Virus record (IMG/VR): IMGVR_UViG_3300033555_000001
Coordinates: 192,001 to 256,000 of that record
Origin: a virus
Lineage: Duplodnaviria; Caudoviricetes
DNA length: 64,000 nt
Reading direction: 5' to 3' (one strand)
Shown: positions 1 to 64,000 of the stretch, piece after piece
How the letters are laid out: the number at the start of each line of letters is the position of its first letter
Position numbering within the stretch: position 1 is the stretch's first letter
The notes under the pieces: generated by a model
What the model was told of the DNA's origin: nothing
The model's database searches: none
What the model saw: the letters and a program-made list of their open reading frames with translations, nothing else
Translations under genes and position numbers: made by a program

Positions 1-2
1 AG

Positions 3-455
3 CTAACGGAAGAGCAGTGGGGAGGTTCATACCCTATTAGTTGGGACCCTATCAAAAAAGGCATTAGTGTTGACCGAGCCGTGAAAAATACATTTGGGGG
101 AGAAGGTGGGAGGTTTGACCCCTTTGATATGAATTTTTTTGTTGGCAACATCAGCCATCATGAAATAAAAACAACAACCACGAACTGGATTAAGCTTTCA
201 CCAAAAGAAAAAGAGCTTGCGGATAGCCTTTTACAGCAGAAATTAGATATGCTGTACTGGATTTATTTCCAACATCAAGCCCGAGACGACTTTCAATTTA
301 AGTGCATAGTTAGATGGAGTAAATTAACGCAAAACGATTTAATTTTCACATCACAGTACGACATGTGCAATGTTGAGCGAGAAGGTGTTTGGACAGTAGA
401 ACCAGGTTATTGTTTCTCTTTATCCCGAGCCCTGTCAACAGCTGAACCTAATTAA
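3..455 (+). CDS. 5'-truncated ORF, possible PD-(D/E)xK-fold nuclease
   Basis: Frame is open from base 3 (LTEEQWGGSYP...), so the 81 start is internal; FDPFD...HEIK spacing resembles a restriction-endonuclease active site. Confidence 0.35.
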   Translation, partial: LTEEQWGGSYPISWDPIKKGISVDRAVKNTFGGEGGRFDPFDMNFFVGNISHHEIKTTTTNWIKLSPKEKELADSLLQQKLDMLYWIYFQHQARDDFQFKCIVRWSKLTQNDLIFTSQYDMCNVEREGVWTVEPGYCFSLSRALSTAEPN

Positions 456-472
456 TAATCTTAAAAAAATTG

Positions 473-562
473 TCGCTTGTTACAATATCTCATCTCCTGT
501 CACCTACGTCGGGCGACAAAATAGGAGAAAATTAAATGACTCAAGAAAATCAAACTGCAACT
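473..562 (+). repeat. 90-bp direct repeat copy 1 (promoter, RBS and first 9 codons of the gene at 1314)
   Basis: tcgcttgttacaatatctcatctcctgtcacct...ataggagaaaattaaatgactcaaga recurs at 1251-1340 with 8 mismatches. Confidence 0.95.
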
Positions 563-604
563 GCGCTGGTGGGCGGTGGTGCACCACCGCAGTACTTGCA
601 ATGA
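536..604 (+). CDS. 22-aa leader peptide MTQENQTATALVGGGAPPQYLQ, stop overlapping the next start
   Basis: AGGAG RBS; begins like ORF 1314 (MTQDNQT); TGA 602-604 overlaps ATG 601 (ATGA). Confidence 0.5.
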   Translation: MTQENQTATALVGGGAPPQYLQ

Positions 605-1224
605 GCGATATTAATCTGATAAGAGCTTTGACAGGCAATAACCGAATTGAGCGAATTAGGCAGGCTAGGCTTGATTCAAGTTTCAATACAGTTATTGCAA
701 TATTAAAAGAATATTGCAGTGCAATACCAGCCTTTTCAGCGGACACAATTGGTCAAGAATTATTCGATGAGGTTAACAATATTGTCATCATTGCGAATTT
801 ACAGCCAGACCAAAAAAGATCAAAGGCTAAAAAAGAAGCTGATTTTAAGAGGGGGATGTTTTGCGAGTGCATGGTACGAGACGTGTTGCGTTTAGCACTT
901 GCAGAAATTGGATGGAAATGCGAGTGGCCCAACGATTCTGGGCCACGTGACCTAATTCTGACTAGCCCCGCAAAAATTAGATTTTTAGTAGATGTGAAAA
1001 CAAAGGCTGTTTTACCTGGCAAATCTGGAACTGTTACGTGTTCAGAGTCTGAGGCAAGAGCGCTGGTTAACGGCATGTACAAAAATGAAAAAATAGATGA
1101 AATACTATTAGCAATATTTAACATAAGCACAGCTGGAATTTATACATTTGCGGACGTTCGCCGCGCAAAAACAGAAGCATGGAGTCTGAGTGAGGATGGC
1201 TGCAGCTGGTATTTTGAATTTTAA
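601..1224 (+). CDS. Putative PD-(D/E)xK endonuclease (free-standing homing-type)
   Basis: E-CMVRD helix then PRDLILTS...FLVDVKTK (D...DxK); AT-rich; flanked by 90-bp repeats. Confidence 0.55.
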   Translation: MSDINLIRALTGNNRIERIRQARLDSSFNTVIAILKEYCSAIPAFSADTIGQELFDEVNNIVIIANLQPDQKRSKAKKEADFKRGMFCECMVRDVLRLALAEIGWKCEWPNDSGPRDLILTSPAKIRFLVDVKTKAVLPGKSGTVTCSESEARALVNGMYKNEKIDEILLAIFNISTAGIYTFADVRRAKTEAWSLSEDGCSWYFEF

Positions 1225-1250
1225 CCCAAACATCGCATAACCGGCAAATT

Positions 1251-1340
1251 TCGCTTGTTACAATATCTCATCTCCTGTCACCTGTGTTGGGCGACTGAAT
1301 AGGAGAAAATTAAATGACTCAAGATAATCAAACTACAATT
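1251..1340 (+). repeat. 90-bp direct repeat copy 2 (functional start of ORF 1314)
   Basis: Matches 473-562. Confidence 0.95.
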
Positions 1341-1799
1341 ATGCCAGCAGCCAATTTAGAAGCACCTCAAATCAATACTGACTGGGTTGCTGACATTGCT
1401 GACATGCATACGAAATTCGGCGTTAACACAGTTATCAGAAAACTTAATAAAGCAGACTTGGCCAAGTTCTTAAAATTTCGCGTTGATTTCTTGCAAGAAG
1501 AACTAGACGAGATGATTGCAGCCAGCGAAGACCCTGACTACAAAAAGCCAGACGCTCGTGGCGACGACATTGTCGATGCGCTGATTGACATTTGCGTTGT
1601 TGCAATTGGCACCATGAACGCGTTTGATGTTGATGCGCATACAGCATGGGCCAGAGTCCACAGTAAAAACATGGAAAAGAACGCTGGCGTCAATCCCAAT
1701 AGGCCCAACGAATTAGGACTGCCGGATCTGATCAAACCAGCTGGTTGGACTAGCCCTACACATGCGGATAATGTTGGCTTGTTAAGCAAGCTGTTTTAA
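1314..1799 (+). CDS. All-alpha NTP pyrophosphohydrolase (MazG/dimeric dUTPase-like)
   Basis: FLQEELDEM...DDIVDALIDICVVAIGT EExxE/D motif; C-terminal DLIKPAGWTSP. Confidence 0.8.
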   Translation: MTQDNQTTIMPAANLEAPQINTDWVADIADMHTKFGVNTVIRKLNKADLAKFLKFRVDFLQEELDEMIAASEDPDYKKPDARGDDIVDALIDICVVAIGTMNAFDVDAHTAWARVHSKNMEKNAGVNPNRPNELGLPDLIKPAGWTSPTHADNVGLLSKLF

Positions 1800-1800
1800 T

Positions 1801-2076
1801 ATGGAGACGCCAGTGTTAGAGACGGTACTCGCTCTTCTAAAAGAAAAGCGTAAAAAGCTGGCGTCTGTGTACAAAAGAGCCGCTGTATTAGACAAAGAAA
1901 TTTTAGAACTTGTGAAACAGCAGCAATCAATGTGTCAGCACGAAAATATTACAGACCAGTCTAGTTATTCTCCAGGCACGTATTATGATACAGACTATAC
2001 ACTTTGCTGGCGAAAGTGCAGTGACTGCGGGCTGGAGTCTGAAAGACTGACTAAGAATCACGGTAACTACGGTTGA
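1801..2076 (+). CDS. Hypothetical protein with CxH...CxxC zinc motif
   Basis: CQHE...CSDCG. Confidence 0.6.
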   Translation: METPVLETVLALLKEKRKKLASVYKRAAVLDKEILELVKQQQSMCQHENITDQSSYSPGTYYDTDYTLCWRKCSDCGLESERLTKNHGNYG

Positions 2077-2105
2077 TTTGTTCTGCTCAGAACTCTAAAT
2101 AAAGC

Positions 2106-2414
2106 ATGCCAAAAATAACCTCTCGCCCAACAGGTTCCCATTCTATCGCAGATTTAGAGCGGGCTATTCAGCCTACACTCAATGCTATTGAGTGGATGAC
2201 TGACATCATGTACATGCCTGACAATACGCATGAATCAGTAGGCTCTGCCTATGATATGCTAGAGGGCTTGCTGGACTGCATGATGCTCTCTAATTTCATT
2301 ATCATGACTTCTCCAGGTTCACCTGTTAACGAAGTGCATTTTGATGTGGCCGCTCAGCCCGTGGCCGGTGGTCCCCATTTAGCCTTTAGGGCTGCTTTTC
2401 GCGTACAACAGTAA
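2106..2414 (+). CDS. Hypothetical late protein
   Basis: TAAATA immediately upstream; compact ORF. Confidence 0.55.
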   Translation: MPKITSRPTGSHSIADLERAIQPTLNAIEWMTDIMYMPDNTHESVGSAYDMLEGLLDCMMLSNFIIMTSPGSPVNEVHFDVAAQPVAGGPHLAFRAAFRVQQ

Positions 2415-2450
2415 TCGTGTAAATAGGTCTCCTGACTTAAAGGTTTCAGC

Positions 2451-3320
2451 ATGCGCCGCTTCGACATTTTAAATATTACGCCAAGTACAAATCCAACTGT
2501 CCCGTCTACTATTGAGATTGGGCTAGATTTTTCTGGTGTATTTCATGGCCGTGAATGGTCCAGCGAAACTGGACTGCGCTCGCCAGCCTATACATACACC
2601 CCTGGCACAGCGCCAAGCGGCACAGTTCAAGTAGTTGCCACTACATTTGAGGTGCAGGGAAATTCAAAGTACCGCGGCAAATATACCGTTTACACACAAC
2701 CTGAAGGTGGGTTGCCCTCTAGCCAGTACGATCAAAACAGTGGTCGCACGTTTATTAGAATTAATGAAGTAATACCATCTAACGGAACTCCAGAGGAGCT
2801 TAGCACTGGATTTATTACCCGTGTAAGTACGTATTTGTTTATTGTTGCGGGCGAAGCTGATCTTATTGTACTTGAACAGAGTCATAATGATACGCGGCCA
2901 ATTGGGTTACTTGGTCAGCTGTCAAGTGGTTGGGGAGAAACTCTGTTTCAGAACCAGCTGCGACAGGCACAAAGTTTTGCAGATACTACCGCACCGCTGA
3001 ATCCATTTCAGGGACAACAGTGGTTTGACACCATGAACTCAGTGCTCATGATTAGAAACAATAACGCGTGGGGCGTTGTTAACGCAGAGTATTTTGGTGG
3101 CGCACCATACCGCCATGAGCAAACTGTTCCAAGTGCTCTGTGGGAAATTGCGCACAACTTAAATGCTGCTGCGCCGTTTGTTCTGTCAACTGACTTTTTT
3201 GTTGAGGTAGCCGGAATCATCCGGGCAATTTTGCCATCAGAAATTAATTTTATTGATGCTAATAATATCCAAGCGGTGTTCACCGAACCATTTGCCGGAG
3301 TAGCTTTACTTCGTCGATAA
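2451..3320 (+). CDS. Virion structural protein (tail fibre/baseplate-associated module)
   Basis: WGETLFQNQLRQAQSFA..APLNPFQGQQWFD motif typical of jumbo-phage fibre/baseplate proteins; TAAATA upstream. Confidence 0.55.
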   Translation: MRRFDILNITPSTNPTVPSTIEIGLDFSGVFHGREWSSETGLRSPAYTYTPGTAPSGTVQVVATTFEVQGNSKYRGKYTVYTQPEGGLPSSQYDQNSGRTFIRINEVIPSNGTPEELSTGFITRVSTYLFIVAGEADLIVLEQSHNDTRPIGLLGQLSSGWGETLFQNQLRQAQSFADTTAPLNPFQGQQWFDTMNSVLMIRNNNAWGVVNAEYFGGAPYRHEQTVPSALWEIAHNLNAAAPFVLSTDFFVEVAGIIRAILPSEINFIDANNIQAVFTEPFAGVALLRR

Positions 3321-3383
3321 CCTGCGCAGGCTGACTGTCTGCGTGTATTTCCCTTCTTGAAAAACCTGTGGTATAATAGGCAC

Positions 3384-3995
3384 ATGAATATTTTTGTGCT
3401 AAATGCTGACCCACATCTTGCTGCTCGCGATCACTGCGACAAGCACATAGTTAAAATGATCCTGGAATATGGCCAGCTTCTGTCCAGTGCTCACAGATTA
3501 CTTGATGGCAAACCTATTTTACTCATTAAACCAAATAATAAAGCGCAGCAATTATTGCTGTTGCCTAGTGAAGTGTTTGAGCTCAATGAGGAAAAGGGTA
3601 GATATTACATTAGCAACCCGCTCATGTATTCCATGACACATGCAAATCATCCCAGTGCCAGTTGGGCGCGGCAGTCCGTTGGGAATTATAATTGGTTGTT
3701 TGCGCTGTTTGACGGGTGTCTAGCGGAGTACACAAAACGCTACGGCAAAGTTCACTTGGCAGCACGAATTAAACCGGCAGTAGAGCAGGCACCGCGCAAT
3801 ATTCCAACTGGAGAGCTTACACCATTTGCGCTTGCAATGCCAGAACAATACAGGGTTGCTGATGCAGTTACTTCTTACCAGAATTACTACGTTCATGACA
3901 AGATTCGCTTTGCAAAGTGGACAAACACACCAGCGCCCGAATGGTTTGTCAGCAGGTCAGGCCTGGATTCATCCAATTTCGAAAGATCGCGTTGA
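3384..3995 (+). CDS. denV: Pyrimidine-dimer DNA glycosylase (endonuclease V family)
   Basis: MNIF.L......A..HCDKH.VKMILE..QLLS.AH; THANHPSASW; TATAAT upstream of ATG 3384. Confidence 0.8.
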   Translation: MNIFVLNADPHLAARDHCDKHIVKMILEYGQLLSSAHRLLDGKPILLIKPNNKAQQLLLLPSEVFELNEEKGRYYISNPLMYSMTHANHPSASWARQSVGNYNWLFALFDGCLAEYTKRYGKVHLAARIKPAVEQAPRNIPTGELTPFALAMPEQYRVADAVTSYQNYYVHDKIRFAKWTNTPAPEWFVSRSGLDSSNFERSR

Positions 3996-4171
3996 GTTCG
4001 CCAAAGCCCGGGTAAAAGTACTTGATGCCATGTACCGCGAGCTGTCACGCAGAAGACACTTGTTTGGCGCTCGACCAGTGCACATTCAGTCCGCAATTGA
4101 TTTGCTGCTGACCGAAAAATTATCTCTGCAGCTTGAGATTGAAATTATTTCGCAGCATTTAGAGAAAAATA

Positions 4172-4342
4172 ATGGCAACAACACAGTCACTTGATAATTT
4201 CATTCAAGAGCAGCATGATTTACTTGATAAGTTTAGATTAACTTGGCTGTGTGAAGCTGAGAAAAACCCAAAACTGTTTCCGGTTGAGATGCCTCTTGGA
4301 GATTGGGATGTGCAGTTCGCAATTTATCAGGATAGCAATTAA
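4172..4342 (+). CDS. 56-aa hypothetical protein (below ORF-track cutoff)
   Basis: Hand-translated MATTQSLDNFIQEQHDLLDKFRLTWLCEAEKNPKLFPVEMPLGDWDVQFAIYQDSN; fills the gap. Confidence 0.55.
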   Translation: MATTQSLDNFIQEQHDLLDKFRLTWLCEAEKNPKLFPVEMPLGDWDVQFAIYQDSN

Positions 4343-4397
4343 TGTTAACCGCAAATAAAAGTGTTCTAGTAATCAACGCTGTGCTAAAGGTGCTGAC

Positions 4398-4592
4398 ATG
4401 ACTCTTGAAGAAATACAATTACGTGATGACTTTGCTGGCTTGGCGCTACAGGGATTACTGTCGTCTTGCGGGCCGCACTGGGATATTGGTGCCGATAAAA
4501 GGTATCTGGCTAAGGAGTGTTATCAGTATGCAGACAGCATGATACAGGCTCGAGCAGAATTGGTCAACCAGGAGAGAAATCGGGCAGTGTGA
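4398..4592 (+). CDS. Small phage hypothetical protein
   Basis: LRDDFAGLALQGLL...YADSMIQAR resembles a widespread small phage protein motif. Confidence 0.65.
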   Translation: MTLEEIQLRDDFAGLALQGLLSSCGPHWDIGADKRYLAKECYQYADSMIQARAELVNQERNRAV

Positions 4593-4647
4593 AATTTGCA
4601 CCGCTGTTTCCCTCACCCACCTGCTTTTAAAAATTTCGCAACCAGGT

Positions 4648-4830
4648 TCACTCTTCTAAGAGTGGTATTTTAAACTCTATTCCTGGCTTTGGGACTCTGT
4701 TGTTATTCAGCGTGTTAAATTCTACGTGTAGTAATTTAAGTTCTTCCCGGGTATAATTATGCCTGCCAAGTAATCTGAACACGGCGTCAATAGTTTCTGT
4801 TGGTCTGAAAGTGTGAAGAACGAATCGCAT
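4648..4830 (-). CDS. Small LysM-like protein
   Basis: HTFRPTETIDAV...FNTLNN..VPKPGIEFKIP fits the LysM pattern. Confidence 0.4.
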   Translation of the reverse strand: MRFVLHTFRPTETIDAVFRLLGRHNYTREELKLLHVEFNTLNNNRVPKPGIEFKIPLLEE

Positions 4831-4862
4831 CTGATATTAAAGGATCGCGGCCGTGTAAATAG

Positions 4863-6800
4863 GTGATTACACCTACAGATCCCGCCATGCTAGATACCTT
4901 TACAGAATTAACTACTCATGACTTGTGGGTAGAGGCTCGTCAATTTGAACTTGAGATGACCCGGCCATCAGCCGATACAGTTAAATTAACGGTGCGACGC
5001 CCAAGTGCGCTGCGTGCGGTTGATGGAGCCGTGATTCTTTTAAGCACACGACCATTTGATCCTAATAATTTTCCAGTTGACGGCCGGCAGTACGCTAATC
5101 CGTCGCAGGTTTTTAATCAAGCTGGAGCTGACGCGATTAATAACGCGCAAGTTGTTGCATTTTATTCTGGCAGTACTGGGAATGCGCTACCAACCGGAAC
5201 TTTAAACGGTGATGTAGTTGCTTTTCCAGAGGGTGAACAGCGGCTAGATCCGTTTGTTGCTGAATTTGCAATTACTGTTACTAACACTGATCCAAACACA
5301 GTGTACTATGCCAGCGTGCACGCGGCCAGTAATGTGCTGCAGTATTTTCCACTTGGTATTCAGTCTTATCCGCTTGACGCCACGGGCGGCGGTCGTGAAA
5401 CAAGTTCCTATACCGGGTCTATTCCATCACTGCCGGGTGCGCCGACCTCTCCAACGCCAGGCATGGTTTATTTTGACCAGCAATTAAATCTAGTGCAGTA
5501 CTGGGATTCAACTCGCGGTGTGTGGATTCCTACTCGTACTGACAGTATTATCTCTGGTGATTTTAATCCCGGGTTACCTGGCCAAGCGTACTTGCTAACA
5601 GGAAACTCTGTTCGGATCTTTGACGGCAAGCGCTGGGTTTCAGCATCACAGGCGAACTTGCAGCTACGGCAAGGCGTGCAGTGGATACCACTTAACTCAG
5701 TCTCAGCGCTCATTGAGCTGCCCGCAGCCCCACAACCCGGCGACCTTGTGTACTCTTACACGAGTCAGCGCGTGCAGTACTGGGACGGCTTGGCATGGCA
5801 GATCCCAACTCCTAGCACTACGCTGTTCAGCACAGGTACCACATTTATTCCAGCGTTTACAACGCCCTTTTCAATTGAGCCAGTTGACTTGATTACCCCG
5901 TACATTGGGCTTTTGTTCTATAACTTAAAAGATCACGCGCTATTAGTCTGGGGTGGAGCAGGTTGGGAGCAAGTAAACACGGCTCAGGCCGGCGTTTCAA
6001 CAACAAATAAAATTGGTATTGGCGACGATGGTACCTATGAGTCCAGACTGCGAACAATCAATAATCTTAAATCTCAGTTAGGCTGGCCAGCGCTCTGTAT
6101 TGAGCTGTCAGAAGAACAGTTTAACGTGGCAATAGACAACGCGCTGGACACTTACCGCCAGTTGTGTATTGGCGCGTACGAGCAGAAATTTATGATCTTT
6201 ACGCTTATGAAAGATCAGGCTGTTTATTACCTGAACTCGCAAGTAGACCGTACTGACGCAGTAGTAACCGTAATGAAAGTACACCGGTTAAATTTAGCCG
6301 GAGCCACTGGTGGCGGTCCAGAGAACGTTTGGGGCCAGGCATTTGCGCAGAATTTTTACAACATGTCAGGTGGGGGCGGTGACTTGCTGAGCTCGCACTT
6401 AGTGCACGCGTGGTCGGAGGAGTTCAACAGAATTTTTGCAGGTGATATTCCGTTTATCTGGAATGAGGCCAGGCGTGAATTGACGCTAAAGAGAGCAATC
6501 AGAGCCGGTGAAAAAGTAGTGCTTGAAGTTGAGCTTGAACGATCTGAACAAGAGTTACTGCAAGACCGGTGGTGTAAGCAGTTTCTTCAGAATTGGGCGC
6601 TTGCTGAGTGCAAAGAGTACTTGGGGTTAATTAGAACAAAGTACTCCAGCGGAACTCCTGGGCCGGCTGGTTCAATTACGCTGAACGGTGACACACTGCT
6701 CGCTGAAGCACGTCAGGACTTTGCTGAGCTTAAGCAGGGTATTCTTGATTATGAGTACCAGAACGCAGAGCATGGTAACGTATCTTTTGGAATGTTTTAG
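4863..6800 (+). CDS. Neck/head-tail adaptor protein (T4 gp13-like C-terminal domain) with N-terminal extension
   Basis: LKSQLGWPALCIELSEEQFNVAIDNALDTY...GSITLNGDTLLAEA; TAAATA upstream; position in neck-sheath-tube block. Confidence 0.7.
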   Translation: MITPTDPAMLDTFTELTTHDLWVEARQFELEMTRPSADTVKLTVRRPSALRAVDGAVILLSTRPFDPNNFPVDGRQYANPSQVFNQAGADAINNAQVVAFYSGSTGNALPTGTLNGDVVAFPEGEQRLDPFVAEFAITVTNTDPNTVYYASVHAASNVLQYFPLGIQSYPLDATGGGRETSSYTGSIPSLPGAPTSPTPGMVYFDQQLNLVQYWDSTRGVWIPTRTDSIISGDFNPGLPGQAYLLTGNSVRIFDGKRWVSASQANLQLRQGVQWIPLNSVSALIELPAAPQPGDLVYSYTSQRVQYWDGLAWQIPTPSTTLFSTGTTFIPAFTTPFSIEPVDLITPYIGLLFYNLKDHALLVWGGAGWEQVNTAQAGVSTTNKIGIGDDGTYESRLRTINNLKSQLGWPALCIELSEEQFNVAIDNALDTYRQLCIGAYEQKFMIFTLMKDQAVYYLNSQVDRTDAVVTVMKVHRLNLAGATGGGPENVWGQAFAQNFYNMSGGGGDLLSSHLVHAWSEEFNRIFAGDIPFIWNEARRELTLKRAIRAGEKVVLEVELERSEQELLQDRWCKQFLQNWALAECKEYLGLIRTKYSSGTPGPAGSITLNGDTLLAEARQDFAELKQGILDYEYQNAEHGNVSFGMF

Positions 6801-6910
6801 GAATGATTTAAAACCGGCGGCGCGGTCTGTGTATCTTGTAATGCCTAAATACAAAACACTATTTGTCACCTAATGCCTCTATAATCGCGCATTTGCAACA
6901 TGGAAACTAA

Positions 6911-8791
6911 ATGACTCTGCCTATTACCAAATGTCCTGAAGGAGTTGGATCTATCTACGCCGATGGAACACGCACTGTGGGCGGTGTAGTTCCAGGCGGA
7001 TCAGTCGTTGGTGCCAGCACCGGTAACAGGTACACGCACACAAATCCATACGTGACGCCTGACATCTGCCTTGGCACTTTTAATCTGCTGGACTGTCAAG
7101 ATCTCTACCAGGAGCAATTGGCCGCTGAAAATTTAAATATCAGCGGTGCTCCATTAAACGTCTTTAAACTGCTTGGCGTACACGAGCAGGGAAAATTAAT
7201 CGATTTAGTCGGTGGTGGTCAGGCGCTAAACAGTACGGCACCTGCGTTTGACACCTTAGAATCAAACTGGGTGAGCGACCAGACGGGCATGGGGGTACTG
7301 ACTGCGCCATCATGGATTGGTTATGACTTTGGCACTATTAAGACTTCATTTGGACAAGACACCACTGCACCTGGATCACCAGCCGCCCAGCACATTACCT
7401 CTCTTAGAATAAGTCAGCCATCTAATGGTCGCCGCGCCCTACAAATAAGAGTAGATCGCAGTACTGGTGGCTTTGCGGTGGATCCACTTAAGGTGCAGTA
7501 CACTGGAACCGGTACTGGCTATTTTGCCGATTTTGCGTCAGGTGCCGGTGCCACCCCGGGATCTTTTATGCTCCTGGCTAATACTCCCACAAGCTTTACC
7601 GTTTACTACACCACGGCCACAACGGAGGTGGTAGGCGTGCTTACCGTTGGCGTTAGATTCAATTCACCATACGGTTCTTTTGTTGTACAAGCTGGCGCTG
7701 TGCCCTTTGGTGTTGGCGACATGTTCAGAGTGCCAGTTGAGCTTGAGTGGTACCGAGTTGATGTTGTTAACTTGCCAGACGTTCCAACCCCTGCGTTAAT
7801 TCGTATTAAGCAGTCATCGCCCTCGCGGTACTGGCGTGTTGTGCCAACATCGTTCAGCGGCGTCACGAGCGGTGAGGCGTGGGAAGTTGAGCAATTAGAA
7901 CTCTTTGACTTTCAAGCCACTCGTCTTGACGATGTTCAGGATCAGTTGTTTCTTGAAAACAGGGATCGGGACTATGCTAAACAGTCAGTGCAGTTTAAGG
8001 TAACTTACCAGCCATTTGACTCGCAGTCTGATCTCTCCAAATTCGGCTTTCAAGTATCAGACATTTATTCGTTTACTACTGTATTCAGCACAATGGTGCG
8101 TGCTCTTGGCCGGCCAATTGTAATTGGCGACGTGCTTGAAGTACCAAGTGAAATGCAGTACGATCACAACCTACGGCCAGTCCGAAAATTTCTAACGGTT
8201 ACTGATACTGGCTGGGCCAGTGACGGTTATACCACAAGCTGGCGGCCTATTACCTTTAAATTTCAGGCTGAACAGCTAATCCCAAGCCAAGAAACCAGAG
8301 ATATATTGGGAACGGTAGACACGCAAAAGTACGCCATTGATGACAGCGACTTTTTTGCCGGTATTCAGCAAATTCAAACTGGCCCGCTTACCTCCACCGA
8401 GGCAACAAACGCTGAGGCCGCCCTTGCAACGCCGGAAAAAGGCGAGCAATCACGTGAACTGGCCTCTGGAACAAATAGATTCCAGCGCCCTGGCAGCACA
8501 GATCAAGTAGGCCTCTACGTTGAAGATGGCCTGCCGCCCGGCGGCTTACCGTACACCGAAGCCTTTAAGCTGCCAGATGTAGGTGGTGCAGTTGACGGCC
8601 AGTATTTCAGGCTGAACTACGATCCAAAATTAAATATTGCTTCTCGACTGTACAAATTTAATGGTATTAAAAATACCTGGATGTACGAGGAAACTGACCG
8701 CCGCAGTGAACGCAACAGCATGAAACCATCGCAGCGTGAAGTGTTTAACCAACCTATTGTTGCATCGCTTACCACAAAGAGGATTACATGA
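6911..8791 (+). CDS. Neck/head-closure protein (T4 gp14-like) with inserted domains
   Basis: AENLNISGAPLNVFKLLG...FLENRDRDY...DLSKFG...IGDVLEVP; synteny. Confidence 0.65.
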   Translation: MTLPITKCPEGVGSIYADGTRTVGGVVPGGSVVGASTGNRYTHTNPYVTPDICLGTFNLLDCQDLYQEQLAAENLNISGAPLNVFKLLGVHEQGKLIDLVGGGQALNSTAPAFDTLESNWVSDQTGMGVLTAPSWIGYDFGTIKTSFGQDTTAPGSPAAQHITSLRISQPSNGRRALQIRVDRSTGGFAVDPLKVQYTGTGTGYFADFASGAGATPGSFMLLANTPTSFTVYYTTATTEVVGVLTVGVRFNSPYGSFVVQAGAVPFGVGDMFRVPVELEWYRVDVVNLPDVPTPALIRIKQSSPSRYWRVVPTSFSGVTSGEAWEVEQLELFDFQATRLDDVQDQLFLENRDRDYAKQSVQFKVTYQPFDSQSDLSKFGFQVSDIYSFTTVFSTMVRALGRPIVIGDVLEVPSEMQYDHNLRPVRKFLTVTDTGWASDGYTTSWRPITFKFQAEQLIPSQETRDILGTVDTQKYAIDDSDFFAGIQQIQTGPLTSTEATNAEAALATPEKGEQSRELASGTNRFQRPGSTDQVGLYVEDGLPPGGLPYTEAFKLPDVGGAVDGQYFRLNYDPKLNIASRLYKFNGIKNTWMYEETDRRSERNSMKPSQREVFNQPIVASLTTKRIT

Positions 8792-9222
8792 TCACGTTTA
8801 AGCAGTATATTAATGAGCAGGTAGCTGTTAATGTACCGCGCGTATTGTTTCATGCTGCACCTAGCAAATATAAACAAGATATTTTAAAACAAGGTCTTAA
8901 GCCTAGTAAAGGCGGCACGACGTTTTTAAATAGAACGTATTCAGCACGCGTTCATTTATGTACTAGGATTGAAGCGGCATGGGACTTCACAATGAGCATC
9001 AACGCACGCCGTGAGCAGGGTGAAGATGAAATTGAGTATGACATTTTCCACATAAACGTTGAAGAGCTTCCAGAAAATACTGAATTTTATACAGATCCAG
9101 CGTTTGACCACTTTGGGGTTTGGACTGAAGGTGTAATTCCGGCAACATCAATTGTTAAAGTTACTAAAGTTGATCATGACTGGGAACCGGATGATGATTA
9201 CTACGCTGGAAAAAATGAATAA
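8788..9222 (+). CDS. ADP-ribosyltransferase-fold (Tpt1/KptA-like) protein with capsid-targeting-like N-terminus
   Basis: LFHAA...ILKQGLKPS...RVHLC...IPATSI; N-terminus MITFKQYINE. Confidence 0.5.
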   Translation: MITFKQYINEQVAVNVPRVLFHAAPSKYKQDILKQGLKPSKGGTTFLNRTYSARVHLCTRIEAAWDFTMSINARREQGEDEIEYDIFHINVEELPENTEFYTDPAFDHFGVWTEGVIPATSIVKVTKVDHDWEPDDDYYAGKNE

Positions 9223-9251
9223 GCAATATAACTTGCAACCAAGAGGATTAC

Positions 9252-9695
9252 ATGAGATTAGATGAAATTAAAAAGCAGCTCACCCGCGCAGAAAAAGACG
9301 CCAAGCGAGATGCTGGTAAGAATGAACTGGCCAAGATTGATGCCGCAAACAAAGAAAAAGCGCTTGCAGCCAGGGATGCTAAGTACAACAACGGTGAGGC
9401 TCTTACAATTAAGCTCCCGGTAATTGGATCTAATGGTAAAATTACTACTCAGGAATTTATAATTGATAACTACCTGAAGCAGCGGCACGCCATGCAGGAT
9501 GTGCGGTTAAAGGATTTGAGCAAAGTGCCAGCTCTGCCCGGCGATCGTAAAGAAAAATCTTCATTTATTATTGACATGAATACCAAACACACAGAAGGTT
9601 CAATTGCCGCGTATTTGCACGGGCTGCCAAGTGGCACAAAACGCAAGGCTGGTGCAGAGCCAAACGATTTTAGACGAGAAGCGTACACGGCGTAA
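9252..9695 (+). CDS. Basic hypothetical protein, possible internal head protein
   Basis: MRLDEIKK start; Lys-rich. Confidence 0.5.
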   Translation: MRLDEIKKQLTRAEKDAKRDAGKNELAKIDAANKEKALAARDAKYNNGEALTIKLPVIGSNGKITTQEFIIDNYLKQRHAMQDVRLKDLSKVPALPGDRKEKSSFIIDMNTKHTEGSIAAYLHGLPSGTKRKAGAEPNDFRREAYTA

Positions 9696-9707
9696 CTGGG
9701 ATACATT

Positions 9708-10610
9708 ATGATTAAGCACTATTATTTTGACAACCAGCTTCGCGCGTATTTGCTGCAGTTTATTGCAATTTTCCAGGGGCTGCAAGTCCGTACTGGCCGC
9801 GGTGAGTGCAATGAAGAGCAGTACATCACTGTGCCGTGCGTAGTTGGAAGTAAAGACCGCGTGGTGGCTGCGTTGTTTGCTGGCAATACCCAGAATCGGG
9901 TCTTTAGCTTGCCAACAATGGCAGTACACATGACTGGGCTGTCAGTTGCAAATGATCGGCGAAAAGTTCAGGCACACGTAGATCAACGCGTAATAATGAA
10001 AGCGGGCGGCCAATTTCCAAATGATCTCACGGTTGCAAAGCGCGCCATGCCTATACCGTATGATATGACGGTTGAGCTAGCGCTCTACGCCTCTAATACG
10101 CAGCAACTGCACCAATTACTGGAACAAATTTTAGTCCTGTTTAATCCTGACATTCAGATTCAGAAAAGCGATGGTATGCTGGACTGGACAAAAATTACCA
10201 GTGTAGAGCTGACAGATATTTCAAATGAAGAGAATTATCCAAGCGCCACACAGAACAGAGCTATTGTCTGGACGCTGTCATTTAAGCTGCCAATTTTTCT
10301 AAGCGTGCCAATGGGCATAAAAGACGATGTGGTTCGCCGAGTGATTATTCAAATTGGTTCAATGGACACAATGGTTGTTAACGAAGTAGACGCAAACGGA
10401 GAATTAACGCCGTTTGGTGCGCCACTGGCCAAGATTGATTTTGACACTAGGGAAGTACCTGCGCCAGAAGAGTGCACCTACAATCAAGGAGCAACTCCAG
10501 AAGGTGAGTTAAATGATACTTGGTACAGCGCAGTAACCGCTACAACGCGTCGTTGGGACGGCAGCGCTTGGGTTGTTCTTGAACAGTACTTGCCACCACC
10601 ACGAGCATAA
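9708..10610 (+). CDS. Tail terminator / sheath stabiliser (T4 gp15-like)
   Basis: YYFDNQLRAYLLQFIAIF...VPCVVG...PIPYDMTVEL...LEQILVLFNPD. Confidence 0.75.
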   Translation: MIKHYYFDNQLRAYLLQFIAIFQGLQVRTGRGECNEEQYITVPCVVGSKDRVVAALFAGNTQNRVFSLPTMAVHMTGLSVANDRRKVQAHVDQRVIMKAGGQFPNDLTVAKRAMPIPYDMTVELALYASNTQQLHQLLEQILVLFNPDIQIQKSDGMLDWTKITSVELTDISNEENYPSATQNRAIVWTLSFKLPIFLSVPMGIKDDVVRRVIIQIGSMDTMVVNEVDANGELTPFGAPLAKIDFDTREVPAPEECTYNQGATPEGELNDTWYSAVTATTRRWDGSAWVVLEQYLPPPRA

Positions 10611-10611
10611 T

Positions 10612-10953
10612 ATGATTAGATTACCGCGATTAGAACTTTTAGCAGAACGGTTAAATCCAACTGATGGGCTGTTTAACGGTACAGGCCCGCAGTACAGGGC
10701 GGTGCTTCAAGCGTTTAAAAATGCCAATGGAATACAGCAAACTACTGATAAGTGGGCTGTCGCAGAAGATCCGTGGGCCGACAGCGTTTACCTTATAGTC
10801 CGGTGTTCCGACAAGAATGAGGTTACTGGTTTTGTATTTTTTAGAAAAGACAAGAGCACTAAAGTAGTACCTAACTTGCCGCCAAAAATGAGACGAGTTG
10901 GCATGGATGATTTGCTTCAGCACCTGACTGAAATTGGTGCTGAATTTAAATGA
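10612..10953 (+). CDS. Hypothetical protein
   Basis: ATG just after the gp15-like stop; coupled to the next gene. Confidence 0.5.
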   Translation: MIRLPRLELLAERLNPTDGLFNGTGPQYRAVLQAFKNANGIQQTTDKWAVAEDPWADSVYLIVRCSDKNEVTGFVFFRKDKSTKVVPNLPPKMRRVGMDDLLQHLTEIGAEFK

Positions 10954-12527
10954 TTACTTTCAAAGAATACTTGCTGGAGAAAGCCTTGAATAGGGGCGTG
11001 TACCTTGACGTGATTAAGAAGCTCGCTGGTAAGGCGCTAGTCGGCCTTGAGATTGAAGCACGTGTGCCACCAGAATCACCGTCGTTTAGGCTGACAAAAC
11101 CGGCAGATCGGCGAACTGAAGATGTGCGCGAGTACAGCACTCTTGCAGATTTTTCAGAGAGCTTTTTAATCTCACCGACAGTTTTACGACAAATTACAGG
11201 CGACTTTGCTGGTTGGAGTGCCGCTCAAGAAGACGACTGGGTTGAGGACAATTGGGAAAGCTATATTGACGCTGATGAAGTTGAAGCAAGCGGAGACGCA
11301 AGAGCAGAGAAAACTGCCAGACGTGCCGCACTGGGCGATCATAAATCTGCAGATCACGGCTGGTCAGAATGGTTTACAACATTTAAAAATGTGACTGATT
11401 TTTTAGACATATACGAGTTAGAGCCAAAACATGGCTGGGTAGAAGACAACAAGTTCTTGGTGTACATGGCACTAGATGCTGCAGATACCGCTGATTCAAG
11501 TTGGGAGTCTACAGCTAATCACTTTGGTGCCTTGATGTCAGCTGCCATTGGCGACAAAGTAACTGTTAAAGATGCACCAGGTGCTGATTACTCCTCTTGG
11601 AAAATTGTACCAGATACAAGCATTACTAATGGCGGGCTTGGCACCAACACTGATGGTGATCTTACTGGCGTTGGAATTGAACTTGTGTCTCCGCCACTTC
11701 CCGTTGATACAGCAATTGATCAGCTCACCACAATCTTTAAGCTCATGACTGATCAGGGGCTGGACACAAACACGAGCACTGGTATCCACATTAATATTTC
11801 TGTTCCTGAGCTGGCTAAAAACCTAGATCCGCTGAAACTGGTCTTGTTTATGGGCGACGAGCACGTGCTGAAAGTGTTTGATAGATCAGCTAATCTCTTT
11901 ACGCGCTCTCAGATCTCGAGCATTATCGATGGCATTCAAATCACAGGCACTGTTCCATCTACAGGTGCTGAGTTAATGGATGCAGCACGCCAGTCACTCA
12001 GCCAGGCAAAGTACCGATCAGTTAACCTAGGGCATGTTGAAAAAGGATATTTGGAATTCAGAGCGTCGGGCGGCGTGAACTACCACAAAAAATTAGACTT
12101 AATAGTCGATACAATCGGCCGTTGGTTAACTGTAGTTGATATTGCTACAGATCCTGCTCTACTTAGAAATGAGTACCTTAAAAAAGTTGCAAAGTTATTA
12201 GGCCGTACTAGCGCTGAAAAAGATAAAGCACAGCACTCTGATGTAAGTTTAAAAGAACTTGTGATTAGTACTGCACGCAATAAAGAGGATGGAGAATCCC
12301 TATGGATTGACTTGCAGCAGCGTTCTGTGGTTGGTTTTGACGCATTAGCTAAATTCGCTATTAACGTTGCAAGAAGCTCGATATCAAAGCCAAGTGTTAA
12401 ACAAATTATGGATGTTAAAAATTTATTTAAGACTCTGTCTGTTACTGTTGCGGATATGGTTGAACAAGATCCAGATGTTGAAGTTCTGTTTAACAGATTC
12501 GCAGAGATGTTTAAACTACAAAAGTAG
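10950..12527 (+). CDS. Putative amidoligase (COOH-NH2 ligase type 2) with capsid-targeting-like N-terminus
   Basis: GLEIE...PDTSI...GIELVSPPL...NTSTGIHINIS...KYRSVN...LEFR; N-terminus MITFKEYLLE. Confidence 0.75.
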   Translation: MITFKEYLLEKALNRGVYLDVIKKLAGKALVGLEIEARVPPESPSFRLTKPADRRTEDVREYSTLADFSESFLISPTVLRQITGDFAGWSAAQEDDWVEDNWESYIDADEVEASGDARAEKTARRAALGDHKSADHGWSEWFTTFKNVTDFLDIYELEPKHGWVEDNKFLVYMALDAADTADSSWESTANHFGALMSAAIGDKVTVKDAPGADYSSWKIVPDTSITNGGLGTNTDGDLTGVGIELVSPPLPVDTAIDQLTTIFKLMTDQGLDTNTSTGIHINISVPELAKNLDPLKLVLFMGDEHVLKVFDRSANLFTRSQISSIIDGIQITGTVPSTGAELMDAARQSLSQAKYRSVNLGHVEKGYLEFRASGGVNYHKKLDLIVDTIGRWLTVVDIATDPALLRNEYLKKVAKLLGRTSAEKDKAQHSDVSLKELVISTARNKEDGESLWIDLQQRSVVGFDALAKFAINVARSSISKPSVKQIMDVKNLFKTLSVTVADMVEQDPDVEVLFNRFAEMFKLQK

Positions 12528-12626
12528 GATGAATTTTGGTGGAACATCCTGCCCGGCCCTAAATACACAGACAAACAACAAGCGATCAATTTTGATCCTT
12601 TTAAATCCAGTAGGAGATTAACAAAA

Positions 12627-14471
12627 ATGGCAACACTCGTTTCCCCAGGTGTTTCAGTCTCAGTCACCAACGAGAGCTTCTTTCTTCCAGTAACTGCACC
12701 TACCGTGCCGGTTATCTTTATCGCCACAAAGAGCGGTAAACTGCAACCAAACGGTATTACCCCCGCAGCTGGTACTCTAGAATTTGGCGTCGTTCGTACG
12801 GTTACTTCGGTCCCACAGTCTGTTGAGCTCTTTGGCGTGCCCCATTTCCGCAACGATGTTTCGGGTAATGAGTTCCACGGTGATGCTCGCAATGAATATG
12901 GTCTCTTGGCGCTAAACCAATTTTTAGCAGCTGGTAATCGCGCGTACGTTGTTCGCGCAAATATTGACCTAACCGACGAACCAGAAACATTCATGTCGCT
13001 GGGAACACCAGGCTTGGTTGGCTCATCTGTTTCGTACAACGGCATTGGCGATGGTTCAATTGAATCAATCACAGCGGTAAGTAATGCCGTGAAGCCTCAG
13101 CTGTTTGCAGTACTGTTTACTTCACCAACGTCCTTTTCGGTTACAGGCGCACTGTCTGGCTACATTGGCGCTGGTAACGTAGATGCTGCCTTTACCTCGT
13201 CTAAAATTAACTTTACTGTTATGTCTGGCGCAGTGCCATTTAGCGCTGGCGACACATTCACGTTTAACATGGCCCATATGGCTGTTGCTGCAGGCAGCAA
13301 TACTGGTAATGGTTCTGTTGTTTCACTAACAGTTGATACACTTGCGCTGCCTGAAACTATTACTGTTCTGATGACATCAGCGTCTGCGTTTCAGGTTAAC
13401 AGCACAGTTTCAATGATTGAAAACGGCGTTGTCGGTTCGGCATTTGATAACAACCGCGTTAACTTTACTGTTCAGGCTGGCACCGTTCCATTTGTTGCTG
13501 GTGATGAGTTCACAATCACTGTAAGTTCAGTAACTGTAAGTGCTCCGCTGGGCGCTAACGATGCAGCAAAACGTGTTGCTATTGTTACCGCACTGCAAGC
13601 CGCAATTAACAGCAATGGTGATGTCCGGTCGGAACTCTATGAGTTTAACTTGATTGCTTGCCCAGGTTATCCAGAAGTTGCAGATGAATTACATTCGCTG
13701 AGCGCGTCAACAAAGCAAGAGTCTTTGGTTATTGCTGACACCCCGTGTGATAAATCACCGGATCAAGTTGCACAGTGGGCACTAACATCTGCTCGTGCTG
13801 CAGGCGAAGACATTGCGTATTACTATCCATGGTGCCTGACATCTAACCTTGACGGCCGCGACGTACTTGGCGCACCATCGGGTACTGCTCTTCGCACCAT
13901 AGCGTTCAGTGATCAACAAGGTTATGTATGGTCTGCTCCAGCCGGAGTATCAAATGGTGTGGTGTCTGGCGTATCTCGTCTGGCCTATATAACTGGCACC
14001 AAGGGTACTGCAACCACGCTGATTGAGACTAATCTAAATCAGGGTCAACGCGATAACCTGTACGAATACGATAAAAACATTAACCCAATCTCGTTCTTCC
14101 CGGGCCGTGGATTTATGTTGTTTGGACAGAAAACTTCAGCACCAGCAGCAAGTGCTCTTGACCGCATTAACGTTGCACGACTGGTTATGTACTTGCGTCG
14201 TACACTGCGCAAAGGTGCGTTGCCATTTGTTTTCCAACCAAACGATCAAATCACACGTGATAACTTGAAAGCCGCAGCCGATGGTATCTTGAATGATGTA
14301 TTGACTAAGCGTGGATTATATGATTTTGCCACTCAGTGCGATACTAGCAACAACACTGCGGTAAGAATAGATCGAAACGAGCTGTGGTTAGACGTTGCAA
14401 TCAAGCCAACGAAAACAGCCGAATTTATTTATATCCCGATCCGTGTTGTTAGTACTGGTGCAAATATCTAA
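12627..14471 (+). CDS. Contractile tail sheath protein (gp18-like)
   Basis: MATLVSPGVSVSV...FGQKT...LDRINVARL...FQPNDQITR...KPTKTAEFIYIP. Confidence 0.95.
   Translation: MATLVSPGVSVSVTNESFFLPVTAPTVPVIFIATKSGKLQPNGITPAAGTLEFGVVRTVTSVPQSVELFGVPHFRNDVSGNEFHGDARNEYGLLALNQFLAAGNRAYVVRANIDLTDEPETFMSLGTPGLVGSSVSYNGIGDGSIESITAVSNAVKPQLFAVLFTSPTSFSVTGALSGYIGAGNVDAAFTSSKINFTVMSGAVPFSAGDTFTFNMAHMAVAAGSNTGNGSVVSLTVDTLALPETITVLMTSASAFQVNSTVSMIENGVVGSAFDNNRVNFTVQAGTVPFVAGDEFTITVSSVTVSAPLGANDAAKRVAIVTALQAAINSNGDVRSELYEFNLIACPGYPEVADELHSLSASTKQESLVIADTPCDKSPDQVAQWALTSARAAGEDIAYYYPWCLTSNLDGRDVLGAPSGTALRTIAFSDQQGYVWSAPAGVSNGVVSGVSRLAYITGTKGTATTLIETNLNQGQRDNLYEYDKNINPISFFPGRGFMLFGQKTSAPAASALDRINVARLVMYLRRTLRKGALPFVFQPNDQITRDNLKAAADGILNDVLTKRGLYDFATQCDTSNNTAVRIDRNELWLDVAIKPTKTAEFIYIPIRVVSTGANI
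14409..14471 (+). repeat. 63-bp direct repeat copy 1 (sheath 3' end)
   Basis: Recurs at 16465-16527 with 5 mismatches. Confidence 0.95.
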
Positions 14472-14493
14472 GTGATATAATAACGTTATAAAC

Positions 14494-14520
14494 AAAGGCA
14501 GATAGTATCTGCCTTTTCTT
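14494..14520 (+). terminator. Intrinsic terminator after sheath
   Basis: AAAGGCAGAT-agt-ATCTGCCTTT followed by TCTT. Confidence 0.8.
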
Positions 14521-14561
14521 TGTCATTATTTTTGAATATTACGCTACCTTAAAAAGTCATT

Positions 14562-15989
14562 ATGCCAACATGTAAAATATGCGGATACGCTCATGAGATA
14601 ATGATTCACTTTACTCATATCAGAAAACATGGTATGACGGTTCAGGAATATAAGCTAAAATTTCCCGGAGCCGCGCTGCGTGTGCAGAGCGAAGAATCTA
14701 AATTAAAAATGTCGGCCTCTAAAACAGGAAAGCCTTCTGGACTAAAGGGGAAAATCAGGTCTGAAGAACACTCTAAAAATATATCGGCCGCGCTAAAAGA
14801 AGCTTACTCTTCAGGAAAAATACAACATTGGAACTCAGGTAACACTACTCCACTGTGCGTTAAGGAAAAAATTGCGCAGGGAAATAGAGGCACAATAAAT
14901 GCTGGAAACATAAAGCAAAAGTTAAAAAAGCAGGAGAGAATTAAAGCCGGTGCCATAGCGTTTGGCTGTGAAGTGTTAAGCTGTGATGTAGAAGAACGCA
15001 CCACAGTAAAGTGCCTTGAATGTAAACACGTGTTTAGTTTTACAAACCAAATATTTTATGAAACTCGTTTAGAAAAGACTGGAAAGCTATGCCCGTCTTG
15101 TCAACCGCGAATTACATATTCTTCTGCGGGTGAGCAAGAGCTATTAAATTTCATCAAGTCAGTTTATGCTGGAATAATAATACCCAATGACCGAGGCGCT
15201 CTTGGAGGAAAAGAATTAGACGTTTATTTACCTGAACTCAAGATTGCATTTGAGTACACGGGGTTGTATTGGCACGCTGAAAAACAGAACCCAATAAACA
15301 AGCACTTGTTGTGGAAGAGAGACTTTGCGTTCAATCAAGGAGTCGAACTAATTACTGTGTTTGAAGATGAGTGGCACGATAAACAAGACATTGTTAAGTC
15401 TAGAATTATGAACATGCTAGGTCTTCAGGGTTTTAAATCTGCGGCCAGAAAATTAAAAATAGGTGTTCCATCCGTTAAAGAGAAGAATTTATTTCTGACT
15501 GAGAATCACTTGCAGGGTAGAGATACAAGTTCTGACTGGGCTGCGCTTATGGATGGTGGCGAGATCGTGTGCATTGCCACTTTTAAGAAAACTAGTATAT
15601 CAAAAGGCGGTTCTGGTGATCAGTGGGAATTAAGCAGGTTTGCATCAAAATTAAACACCCAGGTGCAGGGCGGAGCCAGCAGGCTTGTAAGCTGGTTTGT
15701 GCGCAAATACAAAGCAGACCTGGTGTCTTACGCTGATTCTAGATGGAGCACTGGAAAACTTTATAGAACTATGGGATTTGATTTTATCCATCGCTCTTCT
15801 CCAAGCTATTGGTACTTGTTAGATGGTTACAAACGACGCGTGCACCGCTCTGCGTTCATGAAACATCGACTTGTAAAATGTGAAGAGGATAAAGCTTTTA
15901 CGGAATGGGAACTTGCTCAGCAAGCAGGCATGGATCGCATTTGGGATTGCGGCACAACAAAGTGGCTGTTAAAGTACAATCCAAATTAA
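14562..15989 (+). CDS. Free-standing homing endonuclease (Zn module + NUMOD3 + PD-(D/E)xK + GNAT/Mom-like C-terminus; Hef-like)
   Basis: CKICG..HIRKH; SEEHSKNIS; GEQEL...ELDVYLPELKIAFEYTGLYWH; ELSRFAS...GGASRL...SYADSRWSTG.LY..MGF. Confidence 0.75.
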   Translation: MPTCKICGYAHEIMIHFTHIRKHGMTVQEYKLKFPGAALRVQSEESKLKMSASKTGKPSGLKGKIRSEEHSKNISAALKEAYSSGKIQHWNSGNTTPLCVKEKIAQGNRGTINAGNIKQKLKKQERIKAGAIAFGCEVLSCDVEERTTVKCLECKHVFSFTNQIFYETRLEKTGKLCPSCQPRITYSSAGEQELLNFIKSVYAGIIIPNDRGALGGKELDVYLPELKIAFEYTGLYWHAEKQNPINKHLLWKRDFAFNQGVELITVFEDEWHDKQDIVKSRIMNMLGLQGFKSAARKLKIGVPSVKEKNLFLTENHLQGRDTSSDWAALMDGGEIVCIATFKKTSISKGGSGDQWELSRFASKLNTQVQGGASRLVSWFVRKYKADLVSYADSRWSTGKLYRTMGFDFIHRSSPSYWYLLDGYKRRVHRSAFMKHRLVKCEEDKAFTEWELAQQAGMDRIWDCGTTKWLLKYNPN

Positions 15990-16076
15990 GTGTACACTTT
16001 TTACTGAATAAAGTATTATATCCATCCCAGCGCTATAAATAAGTATGTTCAACGTTTACACACCAAAAGGAACACA

Positions 16077-16430
16077 ATGACATACATCGCTGAATTAAAT
16101 CGTACACGGCATCTTGCTGGCTTACAGCCGCTGTCAGAGGCTCAAACGTCAAAAATCTCTTCAGAGCTTAATGAAGCGTTTATCGAGCTAGATTGGGCTC
16201 TTGGTAATACGCCTAAAGAAGTTGAAAAGCTCGTTAAAGCAGCTGCAGAAAAAGAAGACTTAAAAGCAGAAATCATCACAATGGACGGCCCGGGCGGTGG
16301 CAACCCGCTTGTAAGATTCTCAGGTAAAAAAGCTAACATTAAGAAGTTTCTAGTAACATATTGCCATGGCGACGAAACTGAAGCAGATTTCATGATGAAT
16401 GACATTGGTCATAAGCAAGGGACTAGATAG
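16077..16430 (+). CDS. Putative internal head protein (LAG-x-x-PLSE leader)
   Basis: ELNRTRHLAGLQPLSEA; TATAAATA at about 16034 and TGTACA-17-TATTAT at 15991-16019. Confidence 0.55.
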   Translation: MTYIAELNRTRHLAGLQPLSEAQTSKISSELNEAFIELDWALGNTPKEVEKLVKAAAEKEDLKAEIITMDGPGGGNPLVRFSGKKANIKKFLVTYCHGDETEADFMMNDIGHKQGTR

Positions 16431-16464
16431 GTATCTTTTTGCGGACCAACGTACTTATTCACGT

Positions 16465-16527
16465 ACGAAAACATCCAAATTTATTTATATCCCAATCCGC
16501 GTTGTTAGTACTGGCGCAAATATCTAA
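16465..16527 (+). repeat. 63-bp direct repeat copy 2: orphan copy of the last 20 sheath codons
   Basis: Reads TKTSKFIYIPIRVVSTGANI* versus TKTAEFIYIPIRVVSTGANI*; no start codon. Confidence 0.95.
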
Positions 16528-16548
16528 AGCAGCAATTAAGCAATAATG

Positions 16549-16572
16549 AAAGGGACCCGAAGGTCCCTTTTT
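16549..16572. terminator. Bidirectional intrinsic terminator
   Basis: AAAGGGACC-cgaa-GGTCCCTTTTT between convergent genes. Confidence 0.85.
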
Positions 16573-16581
16573 ATTTGAGCT

Positions 16582-16878
16582 TTATTCTCTAGTTTCAACA
16601 ACCGTGCGTTTAACTCTGCTAATCATAACGGTTGCTTTAGTGCCACTTTTGATAGCTGCTCGTGTGAAATGAGATCTAATATCAGAAGCCCAGCCACCCC
16701 ATACTGGGCCGTATTCTACGTCCATTGAGATTGTGTTCTGGTTATTTGGTCCTGGTATAATCGTTTTCTTACGGACAGTGATTGTCCCAGGTAAAAAGCT
16801 TTCAATTTGCTTGAGAAGCTCGAGTTTGCCGCCCTGAATTTGTACTTCGGCTGTGAGGAGACCCTTGGTCTTTTGCAT
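16582..16878 (-). CDS. Hypothetical protein
   Basis: AGGAG RBS; only plausible ORF in the gap. Confidence 0.55.
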   Translation of the reverse strand: MQKTKGLLTAEVQIQGGKLELLKQIESFLPGTITVRKKTIIPGPNNQNTISMDVEYGPVWGGWASDIRSHFTRAAIKSGTKATVMISRVKRTVVETRE

Positions 16879-16981
16879 GTTAATGCTCCTGATTAGAATG
16901 CTGCAGCAGGTCGCCGCAGTAAAGGAATTCTAAGCTAGTATGATTTTTCAGTAATATTAGGAATCAGGTTAGGCGACAAAG

Positions 16982-17776
16982 TTAGGAAAGTATTGTCTTT
17001 AATCTGACTAACTCCTGCTTTTGTTTGTGCTTCCACAAGAGCTCCCAAAACTCATGAATTACAATTCCCTGCTCTGCAGCGTATGCAAGTTTATCAGCTT
17101 CGCGTGACCCATCGCCTGGGTGCCAGTATTCACCGTGGTATTCAAAACCAATTTTTAAATCTGGAAGATAGATGTCAATTTCTTTTGGCTTTATCGCTTG
17201 GCGATCATTCACAATAATCCGACCAGTATATAGTGCTTTCACGGCCTCATACAGTTCACCTTGCCCCCGAGATACATGGCAGGACGGACACCAAATACCA
17301 GTCACGCGAGTAAACGGCCGGCTAAAAACTTCACCGCATATATGGTGCCACTTGTATTCGTTTTGCATGCCAGGAATAATCTCATCAACTGGTGTAATGC
17401 CCTTTACTGCAAGTTTATCAAGCTTAGCCTGCGCACGATTGTTGAAGTGCGCGCTTTTCATGTCATAAGAAGTCTGCGCTTTCCATTCAGGATCTGCCCA
17501 GAGCTTTTCGTGACGTATAGATTTTTCTGGAGCTAATAATGCTTGAGCACACTTCATTGAACACACTTTTCTGTAACCCACTGTGTAATTTATCCAGTTT
17601 GTTAGCTTTCCGCAGTAACATGTTGGCCGTATGTTTAAGACGTTCCAGGCCTTCTCGGAAATGCTATTACCATGATATTCATTCAACCATATTAGGCGCT
17701 CAGCGTTGCGCCATTTACCAGCACAATATTTGCCATCTTGGAACAAGGCAACGATGAGTTCAGTTTGTTTTGTCAT
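16982..17776 (-). CDS. Free-standing homing endonuclease (Zn modules + PD-(D/E)xK)
   Basis: CYCG..CSMKC; CPSC..SRGQGEL...KEIDIYLPDLKIGFEYHGEYWH; TAAATA on minus strand at 17781-17786. Confidence 0.75.
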   Translation of the reverse strand: MTKQTELIVALFQDGKYCAGKWRNAERLIWLNEYHGNSISEKAWNVLNIRPTCYCGKLTNWINYTVGYRKVCSMKCAQALLAPEKSIRHEKLWADPEWKAQTSYDMKSAHFNNRAQAKLDKLAVKGITPVDEIIPGMQNEYKWHHICGEVFSRPFTRVTGIWCPSCHVSRGQGELYEAVKALYTGRIIVNDRQAIKPKEIDIYLPDLKIGFEYHGEYWHPGDGSREADKLAYAAEQGIVIHEFWELLWKHKQKQELVRLKTILS

Positions 17777-17881
17777 TCGCTATTTAGAGTAATTTTTGAT
17801 TGAAACCTTGTAATCTGTAGATAAACCCATAAATACACTGAAGCTGCTCAAGCTGTACAAACCTTAATAGGAGTTATCAAA

Positions 17882-18475
17882 TTGGCAACATTATCGAATT
17901 TCGGAATTCCCGGCGCAGGTTCGGGAATCCTTCACCCAAAAATGCGTAATAAATGGAGGGTGACATTTCAGGATATTAGTCGCCTAGTATCTGGCGCAAA
18001 CAGCCGTAACCTTACAATGCAGGCAGTTACTGTTAGCCGCCCACAAATTGAATTTGAAGAAGTTGCAATTCACCGCTACAATTCAACTGCTTATATTGCC
18101 GGCAAGCACACATGGTCACCAATGAGTTTGACGGTAGACGATGATATTACTGGTCTAGCATCAAAAGTTGTTAAGGGCCAACTTGAAACACAGCAGCGCC
18201 TTGTTGGTGTTGACTTGGACGGCCGCTGGTTGAATACTGCAGCTACTGGTTCAGACTATAAATTTGGTGTTAAGCTTGAGCAATTAGACGGCGATGAGGG
18301 TGTTGTTGAATCGTGGATCCTTGAAGGCGTAATGATTCAGGCTGCCGATTTTGGTGAAGGCGATTATTCTTCTTCAGAGGCTATGACAATTCAGCTAACG
18401 CTGCGTTTTGATCACGCGCGCTGTATTGACGCTGGTGAGGGTTATGGAAGCGCGTTAGGCGGAAACGTTTCTTAG
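17882..18475 (+). CDS. Tail tube protein (gp19-like)
   Basis: KWRVTF...VSRPQIEFEEVAIHRYNS..YIAGKHTWSPMSLTVDDD...TIQLTLRFDHA; follows sheath. Confidence 0.85.
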   Translation: MATLSNFGIPGAGSGILHPKMRNKWRVTFQDISRLVSGANSRNLTMQAVTVSRPQIEFEEVAIHRYNSTAYIAGKHTWSPMSLTVDDDITGLASKVVKGQLETQQRLVGVDLDGRWLNTAATGSDYKFGVKLEQLDGDEGVVESWILEGVMIQAADFGEGDYSSSEAMTIQLTLRFDHARCIDAGEGYGSALGGNVS

Positions 18476-18487
18476 TAATTTTTTAAA

Positions 18488-18516
18488 TTTAAAGGGCCTG
18501 CTTTTTGCAGGCTTTT
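18488..18516 (+). terminator. Tube terminator copy 1 (shorter stem)
   Basis: GCCTGC-ttttt-GCAGGC-TTTT; 25-bp match to 18830-18854. Confidence 0.7.
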
Positions 18517-18524
18517 ATTGGATC

Positions 18525-18812
18525 TTGGAGAATAAATTGAATCTTGTTGAAACATTAAACAGAGCACGCGAGCTTGCCGGAATGGAGCCGCTGTCAGAAG
18601 CTGCAGCCAAAAAAATATCTAGCCCGTCATATAAAATTACATGGGAGGGTTATCCAAATAATCCTAAGCCAGAAACTCATGGCATTGAGTATTTTACAGA
18701 TGACCTGGCATTTGACAATGATGATCGTAATAAAATTAAAGATCTCGGAGTTGGCGACAAACATGTTATGGCTGGTCCTATGGACTCCGTCACGGTTGTT
18801 CGGATAAAGTAA
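18525..18812 (+). CDS. Putative internal head protein (LAG-x-x-PLSE leader)
   Basis: TLNRARELAGMEPLSEA; GGAG RBS, TTG start. Confidence 0.55.
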   Translation: MENKLNLVETLNRARELAGMEPLSEAAAKKISSPSYKITWEGYPNNPKPETHGIEYFTDDLAFDNDDRNKIKDLGVGDKHVMAGPMDSVTVVRIK

Positions 18813-18829
18813 TCTAGTTAAAAGTAGTT

Positions 18830-18860
18830 TTTAAAGGGCCTGTTTCTTGCAGGCCCTTTT
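18830..18860 (+). terminator. Tube terminator copy 2 (full stem)
   Basis: AAAGGGCCTG-tttcttg-CAGGCCCTTT-T. Confidence 0.8.
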
Positions 18861-18933
18861 AGTATGCGCAGTAGATTAATACACACGCTTGAGTATAGCT
18901 AAATATCTTATTACTTTATAGCCTGGAAATATA

Positions 18934-19245
18934 ATGAAACTTAGCGAAATTATTGGCGAGTCAGCGGTTAGTTACACGGTTCAGCCGACAAAACGATTTT
19001 GGCTGGTATTTGCCGAGCCCACATCCTTTAAGCAGTTAACACAGGATAAAAAATTCCTGGCGCACGCCGGCCCGCACACTACTTTTTTAGACGTTTCAGA
19101 TGTTGAAGATGTTAAACTGTCTCCTGGCGAAAATAAGTGGAATGCTATGAAGCGGCTTTATAGTAATGACGAAGATGAAATCACTTGCTCCAACTCTGGT
19201 GTTCCAACAGAATGGGTGTGTCTTGCAATCAACGTGTCCATCTAA
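18934..19245 (+). CDS. Hypothetical late protein with capsid-targeting-like N-terminus
   Basis: MKLSEIIGE; TAAATA upstream. Confidence 0.55.
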   Translation: MKLSEIIGESAVSYTVQPTKRFWLVFAEPTSFKQLTQDKKFLAHAGPHTTFLDVSDVEDVKLSPGENKWNAMKRLYSNDEDEITCSNSGVPTEWVCLAINVSI

Positions 19246-19247
19246 AA

Positions 19248-20537
19248 ATGCCCGACATCTCAAAATTAGTTAAAGTTGCCGGTATTGATGCCGAGAGAAC
19301 GGCCACCGAGCTGTTCGGCATTGCCGTGGAGGACTTTGCGGCCAAGCCACTGAATGCACTATTAAAGGGTGCATTAGGTGGGCCTGAGAATCCGCCGGTG
19401 AACCGCAACGATGGATCGTGGTATGCAACCTCGTACGCCGCAAGCCAGGCTAACTCACTGTTTCGCCCAAAGCTAAAGTTCTTATTTCGCGTTGAATTCT
19501 TGTTTAAGCCTGAAATTTTAGAGCAATACCAGGCACAAACAGCCGCGTGGAAAAATAACTTTACGTTCCTAATTAAGTCAGTCGATCGCCCTAAGGTTGA
19601 CTTTGAATACGAAGAAATCAATCAGTACAATTTTAGAACAAAAGTTCTAAAGATGATCAAGCACCGAGAGCTCACCATGACCTTCTCGGACGACGTTGGA
19701 AATACAGTGTATGAATTTTTTAGATTCATGCTCATGGTGCACTCTCCAATTACCCGACGCTCAGCTGGTTCCTCGCACAACATTGCGGACTATACTTCCT
19801 CTTCCAGCACCGGAAATGGTATGTTATTCTCTGGAAATCTGGGCAACTTAGAAGACAGCGCCAGCCGTGGCGTGCTTAACACTGACGTTGGTAATGCGAT
19901 TCAGGCAATTAAAATTACTCAGATGTTTGTACAGCCGGGCTCGGCTCAGCATGATCTTGATACTGGCGCAAAAGAAGTCTCGTTTATCTTTATTAACCCG
20001 CGTATGGTTTCTTTTGATCTTGATGATTTGAACCATGAGACCAGTGAAGCAAACTTGTTTACTATGCAGTTTGATTACGACTCAATGGTGCTCACTGACG
20101 CCAGATTGCTGCAGGCCCTGCCACCTGAAAAATCAATGCCACCAGTAGGCACTGCTCCTGGAGAAGCCGCACCGACTGGTCGAGCTCCTGGAGATCAAAA
20201 TCCAGAGGGTAATAATAATCCTTATACCAAGCTGCTGTCGGGAGTTGCTGCCAGAGCAGCACAACGCATCACTAGCGAAACAATTGGCCGCCAACTGCGC
20301 CGCGTGCCGGGGTTAGGATCAGTATCAGATGTACTTGGCGGGCTTGTGCAGGGGATTACGCGTGACCGTGTAGCCGGGCTTGGGTCAGCGCTTAATCAGT
20401 CTTTTGCCAGACCAAGTCGCGATGTTGTTTCTGATAACTCAACCGCCGGCCGTGACAGCAGCACCTTTGTTACCTCACGTGGCGGATTTGGCACTGATCA
20501 ACCAAGCGTAGACTCAATAGAAGAATCGGGAACATAA
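19248..20537 (+). CDS. Tail-tube-fold baseplate/tube-initiator protein (gp48/gp54-like)
   Basis: PKLKFLFRVEF...IKSVDRPKVDFEYEEINQYNFR...LTMTFSDD...MQFDYD; ATG 19248 preferred over 19185. Confidence 0.6.
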   Translation: MPDISKLVKVAGIDAERTATELFGIAVEDFAAKPLNALLKGALGGPENPPVNRNDGSWYATSYAASQANSLFRPKLKFLFRVEFLFKPEILEQYQAQTAAWKNNFTFLIKSVDRPKVDFEYEEINQYNFRTKVLKMIKHRELTMTFSDDVGNTVYEFFRFMLMVHSPITRRSAGSSHNIADYTSSSSTGNGMLFSGNLGNLEDSASRGVLNTDVGNAIQAIKITQMFVQPGSAQHDLDTGAKEVSFIFINPRMVSFDLDDLNHETSEANLFTMQFDYDSMVLTDARLLQALPPEKSMPPVGTAPGEAAPTGRAPGDQNPEGNNNPYTKLLSGVAARAAQRITSETIGRQLRRVPGLGSVSDVLGGLVQGITRDRVAGLGSALNQSFARPSRDVVSDNSTAGRDSSTFVTSRGGFGTDQPSVDSIEESGT

Positions 20538-20983
20538 TGGCCGGAACACGCAAAACATTTCAGGGAAGATTTATGCCTAAGAACCCAGGTAAATACTTGG
20601 GCAACGTTGGGAAAATAATTTTTCGATCAGGTTGGGAACTGCGAATGTTTCAGTGGTTTGATGCTACCCCATCTGTTTTACAGTGGGCAAGCGAAGAGTT
20701 TTCAGTTCCATATCTGTCACCACTTGATAACAAAGTGCACCAGTACTATCCGGATGCGTTTGTCATCTATAAAGATAAGTTTGGAAATTTGCAAAAAGAA
20801 ATTATTGAAATTAAACCGTACAAAGAAACAGTGCTTGGCCCAAAATCAACAGAGCGTGACAAGTTAGCGTGGGTAGTTAATCAGGCTAAATGGAAAGCTG
20901 CCGCACTGTTTGCTGAGCAACAGGGCTCTAAGTTCCGAGTAGTAACAGAAAAGTCTATGTTCGCCAATGGAAAAACAAAATGA
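20537..20983 (+). CDS. Head completion nuclease (T4 gp4-like, TnsA-N fold)
   Basis: GRFMPKNPGKYLG...RSGWE...WASEE...YYPD...IEIKP...NQAKW. Confidence 0.85.
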   Translation: MAGTRKTFQGRFMPKNPGKYLGNVGKIIFRSGWELRMFQWFDATPSVLQWASEEFSVPYLSPLDNKVHQYYPDAFVIYKDKFGNLQKEIIEIKPYKETVLGPKSTERDKLAWVVNQAKWKAAALFAEQQGSKFRVVTEKSMFANGKTK

Positions 20984-21462
20984 TTCTTTTGCGAGAACTG
21001 TTGGGCAGCCCTCTCGAATATACTTGGGTACAGCAACACGATGCTTACTGGAGAGCAGAATTTTTTGTTAATGGAGTTAGTTACTCAGTTATTGCAAGTG
21101 AAGAAAATAATTTTAAAGATGAAGGCGGAAATGATGCCGTGTATTGGGAAATATCGTTTGCGCAAACTGAAAAATCATTGACTGGAACTAAAACTAATTC
21201 TGGTGGAGAGTTACAAGTTTTTTCAACCGTTCAAGCAGCGGTGTTTGATTTCTTAGATCAGAAAAAACCCGATTGGATTGGCATAAGCTCAACTAAAAAA
21301 GAAGAGAACAGATTTAATTTATACTTACGAATGATCAACCGGTTAACGAGTAAACTTAACGGTATGGGTTATTCTTTGCATTCGTGCCCAACTTATGGAG
21401 ACACGTCTATCCAGCAATATCTGGATCAATATGAAACTTATTGCATGAGAAAAACAAAATGA
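20980..21462 (+). CDS. Hypothetical protein, paralogue of 23890; capsid-targeting-like N-terminus
   Basis: MILLRELL; WEISF...SGGELQVFSTV...R.NLY. Confidence 0.6.
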   Translation: MILLRELLGSPLEYTWVQQHDAYWRAEFFVNGVSYSVIASEENNFKDEGGNDAVYWEISFAQTEKSLTGTKTNSGGELQVFSTVQAAVFDFLDQKKPDWIGISSTKKEENRFNLYLRMINRLTSKLNGMGYSLHSCPTYGDTSIQQYLDQYETYCMRKTK

Positions 21463-21905
21463 TACCTTCAAAATTTAGTAATCCTCTTGATAGTCTTTTT
21501 GACATTGAAGCGGGTGATCGTGACGAGATGCAGGAATACGTCTCCACAACTGAAAATGAGATAACGGCACAGGCCCCTGCTGTAGTGGAAAAAGATCAAG
21601 AGGACATTGATACTGATCGTAAAATAGACGAGGTGTATGATACTGCGCTTAACTCATTTCAAGAACTAGTAGCGTACACGCAGATTATTGAGCCGCGCTA
21701 CGCAGCCCGCAATGCGGAAGTTGCTGCCACGTACTTAAGCCTGGCACTGCAGGCTGCTACTTCAAAGGCTAAGTTAAAAACCGACCGCAAGCGCGTTGCA
21801 ACGTTTATTCCAGGCGGTAACAAGGTTACTAACAATACTGTTGTGTGTTCAAGAGAAGAAATTATGCGAATGATTTCTGTAGATGCTGAAGTCAAGAAGA
21901 TCTAA
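21459..21905 (+). CDS. Putative terminase small subunit
   Basis: Helical protein of about 150 aa upstream of terL ending NNTVVCSREEIMRMI; function inferred from size and position. Confidence 0.45.
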   Translation: MIPSKFSNPLDSLFDIEAGDRDEMQEYVSTTENEITAQAPAVVEKDQEDIDTDRKIDEVYDTALNSFQELVAYTQIIEPRYAARNAEVAATYLSLALQAATSKAKLKTDRKRVATFIPGGNKVTNNTVVCSREEIMRMISVDAEVKKI

Positions 21906-21928
21906 TTATTAGACAAGGGAGATACACA

Positions 21929-22342
21929 ATGCAATTACTTCAAGAATTATTAGGTTTGCTCAAGGGGCAAAAGCAAAAAGGCAGGTTGACTGAAGCAGAA
22001 AAGACGGGCTATCAGATCAAAGTTGATTCAGCCGTTAGAGGAAATTGGAAGGATTCGCATTTGAATGCTGCTTCACTTGACGATATAGCCAGTGCGGTTT
22101 CCGCTTCACCAGTAGATGATCAGGCTCATGACAAATTTAACCTGAGCAAACTTACCACATTAGTTACAGATTTTATTGGTGTTGGGCCTGGTGGTCAAGG
22201 AACATCCTGGGAAGAAATAGACTATGACGTGGTATCCTTACAAGATGATGTGCTGAAAATTAGCTGGAGATTTTCAGGTGTAAAGCAGAGCGACACAGAA
22301 GTGGTAAAAACAGGCATGATTACAATAATGCCAGCTGAATAA
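21929..22342 (+). CDS. Hypothetical protein with MQLLQEL leader
   Basis: GGAG RBS; flanked by 42-bp repeats 21864-21905 and 22349-22390. Confidence 0.6.
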   Translation: MQLLQELLGLLKGQKQKGRLTEAEKTGYQIKVDSAVRGNWKDSHLNAASLDDIASAVSASPVDDQAHDKFNLSKLTTLVTDFIGVGPGGQGTSWEEIDYDVVSLQDDVLKISWRFSGVKQSDTEVVKTGMITIMPAE

Positions 22343-22348
22343 AATAAC

Positions 22349-22390
22349 ATGCGAAAGATCTCTGTAGACGCTGAAGTCAAGAAGATTTAA
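22349..22390 (+). repeat. 42-bp copy of the 3' end of ORF 21459 (other copy 21864-21905)
   Basis: atgcgaaagatctctgtagacgctgaagtcaagaagatttaa versus atgcgaatgatttctgtagatgctgaagtcaagaagatctaa, 4 mismatches. Confidence 0.95.
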
Positions 22391-22397
22391 TTTACTA

Positions 22398-22433
22398 AAC
22401 AGATGTACATTAATTTAACAGATGTACATTAAT
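22398..22433. repeat. Tandem 17-bp repeat, period 19
   Basis: aacagatgtacattaat at 22398-22414 and 22417-22433. Confidence 0.9.
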
Positions 22434-22500
22434 GTTGCCATTAAATAACTGAGTCCTGTCTAGCCAGACTCTCTAAATACTCGACAACCTGGAGATAGCC

Positions 22501-22929
22501 GTGCAATTACTGCAAGAACTGATGAGCCTTAAGCTTAAGATTGCTGAGCCAAAACCGCGCGATCCTAATCACAAGATTCTTGCTGATAAAAAGAACGCGG
22601 CTGGTGAGCACCGTGATAAGAAGCGCGAAGAACGCAGTGGTATCTTTAAACATAGAAAAACGCAAGAAGACTTGAGCTTAGCCGAAAAGAAACCTGAAGG
22701 CGCGCCTGATTGGCACGACTCTGATGCTCCAGATGCTAATGGCAGGTTTAGAGAGTTAAGCGTAAATGCGCTTGCTGACTGGTTGATCAAAACTAGAAAC
22801 GGTGATATGCGCCGCATTAACGGTTCGTTGCAGCAACAAATAGTTTTCAATCGTAATAAAGACCCGGCGTACGCCTCAAAAATGGAACGCACTCGTGCGG
22901 CCGTAAAGAGCAAGCTCAAAAAGGATTAA
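22501..22929 (+). CDS. Basic hypothetical protein with MQLLQEL leader
   Basis: GGAG RBS, GTG start; two TAAATA upstream; PRDPN..AGEH.DKK and PDWHDSDAPDA modules. Confidence 0.65.
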   Translation: MQLLQELMSLKLKIAEPKPRDPNHKILADKKNAAGEHRDKKREERSGIFKHRKTQEDLSLAEKKPEGAPDWHDSDAPDANGRFRELSVNALADWLIKTRNGDMRRINGSLQQQIVFNRNKDPAYASKMERTRAAVKSKLKKD

Positions 22930-23219
22930 TGATGACAGCCCTAGTTCCGTCAGTTCCACTGTACACACTTCATATGTCGGAAGCCGGCCAGATCCGTGCT
23001 ATTCTGACTACTGTAAAATCAATGCTTGACAATCCTAACTTCAGGCAGAATTTGATTAACTTGAACGTGGTGCAGGCAAATATTATAGAGCTGCCATATC
23101 CAATGGATTTAATTGGCCGGTTAGAAAAGCTAAGTGAATCAATTCAAGCATTTGAGACAACCGTTTCAACAATTGAAGATGGTATTCGCGGCTCACTTAA
23201 TTACCCGGTTGTCTCGTAA
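22929..23219 (+). CDS. Hypothetical protein
   Basis: Translationally coupled on both sides. Confidence 0.55.
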   Translation: MMTALVPSVPLYTLHMSEAGQIRAILTTVKSMLDNPNFRQNLINLNVVQANIIELPYPMDLIGRLEKLSESIQAFETTVSTIEDGIRGSLNYPVVS

Positions 23220-23893
23220 TGCGGTTTAAAGAATTTCTTGCTGAGATGGCTGCTCCAGCGGAGCAACATCTTTCGTCCGTATATTATCACGGCACTGATG
23301 AAGCCGGTGCACAGGGAATTATGCAGCGTGGAATTGAAGCGGGCGATATTATTTTGCCAACATCAAAAAAGTCGCGCTGCCCAAGTTTAGAACCTGTTCC
23401 CGGTAAAGTGTACATCACGCCAAAAATTGGCTATGCTCAAGTTTACGCAATCGGCGGTGACATGGCTGGTTCAAATTATCGATCAACAGCCGGTCAATCT
23501 ACGCACGGTTATGTTTTTGTAATTAAAGGCAGCCAGTTAAAAGACATACAGCCAGACGAAGATAGTATTGGTGAGATGATTTGGCGGCAATTATATGAGC
23601 CTAAGGACAACAGGTTCTTAAAAACTTATGCCTATATGGCGCAGCAAATTTTAACGCCAAAACAGTTTTTAAAATTAAAAGACGGCGAATACGTAATGTA
23701 CGCGCACGTTGGAAAGAAGCTTTTAGCTAAAATGTCTGATGCGGATAAACTAGAATTCATCAACTTAGGCGCACATATTGCGCATACTGGAAATTTGCAG
23801 CCCGATGAAACCTGGAAAATAGATTTGTCTAAAATGCGAGAAATGAAACGTGACGGCTCTAACTTTTTTGAGTTGGCAGAAAAAGTAAAATGA
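23219..23893 (+). CDS. ADP-ribosyltransferase-fold protein with capsid-targeting-like N-terminus
   Basis: YYHGT...IMQRGI...GKVYITPKIGYAQVYA...YVFVI (H-Y pattern); MRFKEFLAE. Confidence 0.55.
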   Translation: MRFKEFLAEMAAPAEQHLSSVYYHGTDEAGAQGIMQRGIEAGDIILPTSKKSRCPSLEPVPGKVYITPKIGYAQVYAIGGDMAGSNYRSTAGQSTHGYVFVIKGSQLKDIQPDEDSIGEMIWRQLYEPKDNRFLKTYAYMAQQILTPKQFLKLKDGEYVMYAHVGKKLLAKMSDADKLEFINLGAHIAHTGNLQPDETWKIDLSKMREMKRDGSNFFELAEKVK

Positions 23894-24327
23894 TTACATT
23901 TAAAGAATTTCTGGGCGAGCTCTTGAATCGCAAAGTTGAGTACACGGTAGACCGTGAATCAAACACTAGCTTTCAAACATCTGCCAATATTGGAGATCGC
24001 ACAATTAAGTTCAGTGCGTGGGTAACAGACGAGCCTGATGCGTGGGAGATCTTATTTTCAGAGCGCAACGATAAAATAAGCGGTACTTATTCGGCCACTG
24101 GCAGTGGGAATGAGCTCGAAGTATTCAGCATGGTCAAGGATTCAATTCTTGAACTAATTTCAAAGTACAGCCCTGCAAAAATTACTTTTACCGCTGACAA
24201 AGAGGGCAATAAGCGCGCCAGCGTTTATGATAAGCTTTTAAAAAGATTTAAAGTTCCTGGTTACACTCACAGCAGAGTAGATGGTTCAGGATTTGAGGAA
24301 TTTGTTATTGTGAGAAATGATGATTAA
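23890..24327 (+). CDS. Hypothetical protein, paralogue of 20980; capsid-targeting-like N-terminus
   Basis: MITFKEFLGE; WEILF...TGSGNELEVFSMV...RASVY. Confidence 0.6.
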   Translation: MITFKEFLGELLNRKVEYTVDRESNTSFQTSANIGDRTIKFSAWVTDEPDAWEILFSERNDKISGTYSATGSGNELEVFSMVKDSILELISKYSPAKITFTADKEGNKRASVYDKLLKRFKVPGYTHSRVDGSGFEEFVIVRNDD

Positions 24328-24583
24328 AACTGTACCTTCATTCAAGGAATTTTTAATCCTTGAAGACACCGCCGTAGATACTGCGCTGCAAAATAAGTCC
24401 GAGAAGAGCGGAATTAAAAAGAGCATTTTGCGAGCAGTCTACAACCGTGGCCTGGCAGCTTTTAAATCTAGCCACAGACCTGGAACAAACTCAAGTCAGT
24501 GGGCGCACGCTCGAGTCAATAGCTTTATTGATGGCGGCCCAGCCCGTAAATCAGATCAAGATCTTTGGGATAAGCGATCATGA
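24317..24583 (+). CDS. Small basic protein (DUF5824-like)
   Basis: ALQNKSEKSGI...VYNRGLAAF..SHRPG...WAHARVNSF; VPSFKEFLILE leader. Confidence 0.6.
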   Translation: MMIKTVPSFKEFLILEDTAVDTALQNKSEKSGIKKSILRAVYNRGLAAFKSSHRPGTNSSQWAHARVNSFIDGGPARKSDQDLWDKRS

Positions 24584-24954
24584 GCATTGCAATGGATAAC
24601 TTACTTGGACAATTACTGCTGGCACGCACCGTTGCACACGTGCTGCATTGGAAAGTAAAATCGCTGTCTCTTCACCTGGCTCTTGGCGAGCTCTATGAAC
24701 AGCTTACCGAGCTTACTGACGAACTTGCCGAAATATACATGGGCACATACGGCACAGAGGGTGGAGTACCAGTAAACGATCCTGCCGCAAATATTTTAAG
24801 CCAAGACGATCCACTGGTTTTTATAAAAGAACTTCATGATGGTTTAGCTCAAGTCAAAGACAGTTTGCCACAAGATGGTTTTATTATCAATAAGTACGAA
24901 GAAATCCAGGCTCTTGTTTCTCGCGCTAAGTTCAAAATGGAAAATTTAAAGTGA
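24580..24954 (+). CDS. Ferritin/Dps-like four-helix protein (DUF5856-like)
   Basis: AHVLHWKVKSLSLHLALGELYE...DELAEIYMG. Confidence 0.7.
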   Translation: MSIAMDNLLGQLLLARTVAHVLHWKVKSLSLHLALGELYEQLTELTDELAEIYMGTYGTEGGVPVNDPAANILSQDDPLVFIKELHDGLAQVKDSLPQDGFIINKYEEIQALVSRAKFKMENLK

Positions 24955-25565
24955 CTCCCTCAGACTTTCAGCCGCCGGTTATTCAGTTTAAAAAATTAGA
25001 CGACTTGCCGCCAGGCCGGCCAAATACTTCGGATGAAGTAATGCGCGCCATGACCGTGTTACATAAAATGTTGCACGCCCAATCAGAGGCTTATGGTGGC
25101 AAAGATTCTAAATTGCTGGCCGCTGGCATTGCCGAGGCTGCTCCAACGTTTAAAACGTTTTTGCGGTTGTGTGAAGCGCAAGAACTCTCTGATACTGAAA
25201 AAGCGCGCAGGTCGGATCTCTATGATCGCTGGAAAAAACTGATTAACATGTCACCGGGCGCCGTTGAAAAATTTAAAAAGCAGCAACTAGAAGTCGCGCG
25301 CAAAAACCCAAAATTGTATCCTGGGTTAAAACCAGCAGCAGCAAAATCAATTGGCATTTCTTCAGGCGTGCAGAGTGCAGACTGGATTATTAAAATGAAG
25401 CGCTCCCCTGTGGCGCTGTGGACGCCGGAAATGTGGAAGTGGGCTGGCAAACAAGTAAGCTTTGTTTCTAGAATGAGCGGCAACGCTGGTCCTCTTTTTG
25501 ATAAGGACGGCAATCCAACTCGCAAATTGCTATCGCTAAAAATTTGGGGCAACGACCCAACGTAA
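24951..25565 (+). CDS. DUF3140-like protein
   Basis: WKKLINMSP..VEKF...SFVSRM...LLSLKIWGNDP. Confidence 0.5.
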   Translation: MTPSDFQPPVIQFKKLDDLPPGRPNTSDEVMRAMTVLHKMLHAQSEAYGGKDSKLLAAGIAEAAPTFKTFLRLCEAQELSDTEKARRSDLYDRWKKLINMSPGAVEKFKKQQLEVARKNPKLYPGLKPAAAKSIGISSGVQSADWIIKMKRSPVALWTPEMWKWAGKQVSFVSRMSGNAGPLFDKDGNPTRKLLSLKIWGNDPT

Positions 25566-25595
25566 GCACTGCCGGCCGGCAAAACTAAATACAGG

Positions 25596-26177
25596 ATGCA
25601 CACACATCCTGTAATAGTATATCTGCACGGGCTTAACTCTACCCGTCATTCCTTTGCATACCTGGGCCACAAGCTTGGGCACTGCGACATTAAACTAATC
25701 GATTATGATTCTCACCAACCACTGCACATGTCTATTGCGCAAGTTGCAAGACAGTTGCCGCCTGGTCGTGAACTTATTTTAATCGGGCACTCGCTGGGTG
25801 GGGTGATTGCGATGAATCTTGCGCTTGACATGCCCGAAATTGTTAGAGTTATTACTATTTCTGCACCGTTAGGTGGCTCAAGAGCGGCAACATTCTTACG
25901 CTGGTTTAGTTCAATGATGGTGGTTGGAGATATTACTCCTACTTCGCGCGCAATTACCAGAATTCAGTCTTCACTGCCCTGCCCAGTGCTTTCAATTATT
26001 TCTACTGGTGGGCACTTGCCAACATCACAAGAACAAAACGACAGCGTAGTTACTCTTAACTCGCAGCGCGCCCTTAAAGACGCGGCAAAAATTGAAATAC
26101 GCGCTAACCACTTTGAAATTCTAATGCACGACGCCACCGCTGATGCTATTTTAGCGTTTGTGCAGGAGTGCTGCTAG
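25596..26177 (+). CDS. Alpha/beta hydrolase (esterase/lipase-like)
   Basis: YLHGLNS; GHSLGG nucleophile elbow; NDSVV; NHFEIL. Confidence 0.85.
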   Translation: MHTHPVIVYLHGLNSTRHSFAYLGHKLGHCDIKLIDYDSHQPLHMSIAQVARQLPPGRELILIGHSLGGVIAMNLALDMPEIVRVITISAPLGGSRAATFLRWFSSMMVVGDITPTSRAITRIQSSLPCPVLSIISTGGHLPTSQEQNDSVVTLNSQRALKDAAKIEIRANHFEILMHDATADAILAFVQECC

Positions 26178-27712
26178 TGGCTAAAAACCCCAATTTAAAG
26201 CGCGCGCACGAAACAAGTGAGTTTACGCCTGAGATGGTTGTTGAATTACAGAAATGTAAAGCTGATCCAATTTACTTTATGGAGACGTATGTAAAAGTTT
26301 CTCACCCTACAAAGGGTGCAGTGCCTTTTATTTTGTACAGTTACCAAAAAGAAATGGTAATGGCAATTCACGACAATAAAGATACGGTGTTGTTGTGTTC
26401 GCGACAAATGGGAAAGACCACAGTTGCAGCTATGTACATCCTGTGGTTTGCAACGTTCTACGCTACAAAGCGCTGTGTGATTGCATCAAAAGCCATGAAC
26501 CACGCCGTGGAAATTCAATCACGTATTAAGTTCGCGTACGAAGAACTGCCGCAGTGGTTAAAGGCTGGCTGCACATTCTACAATCGCACATCAATTGAAT
26601 TTGATAACAAGTCCGTAATTATCTGCGAAGCCACGTCTGAAAAAACCGGCCGTGGTGGCTCACCATCTATCTTGTTTATTGACGAGATCGCCTTTATTTC
26701 AAAGCGCATTCAAGATGAGATGTGGGCGTCTATTGCGCCCTCGCTGTCTACTGGCGGTAAGTTAATTATGACGAGCACGCCAAACGGTGACTCAGACTTG
26801 TTTGCACAGCTGTGGCGAGACGCGTTAAGTGGCGTAAACAGCTTTAAGGCCGTGCAGTACCTGTGGTGGATGCACCCTGACCGTGATCAGGCGTACTATG
26901 ATGAGATGAAGGGTAAGTTAGGCGCGGTAAAAACGCTCCAAGAATTAGACTGTCAATTTTTGTCCAGCGATGCGTTATTGATTAATTCTATTAAACTGAA
27001 CTCAATGCGTTGGAAGGCTCCACTCTGGGAATCTTTAGGCTTTAAGTTCTGGGTACCAGAAGAATCATTGGGCGGTCGCGATAAAATTTACTTGGTTAGC
27101 ATGGATCCCGCTACCGGCGGAGGTGCGGACTTTACGACAATTGAAGTATTTGAATTTCCAAGCATGAACCAAGTTGCGGAGTATCGAACAAATGACGTTA
27201 ACATCCCGCTTACGTACGGTAAACTTTGTTGGCTGCTTAAAAAGCTAACCGAGCAAACTAACGGCGGACGTGCTGAGGTACTGTGGACTTTTGAGCGTAA
27301 TGGTATTGGTGAAGCCGTATCAGCGCTGTACTACAACGATGAACATCAAATTGAAGAAGCTGAGCTGATAAGCGATCATCCAACTAAATTTGGAGTGTTT
27401 ACGAGCGGCCGCCAAAAAGTGCTCTCAGCACTACAGCTTAAAACAATGGTTGAAAAAGTAAGCGAGGGTGGACTGCAAATTAATAGCGAAGTGCTGATTC
27501 ATGAGCTGAAGCACTATATTTCTAAGGGTGGTGGGTACGCCGCAAAGACTGGTTATACTGATGACTGCGTCGCCGCAACTCTTGGAATCATGAGACTCTT
27601 GAAGCGGCTGTCTGAGTACAACGAAGATGCTTTTGACCGCGTAAACGAATACGTGGATCCCGAAGCTTCTATGGATGATTCCGACGACCCCATGCCCATG
27701 GCGTTTTTGTAG
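26177..27712 (+). CDS. terL: Terminase large subunit (gp17-like)
   Basis: CSRQMGKT Walker A; FIDEIAF Walker B; STPNG; MDPATGGGADF nuclease; DDCV; GTG 26177 fits the AGGAG RBS. Confidence 0.95.
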   Translation: MAKNPNLKRAHETSEFTPEMVVELQKCKADPIYFMETYVKVSHPTKGAVPFILYSYQKEMVMAIHDNKDTVLLCSRQMGKTTVAAMYILWFATFYATKRCVIASKAMNHAVEIQSRIKFAYEELPQWLKAGCTFYNRTSIEFDNKSVIICEATSEKTGRGGSPSILFIDEIAFISKRIQDEMWASIAPSLSTGGKLIMTSTPNGDSDLFAQLWRDALSGVNSFKAVQYLWWMHPDRDQAYYDEMKGKLGAVKTLQELDCQFLSSDALLINSIKLNSMRWKAPLWESLGFKFWVPEESLGGRDKIYLVSMDPATGGGADFTTIEVFEFPSMNQVAEYRTNDVNIPLTYGKLCWLLKKLTEQTNGGRAEVLWTFERNGIGEAVSALYYNDEHQIEEAELISDHPTKFGVFTSGRQKVLSALQLKTMVEKVSEGGLQINSEVLIHELKHYISKGGGYAAKTGYTDDCVAATLGIMRLLKRLSEYNEDAFDRVNEYVDPEASMDDSDDPMPMAFL

Positions 27713-27762
27713 ATCCCAAAGCCTTTTATTAGCTGTCGGGTGTGTTGGTTTACTATAACAAC

Positions 27763-28035
27763 ATGAACACACCTGATCTAATCAATGCGGGCTTTGAAGC
27801 TTTTGCTTCTCTCTTTATCATGAACCACGCCCGAGTCATATGGATAACTCGGCAAGCACGTGGAGTATCTTTACTATCAGCGGCCTTTTTTGTACTGTGG
27901 GGATTTTGGAACATCTGGTATTATCCTCACCTGGGTCAAATCTTTAGCTTCTACGCCGGCCTTGCCATCATGGCTGCAAACTTCTTCTGGATCTTTACTA
28001 TTTGCTATGTAAGAAGTAAAGAGGATTCTCGTTGA
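27763..28035 (+). CDS. Three-TM membrane protein, PQ-loop/SemiSWEET-like
   Basis: ARGVSLLSAAFFVLWGFWNIWYY; three hydrophobic helices. Confidence 0.5.
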   Translation: MNTPDLINAGFEAFASLFIMNHARVIWITRQARGVSLLSAAFFVLWGFWNIWYYPHLGQIFSFYAGLAIMAANFFWIFTICYVRSKEDSR

Positions 28036-28274
28036 GCACAGTCGTTTTCTATCTTGACCAGTGCGGTAATGCCCAAGCGGAACATTTTACGGATCTTGGA
28101 CTTGCTCTTGCACGCACCGAAGAACTTCGTAACACCGCACAAATAACGCACACTACTATCTCTTCAGAGCTCCCTGAGAGCGTGGGCCGACGCGGAGTAA
28201 GCGCGGTTGAAGGTGGTAAAACTCCTGATGGCTCAGACTATACCTGGTCAAAAGCACACCGTGGTCGCCGCTGA
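28032..28274 (+). CDS. Hypothetical protein
   Basis: GAGG RBS; coupled to the previous gene. Confidence 0.55.
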   Translation: MSTVVFYLDQCGNAQAEHFTDLGLALARTEELRNTAQITHTTISSELPESVGRRGVSAVEGGKTPDGSDYTWSKAHRGRR

Positions 28275-28339
28275 CGTTACAAATTCAAAAAACACCGTTA
28301 CACTCTTTTTGCACACGTTCGGGATCGTTATGATATTAT
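28275..28339 (+). promoter_or_regulatory. Early sigma70-like promoter with upstream CGTTAC boxes
   Basis: cgttacaaattcaaaaaacaccgttaca almost identical to 55401-55427; TGCACA...TATTAT. Confidence 0.65.
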
Positions 28340-28367
28340 GACTCTATCGACAAAACGTGAGGTTAAT

Positions 28368-28799
28368 ATGATTTACGTCTTCTTTAAAAACAGCCTTCCA
28401 GTACATTTTGCCGAAACTGAAAAAATAACAGATCACAGCATTGAGTTCGACCAAGTAGAGAGTCGTTGGGACTGGAACAGCTTTGAGCGAGTTACTGAAC
28501 TGGCACTTCGCCTGACAGTGCTCTCTGGTAAAACTTTTCTACCAATAGACAGCTCCCCTAATGTTTCCCCACGGTTTGATATTATCCTTGCTCCGGTTGT
28601 TGGAGATGAAATCTCATACGGTTTTAACGGTGATTACTATCCATGCGGAAAGATTGCTCGTATTACTAAAAACTTTATGGTTGTTTCCAGCACCGGCGAA
28701 AAGTTTAATCGCAATAAAAAATCCGGTTCATGGGGTATGGTTGGTGGTACTTGGAGCATGGTACGCGGCCACATCAGCAAACGCAATCAAGAATTTTAA
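28368..28799 (+). CDS. Hypothetical early protein
   Basis: GAGG RBS before ATG 28368. Confidence 0.6.
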   Translation: MIYVFFKNSLPVHFAETEKITDHSIEFDQVESRWDWNSFERVTELALRLTVLSGKTFLPIDSSPNVSPRFDIILAPVVGDEISYGFNGDYYPCGKIARITKNFMVVSSTGEKFNRNKKSGSWGMVGGTWSMVRGHISKRNQEF

Positions 28800-28931
28800 C
28801 ATTGGGAAATAAAAATGCTGCTCCTCGCAAAACTTGTTATAATATGGATGATAGCTTTCGCACCAATTTTAGTCTTTATGTACTGTGCTCAAAAAGTAAG
28901 CACCTAATTTTAAAAACTCTAGGGAACCCAA

Positions 28932-29213
28932 ATGAAATTTCAATTTGCTCAAAGCCAACGCGAAATCACAGCCACAAAGGTTTCCCGCTTTAAAGTTATC
29001 CAAGACAACCGCAGCAAAGAAGTAGTTACCATAGAATACGAAACTAAAAACGGCGACCGCGAAATGTCGTTTTTGAATGGTATTGAGGCTACACTCAACA
29101 ATGCCGGCCGGTACGTTCAAGCGCAATCTAAACGCGACATGTGCGCTCGCATTTTGCCAGAGCCAGAGCCAGAAGTTACTGACGTGACTCAAGTTAATAC
29201 AGAAACTAACTAG
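28932..29213 (+). CDS. Hypothetical protein
   Basis: AGGGA RBS. Confidence 0.55.
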   Translation: MKFQFAQSQREITATKVSRFKVIQDNRSKEVVTIEYETKNGDREMSFLNGIEATLNNAGRYVQAQSKRDMCARILPEPEPEVTDVTQVNTETN

Positions 29214-29221
29214 AGGTTAAG

Positions 29222-30295
29222 ATGACAACGGTATTTTTAAAGAACGGTTTGTCGTACATGCCAACGGCGGCAGCGGCACTTGATCTGCACGACACCTTGC
29301 CAGCCGGAAACTATATTGTCAAGCAGCACCCACAAACCGGTGCGCTGTTCTTTGAAAGCATTGAATCATTTCCGCCGTCAGGCAAGACTTATGGTCTTAC
29401 CACCCGTCATGCCGAGCGAATCATGAGCACTTTTCACAGTAGACCTGCAAGCACTGGTGTGCTGCTAAACGGTGAAAAGGGTTCTGGAAAAACTTTGCTG
29501 GCAAAAGTACTGGCACACAACGCCGCCGCGCTTGGGTACCCGACAATTGTTATTAATTCGCCACTGCACGGTGATGCGTTCAACAATCTTATTCAGGGGT
29601 TACAACAGCCTGCAATTGTGTTGTTTGATGAGTTTGAAAAGGTGTACAAGCGCGAGGAGCAGGAATCAATTCTTACGCTGTTAGATGGGGTGTTCCCGTC
29701 TAAAAAACTTTTTATCCTGACATGCAATGACAAGTACCGCGTTGACGAGCACATGCGCAATCGTCCAGGCAGAATTTTTTACCTGATTGATTTTGCTGGA
29801 CTTGATGTTCAGTTTATTACCGAGTACTGTGAAGACAATTTAAAAAACACAACGCACATCCCAGCTATTTGTAAACTGTCTCAGCTCTTTGACGCCTTTA
29901 ATTTTGACATACTAAAGGCTCTGGTAGAGGAAATGAACAGGTATAACGAATCGCCGCGCGATGCTCTTGAGATTTTAAACGCTACCCCTGTATCAGATAA
30001 TTCCACGTACGATCTGGCCTTGACTGTGGATGGTAAAGCAATTTTAATAGCTGACACATACCCAGAAACAATCAGTGGTTCACCACTTAATTCTGGTGAT
30101 AACCAAGGTGTACTGACGGTAAACGTTATTAGGGAAAGGGGTAACCTTGACGCTGATGATGAATATCTTTTTGAACAAAGCGATTTAAAGTCAATTGACG
30201 TACAAACCGGGTCTTTTGTTTACGAAAATAAAAAAGCTCAAGTAACTTATACTCGTAAAAAAATCAGTATGGTTGATTATAGAAAGTTTATTTAA
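29222..30295 (+). CDS. AAA+ ATPase
   Basis: GEKGSGKT; LFDEFEK; LLDG; RPGRIFY. Confidence 0.9.
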   Translation: MTTVFLKNGLSYMPTAAAALDLHDTLPAGNYIVKQHPQTGALFFESIESFPPSGKTYGLTTRHAERIMSTFHSRPASTGVLLNGEKGSGKTLLAKVLAHNAAALGYPTIVINSPLHGDAFNNLIQGLQQPAIVLFDEFEKVYKREEQESILTLLDGVFPSKKLFILTCNDKYRVDEHMRNRPGRIFYLIDFAGLDVQFITEYCEDNLKNTTHIPAICKLSQLFDAFNFDILKALVEEMNRYNESPRDALEILNATPVSDNSTYDLALTVDGKAILIADTYPETISGSPLNSGDNQGVLTVNVIRERGNLDADDEYLFEQSDLKSIDVQTGSFVYENKKAQVTYTRKKISMVDYRKFI

Positions 30296-30296
30296 A

Positions 30297-30437
30297 ATGA
30301 CGACAGTTCTTTTAATCGTGATAGTCTTACAGCTGTGCGTTACAAATTACCTGTTGCTGAACATTGCCAGAAATCAGGTACAATGTGCACGCTATGATCG
30401 TGAGCAGGCAAAATTAAAATCAGCAAGTCCTTTTTGA
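30297..30437 (+). CDS. 46-aa single-TM protein
   Basis: Hand-translated MTTVLLIVIVLQLCVTNYLLLNIARNQ... Confidence 0.45.
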   Translation: MTTVLLIVIVLQLCVTNYLLLNIARNQVQCARYDREQAKLKSASPF

Positions 30438-30448
30438 AAGATGCTGTC

Positions 30449-30667
30449 ATGACTGTTCAATGGCTCAGCGATTTACCGGTGAAGTGCGATACGTGTGGTG
30501 ATAAGCTCAGCACGGTATTCTACGATGGTCGTACTGCAATGGGACCCGCAGCGTGCATGTGTCTTACTTGTTTTAACTTTGGTCCAGGCCTGGGTAAATT
30601 GGGTCAAGGACACGCTCAAGAATATAAGAAACAACCAAATGGTAACTGGAATAAAACGCGAGGTTAA
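30449..30667 (+). CDS. Small zinc-finger protein
   Basis: CDTC...CMCLTC...GLGKLGQG. Confidence 0.6.
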   Translation: MTVQWLSDLPVKCDTCGDKLSTVFYDGRTAMGPAACMCLTCFNFGPGLGKLGQGHAQEYKKQPNGNWNKTRG

Positions 30668-31795
30668 ATGAGTACCTTTCAAGATTTCTTAGTGGAATTT
30701 AAAAATTCCGCGCACTACACAGAAATGGCGGGCACTGTAGAGGATTCGCCATGGCACCGCGAGGCTAATGTTTGGGTACACACTGAAATGGTGCTTGATG
30801 CCTACGCACTTAACTTTGCGCCCCACCGTACTGATCTTGCAAATTTAATTGCTCAAGTAGCCCTGTTATTTCACGACGCCGGAAAACCATCGGCAGAAGA
30901 AGTTCTTGAAAAGAAAGATGGTGAAGGAGTCTATCGCCGTTACGCCGGCCATGAGCAGCACTCTGCAATTTCTTTTATGGATTACTATCTAAAAAGCGCA
31001 GCACTGCAGTCTTTGCTCTCACCTGACGGCGCCCGCGCCGTCCGCTGGATTATTGAACATCACTTGCCGTATGGATTTAAAGATACCGCAAAGCGCAAGG
31101 GTCTTGGGCATGGTACACTTGCAGCACTCCACGGCGCTGGAATCACAATTCAAACGTTCTTTGATTGCTTGCGTGCAGACGCTGCTGGAAGAACAAGCGA
31201 TGACCACCCTCAAAAACTGTCTGCAGTTGAAGTATGGATTAATGATTTTAAACCGCTGTGTATTGTGTCAACACCGATAGCCGCACCGCAAAAACTTTAC
31301 ATTATGATTGGCCCAAGCGGCTCAGGTAAAACCACATGGACTGCAGCAAGGCTCGGGTTTACAGACCGCGTGGTGTCACTTGATGACATGCGTATTGATT
31401 TTCTGGATCAACACGAACAGTTCTTTGACAGTGATGTTAAAAAATACGCCAGGGCCTGGGAATTTGCTACTTCAAACGAGGCCGCATTTTCAAAGTACGT
31501 CAGGGAGCAAACAAAGAAAATTTTCTCTGATCTGCCAGCAGGCGCCTCAATCTTTATTGATGCTACTAACTTAAGCAGAAAGCGTCGGGCGCAGTGGGTA
31601 GAACTTGGCCGTCAGAAAAAAATGGAAATCATTGGTGTTGAATTCTGGAACACGTTTGAAACCTTGTTGGATCGTCAGGGCACACGCGGCGACAAGTACG
31701 TGCCGTACGCTGCAGTAAAATCTCAGCACGCCGCCACCGCCCTTGCATGGGTTGGGCACGAGGTGAGTAGCGTTATTACTATAATCGGCCAATAG
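30668..31795 (+). CDS. HD phosphoesterase-polynucleotide kinase fusion (HD-Pnk-like)
   Basis: WHRE.NVWVHT...LLFHDAGKP...GHE...EHH; GPSGSGKT...DATNL. Confidence 0.75.
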   Translation: MSTFQDFLVEFKNSAHYTEMAGTVEDSPWHREANVWVHTEMVLDAYALNFAPHRTDLANLIAQVALLFHDAGKPSAEEVLEKKDGEGVYRRYAGHEQHSAISFMDYYLKSAALQSLLSPDGARAVRWIIEHHLPYGFKDTAKRKGLGHGTLAALHGAGITIQTFFDCLRADAAGRTSDDHPQKLSAVEVWINDFKPLCIVSTPIAAPQKLYIMIGPSGSGKTTWTAARLGFTDRVVSLDDMRIDFLDQHEQFFDSDVKKYARAWEFATSNEAAFSKYVREQTKKIFSDLPAGASIFIDATNLSRKRRAQWVELGRQKKMEIIGVEFWNTFETLLDRQGTRGDKYVPYAAVKSQHAATALAWVGHEVSSVITIIGQ

Positions 31796-31843
31796 CAGTT
31801 GCCGGAAAGTATTAATACACTCATATAGCAGATGGAGATCAAT

Positions 31844-31987
31844 ATGTTTGTAAGTGAAATGCGCATGAGAGCTGTTCGTCGAGCAATTGCTACCTGGCAC
31901 CCTACTGGTAAAACCGCCGAAGAGCGGTACCCACGCTTATTCAGACTGGCAGTATCTCTTGGGTTTGTAGATTGCATGGAGTGCTGA
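31844..31987 (+). CDS. 47-aa hypothetical protein
   Basis: GGAG RBS; hand-translated MFVSEMRMRAVRRAIATWHP... Confidence 0.5.
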   Translation: MFVSEMRMRAVRRAIATWHPTGKTAEERYPRLFRLAVSLGFVDCMEC

Positions 31988-32118
31988 TCTAAATCATCAC
32001 CAAAATAACCCTAGTGAGTCAGGATCACATCTAACTTAGAATGTGATAGACGCTACATCTTATTTCTCCTACACCGCAGGTTGCTGTAAATAAGAGCAAC
32101 TATATTGTGGAGACAATA

Positions 32119-32712
32119 ATGAAAATCAGCGAATTGCTGGAACAGCAAATTATCCTAGAATCTGAGCATCTAAAAATTTACACAGCACTGCTGCCTCTTT
32201 ACATGCTTGAAGATGACGGTGGTGGGGATGGTGGCGATTTTGGCGGTTCAGGAGAAACTTACGGCGGAGATAGCGGCTATAGCGTGCAGAACCCTGGTAA
32301 TAACACACCACCAGATCCATCACCGGTAGCGCCCTCGCCTGTTCCGACTTCAAATGACGCGCCTGTTACTCAGCCTGTTTACTACACGCCGTACGGGCCA
32401 ATTATTGGAACCCGGTGGTTTAGCCAATTAGTCAATACCTTTCGAGTTGCTGCGGTGGCTAAGAACGTTGAAAAGCGGATGAAGGAACTCGGCCTCAAGG
32501 GTGAGGGCGTCAAACGCGTCAAAGCTGCCGCTGCCCAGGCTTCAAAGAATCTAGACTATGTTATTAAAAATCCAGCCTCACTCTCATACAGAATTCCGGT
32601 GTGGACCACGGGCGGCACCCCTAAAAAAGTAAAAATCAAAAAGTTTAATGAGGCCTTTGCCGAAGAATTTAAACGTGAGCTGTCTAAAATCGCCGGCTCT
32701 GATTTGATCTAA
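32119..32712 (+). CDS. Gly/Pro-rich late protein with capsid-targeting-like N-terminus
   Basis: GGAGA RBS before ATG 32119; MKISELLE; TAAATA upstream. Confidence 0.6.
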   Translation: MKISELLEQQIILESEHLKIYTALLPLYMLEDDGGGDGGDFGGSGETYGGDSGYSVQNPGNNTPPDPSPVAPSPVPTSNDAPVTQPVYYTPYGPIIGTRWFSQLVNTFRVAAVAKNVEKRMKELGLKGEGVKRVKAAAAQASKNLDYVIKNPASLSYRIPVWTTGGTPKKVKIKKFNEAFAEEFKRELSKIAGSDLI

Positions 32713-32728
32713 TACTTAATTGCACTCT

Positions 32729-32763
32729 GCCATCGCCCCGAACCTTATATTCGGGGCGATGGC
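32729..32763 (+). terminator. 14-bp perfect hairpin, likely terminator
   Basis: GCCATCGCCCCGAA-ccttata-TTCGGGGCGATGGC. Confidence 0.75.
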
Positions 32764-32871
32764 GCATTTATTCAACTTATAATCTCTTCAAGCGCTGCAG
32801 TTGTAATGCGCTAAATAGAGAGCCCAACATTCAGTTGGCACCTCTTTTATTTTAACTTTGGAGATTTAAAA

Positions 32872-33801
32872 ATGACAGCACCAAAACGTTCCCTGGCCGA
32901 TCTGGCCGCCGCATTTACATCAAAAGCTTCTGAAGGTGGTGGTGGTAACGCCGTCTGGAAATTATTTTTCCCCTTTTGGAAAGCAGAAGTAGACACCGTT
33001 TCCACGGTACGTTTTCTCCCCGACGCAGACGAACAAAACCCACTTGGATTCCTGGTTGAAAACCACACCCACGAGTTGGAAATTAATGGCAAGCGCGAAA
33101 AAGTTGCGTGCCTGAAAATGTTCAACGAAGCCTGCCCAATCTGCGAGCTGTCGTCAAAATACTACGACAAAAACAGCGCAGAGCACAGCGAAGAAATGGG
33201 TAAAAAGTTCTATCGCAAAAAATCGTACGTTGGTCAAGTGCTTGTTCTTGAAACTCCAATTGACCATGACGCAAATCAAATGGTTAAGTTGATTGAGTTT
33301 GGACCACAGGTATTCAAGCAAATCCAGGCTGCTTTTCAGAGTGGTGATTTGGAAGCCGCACCATACGAGCTAAAGGGTGGTTACAATTTCCGCTTCCGCA
33401 AATCAAAGACCGGATCTGGCCAGAACTCTTACACAACGTCTAACTTTGCGCCAAAGCAAACTGATGTTGCCGACAACGTGCTTGAAGAAATCACGCTGTA
33501 TGACTTGAATGACTACCGTACTGCCAGAACAGAGCGCCCTGCTCTTGAGGCAATGTTGGCAGCTGCTCAAACCGGTGCTAACTACAGTACTCCTCAAGAT
33601 GCTGCTCCAGCACCTGCGCAAAAAGCAGCACCTGCTGCTCCAGCACCCGTGGCAACTGCTACACCAGCCGCATCGGCACCAGCAACGGCAGCTGAAGCAC
33701 CCGCAGCAGACGCTCCAGCAGATGGTGCAAAGCTCAGTGTGGTTGAGCAATTACGCCAACGCGCAGCCGCAGCAAAAGCCGCAGCCGCCGCCCAAGCTTA
33801 A
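32872..33801 (+). CDS. Single-stranded DNA-binding protein (gp32-like)
   Basis: TVRFLPD...HTH...C...CPIC zinc site; GYNFRFRK..SNF. Confidence 0.9.
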   Translation: MTAPKRSLADLAAAFTSKASEGGGGNAVWKLFFPFWKAEVDTVSTVRFLPDADEQNPLGFLVENHTHELEINGKREKVACLKMFNEACPICELSSKYYDKNSAEHSEEMGKKFYRKKSYVGQVLVLETPIDHDANQMVKLIEFGPQVFKQIQAAFQSGDLEAAPYELKGGYNFRFRKSKTGSGQNSYTTSNFAPKQTDVADNVLEEITLYDLNDYRTARTERPALEAMLAAAQTGANYSTPQDAAPAPAQKAAPAAPAPVATATPAASAPATAAEAPAADAPADGAKLSVVEQLRQRAAAAKAAAAAQA

Positions 33802-33813
33802 CGATACCAACGG

Positions 33814-33839
33814 GCCGCACCAATTAAACCTGGTGCGGC
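33814..33839 (+). other. Hairpin between SSB and recombinase genes
   Basis: GCCGCACCA-attaaacc-TGGTGCGGC; no U tract. Confidence 0.5.
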
Positions 33840-33875
33840 GTCTGGCTGAGTAACGTTTAAACTTTAGGAGTAACA

Positions 33876-34949
33876 ATGGCACTATCTTTTTTAAAAGACT
33901 TTAAAAAGTCAATGGACAAGCTGGAAACAGTAAGCGTTGGCCTCAAATCTTCGCAAGAATGGCTGTCAACCGGTAACTTTGCTCTTAATCGAGCGCTCAG
34001 TGGTGACTGGGAAAAGGGTATTCCGCTTGGTAGAATTTCACTCTGGGCCGGACCATCAGGCTCTGGTAAAAGCTTTATTTCGTCAAACATCATGGTGCAC
34101 GCACAGGCCGCAGGTTATCACTTGCTAGTGCTTGACAGTGAGAACGCGCTGGACGTAGACTACTTGCGCAAGATTGGTGTTGATACATCAGAGGAAAAAT
34201 TAACGTACATGCAGGTCACAACCATTGAGGACGTGAACAAAGTATGCGCAGAATTTTTCTCAGGATATATCAAAGCGTACGGCAAAGATAATCCAGACGC
34301 CCAGCGCACGCTGATTGTGCTGGACTCGCTGGCAATGCTCTCATCCTCTACCGAGATGGAGAACTACGGCAAAGACGGCACAATTAAAGCTGATCAGGGT
34401 ATTCTTGCAAAGCGCCGCAAGAGTATGTTGCGCATGATTACTGGTCATATTGCTAGACTGCCAATTGCGTTTGTAATGACCGATCACGTTTATCCGGCTG
34501 ACATTATGCTTGGAGACGGCGCGTGGGCAATTACTAACAGCACAAAATTCTCCTCGTCTATTATTGGAATCGTTACTAAGCTTAAGTTAAAAGACGAGGG
34601 TGAGGTGATTGGTGTGCGTATGCGGTTTGAAACGTACAAGAGTCGATTTGCAAAGCTTGGTACTAAAATTGAGCTTGAAGTACCCTACAACAAGGGAATG
34701 AGCCCGCTGTCAGGACTTGTCGAAATGTTAGAGGACCTGAAAGTAATCGCCAAGGGCACGCAGCCTGGAGAAAAGACCGCGTACATAAGTGAAGTAAACG
34801 GTGAGCGAATTGTTTTCAAAGAGAAGGATTTCACTTCTGAAATTGCTCTTAAGTTGTTTAAGCACCCAAACGCGGTCAGCACGGTATTAGACGAGAAGCC
34901 TCTTGCAGACATCTTGGATAATCAAATGCTCGATCAAGACGAAGATTAA
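33876..34949 (+). CDS. uvsX: RecA/UvsX recombinase
   Basis: STGNFALNRALSG...GPSGSGKS...DSENAL...VLDSLA. Confidence 0.95.
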   Translation: MALSFLKDFKKSMDKLETVSVGLKSSQEWLSTGNFALNRALSGDWEKGIPLGRISLWAGPSGSGKSFISSNIMVHAQAAGYHLLVLDSENALDVDYLRKIGVDTSEEKLTYMQVTTIEDVNKVCAEFFSGYIKAYGKDNPDAQRTLIVLDSLAMLSSSTEMENYGKDGTIKADQGILAKRRKSMLRMITGHIARLPIAFVMTDHVYPADIMLGDGAWAITNSTKFSSSIIGIVTKLKLKDEGEVIGVRMRFETYKSRFAKLGTKIELEVPYNKGMSPLSGLVEMLEDLKVIAKGTQPGEKTAYISEVNGERIVFKEKDFTSEIALKLFKHPNAVSTVLDEKPLADILDNQMLDQDED

Positions 34950-34963
34950 TTAAAGGAAATATT

Positions 34964-35158
34964 ATGGAACAGCAAGTTCAAATTACAATTACGCCAGTAG
35001 TAGGTGGTTTTATCGTGACATACCCAGTGCGAGCCGGTGGTGTTACTACGCATGTGCAAGAAATTTCAACATCAGTTGGAAAAGCAATGCGAATTGCTCG
35101 GGCTGCAGTTGAAGCTTTTTCAAAAGTGAAAACTGCTGATAAAGAAGAAACGGTTTGA
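34964..35158 (+). CDS. Hypothetical protein
   Basis: AAGGA RBS. Confidence 0.55.
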   Translation: MEQQVQITITPVVGGFIVTYPVRAGGVTTHVQEISTSVGKAMRIARAAVEAFSKVKTADKEETV

Positions 35159-35230
35159 TTCTAAGTTAGACTGCTTATTTAAAACCTGCAACGCAAGAAT
35201 TTATTTGTGGTGCCGGTTTTAAATTCAACC

Positions 35231-35614
35231 ATGAAAGGAATAATTTTGAACACCGAATACTTCTTCTCTCTGCGCGGCGATTTTTCAGAAACAGAGGAAT
35301 TTGTTAATTGCGCCATTAAAATATCAAAAACAAAAGTTGCAGGAATTAGCGAATATCAAGTTTGGGATGGATCAGTAACTTCAATTGGAGATATGTTAGA
35401 TATTCACGCAACTGCACGTGATTTGCCGCTCATACCTGATTCTAAATTTTTCTCGACTGAAAAACAACCAGTCAAAGTTTTTAAAATCTGTGGAATTTTA
35501 CCTGCTACTGCTCTAGATGCTCAAGAAATTGTAGGGCCCTTTAGATTTCAGGTGTTTATGGCCAATGACCAAAAACAGAATATTGATATTTGGCTTACTC
35601 CAGTCTTTGTATAA
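35231..35614 (+). CDS. Hypothetical protein
   Basis: ORF fills the gap; start uncertain. Confidence 0.45.
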   Translation: MKGIILNTEYFFSLRGDFSETEEFVNCAIKISKTKVAGISEYQVWDGSVTSIGDMLDIHATARDLPLIPDSKFFSTEKQPVKVFKICGILPATALDAQEIVGPFRFQVFMANDQKQNIDIWLTPVFV

Positions 35615-35680
35615 TTAAATCTTTTGATTTAAAGAGCTAGTTCAAAAATGCTCATCCCAGTACAGCCCGTGTAATTCAGG

Positions 35681-35724
35681 AGCCGTTGTTACAATAGATC
35701 TTTATTTGTACCAACGGCTTTTTT
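35681..35724 (+). terminator. Long hairpin plus T tract upstream of uvsY
   Basis: AGCCGTTG.TACAA...TTGTA.CAACGGCT-TTTTT. Confidence 0.6.
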
Positions 35725-35751
35725 GCCTGTAAATTAAAAATTCATACTACA

Positions 35752-36222
35752 ATGAAACTAAATCTATTTCTTCTTGGCCAAAAAAACGACGAACTCATGA
35801 CAGAGCTGCCAACGTTCTTTGAGAAGTGGCAGAGAGAAATAGACTCAGCCGAGCCTATCTTTAAAATTGAAGGCGAGCGGCTAGAAAAGCTAGCCAGAGA
35901 TATACCACACAATCAAGTGCACTACGCTAAGCTGGCTCAAGAGGCTCGAGCACTGGTTAAGTGGCTTGAAATTCAGCGCGCGCAAAAAGAATCAAAGTAC
36001 CTTAAAAACTACAATAATTCTCCACGCGCTCTTGGAGTTAAAGAGCAAGCCGTGTACATGGGCGGTGAAAAAGAGATTGTTGAAATTAATCAGCTCATCG
36101 TTGAAACGGCACTAAAGCAACAGCAGCTTGACGAAATCGTTGACGCCATAAAACAAATGGCTTGGCAGGTCGGCAATATTACTAAACTCCGCGTTGCGGA
36201 ATTACAGGATACCGTACTATGA
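35752..36222 (+). CDS. uvsY: Recombination mediator UvsY-like
   Basis: Coiled protein; YLKNYNNSPRAL...YMGGE...WQVGNITKLRVAEL; between uvsX and uvsW. Confidence 0.7.
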   Translation: MKLNLFLLGQKNDELMTELPTFFEKWQREIDSAEPIFKIEGERLEKLARDIPHNQVHYAKLAQEARALVKWLEIQRAQKESKYLKNYNNSPRALGVKEQAVYMGGEKEIVEINQLIVETALKQQQLDEIVDAIKQMAWQVGNITKLRVAELQDTVL

Positions 36223-36629
36223 TGAACTTTAAATCTGAACCTTTAGCAGACGCGCTGGTTAATGCAGCAGTGCAATTAACTGCGCTCAGCGTGACACAGC
36301 CGCAGGGTAACTACCAGGCAAATCCGTACGGCACATACACAATTCCAACCATGAACGCGCTGAGTATTACTGCACCATCAGCACCCCGATCAATTGGCCA
36401 AATGGGATTTGACGCGGACGGCGATATTGCGCTGGAGTTTTATTCCGTTGAAAACGGAAACAATTTAACTTTGAAGTTCTGTCCGGAATACAACATGACA
36501 ATGCGAGAGCAGACGCAGATCATGATGCTGACCGTAATGGCCGCAGCCCACGCGTACACCAACCCAGAGCGCGCCATACTCTTTATCAGGTTGCACAACT
36601 TAGAGCGGCACTTTATAATTACAGCATGA
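36219..36629 (+). CDS. Hypothetical protein
   Basis: Coupled to flanking genes. Confidence 0.55.
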   Translation: MMNFKSEPLADALVNAAVQLTALSVTQPQGNYQANPYGTYTIPTMNALSITAPSAPRSIGQMGFDADGDIALEFYSVENGNNLTLKFCPEYNMTMREQTQIMMLTVMAAAHAYTNPERAILFIRLHNLERHFIITA

Positions 36630-38038
36630 GTAAAACTGCGCATATTTGGGTAAGAGACGAAGTCTGGATGACTGTGGCCGGCCTTGAGGTATCGGATCAC
36701 ACCTTTCTCTGGAACAAGTTTGGAATTGAAGTTGAGGGTTCATTTTTCATGCCGGCCCGAAAGCTTGGTCGATGGGACGGCAAGCTCAGATTCTTTGACA
36801 AAACCGGCAAAGTATATCTGCGCTTTTTAAACGACATAGTTCCCTTCCTTGAAAAATGGAACTACGAGATTGAGCTGCATGATGAGCGGCGCCCTCTAAA
36901 TCTGGTAACAGGTAGGCTTACACCAACGTGGTTTAATGATCACGGCAGAGCCCAGATACCTGTTACGTTGCGCCCCTACCAAGTAGACGCCGTGAACGCT
37001 TGTTTGCACGAGGGATCTGGCATGGTTATTGCGGCTACTGGCAGCGGTAAAACATGGATGTGCGCCGGTCTTGTTGATGTGGTAGGATCAGAAGGACTGC
37101 GATCAATTACCATTGTTCCCTCCTCTGATCTTGTTGGGCAAACCTCAAGCACCTTTAAACTAGCCGGAATCGAACATGGTCTCTATTCTGGTTCTGAAAA
37201 GAATCTCTATCAGCCACATGTAATTGCTACCTGGCAGGCGCTGCAAAATAATCCAACCGTCATGGCGGACTTTCAGACCGTGATTGTTGACGAGGCGCAC
37301 GGCGCCAAGGCCAGCACAATTGGTGAACTGATTACTGAGCACGGGAAAAATATCGGTTATCGCTTTGGATTTACTGGTACACTGCCCAAGCCACTTACCG
37401 ACCAGTACACGCTGCGTGGATCTATTGGCGAAGTTCTGTATTCAATTACTGCAGCTGATTTAATTCAAATGGGGTTCTTGGCAAGACTTGAAATTGAGCC
37501 TGTTGAGATTACTGAAAATGTCGGAGAAGAATTTCCTGATTACTCCTCGGAAAAAGCCTTTACTAGCCGATCACCCGAGCGCCTGGATTTTATGGCTGAT
37601 TTAATTATTAGCCGTGCTGCTGAGCATGGAAATACTCTGGTGTTGGTAAACACAATTAAGCAAGGACAGCAACTACATAAGCTTATTAAAGACAGCGTGT
37701 TCTTGTGCGGTGCCAGCGAAAATGACATTCGCGCTGAGTGGTACGGGACCTTTGCGCATCGTGACGACTTGATTGTAATTGCAACTGCTGGAATTGCCTC
37801 AACCGGAATTAGTATAGATAGGGTTTTTAATTTAATGCTAATTGACGCGGGTAAGTCGTTTATTCGCGCCATTCAATCAATTGGCCGTGGGTTGCGCAAG
37901 AGCGCCGACAAAGATTTTGTGCATGTGTGCGACGTTTATAGTGGTTTAAAGTGGGGTAAAAAGCATTTTAAAGAACGTGCTCGCTATTATAAAGATGCCG
38001 AATACCCAGTCCTTAAACCAACTAAGGTAAAGCTATGA
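36626..38038 (+). CDS. uvsW: SF2 DNA helicase UvsW
   Basis: LRPYQ; ATGSGKT; VDEAH; TGT; QSIGRGLR. Confidence 0.92.
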   Translation: MSKTAHIWVRDEVWMTVAGLEVSDHTFLWNKFGIEVEGSFFMPARKLGRWDGKLRFFDKTGKVYLRFLNDIVPFLEKWNYEIELHDERRPLNLVTGRLTPTWFNDHGRAQIPVTLRPYQVDAVNACLHEGSGMVIAATGSGKTWMCAGLVDVVGSEGLRSITIVPSSDLVGQTSSTFKLAGIEHGLYSGSEKNLYQPHVIATWQALQNNPTVMADFQTVIVDEAHGAKASTIGELITEHGKNIGYRFGFTGTLPKPLTDQYTLRGSIGEVLYSITAADLIQMGFLARLEIEPVEITENVGEEFPDYSSEKAFTSRSPERLDFMADLIISRAAEHGNTLVLVNTIKQGQQLHKLIKDSVFLCGASENDIRAEWYGTFAHRDDLIVIATAGIASTGISIDRVFNLMLIDAGKSFIRAIQSIGRGLRKSADKDFVHVCDVYSGLKWGKKHFKERARYYKDAEYPVLKPTKVKL

Positions 38039-38283
38039 AAATTCATATTCAACTAGATCAAGGCTGGCAATTTGCTATTCAATCACTAGACTGTGATCCG
38101 GACCGTTCTTCTGAAGATAAGCACATGTTAGAAGTAGATCAGGCTTTTATTGAAGAGTACTGTGAAGCTTGTGACAGATATGACAAATTAAAAGATCAAG
38201 TCGAGCAGCTCTATCGTGTACAACAAGGTTTAAAACCTTGGGCAACGCCTGCCGTGCCACCCCATGAAATAATCGAAGAGTAA
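38035..38283 (+). CDS. Hypothetical protein
   Basis: Coupled to uvsW. Confidence 0.55.
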   Translation: MKIHIQLDQGWQFAIQSLDCDPDRSSEDKHMLEVDQAFIEEYCEACDRYDKLKDQVEQLYRVQQGLKPWATPAVPPHEIIEE

Positions 38284-38310
38284 TTAAATCATTGACCCCC
38301 GGAGATTAAA

Positions 38311-38820
38311 ATGAATATCATCAACGAATTAAATAAGCCCTACATTATAGACTCGCTAACAGCGCCACTTCCGCTGCGGTATCACTGGACGTTTAGTGGC
38401 CAGCAACTGGATTTTATGATGACTGAAATTACTTATCTTGAGGAAACAGTAGGCCCAACAGTTACTCTAGTAATTGACGACAGCGAAGTAAAGGTACCGG
38501 GCGCCTGGAGTATTTTGATTGTTGATCGTGAAACGTATACTATTGACGCAGTGCCAGTAACGGCCTGTGCAGCATTTGCGCACGACGCCTTTGTGTTTTC
38601 GCCAAGCGACAGCAAATTAATTACTGCGCAAGTTCGAGTTGTTGCGTCTGAGCAAAAGGGAACGTGCATTTACCCTGCCGTTGACAAGGGAAATGCACTT
38701 GTTCACGCCATTACGCCTGGCATCTCGCACGGTAAAAGCATTGCCAGAGGAGTCATTGTTGGCCCACATGACCTGTGGCGTTGGATCTCAGGCCGCACAG
38801 TCGGAGACGTTCTCGGCTAA
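38311..38820 (+). CDS. Hypothetical beta-rich protein
   Basis: GGAG RBS. Confidence 0.65.
   Translation: MNIINELNKPYIIDSLTAPLPLRYHWTFSGQQLDFMMTEITYLEETVGPTVTLVIDDSEVKVPGAWSILIVDRETYTIDAVPVTACAAFAHDAFVFSPSDSKLITAQVRVVASEQKGTCIYPAVDKGNALVHAITPGISHGKSIARGVIVGPHDLWRWISGRTVGDVLG
38791..38820 (+). repeat. 30-bp exact direct repeat (3' end of ORF 38311); second copy 39138-39167
   Basis: ggccgcacagtcggagacgttctcggctaa occurs twice. Confidence 0.97.
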
Positions 38821-38847
38821 AACCTTAATCAAGATAAAAGGAATTAT

Positions 38848-39120
38848 ATGATAGACAAACAGATTGTGGCAATTAGAAAATTTACTTTTGGAATGCTTGG
38901 GGGCGGCATTAGCCAAATTAAACTCTCAGATGGCAGTATTATGGATATTAACCAGGCCGTATATAACATTGAATATTCGCAACACCAGTATTTCACTATG
39001 GATGCGTTCGGTCGCCGCACCTCAGTTAGAGTGCAACGCGGCTGGTGCACGGGGCCATATCTAATTGCTGAGTCCGACAATAGCACAAGCAATAATTTAC
39101 TATCATTGCCGAAGTTCTAA
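38848..39120 (+). CDS. DUF3892-like protein
   Basis: C-terminal V.V.....PYL...D....NNLLSLPKF pattern. Confidence 0.55.
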   Translation: MIDKQIVAIRKFTFGMLGGGISQIKLSDGSIMDINQAVYNIEYSQHQYFTMDAFGRRTSVRVQRGWCTGPYLIAESDNSTSNNLLSLPKF

Positions 39121-39207
39121 GCTAAATTTTCCTCGGTGGCCGCACAGTCGGAGACGTTCTCGGCTAACCGCAACCGCTAAATAGACTTCTCAACACGAGG
39201 AGTCTAT

Positions 39208-39789
39208 ATGCATTTTACCCCAGCATTCGAGCGCGCAGTCGCTCATGCCATGATTTATGAAGTTGGAGCGCACTTTAACCCGGCTGACAAAGACACTATT
39301 GCCGGGTTAATTGATACCCGCGAGCGCCGCAAAAAAAGCGGCTATGTGAACGATCCAGTTGACGCCGGCGGCGAAACAAAATACGGCGTGGCAAAGAGTG
39401 GTAATCCCAAGACGGATATTACTAACTTAACCTGGGCCGAAGCCAAACAAATTTACTTTGACAAGTACTGGATTGCTGGTGGTTGCCATTTACTGGAACC
39501 GCGTACTGCAATTTTGCACTTTGACGGCTGTGTTAACCACGGTGTAGGGCGCGCCAGTAAATTTCTGCAAGAAGTAATTGGTGCTGGACAGGACGGTCAA
39601 GTAGGACCGAATACTGCTAAGCTTGCCAACGCAATGAACGAACGTGATGTTTGCCGGCTGCTTGCCAATCGGCGCGAAAAATTCTACCGTGATATCGTTG
39701 CAGCTCGTCCGTCTCAGGCCAGATTTATTAATGGCTGGATGCGTCGAATTAACGAGATGCGCGATTTCGTACAAGGCCCCCTAGCTTAA
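39208..39789 (+). CDS. Endolysin, glycoside hydrolase family 108 with PG-binding domain
   Basis: GYVNDPVDAGGETKYGV...YFDKYW...FDGCVNHG...QDGQVGPNT...FINGWMRR; TAAATA upstream. Confidence 0.9.
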   Translation: MHFTPAFERAVAHAMIYEVGAHFNPADKDTIAGLIDTRERRKKSGYVNDPVDAGGETKYGVAKSGNPKTDITNLTWAEAKQIYFDKYWIAGGCHLLEPRTAILHFDGCVNHGVGRASKFLQEVIGAGQDGQVGPNTAKLANAMNERDVCRLLANRREKFYRDIVAARPSQARFINGWMRRINEMRDFVQGPLA

Positions 39790-39843
39790 TCCTGAGCCCG
39801 CTTCGCCAGTGCGTGGTGGCCTCAAAAAATGTTACAATAACTC

Positions 39844-40128
39844 ATGACTGATTTTAGCGCTCCTCAATTAGACGATACCGCACCACCCCCGCTATTCCGC
39901 AAAATTACCTCTGGCGTGGTGCAGTACAACATGGATTTTGTTGGGTACTTGATTACCCAAGAAGTCAATCGTCGAAGAGAGCAGCGCACAGCCCCTCTGT
40001 CAGAGTTTGAAGCACAAGAATTTAAACGAGAACTTATTTCTAAACTTATTATTCAGGGAAATGCAGACGCGGCTATTGCGCTTCGTCCTCGCCCTGAAAA
40101 CTCACAGAGACAGCAGCTAAACGGATGA
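39844..40128 (+). CDS. Hypothetical protein
   Basis: Extended -10 TGTTACAAT upstream; coupled to nrdA. Confidence 0.55.
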   Translation: MTDFSAPQLDDTAPPPLFRKITSGVVQYNMDFVGYLITQEVNRRREQRTAPLSEFEAQEFKRELISKLIIQGNADAAIALRPRPENSQRQQLNG

Positions 40129-42524
40129 ATACAATAATGCACGTAATAAAGCGTGATGGAACAAAAGAAGTTTTTGATTTGGCTAAATGGCAGAACCAAA
40201 TTGCAAAAGTTTGTGAAGGTGTGGCGGATGTCAGCCCATCAATGATTGAGATTGCCGCAAATCCGCATTTCAAAGATGGCATGACGACCAGCCAACTTGA
40301 TTCAATTGCACTCCGCGCAATGATTGACTTGATTGATGAGGAAGAAAATCCGGACATTGGCAATGTTAATTATCAGTACGTTGCCGGCAAACAGCGCATC
40401 AGTATGCTTCGCAAGGACGTGTACGGGCAGTACGAAGTCCCACGCTTATTTGGTATTGTTCAGAAAAACGTTAAGCTTGGTTTCTATACCAAAGATTTGC
40501 TGACGTGGTATACCGAAGCCGAGTGGGACGCCATGGAGCGCTTTGTTGATCACGACAAAGATGAACTATTCCCGTACGCTGCGGTAGACCAGCTGATTGA
40601 AAAATACTTAGTGCAGAATAGAGTCGCAGGCGGTGCAGTTCTTGAAACGCCGCAAGTACGGTACATTGTTGCTGCCGCTACAGCTTTTCACGCTGAGAAA
40701 AAAGATCGACTGCGCTGGGTTAAGGATTTCTATCAGTGCGCCAGCGAGGGCATGTTCACCATGGCAACGCCAGTCTTGGCCGGTCTTGGTACCCCAACAA
40801 AGCAATTCAGTTCTTGCGTGCTGATCAAATCTGATGACACGCTAAAATCTATTTTTGCCAGCGGTCAAATCATGGCGGACTACGCGTCTAAGCGCGCTGG
40901 CATTGGCCTAGATCCCGGCAAGATGCGCGCCATTGGAGCTCCAATTCGTGGGGGCGAAATCAAGCATACGGGCTGGGTTCCATTCCTGAAAAAGTGGTTT
41001 GCTGATTTGCGATCATGCTCGCAAGGCGGCATCAGAAATGCGTCCGCAACTATTACCTTTCCCTTCTGGCATCTGCAAGTTGAAGACTTGATTGTACTGA
41101 AGAATAATCAAGGCACTGAAGAAACACGAGTACGTCATCTAGACTATTGTGTTTCAGTAAGCGCATTCATGTGGAAGCGATTCCGCGAGCAGGGAACACT
41201 AACGTTCTTTGACCCTAGTGAAGTCCCGGAAATGTACGAGGCTTTTCACAGTGATCCAGTTGAATTTGAACGCTTGTACTTACAGAATGAGAAGCGCACC
41301 GACATTCGAACCAAGACACTAAGCGCTGAGTCTTTTGTAAAAGACATGTTGAATAAAGAGCGCTCCGATACTGGTCGTTACTACATTTTGAATGTTGATA
41401 ACGTTGCGCGACAAGGTCCATTCGACCCGGCAATTCACCCAGTATATCAAACAAATTTGTGCACGGAAATTATGCAGCACACCCGGCCATTTCAAACTGT
41501 TGACGATACATCTGGCCGTATTGCGCTGTGCACACTTGGGTCCATTAACATTGGTGCCGTTCGAAACCCAGAAGAGATGCGCAAACCTGCACGCGTACTC
41601 CACCGTTGCCTGCACAACTTGCTGCAGTATCAAGATTTTCTCTCTGTTCAATCTGATCTTCATAATAAAGAATTTGAACCGCTTGGTATTGGCATTACTA
41701 ATCTGGCGTACTGGCTTGCAAAGCGCAAGCTGAAATACGGTGAGCCTGAAGCACTTGCAGAAATTAAAAAATGGGTAGAGCACCTGTCATTTTATCTGAC
41801 TGATGCGTCAGTTGATCTGGCCAGAGAAAAAGGCCCATGTGAAATGTCCGCCAAGACACGCTATGGGCAGGGAATTTTTCCATGGGAAAATCGTGCAAAA
41901 GGCGTAAATGATTTAACAGACTTTACGCCTTCAGAAGATTTAGATTGGGAAGGACTCAGATCTAGATTGTTACTGTACGGTATCCGGAACGCCACGCTGA
42001 TGGCTATTGCGCCCGTTGAAAGTTCTAGCGTGGTCTTAAATTCCACTAATGGCATAAACATGGTGAAGCAATTGATCATCATCAAGGGATCTAAAGCCGG
42101 CGAATTTGCGCAAGTTGTTCCAGAGTACCGCAAGCTTAAAAAATATTATCAACTGTTGTGGGACCAAAAGGACTGCGTTGAGTACCTTAAAACTGTTGCA
42201 GTACTCCAAGTATACGTTGATCAGGGTATTTCAAGCGATACTTTTTATTCTCCAAAGCATTTCCCAGAGGGTAAAATTCCAGTAACACTAGTGCTCAAGA
42301 ATCTAATGCTAGCACATCATTGGGGTTTTAAGAGCCACTATTATTCGTTGATTGATAAGCAAGGCGCTGCTGAATTGTTGAAGGCGCAGGCAGCAGCATC
42401 AAATGCGGAAAATTCTATTAAACTTGTGGATACTTCAGGCTGGGATCTGATACCTGAAATGTATTCGTTTGATCCCACATCTGCAATTGGTGATGATGAG
42501 CACTGTGAAAGTTGCGTTTTATAA
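40125..42524 (+). CDS. nrdA: Ribonucleotide reductase class Ia alpha subunit
   Basis: ATP cone VIKRDG; QFSSCVL; QTNLCTEI; C-terminal CESCVL. Confidence 0.97.
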   Translation: MNTIMHVIKRDGTKEVFDLAKWQNQIAKVCEGVADVSPSMIEIAANPHFKDGMTTSQLDSIALRAMIDLIDEEENPDIGNVNYQYVAGKQRISMLRKDVYGQYEVPRLFGIVQKNVKLGFYTKDLLTWYTEAEWDAMERFVDHDKDELFPYAAVDQLIEKYLVQNRVAGGAVLETPQVRYIVAAATAFHAEKKDRLRWVKDFYQCASEGMFTMATPVLAGLGTPTKQFSSCVLIKSDDTLKSIFASGQIMADYASKRAGIGLDPGKMRAIGAPIRGGEIKHTGWVPFLKKWFADLRSCSQGGIRNASATITFPFWHLQVEDLIVLKNNQGTEETRVRHLDYCVSVSAFMWKRFREQGTLTFFDPSEVPEMYEAFHSDPVEFERLYLQNEKRTDIRTKTLSAESFVKDMLNKERSDTGRYYILNVDNVARQGPFDPAIHPVYQTNLCTEIMQHTRPFQTVDDTSGRIALCTLGSINIGAVRNPEEMRKPARVLHRCLHNLLQYQDFLSVQSDLHNKEFEPLGIGITNLAYWLAKRKLKYGEPEALAEIKKWVEHLSFYLTDASVDLAREKGPCEMSAKTRYGQGIFPWENRAKGVNDLTDFTPSEDLDWEGLRSRLLLYGIRNATLMAIAPVESSSVVLNSTNGINMVKQLIIIKGSKAGEFAQVVPEYRKLKKYYQLLWDQKDCVEYLKTVAVLQVYVDQGISSDTFYSPKHFPEGKIPVTLVLKNLMLAHHWGFKSHYYSLIDKQGAAELLKAQAAASNAENSIKLVDTSGWDLIPEMYSFDPTSAIGDDEHCESCVL

Positions 42525-42553
42525 AAGTTTGTAAAAGAATATAAAAGGTTAAA

Positions 42554-43642
42554 ATGACAAAGCACTATGATTTTTCAAGCTTGCCCGAGTACGGCAAACG
42601 CCAAATGTTTCTGGACGGGCGTGTAACTATTCAGCGTTATGACGACTATGCCTATCCAGTAATTGCAAAATACGAGGATACGCAACAGGGTTCTTTTTGG
42701 AGACCCACAGAAGTAAGTCTCACAAAAGACTCCATGGATTTTAAAGAAGCCAGTAAAGCGGTGCGCCATATTTTTACGGCGAACTTGCTGCGTCAAACCG
42801 CGCTTGATTCAATTCAGGGCCGAGCACCAGTTCAAATTTTTACTCCAGTTTGCGCCGTGCCTGAACTAGAGGCACTTGTCAACGCGTGGTCGTTTTTTGA
42901 GATTATCCACAGCCGGTCGTATTCGCATATTATTCGCAACATCTATAACGTGCCAAAAGATGAGTTCAATAAAATTCATGATACAAAACCAATCATTGAA
43001 ATGACTGCAACAATTGGCAAGTACTATGATGACCTGCACGCGCTGAACTGCAAGGTAGAACTTGGCCAGCCGGTAACCGAGTACGAGCACGTCAAGGCAA
43101 TTTACCTGGCACTTATCGCAAGCTACGGGCTAGAAGCAATCCGATTTATGGTAAGCTTTGCCACATCCCTGGGCATGGTAGAGAATAAGATTTTTATCGG
43201 CAATGGAAATATTATTGCTCTTATTCTACAGGATGAGATGCTGCATGCGGACTGGACTGCGTGGATCATTAACCGCGTGGTCAAAGACGATCCGCGTTTT
43301 GCTCAAGTTGCTCAGGACTGCAAACAAGAGGCCTATGACATGTTAATGGCCGTGATTGCTGAAGAAAAGGCATGGGCAAATCATATTTTTATTGAAGGCA
43401 CTGTGATTGGTATGAACGAAAAGATTATGTGCAATCACGTAGACTGGACAGCTCAAGATCGGTTAAAACAAATTGGCATGAAGTACGATGCTGGCATTAA
43501 GTCCGCGCCACTGCCGTGGTTCAGCAAGCACATGAATACGAACAAAAAGCAAACCGCACTGCAGGAAAATGAGAGTGTAGCGTATGTGATTGGTTCAATG
43601 ACTAATTCAGTAAATTACGACGACTTGCCGGTGCTGTCGTGA
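42554..43642 (+). CDS. nrdB: Ribonucleotide reductase class Ia beta subunit
   Basis: FWRPTEV; LDSIQG; EIIHSRSY; EAIRF; DEMLH. Confidence 0.97.
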   Translation: MTKHYDFSSLPEYGKRQMFLDGRVTIQRYDDYAYPVIAKYEDTQQGSFWRPTEVSLTKDSMDFKEASKAVRHIFTANLLRQTALDSIQGRAPVQIFTPVCAVPELEALVNAWSFFEIIHSRSYSHIIRNIYNVPKDEFNKIHDTKPIIEMTATIGKYYDDLHALNCKVELGQPVTEYEHVKAIYLALIASYGLEAIRFMVSFATSLGMVENKIFIGNGNIIALILQDEMLHADWTAWIINRVVKDDPRFAQVAQDCKQEAYDMLMAVIAEEKAWANHIFIEGTVIGMNEKIMCNHVDWTAQDRLKQIGMKYDAGIKSAPLPWFSKHMNTNKKQTALQENESVAYVIGSMTNSVNYDDLPVLS

Positions 43643-44160
43643 CCGCAAATTCAGTAAATGCAAAATCCCGCAGCCAGTTTAAAGTGCGGTTTACTGCTGT
43701 TGTTAATCGCTCTGGTGCCGAGTTAAAGCACGCACATGAGGTGTTAGGCGCCCTTGGCAATCATGTGCTGCAGTGCCACTTACCCTCAGAAGTTCTTGGG
43801 CACCCAACTCCGCCTAATACACCGATGGATGGTTTTAGACATCTTGTTACTCGCGATCCGGTGAAATTTGTCTTTCAAGATGACTTGGCAAACCTGGTGC
43901 AAGAGGCGCTGGCACTCTTGTGTGATAATTCTACAGACGCTATTTCGGCATTGGTTTACATACAAGGTCCATTTAACGCCGTGGTCGAGGCGTATTTCTT
44001 TGGTAGAATGAAGTTAGTACTACTTGAACACTCTGGCCTCTGCGTAAGTTCGCTGGCGCCAGTAACAAAAACGCTTATTGCCCAGCCATCGTACGTGCAG
44101 CACTGCGTATTCCCGGCTAACGATCAACCAACGGTTGATCAATTGTTATCTAACATTTAG
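43639..44160 (+). CDS. Divergent tail-tube-fold protein
   Basis: QFKVRF...HLPS...VKFVFQDD...VVEAYFF parallels KWRVTF...SRP...LTVDDD...VVESWIL of the tube at 17882. Confidence 0.45.
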   Translation: MTANSVNAKSRSQFKVRFTAVVNRSGAELKHAHEVLGALGNHVLQCHLPSEVLGHPTPPNTPMDGFRHLVTRDPVKFVFQDDLANLVQEALALLCDNSTDAISALVYIQGPFNAVVEAYFFGRMKLVLLEHSGLCVSSLAPVTKTLIAQPSYVQHCVFPANDQPTVDQLLSNI

Positions 44161-44168
44161 GAGATTGG

Positions 44169-44432
44169 ATGTTTACTGTGTATTCAAAACCGGGCTGCCC
44201 AGCCTGTGAGCACACCAAAAGCTTGCTCGAAGAAAATGAAGCAGATTTTAATGTTATTCACCTTGACGTAGGACAGGGTCGAGTAAAATACCACACTTAT
44301 ATTTCCCGTGACGAATTGCTGGCGCAATTTCCTGGTACGCGCACACTTCCAGTGGTGGTACTTGGGAATACAAAAATTGGCGGCTACCCAGAACTAAAGG
44401 CTCACCTCAGAGAGAACAATGAAATTGTATGA
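44169..44432 (+). CDS. Glutaredoxin
   Basis: YSKPGCPAC...TLPVV...IGGY. Confidence 0.9.
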   Translation: MFTVYSKPGCPACEHTKSLLEENEADFNVIHLDVGQGRVKYHTYISRDELLAQFPGTRTLPVVVLGNTKIGGYPELKAHLRENNEIV

Positions 44433-44859
44433 ATTGAAAGAAATTAGAGGCACTTACGTTGCCCTGCGACCAACCCCGGCCACTCTTGCGCTGGTGCTGG
44501 CGTGGGCACGTGAGAATAACGTTTCACTTGTCAGCGACCCGCACGTCACAGTGCTCTACTCAAGAGCGCCGTTACAGGTGTCGGCTAATCCAGCAGAGCA
44601 CTTAACAACCACCCTGCGGTTTGAAGCGTTTAACCCAAGCGCAGGCAATCAAGAAACCGCCATTGTGGTAGAACTTGTGGCACCTACTATTTCTGCTCGC
44701 CACGATGCGCTAATTAGAGCAGGTGGCACTCATGATTTTCCAGAGTACCGTCCGCACATGACACTGTTCTATGGAGATGCACCTGACTTGAGCCAGTTAT
44801 CGCCGATGAATTTTGGATTAACATTTGCGTTTGAATATTCTGAAGCATTAAGCGAGTAG
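44419..44859 (+). CDS. acb1: 2H phosphodiesterase, T4 gp57B/Acb1-like anti-CBASS nuclease
   Basis: GTYVAL; HVTVLYSR; GGTHDFPEYRPHMTLFY; EYSEAL closely parallel the recalled T4 57B motifs. Confidence 0.8.
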   Translation: MKLYELKEIRGTYVALRPTPATLALVLAWARENNVSLVSDPHVTVLYSRAPLQVSANPAEHLTTTLRFEAFNPSAGNQETAIVVELVAPTISARHDALIRAGGTHDFPEYRPHMTLFYGDAPDLSQLSPMNFGLTFAFEYSEALSE

Positions 44860-44966
44860 TATAGAGGCATTAGGTGACAAATAGCGGCGGGCTCTTAGAG
44901 CCCGTTTTGGTAACTGGGAACTATCACATAAATAGATATCCGAACATCTTTATATGTGAGCATAAA

Positions 44967-45470
44967 ATGGCAGTTGAACAAGCAGTTGAACCAGCAGCGT
45001 TAATAATAAACGCATTTGGATATAGTATAAATTTGGCAACTGTATTAGTTGCACTGTTAATCATTGGCGTTGTGTACGGTATCTACAAAGTGCAAAGTTC
45101 AACACGCCTTGATTTTGCTGATATGGTAACTCGAGACGGCAGCAAAGTATCGCTGTCAAAATTTTTACAACTGATTGGCGGGCTTGCTTGTACCTGGTTT
45201 ATTTTAAAGACCGGTCTTAACGGCACCTTGAGCGAGGGAATTTTTGGTATCTATCTTACCTTTATTGCTTCCATTGAAGGATTCAGTAAGTTTATGACTG
45301 CTAAGTACAACTACAGCGAAACATCAGTTCGTGATGCAAAGTCCCACGACGGCGATGATGAATCAGTGCAGGAATCTTTAAAAGAGGCCGCGACTTCTGC
45401 AGGTGAAGCAGCGCTGAACGCAAGAGAAGCTCAAACCACGGTTAAAAATATCGCCAGTGATTTGAAGTAA
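44967..45470 (+). CDS. Multi-TM late membrane protein, holin candidate
   Basis: Three hydrophobic segments, charged C-terminus, TAAATA upstream. Confidence 0.4.
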   Translation: MAVEQAVEPAALIINAFGYSINLATVLVALLIIGVVYGIYKVQSSTRLDFADMVTRDGSKVSLSKFLQLIGGLACTWFILKTGLNGTLSEGIFGIYLTFIASIEGFSKFMTAKYNYSETSVRDAKSHDGDDESVQESLKEAATSAGEAALNAREAQTTVKNIASDLK

Positions 45471-45533
45471 TTGTAACCCGTGTGTATACTGTTACAACTT
45501 AGCAGTATACACGCGGTGGGATCAAGATATAAT
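45471..45533 (+). promoter_or_regulatory. Promoter embedded in overlapping inverted repeats
   Basis: IR 45478-45491/45503-45516 and TTGTAAC/GTTACAA 45471-45497; TATAAT at about 45529. Confidence 0.55.
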
Positions 45534-45567
45534 AAACATGTATTCTTTACTGATTAAGGGAGACACT

Positions 45568-45684
45568 ATGTTTCGCCATTTTTTCTGCAAGCTGCTTCGC
45601 AAAAATGAATCTGTTACTGTTGAACGGTTAACGCAATATGGGTTTCCTTATATTGCTCAAGTGTGTAAGTGCTGCGGAAAGTAA
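45568..45684 (+). CDS. 38-aa Cys-rich peptide
   Basis: GGGAG RBS; MFRHFFCKLLRKNES...CKCCGK. Confidence 0.55.
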   Translation: MFRHFFCKLLRKNESVTVERLTQYGFPYIAQVCKCCGK

Positions 45685-45702
45685 TATTGCTCACGTCTGG
45701 AG

Positions 45703-45909
45703 ATGACAATGAAGGGTTGGGGCGCTCAAGACGATTTTCAAGAACAAATCGAAGCAACGGTTAGTGACCGCTTATGGGCAGCCCGCGCAAATTTATCAAG
45801 ACCTGGTTCATTAGACTGTATTGACTGCGGTTATTCAATACCACGTGCTCGCAGACTTGCACTGCCCTCTGCACGGCGCTGCGTTCAATGTCAGTCTGAT
45901 TATGAATAA
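45703..45909 (+). CDS. TraR/DksA C4 zinc-finger protein
   Basis: CIDCGYSIPRARRLALPSARRCVQCQ. Confidence 0.85.
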   Translation: MTMKGWGAQDDFQEQIEATVSDRLWAARANLSRPGSLDCIDCGYSIPRARRLALPSARRCVQCQSDYE

Positions 45910-46008
45910 TTAGGTTGTAGTGCTCACTGTGTCAACCTATTTTCAAGCTTTATCTAATCTGTTATAAGATATAATCTAGCAATTAGCGTAGAGAATAAGC
46001 ACCACATA

Positions 46009-46443
46009 ATGAGACCTAAAAATAAACAACACAAGTTAGATATTCTGTTCATGGATCTTGCCGATCGAATTGGCCTGATGTCCTATGCAACACGGGCCAA
46101 GGTTGGCGCCATTGTGGTAAAAGATGATAACATTATTTCTATGGGGTGGAATGGTACCCCGTCTGGCATGGACAACTGTTGCGAAGTACTAGACGAAAAT
46201 GGAGTGCTGACAACAAAGCCAGAAGTACTTCATGCAGAGAGCAATGCGCTCATGAAGCTCTCCGCTGGCAGCTCCGTAGGAGCAAGTGGCGCCACCATGT
46301 ACTGTACTTATTCCCCATGTCCTGAGTGCGCAAAACTAATCAAGCAAGCAAAAATCCTGAGAGTTGTCTATCGTAACGTATACCGGCTGACCGATGGCAT
46401 TGACATGCTTAAAAACTTAAATGTGCAAGTTGATAAAATATAG
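46009..46443 (+). CDS. dCMP deaminase
   Basis: KVGAIVV..GWNGTPSG; HAESNA; PCPEC. Confidence 0.92.
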   Translation: MRPKNKQHKLDILFMDLADRIGLMSYATRAKVGAIVVKDDNIISMGWNGTPSGMDNCCEVLDENGVLTTKPEVLHAESNALMKLSAGSSVGASGATMYCTYSPCPECAKLIKQAKILRVVYRNVYRLTDGIDMLKNLNVQVDKI

Positions 46444-46524
46444 TGTACAACCTGAAAAAGTTGTAGTACAATGGTTTTGTTGGTTAAATTTGATTGTCCT
46501 CTTTATAAAACTTTGGAGTTATCT

Positions 46525-46869
46525 ATGTCAAACGTTCTTCGCCGCCAGAATACAAATCGTGTTGACTTTGACCCACAAAACACTGAGCATGTGAAATCGC
46601 TGGAAAAGTTTCTTGTTACCGGTAATTGGGGTTCAGTTCAGTTCTTTCATGAAGAGCCCTACAATAACGTGCCAATGACTGTGCTGGTTAAATTTGCCCT
46701 TGCTGCCCTTGGTAACAAAAAAGCCGAAACCCCAGCAGAGCGCAGTACGCGTATACGCACGCAGTCGGCGGCCAATAAAACTGCACGTGCTGATAACGCT
46801 TCTGGCATAGGAGATTTTGGCGGACGCCGTGAAAACCGCACGACCGCCTCCCCCTTATTTCGAGCATAA
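46525..46869 (+). CDS. Hypothetical protein
   Basis: GGAG RBS; TGTACA-17-TACAAT promoter at 46444-46472. Confidence 0.6.
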   Translation: MSNVLRRQNTNRVDFDPQNTEHVKSLEKFLVTGNWGSVQFFHEEPYNNVPMTVLVKFALAALGNKKAETPAERSTRIRTQSAANKTARADNASGIGDFGGRRENRTTASPLFRA

Positions 46870-47423
46870 TGAAAGAGCTTTTTACTGAACTTGCCGGTCG
46901 AACCTTGCGGTTTGACGGCGTCTCAATCCTCCACCCTTCACAAGTGGAGGATTTTTTGTTACGCGGTCTTGACGTTACACAAATCCGCGTATCCGAAATT
47001 TCTCCCGAAATAGAACAGTTTAATCAATGTGTTACCGAGGCCGAGCAGCTCTGCCTCTCGGCAAAAGAGCCGGTATCTTTTGATTTGTCATGGATTTTGC
47101 CGCCGGAGTTTTTAGCTCTTAATGTACAAGAACATGTGCTTAAAGTTTTTGAGGACAGAATACCAGGATTAAAATATTCAGACGAGGAGCTTGACCAAGC
47201 TGTTGAGAGAGTTGCTCTTGAATTAGAAGAGTATCAGGTCCGTGGGTTATACGATTTGCTGCGTGTCATCATTTATATACTGCACGTGTTTAAAGCTAAC
47301 AATCAAATCTATGGCGTAGGCCGAGGATCTTCCTGCGCCAGCTTTATTTTATTTTTGCTGGGGCTGCATGTCGTGGATTCAATTAAATTTGAAGTTCCAC
47401 TGGAAGAGTTCTTTCACGACTGA
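46869..47423 (+). CDS. DNA polymerase III alpha-like, N-terminal palm fragment
   Basis: ERVALEL...YGVGRGSSCASFILFLLGLHVVDSIKF..PLEEFF parallels DnaE GRGS motif region. Confidence 0.85.
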   Translation: MKELFTELAGRTLRFDGVSILHPSQVEDFLLRGLDVTQIRVSEISPEIEQFNQCVTEAEQLCLSAKEPVSFDLSWILPPEFLALNVQEHVLKVFEDRIPGLKYSDEELDQAVERVALELEEYQVRGLYDLLRVIIYILHVFKANNQIYGVGRGSSCASFILFLLGLHVVDSIKFEVPLEEFFHD

Positions 47424-48199
47424 TTGCCAATGCTCTTCCGCGCTTTTTGATCAAGTGACGGCCGATGAGCTGCTTTACCAATATCAAGAGAGGCTTTATA
47501 TCTAAAAATCTTGTCATTTAAATCAATATCCAAAGTGTTAGCAATTGGATCTAGAATTACAAGTTGATCTCCCCTCAACATTATATTACCTGAGTGAAGA
47601 TCCATAAAGTCAGTTTCACCGTCTATTAATTCAGAAATGTCAATATACGTTTTTACTAGATTAACAATATCTTTTGAAATGTCAGACGGGCCATGCGTGC
47701 GTCGAATGTTTGGGTATTTCTCTGGATCTAAACTGATAGCGTAACTGTATATTCTAGCCATGTAAACCTTTTCGTCAACGTTATCAGCTAGAATTTCTTG
47801 CAAATCGTTAAAATTTATTGTTATTTCCAAATCTGCAAAAATCCTAAATTTAACGTCGTGCGGGTTTTCTACTGGCGCCAACATTTCCAGCTTAATGTAC
47901 TGCACATAGTCTGGTGCATTTCTATCTCTTAGAAAAAATGCCGGCAACTTTTTAATTTTAGACTTAACGCGAGGCATTAACGGATTTGATTGATTAGCAA
48001 TCGCGTACCGTATAAACTTTTCATAAGCGCTGTCAAAATACCAAAATTTATACACGTCTGTTCCGTCAGTAAGAGCAACGGCATTGGCGCCCTTTTCTAA
48101 ATTTCTCAGAAATTTACCGGTCTGATCCATGTACCTTATTACGTCATTTGCGGTTTTGTCTGCAAACTTTTTAACGCCCAGCAATTCTTGTATTTTCAT
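47414..48199 (-). CDS. Ser/Thr protein kinase (T7 gp0.7-like) with capsid-targeting-like N-terminus
   Basis: KGANAVA..VYKF; LEML; DLHSGNIM...ILDP; MKIQELL; TAAATA on minus strand at 48224-48229. Confidence 0.7.
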   Translation of the reverse strand: MKIQELLGVKKFADKTANDVIRYMDQTGKFLRNLEKGANAVALTDGTDVYKFWYFDSAYEKFIRYAIANQSNPLMPRVKSKIKKLPAFFLRDRNAPDYVQYIKLEMLAPVENPHDVKFRIFADLEITINFNDLQEILADNVDEKVYMARIYSYAISLDPEKYPNIRRTHGPSDISKDIVNLVKTYIDISELIDGETDFMDLHSGNIMLRGDQLVILDPIANTLDIDLNDKIFRYKASLDIGKAAHRPSLDQKARKSIGNQS

Positions 48200-48316
48200 A
48201 ATAGACCAATATTGTTAGTCCAATATTTAGCGCTTAAAATCATCCCGGTGAACTGCCGGCCGGAAAAGATAAATACACTACATGTCCATACCGGGCAATT
48301 CCAGGAGAATTTCTCA

Positions 48317-48550
48317 ATGCCAATCGCATCCCGTTCTGCGCGTGGTGACTTTGTAGACTTTGAACTACTTGCAATCAAAGCACAACTCGCATCAGTACCA
48401 GTTCCAAAACCAGTTGACGCCCGGCGCGTTGCCATTGAAGAGCGTGAAGGCTTAAAGCCTGCAGCAGCTCCGGCAATTGATGAGCTGCTTGCACTTGCAG
48501 CAGAATCGGCCAGTCAGTCAGCAAAAGCGGCCTCACCAAAGCGCAAGTAA
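48317..48550 (+). CDS. Hypothetical late protein
   Basis: GGAG RBS; TAAATA at 48270. Confidence 0.6.
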   Translation: MPIASRSARGDFVDFELLAIKAQLASVPVPKPVDARRVAIEEREGLKPAAAPAIDELLALAAESASQSAKAASPKRK

Positions 48551-48643
48551 TACTGTCAACACGATTGTTTGTTATTTGACGCACGGTAGCAGACTATAAT
48601 CTACTGTACTCTGGCACACCACTACGGACCATACCCAAATTAT

Positions 48644-48964
48644 ATGCAAGCACTTACACCTATTGGTAACAACGTTTTATTTCAATTTCTTGACGAAACA
48701 CTTGGTGCTCAAGGCGCCTTTTCAGAGCGCACTAGATCGGGGCTTATTGTCCCAACGCTCATGAAGACGCAAAAGTGCGAGCGCTGGGGTCGTGTTACTG
48801 CCACAGGCGCAGACGTTACTGGCATTGCAGTCGGTGACCTTATTATGATTGAGCCACTCATGTGGACAAAGCACGTTGAATTCCAGGGTGAAAAAGTCTG
48901 GAAAACAAATACTGATAAGATCATGATGGTAAGCAATGATCTTGCAATGACGGTTCAATTCTAA
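48644..48964 (+). CDS. GroES-like co-chaperonin 1
   Basis: LTPIGNNVLF...GLIVP...GRVTATG..V.VGD. Confidence 0.7.
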   Translation: MQALTPIGNNVLFQFLDETLGAQGAFSERTRSGLIVPTLMKTQKCERWGRVTATGADVTGIAVGDLIMIEPLMWTKHVEFQGEKVWKTNTDKIMMVSNDLAMTVQF

Positions 48965-48972
48965 GGATAATC

Positions 48973-49257
48973 ATGGACATTCGCGCAACTCAAGACCGGG
49001 TACTTGTTGAACCACGCTTTGCTGAACAAACATCACTAGCCGGAATTTATCTGGGCGAGGGTGAAATGCTGAACGAGGGAACTGTACTCGCAGTCGGCCC
49101 AGGGCTGATGAACAAAGCAAAAACTGCTCACATTCCTGTTGGTGTTAACGTTGGCGATACTGTCGTCTTTGTAATTGGTGCGGGTGCCCAAACCACCGTT
49201 GGCCGTAACCGCGTGCTTGTATTGCGGGAGTCCGACGTTCTTGCCGTTCAAGAATGA
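48973..49257 (+). CDS. groES: GroES co-chaperonin 2
   Basis: IRATQDRVLVE...AGIYL...GTVLAVGPG...VNVGDTV...LRESDVLAV. Confidence 0.85.
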   Translation: MDIRATQDRVLVEPRFAEQTSLAGIYLGEGEMLNEGTVLAVGPGLMNKAKTAHIPVGVNVGDTVVFVIGAGAQTTVGRNRVLVLRESDVLAVQE

Positions 49258-50582
49258 TTTTAATTGTCTTCACGTTCCTAGCCGCCTTTTTAATTGAGGC
49301 GCTGGGTACCGCAACAAGCGTAATCGGATTAAGCGCAATGTTTGGCTCTAATCCTATTATCATTTCGCTTGCCATGGCGCTTGACCTGGGAAAAATCGTA
49401 ACTGTCACGCTGCTATACACATACTGGAGCTCGCTGGGCCGGTTGATGAAGACTTACGCTCTTATTGCTGCCGCTATCACAATGATAATTACCAGTGCTG
49501 GAGCAGCTGCGTATCTGAGCGCTGAGTTCCAGGCCGCCATTCAGGGAACACAAGAGATCTCACTAAAAGTTGACGTTCTGAAAAAGCAACAGCAGAAATA
49601 TGAAGAGCGCAAAAAGCAAATTGACGATCAAATTATAAAGCTTCCAGAAAAAACAACCGTTAATCAGCGCATTAGACTGATCAACGCTTTTAAAGCTGAG
49701 CAAAAAGAGCTGCAAGAGAAAATTAACGAGATCGACAAAACACTGCCAACCATGCAGATCACTCAGATTGGCGCTGAAACAAAAGCCGGTCCTATTGTGT
49801 ACATTGCCAAGGCGTTCAACACTTCTGTTGAGGCCACCGTTAAGTACGTGATCCTCTTGATCATCATTGTATTTGACCCACTGGCTGTGTTCTTGATAGT
49901 TGCTGGTAATTCAATGTTGAGTATCCGCCGAGCAGCAAAAGCGGCGGCTGCGTTAGCCGAGCAGCTCCCTACACCGCAAGAGAGTTTACCCCCTGCACCA
50001 TCGCCCGTTGAGCCGCCGCCCGCAGTACCTGCACCGCAAAATACAGAGCCCGTTGTGCAGGATAAGATTAGTTATGAGACGCTTGATGGTGTTAACGAAG
50101 AATTACGACTGGCCAAGGAAATTAGGAATATTGACTTTGTAGCGCCTGTTGAGACGCCTGTTGAGACGCCTGTTGAGACGCCTGTTGAGACGCCTGTTGA
50201 GACGCCTGTTGAGACGCCTGTTGAGACGCCTGTTGTAAACACTGTGAAGTATCTAAAGGCTTCACGCCCACCTTTAAAAAACACTCTACATAAAATTGTT
50301 TCTAACTATTTGGCAAAGCACCCTAAAGTTAAAAAAGTTTTGCCCATTAAACTAGAAGTAGAGCCTGAAGTAGAGCTGCCAGAGCAATTGTCGCTCATTG
50401 CTGCTCCAGCAACAACAGCGCCAGAATCTGATCGCGAAGAAATCACACTTGATCAGCTTAGGCCAGCTCCTGTAGCGCAGTCATCCTTGACTGACGTGGG
50501 TCCTAATTTAAATGATCCCGTGATCTTTATTACTGACCCGCGCACCGCAGTTTCCTCTAATTACTACAGGAACCTTACTTAA
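49254..50582 (+). CDS. Multi-TM coiled-coil membrane protein with Pro-rich tail
   Basis: N-terminal TMs, coiled coil, FDPLAV TM, PVET repeats. Confidence 0.65.
   Translation: MILIVFTFLAAFLIEALGTATSVIGLSAMFGSNPIIISLAMALDLGKIVTVTLLYTYWSSLGRLMKTYALIAAAITMIITSAGAAAYLSAEFQAAIQGTQEISLKVDVLKKQQQKYEERKKQIDDQIIKLPEKTTVNQRIRLINAFKAEQKELQEKINEIDKTLPTMQITQIGAETKAGPIVYIAKAFNTSVEATVKYVILLIIIVFDPLAVFLIVAGNSMLSIRRAAKAAAALAEQLPTPQESLPPAPSPVEPPPAVPAPQNTEPVVQDKISYETLDGVNEELRLAKEIRNIDFVAPVETPVETPVETPVETPVETPVETPVETPVVNTVKYLKASRPPLKNTLHKIVSNYLAKHPKVKKVLPIKLEVEPEVELPEQLSLIAAPATTAPESDREEITLDQLRPAPVAQSSLTDVGPNLNDPVIFITDPRTAVSSNYYRNLT
50143..50235 (+). repeat. Perfect 12-bp tandem repeat (7.75 units) encoding (PVET)7
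   Basis: cgcctgttgaga x7 plus a partial unit. Confidence 0.97.
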
Positions 50583-50598
50583 ATTAACCTGACATGCT

Positions 50599-50638
50599 GC
50601 CGGTAGAATACAATATCTTTTATTTGTATTCTAACGGT
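50599..50638 (+). promoter_or_regulatory. Hairpin containing TACAAT upstream of clamp-loader gene
   Basis: GCCGGTAGAATACAA...TTGTATTCTAACGGT; core shared with 35681-35719. Confidence 0.45.
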
Positions 50639-50657
50639 AACTCTTGGGAGTTTAAGC

Positions 50658-51572
50658 ATGGCACTTAACAAGCTGTGGTGTGAATCATATCGCCCACGCA
50701 ATTTGGCACAGGTAATTTTTGCCAATGACCGCGAACGTTCTACTTTCCAGGCCATGGTTGATCAGGGCTCAATGCCTAACTTGTTGATTGTTGGCCATCC
50801 TGGCACAGGCAAAACTTCTATTTCCGGTGCGCTCCTCTCTGAATTTAATGTGCTGCGTGAAGACACGCTCAGAATTAACTGCTCAGACGAAAAGATTGAC
50901 GCACTGCGAGACAAAGTTAAAACATTTGCGTACACCATGCCAGCGGGTGCCTTTAAGGTTGTACAGCTTGAGGAAATGGATTACTTATCTCTTGATGCGC
51001 AAGCCTTGCTGCGTGGCCTAATCGAAGAGGTAAGCTTTAGTTGCCGCTTTATTGCCACCGCTAACTACTCCAACAAAATCTTGCCGCCAATCCGGTCGCG
51101 GTTCCAAGAATTTACTTTTAGCTCGCCTAACAGAGATGAAATTCTGATACGCATGGCTGAAATTCTGGAGCAAGAACAAATTACGTTTGAGCTTGACGAC
51201 CTAGAGAAGGTGATCAGCGCCTCCTATCCGGACGTTCGTAAGACTCTACAGCTTTTAGAGCAGGGATCAAAGAGCGGCACGCTGGTGATCACTGGTGGTG
51301 AATCAGCTGCTGATTGGAAGCTTGAACTTTTACCACTGCTTGAAAGCAGCGACTTAAAGGCTGCGCGAACTCTTGTGTGCACTAGCGCCTCAAAAGAAGA
51401 ACTGCAGGACATCTACAGATTTCTGTACGAGAACATTCATCGCGTTCCTAAACTCGCGGACAAACAAGATAGCGCAGTAATCTTAATTGCTCAGTACCAG
51501 TACCAGCACATGTTTGTGGCTGACGTTGAAATTCAAATTGCTGCCTTGTTTATCGAACTCTCGGCACTATAA
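50658..51572 (+). CDS. Clamp loader AAA+ subunit (gp44/RFC small-like)
   Basis: WCESYRP; GHPGTGKT; LEEMDYL; ATANY...IRSRF. Confidence 0.92.
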   Translation: MALNKLWCESYRPRNLAQVIFANDRERSTFQAMVDQGSMPNLLIVGHPGTGKTSISGALLSEFNVLREDTLRINCSDEKIDALRDKVKTFAYTMPAGAFKVVQLEEMDYLSLDAQALLRGLIEEVSFSCRFIATANYSNKILPPIRSRFQEFTFSSPNRDEILIRMAEILEQEQITFELDDLEKVISASYPDVRKTLQLLEQGSKSGTLVITGGESAADWKLELLPLLESSDLKAARTLVCTSASKEELQDIYRFLYENIHRVPKLADKQDSAVILIAQYQYQHMFVADVEIQIAALFIELSAL

Positions 51573-51814
51573 TGGATATTAAAAAAGGTACACAGTTTAG
51601 AATCCTACAACAGACTGATGGCGATCACTCGCGGTTCTTTGTACAGCAGCGGGTGGCTGGCGCATGGGTTACCGCAACAACAGTCAACGAAGAAAACAGC
51701 GTAGTAATTATGTGGTTCCGCGGAATTGACAATGCCAGAAACTACATCGACACTTTTGAAAGCGACCACAACCGCAACAAAAACTTTGTTGTTGAACAGC
51801 GAGTGGTGTTCTAA
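51572..51814 (+). CDS. Hypothetical protein
   Basis: Coupled on both sides. Confidence 0.5.
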   Translation: MDIKKGTQFRILQQTDGDHSRFFVQQRVAGAWVTATTVNEENSVVIMWFRGIDNARNYIDTFESDHNRNKNFVVEQRVVF

Positions 51815-52332
51815 TGGCCTTTGATAAGAGCACTTTTGATTTGTTTGCGTTTCTTGGGCAGCTTAATAAGCGCAGTTCTACGGCGTACACTGAGCTCAGT
51901 GAAGAGGGCAAAAAAGCAGCCCATCCTCTGGTAGTGATGCGCTGGCTCAGCGGTACCAGCGATGCCGGACAAATTGTACGATTAAACACATTTGCTAACA
52001 GATATGTTTTTAGTCTTGGCAGTCATAAAGAACTCTTGTTTAAACTGCTGGCAGCCTCTTGCACCGGGCGTGGCAGCCGTGCGCAGTGGATTAAAGGCCC
52101 CAGCGGTACCTCAACGCGGCTGGCACTGGACGCCATTACTCAGAAATATGAGTGCTCTAACCGTGAGGCTCAGGACTATCTTGAGCTCTTGGAACCGGCC
52201 GATGTTATAGGATATGCAGAAGAGCTTGGTTGGGAAAAAGAGCAGTGCAAGAAACTATTATTAGAATTGGGCAAGGACGATGACACTCGACCGCGAAGCA
52301 CTAAGAAGGGCAGCAGCAAGCCGAAGAAGTGA
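51814..52332 (+). CDS. Putative second clamp-loader subunit (gp62-like)
   Basis: FDLFAFL...YTELSEEGKK..HPLVVMRWLS; adjacent to gp44-like gene. Confidence 0.6.
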   Translation: MAFDKSTFDLFAFLGQLNKRSSTAYTELSEEGKKAAHPLVVMRWLSGTSDAGQIVRLNTFANRYVFSLGSHKELLFKLLAASCTGRGSRAQWIKGPSGTSTRLALDAITQKYECSNREAQDYLELLEPADVIGYAEELGWEKEQCKKLLLELGKDDDTRPRSTKKGSSKPKK

Positions 52333-53026
52333 TGGGTCCGCGCCCGCGCCACAGAGCGCGGACTGGCGCTGCGAATATTGTGCGCGCTCGTTTATGACCG
52401 AGAACGGATTTATGGGACACCACTGCCCAGACCAGGAGAGACAGGAAGAAATAAAGTCTCCGCGCGGCCAAGCGGCGTATTCGTACTATGCAGAGTGGAT
52501 GCGTCTTAAGAAACGCTCTGTTCCGGCTCTTGACAGATTTGCCGCCTCAAAGCAGTACACTCCATTTATTAAATTCACGGACTGGGTAGAGCGCACCGCA
52601 ATTCCAAATCCCTTGCAGTTTATTAAAGTCATGGTGGACACTGAGGTGCAACCAGTACTGTGGTGCAGAGACAATACTTTTGCCATGTACCTGCAGTGGT
52701 ACGATACAATGTACCCGCCCACCGAGCAATTTTTAGAAACCTTTGACACGCTTACTGTGTTGGCACTGGATCATGGTGTAGCGCTTGATAAGATATATGA
52801 AACCCTGGGAGCCAAAGAAATTGCGCGTCTGGTAAAGCGCCGGAAATTATCACCGTGGTTGTTAGGTCTGTCGCGCAAATTCTTGACGTGGTTAAGCGCA
52901 CAACCATCAGCCGAAAAAACTATGGTTGGCGATGCAATTAATCTTGGCGCCTATGCTGCAAAGTTCCAGGCCCAAAGCGTGCTGTCTAATGAACTCAGTG
53001 AAGCCTGCAAGGCAATGAATGTTTAA
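52280..53026 (+). CDS. Hypothetical protein with C2H2-like zinc motif
   Basis: CEYCARSF..ENGFMGHHC. Confidence 0.65.
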   Translation: MTLDREALRRAAASRRSDGSAPAPQSADWRCEYCARSFMTENGFMGHHCPDQERQEEIKSPRGQAAYSYYAEWMRLKKRSVPALDRFAASKQYTPFIKFTDWVERTAIPNPLQFIKVMVDTEVQPVLWCRDNTFAMYLQWYDTMYPPTEQFLETFDTLTVLALDHGVALDKIYETLGAKEIARLVKRRKLSPWLLGLSRKFLTWLSAQPSAEKTMVGDAINLGAYAAKFQAQSVLSNELSEACKAMNV

Positions 53027-53240
53027 TGAACCAATCTTTGCTGGATACCCAGTAAGCACCAAGGTCTTCTATCGTCGGTTGTTTTATATGCTGGCGCTTA
53101 ACATAGTTGCCGTTGAACTAAAAGTGTATGACGTGGTGTTGTGTGACACGGTTGATCCGTTAGAGTTTGACCGGTTTAGAGTTGCAATGCCAGAAATTCA
53201 AGCCAAGGTACAAATCATTAAAAGTAATCGGAGAAATTAA
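53019..53240 (+). CDS. Hypothetical protein
   Basis: Coupled on both sides. Confidence 0.5.
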   Translation: MFNEPIFAGYPVSTKVFYRRLFYMLALNIVAVELKVYDVVLCDTVDPLEFDRFRVAMPEIQAKVQIIKSNRRN

Positions 53241-53806
53241 TGGACGTCGATATTGATATTGCGCCCAACTTTAATCGAGCACTGTTTCCATGGGTACGAG
53301 CCAGCGTAGTACGAGATGATATGCTAACACCTCACCCGTGCGGCATGTACCCCCAACGCATACCTCAAGATCCTGTAACTCGGCTGGCTGCTGTGCCGTA
53401 TGATGCGGCCGAGGATCTTGGTTATCTTAAAATTGATTTCTTGCACTTAAATGTTTACTCGCACTTTCAAACCCGAGCGGAAATAGACGAGCTCTTGGCG
53501 CTTGAGCCAGACTGGTCACTGCTCCAGCTGCCGTCTAATCACGAAAAACTATTTCAGCTCTCTAACCACGGTGAACTGCTGCAAAAACTAAAGCCAACCT
53601 CCTTACTTGATCTTGCAGACGTGCTTGCGCTAATCAGACCAGGAAAGAAACAGCTTGTAGCACTGTACCTCAAGGATAAATCAATGGCTCGCACACTGCT
53701 GTGGGCCAGAGACGACAGTGGGTACTCGTTTAAAAAATCGCACGCCCTGGGTTACGCGTATGTTATTTTGTTGCAGTTACACTTAATCGAGCAAAACAGG
53801 TTATAA
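53240..53806 (+). CDS. DNA polymerase III alpha-like, catalytic C-terminal fragment
   Basis: MDVDID; HPCGMY; GYLKIDFL; LFQL; LALIRPG; GYSFKKSHA.GY. Confidence 0.85.
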   Translation: MDVDIDIAPNFNRALFPWVRASVVRDDMLTPHPCGMYPQRIPQDPVTRLAAVPYDAAEDLGYLKIDFLHLNVYSHFQTRAEIDELLALEPDWSLLQLPSNHEKLFQLSNHGELLQKLKPTSLLDLADVLALIRPGKKQLVALYLKDKSMARTLLWARDDSGYSFKKSHALGYAYVILLQLHLIEQNRL

Positions 53807-53833
53807 TAACTCTTCAAACCTGTAGGAGCTGAT

Positions 53834-54925
53834 ATGTTTTATTCTCACAATCATACTGATGTGCTGCTGTCGATTGTTTATGGCAGCCGGCTGTACGGTA
53901 CTTCTACACCCGTCAGTGACGTTGATTTTAAGTCTATCACGCTGCCAGATTACGAAACACTCATTCTTGGTCAGCCCTTAAAAACTGAGCGCTATCGCTT
54001 TGATTCAGAAGGCCATCAAGTAAGTACAAATATCACGTCTCCTGAGGGTGGCTATGAGAGTGAGCACACTCCAGTGCATAAATTTGTGCAAGACTATTTG
54101 GGTGGCCAGGCGTACGCGGTTGAGTTTGTGCACGCTGTCTTGGGCGGCGCGCATGAACACAATATGGGTGCAGCTGGTACCGAAAGTTATCGACGTAGCC
54201 ATAGGTTCCTAGAATTTTGCCGCACTCTTGCATGTAAATTCCCGCACAAAAATCTGGCTGGCATGACTGGGTTTGCAATGAAGCAAACATTCGATTACGT
54301 GCATCGTGGTCGGAGATTGATCGCAGCAAGAGCAATTCGCACGGCGGTCCAGGATATTCTAAATGCTGTTGGCGCGGTGGTTGCACCAGTCTATTCAAGT
54401 CAACCACAACCAGTTATGCGCCTGAACAGCATGTTTGGTGCAGAGCAAATCATTGATGTGTTAGCAGCCAAAGTTAATCTTGAAATAGGCAGCACTGAAA
54501 CTAATAACACGGTGCTGCGCACACTGAAATTAAATGGTCGGCAATATACCGAAACAACTACAATCAGGGATTTTCTAAATGCGGTTGAAAAATTAATTGA
54601 TCAGTACGGAGAGCGGTCTACTGCCGCAGCTGAAGTTGATGTGGACTGGAAATCCTTGAGTCATGCAGTGCGTGTATATGAGCAGGTAATTGAGCTTGCA
54701 GAGACAGGGTTCATTACATTTCCGCGGCCAAATGCTGATTATTTGCTCAGCATAAAAGAGGGTGCGATTCCGGTAGAGCAAGTAAAAGATCTTTTAATCT
54801 ACCTGGAAGAAGCGTCTACAGCAGCGCTTGAAGCTTCTTCCCTGCCGGAAGTAACCCCAGCGCTGAGAAAAGAAGCCAGCTTAGTCTTGTTCGACTTTCT
54901 TGAACGCGAGTACCACGGCCGCTGA
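53834..54925 (+). CDS. Pol-beta-superfamily nucleotidyltransferase (T4 NrdC.11/RlaP-like)
   Basis: YGSRLYGT..PVSDVDFK; DWKSLSHAVR...FPRPNADYLLSIKEG. Confidence 0.8.
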   Translation: MFYSHNHTDVLLSIVYGSRLYGTSTPVSDVDFKSITLPDYETLILGQPLKTERYRFDSEGHQVSTNITSPEGGYESEHTPVHKFVQDYLGGQAYAVEFVHAVLGGAHEHNMGAAGTESYRRSHRFLEFCRTLACKFPHKNLAGMTGFAMKQTFDYVHRGRRLIAARAIRTAVQDILNAVGAVVAPVYSSQPQPVMRLNSMFGAEQIIDVLAAKVNLEIGSTETNNTVLRTLKLNGRQYTETTTIRDFLNAVEKLIDQYGERSTAAAEVDVDWKSLSHAVRVYEQVIELAETGFITFPRPNADYLLSIKEGAIPVEQVKDLLIYLEEASTAALEASSLPEVTPALRKEASLVLFDFLEREYHGR

Positions 54926-55348
54926 GCTCTTGGGTTTTACTTCAACACCTGCTGGAACACGTGAAGCCCGCCGTCTGCGCACACGGATTGGGGTGGTAAG
55001 GTCGTATTCAAACGATCGCCCAACCAACCGTGTCACGTACGCTAGGTCAAAAGTCTTATAAATTTTACGGACAGTATCTGTGAGACCCAGTCTTGAGAGT
55101 TCAAACGAGAGTGGGTACTCGTTATTTGATGTTTCCAGCCATTTCTCTGCGACTAAAATAAACGCGCTTAGATCAACACCCTCTTGCTGCGCATAATCCA
55201 GCACATAAGCCGTTATTGAATCCGCGCTGATGTTATCAACAATAACAAGATACTTATCCCGTCTGTGTTCTAGCATGCTGAGCAAATGCAAGTTCCCACG
55301 ATCCGACACGTGTTCGATAATCAGTGAGGGTATTTTTTTCTTACTCAT
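54881..55348 (-). CDS. Hypothetical late protein
   Basis: AAGGA RBS; TAAATA on minus strand at 55381-55386. Confidence 0.65.
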   Translation of the reverse strand: MSKKKIPSLIIEHVSDRGNLHLLSMLEHRRDKYLVIVDNISADSITAYVLDYAQQEGVDLSAFILVAEKWLETSNNEYPLSFELSRLGLTDTVRKIYKTFDLAYVTRLVGRSFEYDLTTPIRVRRRRASRVPAGVEVKPKSSAAVVLAFKKVEQD

Positions 55349-55400
55349 TCTATTCCTTGCAGCTTAGACGCTAGAATTGATATTTACTCGACCCGGCTGG

Positions 55401-55464
55401 CGTTACAAATTCAAAAACACCGTTACAATTTAACTTGTACACTTTCTCAGGATGAGTATATAAT
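55401..55464 (+). promoter_or_regulatory. Early promoter (CGTTAC boxes; TGTACA-17-TATAAT)
   Basis: Repeated at 56266-56320, 58031-58079, 58381-58425, 60031-60080. Confidence 0.8.
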
Positions 55465-55489
55465 TCATCTATCAGCTTAAGGAACTAAC

Positions 55490-55747
55490 ATGAACTTTGA
55501 AGACTACAAAAATAATCTGCCATATCCATCTGACAGCACACCTGAATCGTTCATGCATCGCGTGGCATATGATGCTGAGGATTCTAGAATCGTGGCCAAA
55601 TTTAAAGAAGATTTCTTTAACGAGCTTGACATTCAAAACAACCCTAAAAAAGAGCTCTTGTTTTTAACGTGCAATGACCGCGGGCACAGTGGCGGGTACC
55701 GCGGGATCATGAATTGCGGTTATGACTTTGTTGAGCTCATTAAGTAA
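55490..55747 (+). CDS. Hypothetical early protein
   Basis: AAGGA RBS downstream of early promoter. Confidence 0.65.
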   Translation: MNFEDYKNNLPYPSDSTPESFMHRVAYDAEDSRIVAKFKEDFFNELDIQNNPKKELLFLTCNDRGHSGGYRGIMNCGYDFVELIK

Positions 55748-55768
55748 TTTTACAAGATTGGAGATAAC

Positions 55769-56056
55769 GTGGATAATATCAAACGTGCACGCGTTGAGAA
55801 TGAAAACCAAATACCACACGCTCAACTAAACATTCCGAAGTTGAAACGTGTACTTGCTGACTGGATCAACGTAAATTCAGATACGATTGAAGTTGAAAAC
55901 AAAGGTGACGACGTATATGTTTTTGGCTCTGAACTTGCTACTCTTAGACTGCTTAAGGGTTTCCGGTCAGACCTTCGATGTGGGCAGGGGTTTGGCATGG
56001 CACGCGGTAAATTCTACTTTAAACTTGAGATAGAATTGGCATTAGAACTTTGCTGA
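55769..56056 (+). CDS. Hypothetical early protein
   Basis: GGAG RBS; FGSELATLRL. Confidence 0.6.
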   Translation: MDNIKRARVENENQIPHAQLNIPKLKRVLADWINVNSDTIEVENKGDDVYVFGSELATLRLLKGFRSDLRCGQGFGMARGKFYFKLEIELALELC

Positions 56057-56069
56057 TTTTGAGGATACT

Positions 56070-56261
56070 ATGAACATTTTTAACTTTGGGCATCCCGCAC
56101 AACACCTGGCTTTTTGGAATACCGAACAGTCAAAGATCGACGAGATGGCAGCCAAGTACGACGCCTTGGTTGGCGCAGATCCTGTCAAAAAGCGGCTATT
56201 AGATGACTTGCTTTTCTGGGCTCGTGCTGAAGCAATTAACGATGAACTGTATTCTGATTAA
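56070..56261 (+). CDS. Hypothetical early protein
   Basis: GAGG RBS. Confidence 0.6.
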   Translation: MNIFNFGHPAQHLAFWNTEQSKIDEMAAKYDALVGADPVKKRLLDDLLFWARAEAINDELYSD

Positions 56262-56265
56262 GCAG

Positions 56266-56320
56266 CCGTTACACTCTGTTACAATTTAAAATGTACATTT
56301 TCTCAGGTTCAGCATATAAT
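56266..56320 (+). promoter_or_regulatory. Early promoter
   Basis: CCGTTAC...TGTACA(56292)-17-TATAAT(56315). Confidence 0.8.
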
Positions 56321-56351
56321 TACTCATCGACTACAGAATTGGAGAAATAAA

Positions 56352-56729
56352 ATGCTGACTAAATCAACAGTTCAAGAAATTCAAGCAGATCTTTCCGCAG
56401 CCCTGAAAGCAGTCGCAGAGAAACATAACTTGTCGATGAGCGGTACAAAAATTTCTTACACCAGCACGGACTTTAAGTTAACATGCAGCTTTGGCGACAA
56501 GACCGCCACGGGCGGAGTTGAGGTTGATCCGGTTTTATTTCGTAATTTGCAGCGCAACGGTTTTATGCACGGCCTTGATACTACCATGATTAACCGCGAA
56601 ATCAGTACTCCACAGGGTGTTGGCACAATGCAAGGCTTGCGCGGCGCAAAAGCAGTAATTAAGATCAAGAGCACCGGCAAGTCTTATTTGTTCCCAGCTG
56701 CTTGGGTAGCACGTGAGATGAACAAGTAA
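56352..56729 (+). CDS. Hypothetical early protein
   Basis: GGAG RBS. Confidence 0.65.
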   Translation: MLTKSTVQEIQADLSAALKAVAEKHNLSMSGTKISYTSTDFKLTCSFGDKTATGGVEVDPVLFRNLQRNGFMHGLDTTMINREISTPQGVGTMQGLRGAKAVIKIKSTGKSYLFPAAWVAREMNK

Positions 56730-56774
56730 ATTTATATCTTATAATCTGCACAACATTTTAATAAGGATTTTAAA

Positions 56775-57365
56775 ATGACTGACGCGACCGTGAAGCTGTT
56801 AACTCCAGCTCTTATTAAAAAAGTAGAGGCCAAGGTAGAGAGTGTGCTTGAGCTGGCTCGCAAAGAATATCCAACGCACACGTTTGAAATGCCGGAAATC
56901 AGGTACGACGTGAAGAACACAGATGGTGGTCTGGCTTATGGCAAGAAGTGGCTAATCAGGCTTAATCTGATCCTGTGTTATGAGAATGAGGAGCACTTCA
57001 TTAACAGCACTGTGCCACACGAGGTCGCGCACCTGGTGGCACGCCGTGTGCACGGCTTCTTCCGTAAGAATCCAGACGGCACAGATCTTACTTGCCAAAA
57101 AACAGGTAAGCTTAAAAAAGTTCGATCACATGGCCCTGAATGGGCAGAGGTTATGAAGCTGTTTAGCTTAGAGCCAGCCCGCTGCCACAGCTATGATGTC
57201 TCATCAATTCAGAAACCGGCTAGAAGCAAGCGCGGTGCCGTTGTTCAGGCAAATGATTTAGGGTTGATGCTGCGCAGATTGCAGAACGGTATCAAGCGCT
57301 TACCAGAAGTCGCCAAAGAAGATTTCCAAGGCTGGCTTGCAGAACATATTGCAACCAATCAGTAA
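56775..57365 (+). CDS. SprT-like zinc metalloprotease
   Basis: GGLA...IRLN...VPHEVAH...HGPEW..VM...RCHSYDV. Confidence 0.85.
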   Translation: MTDATVKLLTPALIKKVEAKVESVLELARKEYPTHTFEMPEIRYDVKNTDGGLAYGKKWLIRLNLILCYENEEHFINSTVPHEVAHLVARRVHGFFRKNPDGTDLTCQKTGKLKKVRSHGPEWAEVMKLFSLEPARCHSYDVSSIQKPARSKRGAVVQANDLGLMLRRLQNGIKRLPEVAKEDFQGWLAEHIATNQ

Positions 57366-57382
57366 CTAAAACAGGAGAACAT

Positions 57383-57571
57383 GTGATGGGTGGAATTGGA
57401 GCAGTAGTTTGGATACTAGTTGGAGCTGTACAAATTGCACCATCGTCGGGATCTGTTGCACCAAGCGCACTGACATTTCTATCGCGCTCGGACTGTGAGG
57501 TGGTGCTGCGAGCAACAGTTGATGTAGCACAATATTCTAAATTAAAGTGCGTTGAGACACGCACACGATAG
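57383..57571 (+). CDS. Small membrane/secreted protein
   Basis: Hydrophobic N-terminus; two Cys. Confidence 0.5.
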   Translation: MMGGIGAVVWILVGAVQIAPSSGSVAPSALTFLSRSDCEVVLRATVDVAQYSKLKCVETRTR

Positions 57572-57599
57572 CAGCATAGTATATAACCTGGAGATTGTA

Positions 57600-58034
57600 A
57601 TGATTAAGACAGTTATTGCTCTACTGATTTTGTCTGGCTCGGTGCTTGGCAACATCTCTCACGCGGCTCCTGCCACCCCTGTTGCGCCAACTGTAGAGTT
57701 ACTTGGTAGTGAAAAGGTAAATGCTAATCTACAAAATCAAACGCTTAAGTGCACCAGCGTGATTGTGCAAAAGCTGATCACGGTTACCAAACAACCCGTG
57801 CTAAACATTGAAGTAACTATTACTGGATTCTCTGACGTGCGAGAGTTTACAATCAGCGAAACAAAATTCACGCTTGACGGCTATCCTTCTTCAAGCGTCT
57901 GTGCCGCAACAGTTGAAGGTCCACAGCAGGCGCTCATTCAGCTGCAAGATGGTGCACACACGTGGACTGAAAAAGGTGGTTGGGTTTTCAAGCGTCAGGC
58001 ACTACAGCGCCAGCGATCTAAACTTCAGATGTAA
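57600..58034 (+). CDS. Secreted protein with signal peptide
   Basis: MIKTVIALLILSGSVLGNISHA signal-like; GGAG RBS. Confidence 0.55.
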   Translation: MIKTVIALLILSGSVLGNISHAAPATPVAPTVELLGSEKVNANLQNQTLKCTSVIVQKLITVTKQPVLNIEVTITGFSDVREFTISETKFTLDGYPSSSVCAATVEGPQQALIQLQDGAHTWTEKGGWVFKRQALQRQRSKLQM

Positions 58035-58079
58035 CCGTTACGCTTTAACTTGTACACTTTTCAGGATGAGTATATAATT
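58031..58079 (+). promoter_or_regulatory. Early promoter
   Basis: GTAACCGTTAC...TGTACA(58051)-17-TATAAT(58074). Confidence 0.8.
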
Positions 58080-58104
58080 CATCTATCGACTCTAGGAGAA
58101 TAAC

Positions 58105-58380
58105 ATGACTTCAAAGCAAATCAAATTGCAGCTCGAGGCACTCGAGAACAATCATGCTATTATGCAAGATTTACTAGAGCAAATAGAAGCATTAAAGAGT
58201 CGTGTCCCAACCGCGGCACAACAGCTTAAAAATGCTGAAGATGCCAGAGACGCAAAACGCTATCGGATGATCAGAACTGACCGCCCGCAACACTACGCAG
58301 CCGTGCTAACAGATCGAGGCTACAAACAAATGAGCGGAAAGGCGCTAGACGAGGAAGTTGATAAAATGGTAATTTATTAA
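58105..58380 (+). CDS. Hypothetical early protein
   Basis: AGGAG RBS. Confidence 0.6.
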   Translation: MTSKQIKLQLEALENNHAIMQDLLEQIEALKSRVPTAAQQLKNAEDARDAKRYRMIRTDRPQHYAAVLTDRGYKQMSGKALDEEVDKMVIY

Positions 58381-58425
58381 CCGTTACACTCTTTTCTGCA
58401 CTTTTTCAGGATTACAGGATATAAT
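58381..58425 (+). promoter_or_regulatory. Early promoter (variant)
   Basis: CCGTTAC...TGCACTTTTTCAGGA...TATAAT. Confidence 0.7.
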
Positions 58426-58462
58426 TATCTTGTTGATCCTGACACCGCTAAGAAAGGTTAAA

Positions 58463-58663
58463 ATGAACAAGCCCATAGTTTCTTATACTGGAAGTCTAGG
58501 AAGTTACGCACGAGTGCGGCAGCTTGCCTCGGCACCAATTCCATTGTGGGCACAGGATATTCGCCGCGAAGATCCAACGCTAGAAGAAATGCAGCTTGTT
58601 AAAAACCAAGAAGCCGCGGACCTGGCGCTCCGCTCGTCATTTGATTTGAGTGCTTACGTTTAA
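58463..58663 (+). CDS. Hypothetical early protein
   Basis: AAGG RBS. Confidence 0.55.
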   Translation: MNKPIVSYTGSLGSYARVRQLASAPIPLWAQDIRREDPTLEEMQLVKNQEAADLALRSSFDLSAYV

Positions 58664-58670
58664 GGCTAAT

Positions 58671-58919
58671 ATGAAATTCCATAACATTATGTGGATGGGT
58701 TGCCTCTACGCTGGTTATAAAATGTTCGCCGAGGGCTCGGATGGAGAGTGGCTCTTGTGCATGGGATTATTTTTCCTGTTTATGGTTATTGGCATGTTTG
58801 CTAACATGTCGTACGATGACAAAATGAATAAAGACAATCCTGACTGGATTACTTGGCCTCGTGCGCTTGGGATTTACTTTTTATTCAGAATTGTTCTCTG
58901 GCCCTTTACTCGCAAGTAA
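58671..58919 (+). CDS. Small membrane protein
   Basis: Three hydrophobic stretches. Confidence 0.5.
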   Translation: MKFHNIMWMGCLYAGYKMFAEGSDGEWLLCMGLFFLFMVIGMFANMSYDDKMNKDNPDWITWPRALGIYFLFRIVLWPFTRK

Positions 58920-58937
58920 CCGTTAAGAGAAAATAAA

Positions 58938-59282
58938 ATGATGAACCCAAAAATTAAAGCTCTGTGGGTAGCCGCACTCAGGAGCGGTGATTACAAGCAG
59001 GCTACTCAAGAACTTCGCCGTGGAAATGCGTTCTGTTGTCTAGGAGTGCTGTGTAATTTGCACGCCATTGCTCATCCGAAAATCGCTATATTAGAAACAA
59101 GCCGGGCACAATATCTCGGTAATAACAGTATATTACACGACTCAGTTATGGCCTGGGCTGGCTTGACCTGGGATATAGGTGATGAGGTAATCATTGATGG
59201 TTCATCTAGAGCATTAGCTGGACATAATGATATTGGTAAAACCTTCAAGCAAATTGCAGCCGCAATTGAGGAACAACTATGA
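58938..59282 (+). CDS. Tandem paralogue 1 (WVAALRS..YKQ...FCCLGVLC family)
   Basis: Same motifs as the next two ORFs. Confidence 0.75.
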   Translation: MMNPKIKALWVAALRSGDYKQATQELRRGNAFCCLGVLCNLHAIAHPKIAILETSRAQYLGNNSILHDSVMAWAGLTWDIGDEVIIDGSSRALAGHNDIGKTFKQIAAAIEEQL

Positions 59283-59620
59283 ACCCAGAAATTAAAGCTC
59301 AGTGGGTTGCCGCTCTTCGCAGTAAAGACTATAAGCAGACTACTCAGCAACTGCGCCGTGGAAATAAATTCTGCTGTTTAGGCGTGCTGTGTAACTTGCA
59401 CGCTATCGCTCATCCAGAAATTGCGGCAAAAGAAACTGACCCAAGATCGTACTTTCACAGTGATGACGTACTGCCAAAACAAGTTATGAAGTGGGCCGGT
59501 TTAAAGTTTGCATATGGCGGCGCAGTAACGATCAACGGTGAAGTTGACACACTTGACTCTCACAACGACAATGGTGTGTCCTTTAACGTGATAGCAACAG
59601 CAATTGAGGAACAGCTGTGA
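59279..59620 (+). CDS. Tandem paralogue 2
   Basis: MNPEIKAQWVAALRS...HNDN...AIEEQL. Confidence 0.75.
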   Translation: MNPEIKAQWVAALRSKDYKQTTQQLRRGNKFCCLGVLCNLHAIAHPEIAAKETDPRSYFHSDDVLPKQVMKWAGLKFAYGGAVTINGEVDTLDSHNDNGVSFNVIATAIEEQL

Positions 59621-59958
59621 ATCCAGAAATTAAAGCGAAGTGGGTTGCTGCCCTTAGAAGCGGTGATTACAAGCAAGGTCATTTTCAGCTGCGAAAGAAC
59701 AATGAGTTTTGTTGCCTAGGAGTGCTGTGTAACTTGCACGCCATTGCTCATCCAGAAATTGCGGCAAAAGAAACTGACCCAAGGAGTTATATGGGGTGTG
59801 ATGGCTTTTTGCCAGCAGCGGTAACAAAGTGGGCAGGACGTGACACAGGCAGCGAAAAAATCACCATTGACGGCCACGAGGCACAGCTGGTAACTCACAA
59901 CGATACCTTTAAACACACGTTTGATCAAATTGCTGATGCAATTGAGGAACAGCTTTAA
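59617..59958 (+). CDS. Tandem paralogue 3
   Basis: MNPEIKAKWVAALRS...HNDT...AIEEQL. Confidence 0.75.
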   Translation: MNPEIKAKWVAALRSGDYKQGHFQLRKNNEFCCLGVLCNLHAIAHPEIAAKETDPRSYMGCDGFLPAAVTKWAGRDTGSEKITIDGHEAQLVTHNDTFKHTFDQIADAIEEQL

Positions 59959-60030
59959 TGGGCATACCTCTTGTAAAGTTTGCTCTTGAAGCTGAGCAAA
60001 TCAGCGTACTTAAGGCATAACTTTAGTCCG

Positions 60031-60080
60031 CCGTTAAATTGTAACGGTGGTGTACATTCCCGGCAGGGGTGTGATAAAAT
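60031..60080 (+). promoter_or_regulatory. Promoter of ligase gene with inverted upstream box
   Basis: CCGTTAAATTGTAACGG, TGTACA(60051), TGA-TAAAAT. Confidence 0.6.
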
Positions 60081-60108
60081 GTCTCTATTGAATTAACGAA
60101 AGAGAAAC

Positions 60109-61473
60109 ATGACCGCAGCCTTTGTTCGAGTTCTAAAAGAATGTGAATCTGCGGGAGGGGCCGGCTCCAAGGATGTTATTAAGCAATCTTTGATAACACT
60201 TGATGAAGATGGTCGTAAACTCTTTGAATATGCGATGGATCCTTTCCTGGTATTTGGTGTCAAGAAATTTGACGAGCCCCAGCACTTTGCGGACACAGAC
60301 GCCTGCACAGACCGGTTCTTAGAATTACTAGACTTGCTTGCGGCTCGCAAAATTACCGGCAACGCGGCCAGAGAGTGGGTAACCAACATTCTTTCGCAGT
60401 ACACAGAAGACACAGCAAAATATCTCTCTAGAGTTATTGACAAAGACCTGCAAGCTGGATTCTCGCTGGAAACTTTTAATAAAATTGCCGCAAAAGAAGG
60501 TTGGTCGCTTATTCGCGATTTTACCGTGCAACTCGCGGACAAGTGCGCCGATGCTGATGAGTTCGAGCGCTACATTACTTTTCCATGTCAAGCAGATGTA
60601 AAATATGATGGTGAGAGAAATATTGCCTTTCAGCTCCTGGAAGAATCTAACTTTGCACCGGCTGGTTCCTCATATCGTTCACGCTCTGGTAAAATTGCCG
60701 CGCACATGAATGGTTTGTTTGATGAAGAGCTTGCACGAATCAGGGAATACCTGGGCTATGATTTTGTCCTTGATGGTGAGCGTATGGCAAAGGACTATAT
60801 TGAAACCATTAACGCTAAAAAGTCCGGTGCTGAAGGAGAAGCTGGAAAAGCCAACATGCGATTCCGTGCATTCTTCCTAATGCCACTTGCCGATTGGATT
60901 GCGCAGAAAACTGAAATCACAACCCGCCAAAATCGAGAAGCACTGCAAGAAATTCTGGCCGCGTGTAAATGCGAAAAGATTATTTTATCAGAGGGCCGGG
61001 AAGTTACAGACTATGCTGATATGATTGCGCACTGCGATGAAGTCACGGCGCCTGGATTTGATAATCAACCTAAAGGACACGAGGGTTTGATCTTGAAAGA
61101 CTGGAATAGCACGTACGAGTGGGATCGCTCGCATGCCTGGACAAAAGTTAAAAAGTTTTACGACGCAGACGCTCGCATCTTAAGCTGGGAGCTTGGTAAA
61201 AAGCGTAACGCTGCACGCATGGGCCGGGTAAACGTGGGTGGCTGGCTGGAAGATGGCACGTATTTTGAGTGCGGCGTTGGCAGTGGTTGGGGTGATAAAG
61301 ATCGTGATGATTGCGCCGCTAACTTTGACGAGAAGTGGTTAGGCAAGACGGTTGTTGTAAAGTATCAAGAGGTTTCTAAGGGCAAAAATAAAGATCATGC
61401 CTCGCTGCGCTTTCCAACTGTTGATCAGGCTAAGTTGTTCCGTGACGACAAAATTGTTCCACTGAAAGATTAA
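60109..61473 (+). CDS. ATP-dependent DNA ligase
   Basis: DVKYDGER; VLDGE; EGLILK; WTKVKK; SLRFP. Confidence 0.92.
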   Translation: MTAAFVRVLKECESAGGAGSKDVIKQSLITLDEDGRKLFEYAMDPFLVFGVKKFDEPQHFADTDACTDRFLELLDLLAARKITGNAAREWVTNILSQYTEDTAKYLSRVIDKDLQAGFSLETFNKIAAKEGWSLIRDFTVQLADKCADADEFERYITFPCQADVKYDGERNIAFQLLEESNFAPAGSSYRSRSGKIAAHMNGLFDEELARIREYLGYDFVLDGERMAKDYIETINAKKSGAEGEAGKANMRFRAFFLMPLADWIAQKTEITTRQNREALQEILAACKCEKIILSEGREVTDYADMIAHCDEVTAPGFDNQPKGHEGLILKDWNSTYEWDRSHAWTKVKKFYDADARILSWELGKKRNAARMGRVNVGGWLEDGTYFECGVGSGWGDKDRDDCAANFDEKWLGKTVVVKYQEVSKGKNKDHASLRFPTVDQAKLFRDDKIVPLKD

Positions 61474-61475
61474 CC

Positions 61476-61976
61476 GTGAATCTGTTCAAGCTCTATGCTA
61501 ATCCTGAAGAGCTTGACAGTTATGAAGAGGCGCATGAGCTTGTCCCACTTTTAATGTGGGAAAAATACTGGCACAATCCAGCCGAACTAAAAAAGAGAGA
61601 ACACGTAATCACAAAAGATGCAAATGTGTCTTATATGTACGCGCGGTTCATTATAGGCGAAAGATTTGAAGCTGCTGAAGCCATGATTGCAACGTGCGCG
61701 GCCTCGGCTTATGAATATGCTTTCTTTGTTTTAGAGTCAAGATTTGAAGCAGGTGAAGCTGCAATTGCTACCTCAACTAGCTATGCTTATGGATATGCAA
61801 AATACGTTTTAAAAGCAAGATTTGAAGCCGGTGAAGCCGCAATTGCAAAGCATTGCCCAACCTCTTATTGTTATGCAACTAAGATTATTAAAACTCGTTT
61901 CCCCGCTGGTGAAGTCGTAATCGCTAAAGATCAGCGGTTGTCGCAAAAGTATAATGATTTTATTGCACAGTTATAA
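61476..61976 (+). CDS. 26-aa tandem-repeat helical protein
   Basis: Four RF(E/P)AxE..IA...Y.YA..V(L/I) units. Confidence 0.75.
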   Translation: MNLFKLYANPEELDSYEEAHELVPLLMWEKYWHNPAELKKREHVITKDANVSYMYARFIIGERFEAAEAMIATCAASAYEYAFFVLESRFEAGEAAIATSTSYAYGYAKYVLKARFEAGEAAIAKHCPTSYCYATKIIKTRFPAGEVVIAKDQRLSQKYNDFIAQL

Positions 61977-61977
61977 T

Positions 61978-62466
61978 ATGAAAGATAGACAAATGAAAAA
62001 CAAATCGCCGTGGATCTCTACGGCAGACAGGCTGCCCGAAATTAATACACCCGTGCTCTTTGTGCACTCTGGCACAATATACGATGGTGTAGTCTGGTGG
62101 TATAAAGATAAGAATATAGTGAGTTATGTTTTTGCTGTGGGCACAGCTCAAGGTGGTGACCAACTCTTTCAAGCAGCAGAGGTCCAGCACTGGATGCCAC
62201 GCCCAGTAATTCCAGTTCAAACTGAACGCTTGCTGCACAGCGAAATGATTGTCAGTACACCTCATTTATCAAAAATACTCAAGCTGTTTAAGAAAAAGAA
62301 TCATCAGTCTGCAGGGTACTCTTTTGAGTTCGAAGACTGTGGCACAATTAAAGAGGCCTGCAAAGCAAGGCCGGACTTAGTGCCTGATGGATATGAAGAT
62401 CAGCATGAACTAAACGTTAGCGGTGGTGTGCTCCAGGTGTACCGTGACTGTCTGATTAAACCCTAA
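61978..62466 (+). CDS. DUF551-like domain protein
   Basis: WISTADRLPE..PVL...VQHWMPRP. Confidence 0.65.
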   Translation: MKDRQMKNKSPWISTADRLPEINTPVLFVHSGTIYDGVVWWYKDKNIVSYVFAVGTAQGGDQLFQAAEVQHWMPRPVIPVQTERLLHSEMIVSTPHLSKILKLFKKKNHQSAGYSFEFEDCGTIKEACKARPDLVPDGYEDQHELNVSGGVLQVYRDCLIKP

Positions 62467-62618
62467 TAGCGCCCATTAATCAAGCCTAATAAATTTAACC
62501 GGGCCACCCGAGCCCTCCCGCATCTATATAACCCGCTGGTCCCAAGAACAAAACGATTTAGAACTAAAGAATCAATCCCGGCTATTTGTAAATAAGAGGT
62601 GAACAAAAAGAGCCAATC

Positions 62619-62792
62619 ATGAAGCTGTACGATTTTTCAGTCCATGCAAAAAGACGAGACGCTAACCAGTCTGCGGAGCGTGTCTGCGCACTGCGCACTA
62701 AGTTAAACGAACCTGGAGCGGTAATTGAACTTAAAGCACGTGTGCAGTGCTGGCTTGTGCTGCACGAAGAAATACTTAAGATGGCCTCTTAA
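62619..62792 (+). CDS. 57-aa late hypothetical protein
   Basis: Hand-translated MKLYDFSVHAKRRDANQSAERVC...; TAAATA upstream. Confidence 0.45.
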   Translation: MKLYDFSVHAKRRDANQSAERVCALRTKLNEPGAVIELKARVQCWLVLHEEILKMAS

Positions 62793-62860
62793 CCCGAAGA
62801 ACTGCTCTGCACTATCATAAAAAGATTTAAAATATAGTAACTCTTCTTGAAAGACTTACT

Positions 62861-63676
62861 ATGCTGATGCGCATTGCCTCTGACCTGCACCTCGAACAAT
62901 GGGCCGACATGGATGTTGCCGCCCTTGAGATTAATCACCTTCCAAAAGACGACAGGGATCTGGGCTCAGTTCTTGTGCTAGCAGGCGATATCTCTTCTTC
63001 TCCTACACAGCTCGTTGCTTTCATTAAACAAGTTGAACAGCGGTTCAAGCACGTAATCTATCTCGCCGGGAATCATGAGTGGTACCGCCATGAGGTAACC
63101 GCCGTAGTTCCTTATACTGAAAGCCTGTTTAAAGAATATACGGTTAACACCTCACGGGAATTGGGCGGTGTTGGTGTCAAGATTATTGAAGGCACCAAAT
63201 TTATCTTTGGCACGCTGTGGGCCGATGGTGGCAGTACTGCTTTTGACCGCATGGCCGTTGAGCGCGGGCTGTGGGACTTTAATATCATCCGAGTAAATGG
63301 CTTGCGCTTTACTGTGGCGCGCATGCAGGCAATTCACAAGGCTCAAAAAGCACAAATTATTGCTGCTCTTAAAGAACCGTTTGACGGTGTTACTGTTGTT
63401 GCAACTCACCACATGCCATCTTATCGGTTGTGCCATCCTCGCTTTGGCACTGACATTAACGGCGGGTTTGCATCGAACTGTGAGGATATTCTGGCATATG
63501 ATATGGCACCGGACTTCTGGGTTTTTGGCCATACGCACGATGTGATTGATACTAAGATCTTTAACACACGGTGTATTTCTAACCCGTCTGGTTATCGCAA
63601 TGAAAAAGATACGTGTTACAACGATTACTGTATGGGTCCAAAGTTTTTTGAGCTAGAAACTACTTCAGTGACTTAA
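62861..63676 (+). CDS. Calcineurin-like metallophosphoesterase
   Basis: SDLH; AGD; AGNHE; THH; GHTH. Confidence 0.9.
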   Translation: MLMRIASDLHLEQWADMDVAALEINHLPKDDRDLGSVLVLAGDISSSPTQLVAFIKQVEQRFKHVIYLAGNHEWYRHEVTAVVPYTESLFKEYTVNTSRELGGVGVKIIEGTKFIFGTLWADGGSTAFDRMAVERGLWDFNIIRVNGLRFTVARMQAIHKAQKAQIIAALKEPFDGVTVVATHHMPSYRLCHPRFGTDINGGFASNCEDILAYDMAPDFWVFGHTHDVIDTKIFNTRCISNPSGYRNEKDTCYNDYCMGPKFFELETTSVT

Positions 63677-64000
63677 TAAAATTATTGTATTCCTCGGCAT
63701 ACTCTTGTGACTTAGCAATTGCCGCTTCACCTGCAGGAAACCTTCCCTTGAGCACGTACATTGCGTAAGATAAGGAAGAGTCCGCGTCAGCAGCTATTGC
63801 CGCCTCGCCTGCAGGAAACCTGCCTTCAATCGCGTACTCCGCGTAATTTAAGGATTCGTTCGGGTCAGCAGCTATTGCCGCTTCACCCGCTGGAAACCTG
63901 CCATCAAGTACACTCACCGCATAAAAACCGGCCCATTCTGCACTCTTAGCTATTGCTGCCTCACCAGCTGGAAATCTGCCTTTGAGCACGTTACCTGCAT
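63660..64000 (-). CDS. 26-aa (78-bp) tandem-repeat protein, truncated by window end; paralogue of 61476
   Basis: Four GRFPAGEAAIA units; frame open to base 64000. Confidence 0.75.
   Translation of the reverse strand, partial: AGNVLKGRFPAGEAAIAKSAEWAGFYAVSVLDGRFPAGEAAIAADPNESLNYAEYAIEGRFPAGEAAIAADADSSLSYAMYVLKGRFPAGEAAIAKSQEYAEEYNNFIKSLK

Follow-up and report, generated by a model that had tools for sequence, protein, structure and literature searches.

In the 311-kb genome of a T4-related jumbo phage from an ice metagenome, seven accessory insertions are each bracketed by two copies of the neighbouring gene boundary, and the pattern has the look of scars left by imprecise exchange with related phages and not that of a novel integration machinery. 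On balance, the repeats are probably junction scars, each left by a single out-of-register join, one-sided in its homology and otherwise illegitimate, between diverged co-infecting relatives. All seven cassettes lie in the stretch of 64,000 nucleotides analysed here, the window (Table 1).

Table 1. Repeat pairs, inserts and boundary copies of the seven cassettes, in window positions
Cassette	Feature	Position	Strand
1	Repeat pair 1, 93 nt, 90% identical (82/90 in the frame 473-562/1251-1340)	468-560/1246-1338	
1	Orphan upstream copy: promoter-like region of MazG-like gene, SD-sequestering hairpin, RBS, first 9 codons	468..562	+
1	Chimeric 22-codon mini-ORF: MazG-like codons 1-9 joined to orphan last codons of gene A	536..604	+
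1	29-nt gene A repeat; partner at -53..-25, outside the window	581-609	
1	Insert 1 (ins1), 207 aa, sequence ORFan	601..1224	+
1	Functional copy of regulatory region and start of MazG-like gene (1314-1799)	1246..1340	+
2	Repeat pair 2, 21/24 identical, exact core 15 nt	8768-8791/9232-9255	
2	Functional last 7 codons and stop of 626-aa virion protein gene (6911-8791); overlaps ORF144 start	8768..8791	+
2	Insert 2: ORF144, CTS-like leader MITFKQYINE	8788..9222	+
2	Orphan 3′ end, LATKRIT-stop vs LTTKRIT-stop; supplies RBS and start to ORF147 (9252-9695)	9232..9255	+
3	Repeat pair 3, 58/63 identical	14409-14471/16465-16527	
3	Functional last 20 codons and stop of tail sheath gene (12627-14471)	14409..14471	+
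3	Terminator hairpin of resident sheath end	14494-14516	
3	Insert 3a: free-standing homing endonuclease, NUMOD3 and Vsr-like (EDxHD/Hef-type) nuclease domain	14562..15989	+
3	Insert 3b: ORF117, leader MTYIAELNRTRHLAG common to ORF95	16077..16430	+
3	Orphan sheath 3′ end	16465..16527	+
3	Terminator hairpin behind orphan sheath end	16549-16570	
3-4	Second homing-endonuclease-like gene in sheath-tube gap, nuclease family as insert 3a, opposite strand	16982..17776	-
4	Repeat pair 4, 23/25 identical	18488-18512/18830-18854	
4	Terminator hairpin after tail tube gene (17882-18475)	18488..18523	+
4	Insert 4: ORF95, N-terminal 30 aa paralogous to ORF117	18525..18812	+
4	Second terminator hairpin copy	18830..18865	+
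5	Repeat pair 5, 15/15 identical	20970-20984/21449-21463	
5	Last 4 codons and stop of 148-aa gene (20537-20983); overlaps ORF160 start; borderline significance	20970..20984	+
5	Insert 5: ORF160, leader MILLRELLG, distant paralogue of 23890-24327	20980..21462	+
5	Second copy; overlaps ATG at 21459 of small-terminase-like gene	21449..21463	+
6	Repeat pair 6, 38/42 identical	21864-21905/22349-22390	
6	Functional last 13 codons and stop of small-terminase-like gene (21459-21905)	21864..21907	+
6	Insert 6: ORF137, leader MQLLQELLG common to ORF142 (22501-22929)	21929..22342	+
6	Orphan copy; 3 synonymous, 1 non-synonymous	22349..22392	+
7	Repeat pair 7, 30/30 identical	38791-38820/39138-39167	
7	Functional last 9 codons and stop of 169-aa gene (38311-38820)	38791..38820	+
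7	Insert 7: ORF90 (DUF3892)	38848..39120	+
7	Orphan copy	39138..39167	+

Anatomy and significance of the repeats

All seven pairs reported in a preliminary description of the window were found where it had placed them. The chance level was set by second-order Markov simulations of the genome, in which direct pairs within 3 kb were counted per 311 kb; simulated genomes gave 1.7 pairs of at least 29 bits and 0 of at least 37 bits. The genome-wide self-comparison that had been proposed returned 127 direct and 1 inverted pairs of at least 40 bits in the real genome (tandem arrays included, not deduplicated). Because of these simulations and counts, pairs 1, 3, 4, 6 and 7 stand far beyond chance; the 15-nt pairs 2 and 5 (29.5 bits) are borderline, at noise level on score alone. 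Both lie exactly on xTGA stop/start overlaps and in register, and, around gene starts, neighbouring genes share in-register identical runs of at least 15 nt about 175 times as often as distant genes do.

Every repeat is present in exactly two copies in the 311-kb genome, always local, and the seven have no sequence in common, as had been observed before. Each is a gene boundary, again as described: a 3′ end including the stop in pairs 2, 3, 5, 6 and 7, a terminator hairpin in pair 4, and promoter/RBS with the first 9 codons in pair 1. Each cassette thus pairs a functional gene end or start with an orphan copy, the two being separated by a lineage-specific ORF. Orphan 3′-end copies lie downstream of their gene in 6-7 cases in this genome, and, with paralogue arrays set aside, none was found upstream (0) or on the other strand (0). 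Similarly built cases occur outside the window at a gp46/SbcC-like gene with a 112-aa insert, at a 676-aa gene and at the start of a 261-aa gene.

The differences between coding copies comprise 8 synonymous and 4 non-synonymous changes (P=0.004 against random decay), which bears out the earlier remark on synonymous positions. This excess rejects pure decay and argues weakly (P=0.077) against in-situ duplication followed by selection on the working copy; pair 7 fits in-situ duplication equally well. Diverged relatives as the source of the DNA are indicated by the synonymous bias and by cassette 1 with its heteroallelic tandem unit, in agreement with the origin first suggested. This unit spans 778 nt and contains the end of gene A, gene B, and the promoter and start of the MazG-like gene. 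In its second round ins1 takes the place of gene B (162 aa), to which it is unrelated, and the flanks are 90-97% identical between the units. The joint creates the chimeric mini-ORF, whose TGA overlaps the ATG of insert 1, as the stop of gene A overlaps the start of gene B. Folding predicts the SD-sequestering hairpin in both copies of pair 1. The sequence of ins1 has D117 and a D131-x-K133 motif, and ESM Atlas features and structure offer, as a lead only, a putative PD-(D/E)XK restriction-endonuclease-like protein.

Accessory inserts and the sheath-tube region

The inserts and their neighbours are not paralogues. A shared N-terminal leader is found on 5 of the 8 enclosed ORFs, so the leader tagging noted earlier was recovered; some leaders resemble the T4 capsid-targeting sequence, and the genome encodes a Peptidase_S77 prohead protease. 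As a lead, ORF144 may have an ADP-ribosyltransferase-like fold. In cassette 5, the second repeat copy is formed by the last 4 codons and stop of ORF160 itself. The view that the inserts are accessory is upheld by six tested ORFs (ins1, ORF144, ORF117, ORF95, ORF160 and ORF137), which have no homologue in the loci of 59 relatives, and ORF90 is missing between the homologous genes of relatives G001 and G004. Distant relatives show uninterrupted gene order with a single boundary copy at slots 2, 3, 4, 5 and 7, which answers the proposed search for empty sites in part; neither a donor genome nor a strain-level empty-site allele was found. The flanking gene is whole, as had been claimed for core genes, but gene A of cassette 1 is lineage-specific and not core.

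No tyrosine recombinase, serine recombinase, resolvase or rve transposase is present in the whole genome, and its recombination genes include UvsX, gp32, UvsW, gp46-like and UvsY-like genes. The initial impression of integrase- and transposase-free cassettes is thus correct, but "no mobility enzyme" is wrong for cassette 3 because insert 3a, which belongs to a set of 5 genomic paralogues, is an EDxHD/Hef-type homing endonuclease, the only homing endonuclease recognised in the seven cassettes. Its homologues fill the sheath-tube gap in many relatives, and a relative co-occurring in the source sample is without the 3.4-kb sheath-tube insert. Among 5.8 billion proteins, the nearest sheath is 75% identical. 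Homology of the sheath orphan begins abruptly within the most conserved sheath segment of the family, and its two non-synonymous changes fall on residues invariant in the family. About 22 nt behind either copy of the sheath end lies a terminator hairpin, and the two hairpins differ, so that both copies represent bona fide gene-end contexts. At cassette 6, the spacer behind the orphan (22393-22500) lies, in a glacier-metagenome relative, directly 3′ of the real stop of the small-terminase-like gene.

Origin of the duplicated boundaries

Under the single-join reading, one cell would be co-infected by two relatives that have diverged to roughly 90-97% identity in the repeats and hold different accessory genes in one slot between conserved genes. 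In the 3′ type, an out-of-register join would lead from just behind the accessory gene of genome 1 to a point in genome 2 that lies a few codons short of the upstream gene's end; in the 5′ type, it would fall just past the downstream gene's start. The recombinant would keep its neighbour gene complete, gain an extra ORF and carry a short orphan gene end or start, and the alternative genes of one slot would be stacked with every gene whole. All survivors would look alike because only joins with an overlap spanning a gene boundary spare all genes. In cassette 3, the homing endonuclease now inside the insert probably cut the DNA, after which the conserved sheath 3′ region would have served for homologous repair of one end while an illegitimate join closed the other (one-sided homing). 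For intron homing in T4, such one-sided, illegitimate repair of double-strand breaks is on record (PMC2988022). Against single joins stands the uneven distribution of the scars, many in this genome and none of high quality in about 2.7 Mb of relatives; the duplicated-boundary pattern is concentrated in this one genome and is not general to the phage family.

Campbell-type capture with accordion-like turnover, the mechanism of the preliminary description, appears rather unlikely. A small circle from a relative, carrying an accessory gene and a piece of its neighbour and cut out by an illegitimate join, would enter by UvsX-type homologous recombination, and the direct repeats would later permit precise excision, so that cassettes come and go. 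The product would have exactly the architecture seen, a circle integrating by homology and a single join giving identical products in sequence, and the 778-nt unit of cassette 1 could be such a circle. Recombination genes are at hand in the genome, inverse PCR has revealed mini-circles from flanking-repeat recombination in the phages RB49 and phi1, and less than 50 bp of homology is enough for T4-type recombination (PMC2839356). However, two events, circle formation and integration, are invoked where one out-of-register crossover suffices, and several repeats, with a length of just 15-30 nt and 8-12% divergence, are poor substrates. Neither the contigs, in which no circle or excision joint appeared, nor scans for two predicted excision joints, which gave no match, are informative about excision.

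It is improbable that the repeats arose in situ, either because a staggered break or replication slippage copied 15-90 nt when foreign DNA inserted (a long target-site duplication), or by tandem duplication with later replacement of one inner gene copy, the copies diverging in place. The identity of pair 7 and the lack of a clear rejection by the synonymous excess favour such an origin, and the two changes at invariant residues of the sheath orphan are the decay expected after orphaning. For cassette 1, however, a tandem duplication would have to be combined with the exchange of gene B for an unrelated gene, and both the differing sheath-end terminators and the spacer of the glacier relative point to two genomic contexts. 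Additionally, pairs 1, 2, 3, 4 and 6 all diverge to a similar extent (8-12%), which is better matched by one diverged partner than by independent ageing.

There is little to recommend the repeats as selected regulatory elements (terminators, RBS and coupling signals, an SD-sequestering leader) that are similar through shared function. Pair 4 is indeed a terminator hairpin, the predicted hairpin of pair 1 folds in both copies and pairs 2 and 5 supply RBS and start contexts, but in pairs 3, 6 and 7 the orphan is a stretch of in-frame codons running to a stop codon with no gene in front, each element has only two copies, both local, and relatives are without these elements. Scarcely credible is an assembly artefact threading two co-occurring strains into one contig with both slot alleles in tandem: a related phage does occur at lower depth in the same sample and the pattern is peculiar to one assembled genome, but the IMG/VR record and a Logan k-mer contig from an independent assembler are identical over 48.9 kb across all seven cassettes, joints included, De Bruijn contigs require every joint word in the reads, and the co-occurring relative (about 80-88%) is too diverged to supply copies that are 92-100% identical.

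Comparison with known systems

Among the closest known systems are the PeSL (promoter-early stem-loop) cassettes and mini-circles of the T4-type phages RB49/phi1 (Arbiol et al. 2010, PMC2839356; Comeau et al. 2014, PMC4122927). There, too, small ORFan genes of T4-type phages are gained, lost and swapped without an integrase via short flanking repeats, and repeat 1 here likewise joins a promoter-like element, a stem-loop and an RBS. Whereas PeSL is one conserved motif dispersed over many sites of hyperplastic regions, the repeats here are locus-private, in exactly two copies, mostly coding sequence of the neighbour gene, and sited within structural and recombination gene blocks. One-sided intron homing in T4 (PMC2988022) shares the endonuclease break, homology on one side and an ectopic join on the other, and cassette 3 resembles it further in having a free-standing endonuclease beside a conserved essential gene, with presence or absence among relatives. 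Homing of the T4 td intron was shown experimentally, whereas the break, target site and donor are putative here, and 6 of the 7 cassettes are without a recognised homing endonuclease.

Homology-facilitated illegitimate recombination, reportedly described by de Vries and Wackernagel in 2002 for linear DNA taken up by naturally transformable bacteria, similarly combines a homologous anchor with an illegitimate join and no dedicated recombinase; unlike the phage-phage exchange proposed here, its usual outcome is a deletion of recipient DNA and not a duplicated gene end. In the atp6 gene of Allomyces, in fungal mitochondria, Paquin, Laforest and Lang are said to have found endonuclease-linked replacement of gene C-termini in 1994. 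As in cassette 3, a mobile endonuclease gene would bring a foreign 3′ end and leave the original one as a downstream orphan, but there the endonuclease is fused in frame in an organelle genome and here it is a free-standing phage gene behind a terminator.

The inserts, as putative cargo genes, recall the internal-protein genes of T-even phages, whose capsid targeting sequence is quoted in PMC8442874 as MKTYQEFIAE (Mullaney and Black 1996) and whose hypervariable IP loci are referred to in PMC2839356 (Repoila et al. 1994). Both have variable genes in plastic loci that begin with a short leader, conserved and closing with [LI]-x-E, as in MITFKQYINE of ORF144; the leaders MQLLQELLG and LNRxRxLAG only loosely resemble that of T4. 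Lambdoid phage morons (Hendrix et al. 2000, cited through PMC2839356) have their own promoter and terminator and no flanking repeats. Like morons, the inserts are single extra genes between conserved genes, presumably acquired by illegitimate recombination, but their hallmark is the duplicated boundary of the neighbouring gene.

Duplicated gene boundaries around seven inserts

The seven direct-repeat pairs reported in the preliminary description were all found at the positions it gave, each around a small insert: ins1 (cassette 1), ORF144 (2), a 475-aa endonuclease with ORF117 (3), ORF95 (4), ORF160 (5), ORF137 (6) and ORF90 (7). Its further statements, that the repeats share no sequence among themselves and that each is the 3′ end, terminator or 5′ start of the local gene, were confirmed, and three types were seen. 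In type 1 (pairs 2, 3, 5, 6 and 7), the insert stands between the 3′ end of a gene, of which the repeat takes up the last 4-20 codons with the stop, and an orphan copy, a leftover duplicate of the neighbouring gene's end or start, which here terminates on the same stop codon as the functional gene. In type 2 (pair 1), the insert is preceded by an orphan regulatory region with the first nine codons of a MazG-like gene and followed by the working copy. In type 3 (pair 4), a terminator hairpin is present in two copies around ORF95. Each repeat has exactly two genomic occurrences, both local, even with loose mismatch thresholds; near-matches elsewhere in the genome were found for pair 5 only. Direct repeats around all seven inserts are what Campbell integration by homologous recombination would give, as hybrids of donor and recipient copies.

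Second-order Markov simulations of the genome, in which direct pairs within 3 kb were counted, gave an expectation of 1.7 pairs of at least 29 bits per genome and none of at least 37 bits. With scores of 37-129 bits, pairs 1, 3, 4, 6 and 7 cannot be put down to chance. Pairs 2 and 5, with exact cores of 15 nt, are borderline by score. Identical in-register runs of at least 15 nt at gene starts are about 175 times commoner in neighbouring genes (5/1811) than in distant ones (1/63042), and pair 2 reaches 21/24 in frame (LTTKRIT versus LATKRIT, each followed by the stop). The genome-wide self-comparison suggested in the preliminary description returned 127 direct versus 1 inverted pair at 40 bits or more, a count that is not deduplicated and includes tandem arrays.

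The arrangement is also directional. The test took the last 30 nt of every gene 60 aa or longer and looked for them within 4 kb with at most 7 mismatches; six orphan copies were found downstream, none upstream and none on the opposite strand, paralogue arrays being set aside. A seventh downstream case, at the gp46-like gene, came from the general repeat scan, its repeat being too short to be caught by the 30-nt probe. In the orphan copies homology begins abruptly, the pattern expected of one-sided (illegitimate) double-strand-break repair, which leaves homology on one side of an insert and an abrupt non-homologous joint on the other.

Positions of cassette 1, of further junctions, of leader-bearing gene starts and of other features (window positions unless marked otherwise)
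Feature	Position	Remarks
Gene A	ends at -30	overlaps gene B start
Gene B	to 455	
Regulatory repeat and 9 MazG-like codons	468-562	
Copy of gene A's last codons	to 604	TGA overlaps ins1 ATG as gene A's stop overlaps gene B start
ins1	601-1224	
Second regulatory repeat		after ins1, followed by the complete MazG-like gene
MazG-like leader hairpin, two copies	485-545; 1263-1323	
gp46-like gene	outside window	112-aa insert, then 33-nt orphan of its end and spacer
676-aa gene	outside window	172-nt repeat
261-aa gene start	outside window	31-nt exact orphan upstream of 66-aa insert
Gene start with leader (ORF144, 8788-9222)	8788	MITFKQYINE
Further gene starts with leaders	10950; 23219; 23890; 30668; genome 72216	MITFKEYLLE, MRFKEFLAE, MITFKEFLGE, MSTFQDFLVE and MLTFRQFLQE among them
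Sheath-tube gap	14472-17881	two endonuclease genes of the same family, opposite strands
148-aa gene	20537-20983	
Tandem spacer duplication	22398-22437	behind cassette 6 orphan copy
Recurrent spacer stretch	6850-6884	before 626-aa gene
Promoter-like motif	55417-55483; 56273-56321; 58034-58097; genome 19392/19992, 84686/87390	before small genes
Nine-copy tandem array	50119-50259	12-nt unit
Three paralogous genes	58938-59958	about 113 aa each, in tandem

Other repeats were noted in the same scans. The duplicated spacer sequence of 19-20 nt (AACAGATGTACATTAAT...) is apparently single in a glacier-metagenome relative. About 31-33 nt of the spacer before the 626-aa gene recur at the ends of three other Logan contigs of the same phage, and this stretch is thus a repeated element that breaks the Logan assembly. 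The promoter-like motif (CCGTTACA-N-TTTAA ... TATAAT) is regulatory and dispersed, in contrast to the cassette repeats, which are private. The 12-nt unit (CGCCTGTTGAGA) presumably codes for a 4-residue peptide repeat, and the three tandem paralogues, 75-81% identical, follow a 338-nt period with xTGA-type overlaps.

Empty slots in relatives and the origin of the second copies

Judged from its genes, the source genome is that of a T4-related jumbo phage. The 310,728-bp record (87% complete by CheckV; the window is its bases 192,001-256,000) encodes a tail sheath, tube, T4 gp15-like protein and large terminase, together with gp32, a UvsX-like RecA, UvsW, a UvsY-like protein and a gp46/SbcC-like nuclease. 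In run SRR10873320 (ice metagenome), a 48.9-kb Logan contig matches all seven cassettes at 100% identity; it represents a second assembler but the same sample as the IMG/VR record. No near-identical relative was found by megablast against 50,697 phage records, and looking up exact proteins led back to this phage in this sample alone. The relatives are distant, with sheath identity of at most 75% (IMG/VR; 5.8 billion proteins), and a glacier metagenome contains fragments at 90-99% identity.

At several of the slots the flanking genes adjoin each other in relatives' loci: sheath and tube in at least nine, tube and a second tube-like gene in at least six, the 626-aa gene and the gp15-like gene in five, the 148-aa gene and a small-terminase-like gene in two, and a 169-aa gene and a GH108 lysozyme-like gene in G001 and G004. 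The boundary is single-copy in these insert-free relatives, as expected from the capture proposed in the preliminary description, which had taken retention of both copies as the contrary outcome. Homologues of ins1, ORF144, ORF117, ORF95, ORF160 and ORF137 were absent from the loci examined, all of distant relatives. The G+C content of the inserts is 0.37-0.44, versus 0.41-0.50 in the surrounding core genes. In a co-occurring relative from the source sample, the sheath 3′ region runs to the tube start via about 508 unrelated letters, and the 3.4-kb block is therefore absent there. The labels of the 148-aa gene disagree (PHROGs "head closure", phrog_218, 1e-45, versus a precomputed Pfam TnsA-like endonuclease N-terminal domain). 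Most direct repeats in the relatives are arrays of paralogues of about 215 aa; in L009, L010, L017 and L028 these stand in tandem between homologues of 6911-8791 and 9708-10610, and their starts have 20-60 nt of near-identical DNA in common.

Cassette 1 is a 778-nt tandem unit whose flanks are 90-97% identical, while its inner genes, gene B and ins1, are unrelated. The simplest origin would be one join of two genomes carrying different genes in the same slot. Gene A, gene B and ins1 all lack homologues in 80 relatives' loci around MazG-like homologues. In both copies of the MazG-like leader hairpin, UCUCCU pairs with the AGGAGA Shine-Dalgarno sequence (-13.1 kcal/mol each), and the differences between them fall in unpaired positions (loops, bulges). 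Sequence searches returned no homologues of ins1; its likeness to PD-(D/E)XK restriction endonucleases in the ESM Atlas and a D...DxK motif visible by eye offer a lead to a possible nuclease.

Differences between the copies bear on whether the second copies come from another genome. The preliminary description had noted frequent synonymous differences, and the coding copies indeed carry 8 synonymous versus 4 non-synonymous codon changes, an excess with P=0.004 under plain decay of the orphan. Duplication of the gene ends in situ, with selection on the working copy, makes the same excess only weakly unlikely (P=0.077). We nevertheless favour this alternative less, because the codon differences are joined by three observations that point to two genomic contexts: both copies of the sheath end have their own, differing terminator hairpin about 22 nt downstream; in a glacier relative the small-terminase-like stop runs into the spacer found behind the orphan copy in the window; and cassette 1 has the structure described above.

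Based on these comparisons, one-sided homologous recombination combined with an illegitimate join appears to be the best mechanistic match. The Campbell-like single crossover of the preliminary description is partly supported: it agrees with the direct repeats at all seven inserts and with the single boundary copy in relatives. The cassettes are integrase-free, but cassette 3 carries a mobility enzyme of another kind, a predicted homing endonuclease. A circle-mediated accordion, in which cassettes are excised as circles and re-enter by short homology, would yield the same product as one-sided recombination, and we consider it unlikely. No copy 1-to-copy 2 joint occurs in assembled contigs (the sequence is present in two runs), and exact scans of metagenome contigs for the joints that excision of cassettes 7 and 3 would leave gave no match; contigs do not show rare variants, and these negatives weigh neither for nor against the accordion. 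Simple tandem duplication was rejected for cassette 1 and is unlikely for the others, the inserts not being paralogues of their neighbours.

A homing endonuclease would trigger the one-sided recombination in at least one case. The preliminary description had found no integrase or transposase, and this holds for the whole 311-kb genome: profile searches revealed no integrase, resolvase or rve transposase, PF00589, PF00239 and PF00665 giving no match anywhere while positive controls worked. However, the 475-aa protein of cassette 3 is a predicted homing endonuclease (PHROG 3339 "homing endonuclease", 2.9e-85; NUMOD3 PF07460, 28.6 bits versus a cut-off of 20.4). It matches the I-Bth0305I nuclease domain 3r3p weakly (E=0.037), with D220, the His of YWH and an acidic FEDEWHD stretch at catalytic positions. 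Five members of this family are encoded in the genome; at least nine relatives have an empty sheath-tube gap, and others have one to four homologues there. Relative L058 has as many as four copies close to the sheath gene, including two in tandem, each preceded by a copy of a 49-nt repeat. The sheath orphan copy starts abruptly within a segment nearly invariant in 120 homologues, which is the kind of target such endonucleases use and a good homology anchor.

High-quality orphan 3′ ends, with at most 5 mismatches in 30, number four in the source genome; none was found in relatives' loci (811 kb + 619 kb) or in four complete relatives (1.31 Mb in total). The excess has a P of about 0.001, conditional on exposure, and marks the source genome, in its family, as the site of an unusual burst of such events. 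A weak candidate in G004 was rejected as a chance match between acidic C-terminal tails. Divergence is alike in pairs 1, 2, 3, 4 and 6 (8-12%), which suggests one exchange episode with a partner about 90% identical.

Leader-tagged cargo

In line with the five leader-tagged cassettes of the preliminary description, five of the eight enclosed ORFs begin with N-terminal leaders common to other genes, versus 6/478 of the other genes (P=1e-7). The ORF144 leader belongs to a family M-x-[TS]-[FY]-[KQR]-[EDQ]-[FY]-[LI]-x-E, of which the genome has five strict members at true N-termini, ORF144 included, and 1.43 Mb of relatives' loci has 80, against one non-Met control match. ORF160 and ORF137 have a looser form (MILLRELLG and MQLLQELLG), and ORF117 and ORF95 have MTYIAE...LNRxRxLAG in common. 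An N-terminal [LI]-x-E occurs in 15.8% versus about 8% of internal control windows, a twofold difference. The proteins that bear the capsid-targeting-like leaders are otherwise unrelated, one being a 525-aa amidoligase-like protein.

With about 10 residues and the ending [LI]-x-E, the leaders of the ORF144 family are similar to the T4 capsid targeting sequence MKTYQEFIAE (PMC8442874), and the gp21-type prohead protease of the T4 internal-protein system has a counterpart here in a Peptidase_S77 protease (PF03420, 81.5 bits). In the ESM Atlas, ORF144 falls with Arr-ms and PARP clusters by features and with Tpt1 and DUF952 by structure, and it looks like a small protein of ADP-ribosyltransferase fold. 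Such a fold behind such a leader recalls T4 Alt; because the capsid-targeting-like leader precedes it, ORF144 could possibly be an injected enzyme of this kind. The enrichment of leaders in fresh inserts is a hint that, among the genes of these phages, those for putative injected proteins turn over fastest.

A more far-reaching reading is that the duplicated gene ends serve as private, integrase-free attachment sites, from which UvsX-type recombination would excise circles that pass between co-infecting relatives and re-enter, a reversible accordion preferentially turning over leader-tagged, probably capsid-packaged, injected proteins. Taken as a whole, we regard this as doubtful; if true, it would mean turnover within a structural gene block that is otherwise fixed in jumbo T4-type phages.

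A readable junction and its comparison with known systems

A review of T4-related genomes described junctions between core genes and imported DNA as having no recognisable signature and the agents of lateral transfer as unknown (PMC2993671). About ten junctions in the source genome have the readable signature that the review found lacking, namely the end or start of the neighbouring gene in an orphan copy, and the main value of this analysis is such a signature for gene gain in T4-related phages. The orphan copy shows where the illegitimate join lies and roughly how far the partner genome had diverged, and is easily searched for with the directional 30-nt test. It also suggests a way to keep both alternative genes of a variable slot, and keeping both would offer jumbo phage genomes a simple way to grow.

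Site-specific Campbell integration employs a tyrosine or serine recombinase or a DDE transposase, none of which is found in the 311-kb genome. Among the integrase-free cassette systems described in T4-type phages, the PeSL cassettes come closest; in them one conserved promoter and stem-loop motif stands at many sites and mini-circles arise via recombination of the flanking repeats (Arbiol et al. 2010, PMC2839356). In contrast to that dispersed single motif, each repeat here is present twice, locally, and unrelated to the others. PeSL repeats flank ORFans that vary between close relatives. The ORFs enclosed here are absent from distant relatives, the only ones in public data. Phage Hef-type endonucleases have been grouped in the Vsr-like family of I-Bth0305I (Taylor et al. 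2011, PMC3239194). The N-terminal NUMOD-type motif of this EDxHD/Hef-type family is present in the cassette 3 protein, and the presence/absence polymorphism of Hef-type genes beside a conserved gene is seen at the sheath-tube gap. In T4, one-sided homing with an illegitimate join on the homology-free side is documented (PMC2988022).

Follow-up and report, generated by a model that had tools for sequence, protein, structure and literature searches.

Why do otherwise unrelated open reading frames of this phage begin with nearly the same few residues? The window, which is the whole 64,000-nt stretch of DNA analysed, comes from an uncultured jumbo phage genome of 310,728 bp (87% complete, 452 gene calls). 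The original prediction read these starts as propeptides that, in the manner of T4, target unrelated cargo to the capsid and are removed by a cut behind (I/L)-x-E. All 17 N-termini that it quoted were found where it had placed them, with small start corrections at 24317, 18525 and 22501. The sequence x-T-F-K-(E/Q)-(F/Y)-(L/I)-x-E is present in six window genes, named here by their start positions (8788, 10950, 23219, 23890, 24320 and 30668), and in two other genes of the genome. A strict version, [FYW][KQR][EQD][FYW][LIVM]xE, has seven matches in all six frames of the genome, each of them a protein start, compared to 0.22 expected in the proteome from composition and 0.009 under a column shuffle that preserves N-terminal composition. 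When the N-termini of the 452 gene calls (14 residues each, paralogues removed) were clustered in an unbiased way, this long-tag set came out as the largest cluster. Near-identical leaders on unrelated frames are thus a genuine feature of the genome. Leader DNA in the tagged genes diverges at synonymous sites and the DNA upstream is unrelated, so the likeness is maintained at the protein level and does not reflect a recent DNA duplication. The only related pair found by blastp among the tagged proteins is 20980/23890.

Five window genes are firm members. The gene at 8788..9222 (+) has the long leader MITFKQYINE/Q (slashes mark leader boundaries) followed by a 134-aa cargo. With a PSSM built from ortholog leaders, this leader scores 19.9, a value that none of 71,100 internal 8-mers reaches, and its orthologues start with MITFKxFLxE or MKLTQLFE. 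The gene at 10950..12527 (+) combines the leader MITFKEYLLE/K with an Amidoligase_2 enzyme (525 aa); the predicted amidoligase cargo was confirmed by a match to Pfam PF12224 (E 1.6e-9, 38.4 bits against a cut-off of 22, residues 211-300 only), and orthologues only 36-39% identical overall retain MITFKEFLFE and MITFKEYLTE. At 23890..24327 (+), MITFKEFLGE/LLNRKVEY opens a cargo of the phrog_6387/16075 type, a paralogue of 20980, and its orthologues show MKLNE/ILNRKV, MLLKE/ILNKKV or MITFKEFLNE at the same junction. The leader of the gene at 24320..24583 (+), MIKTVPSFKEFLILE/D, is offset. It precedes a DUF5824 domain (PF19141, E 1.9e-13) in a product of 87 aa and pI 10. Read from 24317 the start is MMIKTVPSFKEFLILE, and no start codon lies closer to the motif, which therefore begins 8-9 residues in and not at the extreme N-terminus; an IMG/VR homologue carries MKTFKEFLKE at its extreme N-terminus.

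The fifth firm member, at 23219..23893 (+), has the leader MRFKEFLAE/MAAP and then a probable ADP-ribosyltransferase (ART)-fold protein with invariant H24, G25, Y65, Y76 and E114. Among its 98 orthologues, long and short leaders interchange before a fixed M-A-A-P and end exactly there. P1 is Glu in 96 of the 98 and P3 is Leu or Ile in 84, with P2 free; six more orthologues are called from M-A-A-P itself. As read from the alignment, the junction has the pattern of a gp21 cut site, so that sequence comparison alone indicates the rule by which a gp21-type protease would choose its site. Such leader exchanges also occur in the families of 8788 and 23890. The AF2 model of the 23219 product (pLDDT 92 overall) gives residues 1-10 a pLDDT of 59, against 92-98 elsewhere. 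Every top Foldseek match is an ART-fold protein (Tpt1, DarT, PltA, pertussis S1), although the matches are weak (E 7e-3 or weaker, TM 0.2-0.37), and the fold search lends support to an ADP-ribosyltransferase fold. Two ART-fold cargoes had been proposed. The second, 8788, has a distant profile link to the 23219 family and nothing further (hhalign probability 83.5%), and its own AF2 model has a low pLDDT of 62; because of this distant relationship the 8788 product may have an ART-like fold.

The long tags closely follow those of T4 (NC_000866), where ipII and ipIII start with MKTYQEFIAE/A, ipI with MKTFKEF, gp24 with MAKINELLRE/S and Alt with MELITELFDE. Mutagenesis of the T4 capsid-targeting sequence assigned residues 4 and 7 to targeting and residues 8 and 10 to processing (PMC9026906). 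The window long tags retain all four positions, and as in the T4 internal proteins the tag is ten residues long and N-terminal, with aromatics at 4 and 7, I/L at 8 and E at 10, on cargo otherwise unrelated and in variable slots among conserved genes. A gp21-family protease is also encoded. A Peptidase_S77 match (PF03420, E 9e-24; phrog_207, E 3e-52) lies at genome positions 178565-178972 (-), and its H72 and S125 align to His85 and Ser140 of T4 gp21, so that the catalytic residues are kept. The gene order of this T4-like head module is portal, protease, scaffold-like protein and gp23-like capsid protein. Both the protease (MILLTEYL) and the adjoining gene (MILRELIALTE) have starts of a shorter form.

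This short form, M-x-(L/I)-(L)-x-E-(L/I), takes in most of the remaining predicted cases. The same clustering gave separate groups for MKLSE(I/L)(I/L)xE, MIL(R/K)(E/Q)L..(L/I)TE and MQLLQELL. On comparison of the sequences, three leader forms are interchangeable: a 10-residue long form (M-x-T-F-K-E-F-L-x-E), a 5-9-residue short form (M-K-L-x-E(-L-L-x-E)) and a 14-residue form (M-K-L-L-R-E-Y-I-R-E-L-L-S-E). The short starts could instead be ordinary N-terminal helices that are alike through composition bias, the long tag being the only true signal. We consider this unlikely, although such starts do arise 3.0 times in column shuffles, early-type units contain three of the short-form genes, and the leader PSSM, which ranks ipII, ipIII, gp2, Inh, gp24 and gp22 of T4 high, does the same for T4 DNA ligase and UvsY; short leaders by themselves are therefore not diagnostic. 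However, the pattern ^M.[LI]L?.E[LIFMY] is found in 18 proteins against 3.0 +/- 1.6 expected, and none of 2000 shuffles gave more than 9; about three of the 18 could therefore be chance. In three ortholog families, short and long forms also stand in for each other at one and the same junction, which upholds the earlier pooling of MKLSE, MKISE, MILLRE and MQLLQE starts with the long tag, and the protease and its neighbour bear the short form themselves. The comparison of N-termini with shuffled controls that had been proposed, made here by clustering and column shuffle, thus shows an excess for both forms.

Most tagged genes reside in a T4-like late virion block at 4887..27712 (+), recognised from PHROG matches and sheath relatives, which comprises a neck protein, sheath stabiliser (9708), sheath (12627), tube (17882), head completion protein (20537), small-terminase-like protein (21459) and large terminase (26177). 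An equal frequency of the motif among early and replication genes had been named as evidence against the proposal. By a crude motif call made in this analysis, NTAAATA- and TATAAT-type promoters are distributed 15:2 among leader genes and 185:188 among others (Fisher p = 0.0013), and late to early 14:3 among short-form genes (p = 0.007); the last ratio also speaks against composition bias of the short starts.

About five further window genes are probable members. The genes at 18934..19245 (+; MKLSE/IIGE/S, 103-aa cargo) and 32119..32712 (+; MKISE/LLE/Q, 197-aa cargo) both lie downstream of a TAAATA box. The former start clusters with those of genome genes 9278, 84993 and 187415(-); the latter has a PSSM score of 12.7 and belongs to a leader cluster, and a search of IMG/VR found no relatives of it. 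The gene at 20980..21462 (+; MILLRE/LLGSPLEY), flanked by the head-completion gene (gp4-like) and the small-terminase-like gene, is the paralogue of 23890 (blastp E 4e-10); both match phrog_6387/16075, and the junction aligns with that of the orthologues. Two leader-like starts complete this set. That at 21929..22342 (+) reads MQLLQE/LLG...RLTE/A before a 137-aa cargo and resembles the 14-residue MKLLREYIRELLSE leaders of 23219 orthologues, and that at 22501..22929 (+), with a GTG start codon, reads MQLLQE/LMSLKLKIAE/P before a basic 142-aa cargo of pI 9.9.

Four other genes are only possible members. The predicted Acb1 cargo was verified at 44419..44859 (+), where the short-form start MKLYE/LKE/IRGTYVAL leads into a nuclease of this family (Pfam PF23474, E 1.6e-23, 83.4 bits against a cut-off of 27, domain from residue 10). 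An 8-11-residue extension is optional in the family, being absent in 22 of 97 homologues, while 46 have an M-x-L-x-x-[LIFM] start and three the long tag; about half of the homologues carry such a leader. The predicted kinase, at 30668..31795 (+), is indeed an HD plus AAA_33 (polynucleotide-kinase-like) P-loop protein starting with MSTFQDFLVE. Its membership is doubtful, as four orthologues keep an N-terminal helix of equal length without the motif or an E..E pattern, and the gene lies outside any structural block. Both 9252..9695 (+; MRLDE/IKK, a basic 147-aa protein) and 47414..48199 (-; MKIQE/LLG, 261 aa with weak protein-kinase matches) had been listed as tagged and fit the short form, but are weak members. 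For 9252 the short-form pattern is the sole match, with no comparative support; the other has phrog_15752 (E 5e-5), a PSSM p of about 0.012 and its own TAAATA box. Three listed genes stand apart. Those at 16077..16430 (+; MTYIAE/LNRTRHLAGLQPLSE/A) and 18537..18812 (+; MNLVE/TLNRARELAGMEPLSE/A; the 18525 start is a TTG, and the ATG at 18537 is likelier) have in common a different N-terminal module of 29 residues, 59% identical and patterned in this way in these two genes only. The 57-aa product of 62619..62792 (+), starting MKLYDF, has no (L/I)-x-E in its first 30 residues, falls in no cluster and is not a member.

The tag is also found in relatives. The sheath is nearest to those of RsoM2USA, XacN1 and CM1, not Straboviridae, and RsoM2USA is the closest relative in culture. 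Six of its proteins bear the long tag at the N-terminus, on cargo with no relation to the proteins of this phage, which indicates fast turnover. One of these six, ORF89 (28.56 kDa), is among ten proteins assigned to virion gel bands from LC-MS/MS of the most abundant bands and predicted mass (PMC8504454). The other tagged genes of RsoM2USA occupy the slot that holds 20980-24583 in the window, flanked by the gp4-like gene and the gene for the large terminase. No long tag was found in PA5oct, which has the same protease family. In IMG/VR, a DNA pattern for M-x-T-F-K-E-F-(L/F)-x-E gave at least 120 matches against one for the reversed control; among the matches listed, the tag stands in front of 42 unrelated cargo clusters, and among the records tested both complete ones encode an S77 protease.

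Taken together, identity with the T4 tag, the protease, the ortholog junctions, the late-operon context and the virion gel of the relative make it likely that the leaders are T4-type capsid-targeting propeptides, as originally predicted, even though some listed members proved weak or unsupported. By analogy with T4, we infer for this phage core binding, cleavage, packaging, injection and delivery before phage transcription. Late in infection, the amphipathic N-terminal tag, whose long form is aromatic at positions 4 and 7, would recruit each protein to the scaffolding core of the assembling prohead. Cleavage by the gp21-family protease behind the terminal (L/I)-x-E of the tag would follow, and the freed protein would remain in the head with the DNA and enter the next host cell along with it. 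Since a T4-like loading tag is present on many unrelated proteins, the jumbo phage probably injects a set of preformed proteins along with its DNA.

It is very unlikely that the leaders are no more than removable pro-sequences, silencing potentially harmful enzymes (ART-like, amidoligase, nuclease) until the prohead protease is active, with neither loading nor injection. The gp21 cut motif at the junction and the enzymatic nature of several cargoes would fit this, but many cargoes are small and lack an enzyme signature, the same residues are tied to targeting in T4, where gp21 acts within proheads (PMC9026906), and the tagged ORF89 was assigned to a virion band. That the leader is a RiPP-style recognition sequence for a modifying enzyme is highly improbable, as the tag matches the T4 sequence position by position and ends in a protease motif, and no Radical_SAM domain was found in this genome (87% complete) by a search that matched in 14 of 14 control genomes.

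The capsid-targeting mechanism of the long tag is already known from T4; here it is found in a distant jumbo lineage. Unlike T4, this is a 310-kb jumbo phage with many more tagged genes, three interchangeable leader forms, tagged genes embedded in tail, neck and terminase operons, and cargo that includes large enzymes (the 525-aa amidoligase, the probable ART-fold protein) and not just small basic proteins. T4 Alt and gp24 offer the nearest parallel for the short form, their starts being gp21-cleaved propeptides. Alt is moreover an ART enzyme, carried in the head and injected. No sequence similarity was detected between Alt and the 23219 product; Alt has 682 aa against 224, and the fold matches of 23219 are Tpt1/KptA, DarT and toxin-type ARTs, with His, Tyr and Glu as family invariants.

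The jumbo phages phiKZ, 201phi2-1 and SPN3US are similar in having many head-loaded (ejection or inner-body) proteins and a diverged gp21 homologue. We know of no common short N-terminal tag described for their head proteins, and proteomics of phiKZ and 201phi2-1 reportedly gave (S/A/G)-x-E as the cleavage site. Their propeptides are long and varied, unlike the T4-like tag and (L/I)-x-E site seen here. Two reports describe head proteins of these three phages as cut after Glu (PMC5694885, PMC10052503). In phage P1, an N-terminal signal of 10-30 residues in DarB suffices for capsid loading and delivery (PMC9024508), although the Dar proteins, unlike those of the window, have no consensus.

The same address label thus serves phages far removed from the T-even group, here the RsoM2USA/XacN1-like jumbo lineage, and marks enzymes as well as small proteins. 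More tentatively, the tag grammar may be general, with long, short and 14-residue leaders serving as interchangeable labels across phages with a gp21-type protease, ready-made counter-defence enzymes included. If so, sequence alone would be enough to list the proteins that uncultured T4-like and jumbo phages inject. In practice, the tag offers an inexpensive way to pick out candidate injected anti-defence proteins from metagenomic sequence. Proteins co-injected with DNA act before any phage gene expression and would therefore be the phage's first answer to host defences. To our knowledge, the injected proteins known for T4 are IPI-III and Alt only. IPI-III block GmrSD-type restriction (PMC12373910); the Acb1 anti-CBASS nuclease, the ART-fold enzymes and the amidoligase would extend the candidates beyond such small restriction inhibitors. 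The tag might also be portable, as a means of bringing foreign proteins into the heads of jumbo phages. As a separate observation, T4 Acb1 starts with MMEFKDF, and its gene adjoins ipI, whose product starts with MKTFKEF.

All 17 N-termini quoted in the original prediction, according to which a capsid-targeting-like leader is shared by about 15 unrelated cargo proteins, were found in the sequence. The strict motif [FYW][KQR][EQD][FYW][LIVM]xE, searched in six frames over the whole genome, gave seven matches, all seven at protein starts: window genes 8788, 10950, 23219, 23890 and 30668 (named by their starts), MISFKQFLTE at genome position 36499 and MLTFRQFLQE at 72216. The number expected was 0.22 from composition and 0.009 from a column shuffle keeping the N-terminal composition. 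At window gene 24320 the motif (..PSFKEFLILE) lies 8-9 residues inside the protein. The comparison with shuffled controls, suggested for the first 15 residues, was run as column shuffles and as a blind clustering of N-termini (14 residues each, paralogues removed). The tag set was recovered, in excess, and the strict-motif set formed the largest cluster. Signal peptides were also recovered and served as positive control; other clusters corresponded to MKLSE(I/L)(I/L)xE, MIL(R/K)(E/Q)L..(L/I)TE and MQLLQELL.

The short form ^M.[LI]L?.E[LIFMY] occurs at 18 protein starts, compared to 3.0 ± 1.6 expected from column shuffles, and these 18 cover nearly all the remaining predicted cases; chance was set aside as their explanation. 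A PSSM was trained on the leaders of orthologues, excluding the protein encoded in the window itself. The starts of 8788, 36499, 23219, 10950 and 72216 outscored every internal 8-mer, followed by 32119, 23890, 187415(-) and 30668. Applied to 55 kb of T4, the PSSM ranked ipII, ipIII, gp2, Inh, gp24 and gp22 high, but DNA ligase and UvsY too, so that a short-form start alone is no proof. The head proteins gp2 (MAIFQIINE↓S; the arrow marks the putative cut site) and Inh (MIDKDYIAE↓L), from T4 loci L004 and L009, score about as ipII and ipIII do, and the high-scoring ligase start is MILKILNE↓I. Synonymous codon positions differ between the leaders and their upstream DNA is unrelated, which argues that selection acts on the peptide. 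The same observations exclude a DNA-level cause, either a duplicated 5′ cassette or a shared regulatory element.

Two proposed groups did not hold as members. Gene 62619 lacks the cut motif. The leaders of 16077 and 18537 do share a module, but it is a different one from the tag of the other proteins: 29 residues, ending in L-S-E↓A. This module, ..LNRxRxLAG(L/M)xPLSE↓A, begins two small genes, window 16077-16430 and 18537-18812, one located after the sheath and endonuclease genes and the other after the tube gene. With a protease-type site at its end, it may represent a second type of propeptide. Window 10612-10953 and genome 8688-9281 start with MI(N/R)LPRL(Q/E)(I/L)LAE, and each immediately precedes a gene with a leader (10950 and genome 9278, respectively).

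Comparison of orthologues suggests that the leader is a removable module. For the product of 23219, 194 homologues pass E <= 0.001; the analysis covered the best 120. In 98 of these 120 a leader is followed by a conserved mature start, M-A-x-P, about 12 residues ahead of an invariant YYHG. Three kinds of leader precede it: MITFKQFLxE; MKLSELFE or MKLAELLE; and MKLLREYIRELLSE. The junction carries Glu at P1 in 96/98 and Leu or Ile at P3 in 84/98, with P2 free, a pattern identical to the published rule for gp21. Leaders are likewise exchanged in two other families. MKTLQLFE-type starts (MKLTQLFE) replace the MITFKxFLxE of other members in the 8788 family. Relatives of 23890 carry MKLNE↓ILNRKV or MLLKE↓ILNKKV at the position of its MITFKEFLGE↓LLNRKV, and its window paralogue 20980 starts with MILLRE↓LLGSPLEY. 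Amidoligase orthologues retain 8-9 of 10 leader residues at 36-39% overall identity. In the AF2 model of 23219 (pLDDT 92), residues 1-10 (pLDDT 59) lie outside the fold. A role of the leaders as pro-enzyme segments only was set aside. For six more 23219 orthologues (P0005, P0024, P0066, P0071, P0073 and P0078) the gene was called from the Met of M-A-A-P itself. The mature part of 23219 (23219-23893) and its orthologues always starts with Met, and an internal start at M-A-A-P could yield a leaderless cytoplasmic form beside the packaged one.

A protease of the gp21 family (Peptidase_S77, E 9e-24; phrog_207, E 3e-52) is encoded at genome 178427-179041(-) and shares 31% identity with T4 gp21. In the alignment, the residues at the positions of T4 His85 and Ser140, which are catalytic in gp21 (PMC12991175), are conserved. 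The head genes run from the portal to the protease, then to two proteins of 180 aa and 55 aa, an acidic, scaffold-like protein containing twelve (L/I)-x-E sites and, last, a capsid protein resembling gp23. Both the protease (MILLTEYL) and the next gene (MILRELIALTE↓A) start with short-form leaders. According to the T4 record, the starts there are MKTYQEFIAE↓A for ipII and ipIII, MKTFKEF... for ipI, MAKINELLRE↓S for gp24, MELITELFDE for Alt and MLKEQLIAE for gp22. Capsid targeting by the T4 CTS is driven mainly by residues 4 and 7, and processing by residues 8 and 10 (Black review, PMC9026906). The long tags of the window similarly have aromatic residues at 4 and 7, Leu or Ile at 8 and Glu at 10. 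Complex prediction with the S77 protease and the 23219 product scored 0.00, gave no verdict and carries no weight either way. In the capsid protein (genome 175316-176587(-)), Y-M-M-E↓TASA aligns with the gp23 cleavage site F-L-T-E↓AEIGG; judging from this alignment, the protease may accept Met at P3.

Among the cargoes, the anticipated amidoligase and Acb1-like nuclease were identified in 10950 (Amidoligase_2) and 44419 (an Acb1 homologue), and 24320 contains DUF5824. The kinase was borne out as a domain (AAA_33 in 30668, with a weak HD match) but its tag is doubtful: orthologues begin with a helix of the same length that lacks the E..E pattern, and the tag may be a native helix. Of the two proposed ART-fold proteins, 23219 is the better founded. 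Every top hit of its model is an ART-fold protein (Tpt1/KptA, DarT, PltA, pertussis S1, Arr), although the scores are weak (E 7e-3 at best, TM 0.2-0.37, probability up to 0.99), and the family has invariant H24, Y65, Y76 and E114. In contrast, 8788 is linked to the 23219 family only by hhalign (83.5%), in an alignment made up partly of the leader itself, and its AF2 model (pLDDT 62) is too poor for a fold search. No relatives of 32119 were found in IMG/VR. Within the Acb1 family (44419-44859) the 8-11-residue N-terminal extension is optional, being absent from 22/97 homologues; 46/97 start with M-x-L-x-x-[LIFM] and 3/97 carry the long FK(Q/E)FLxE tag. T4 Acb1 (57B; L004 13953-14411(-)) starts with MMEFKDF and adjoins ipI. 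Acb1 may be loaded into the capsid in some phages.

The window covers bases 192,001-256,000 of its IMG/VR source record (310,728 bp, CheckV completeness 87%). Genes were called on the whole record with our own simple caller, based on codon usage and RBS, which gave 452 genes. NTAAATA, resembling the T4 late TATAAATA, is enriched 15-17-fold upstream of genes, and TATAAT is also enriched (range for both, 10-17-fold). Genes were classed by whichever of the two motifs came closest upstream along the operon. With these crude classes, long and short leaders together are distributed 15:2 late:early versus 185:188 for other genes (p = 0.0013). The early-class exceptions, 8788 and 10950, lie between neck and sheath genes. 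Over upstream regions of the whole genome, NTAAATA is late-like and TATAAT is often extended to TGTTATAAT.

The tag also occurs in other phages. In IMG/VR, DNA encoding M-x-T-F-K-E-F-(L/F)-x-E was matched at least 120 times, compared to once for the reversed control pattern. Among the matches listed, 110/110 complete ORFs are at least 55 aa long and fall into 42 unrelated clusters; two are homologues of 10950 and 24320. An S77 protease is present in 7/23 longer tagged contigs, including both rated complete, the others being 11-63% fragments. N-terminal tags number six in RsoM2USA, the nearest cultured relative, and one in XacN1; PA5oct has none, and all three encode an S77 protease. By blastp, the tagged cargoes of RsoM2USA do not match this phage. 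RsoM2USA ORF89 starts with MKTFKQFLSE (calculated mass 28.56 kDa) and is among ten proteins assigned to bands of a virion gel by LC-MS/MS of the most abundant bands and predicted mass (PMC8504454). ORF254, 255, 256 and 258 have leader-like starts and lie between gp4-like ORF260 and terminase ORF253, the same slot as window 20980-24583. The tagged XacN1 gene, ORF117, duplicated in the terminal repeat, is unmentioned in the text of the XacN1 paper. PA5oct was rejected as a proteomic test case; its sole pattern match falls inside an exonuclease gene, and metabolic enzymes are among the proteins on its MS list. The shared tags are genuine and clearly marked and, by analogy with T4, probably represent the already known CTS/internal-protein mechanism in a distant jumbo lineage, here with enzyme cargo and interchangeable leader forms. 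A radical-SAM recognition tag was dismissed, as the genome (87% complete) has no such enzyme.

PHROG matches define window 4.9-27.7 kb as a T4-like late block, with a neck protein, sheath stabiliser (9708), sheath (12627), homing-endonuclease-like gene (14682), tube (17882), tube-like gene (19248), gp4-like head-completion gene (20537), small-terminase-like gene (21459) and large terminase (26177). The sheath is most similar to its counterpart in Ralstonia phage RsoM2USA (55% identity), followed by those of Stenotrophomonas phages CM1 and RAS14, Xanthomonas phages XacN1 and Xoo-sp13, and PA5oct-like phages. A megablast search with window 8000-26000 gave no match among GenBank phages. Two large homing/HNH-endonuclease-like genes (phrog_3339 and phrog_559; window 14682-15989 and genome 173472-175136(-)) lie immediately 3′ of structural genes, one after the sheath gene and the other after the major capsid gene. 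PA5oct also has a homing endonuclease at the post-sheath position. Finally, window 58938-59958 contains three tandem paralogues of 113-114 aa with the N-terminus M(M)NPEIKAxWVAALRSxDYKQ.
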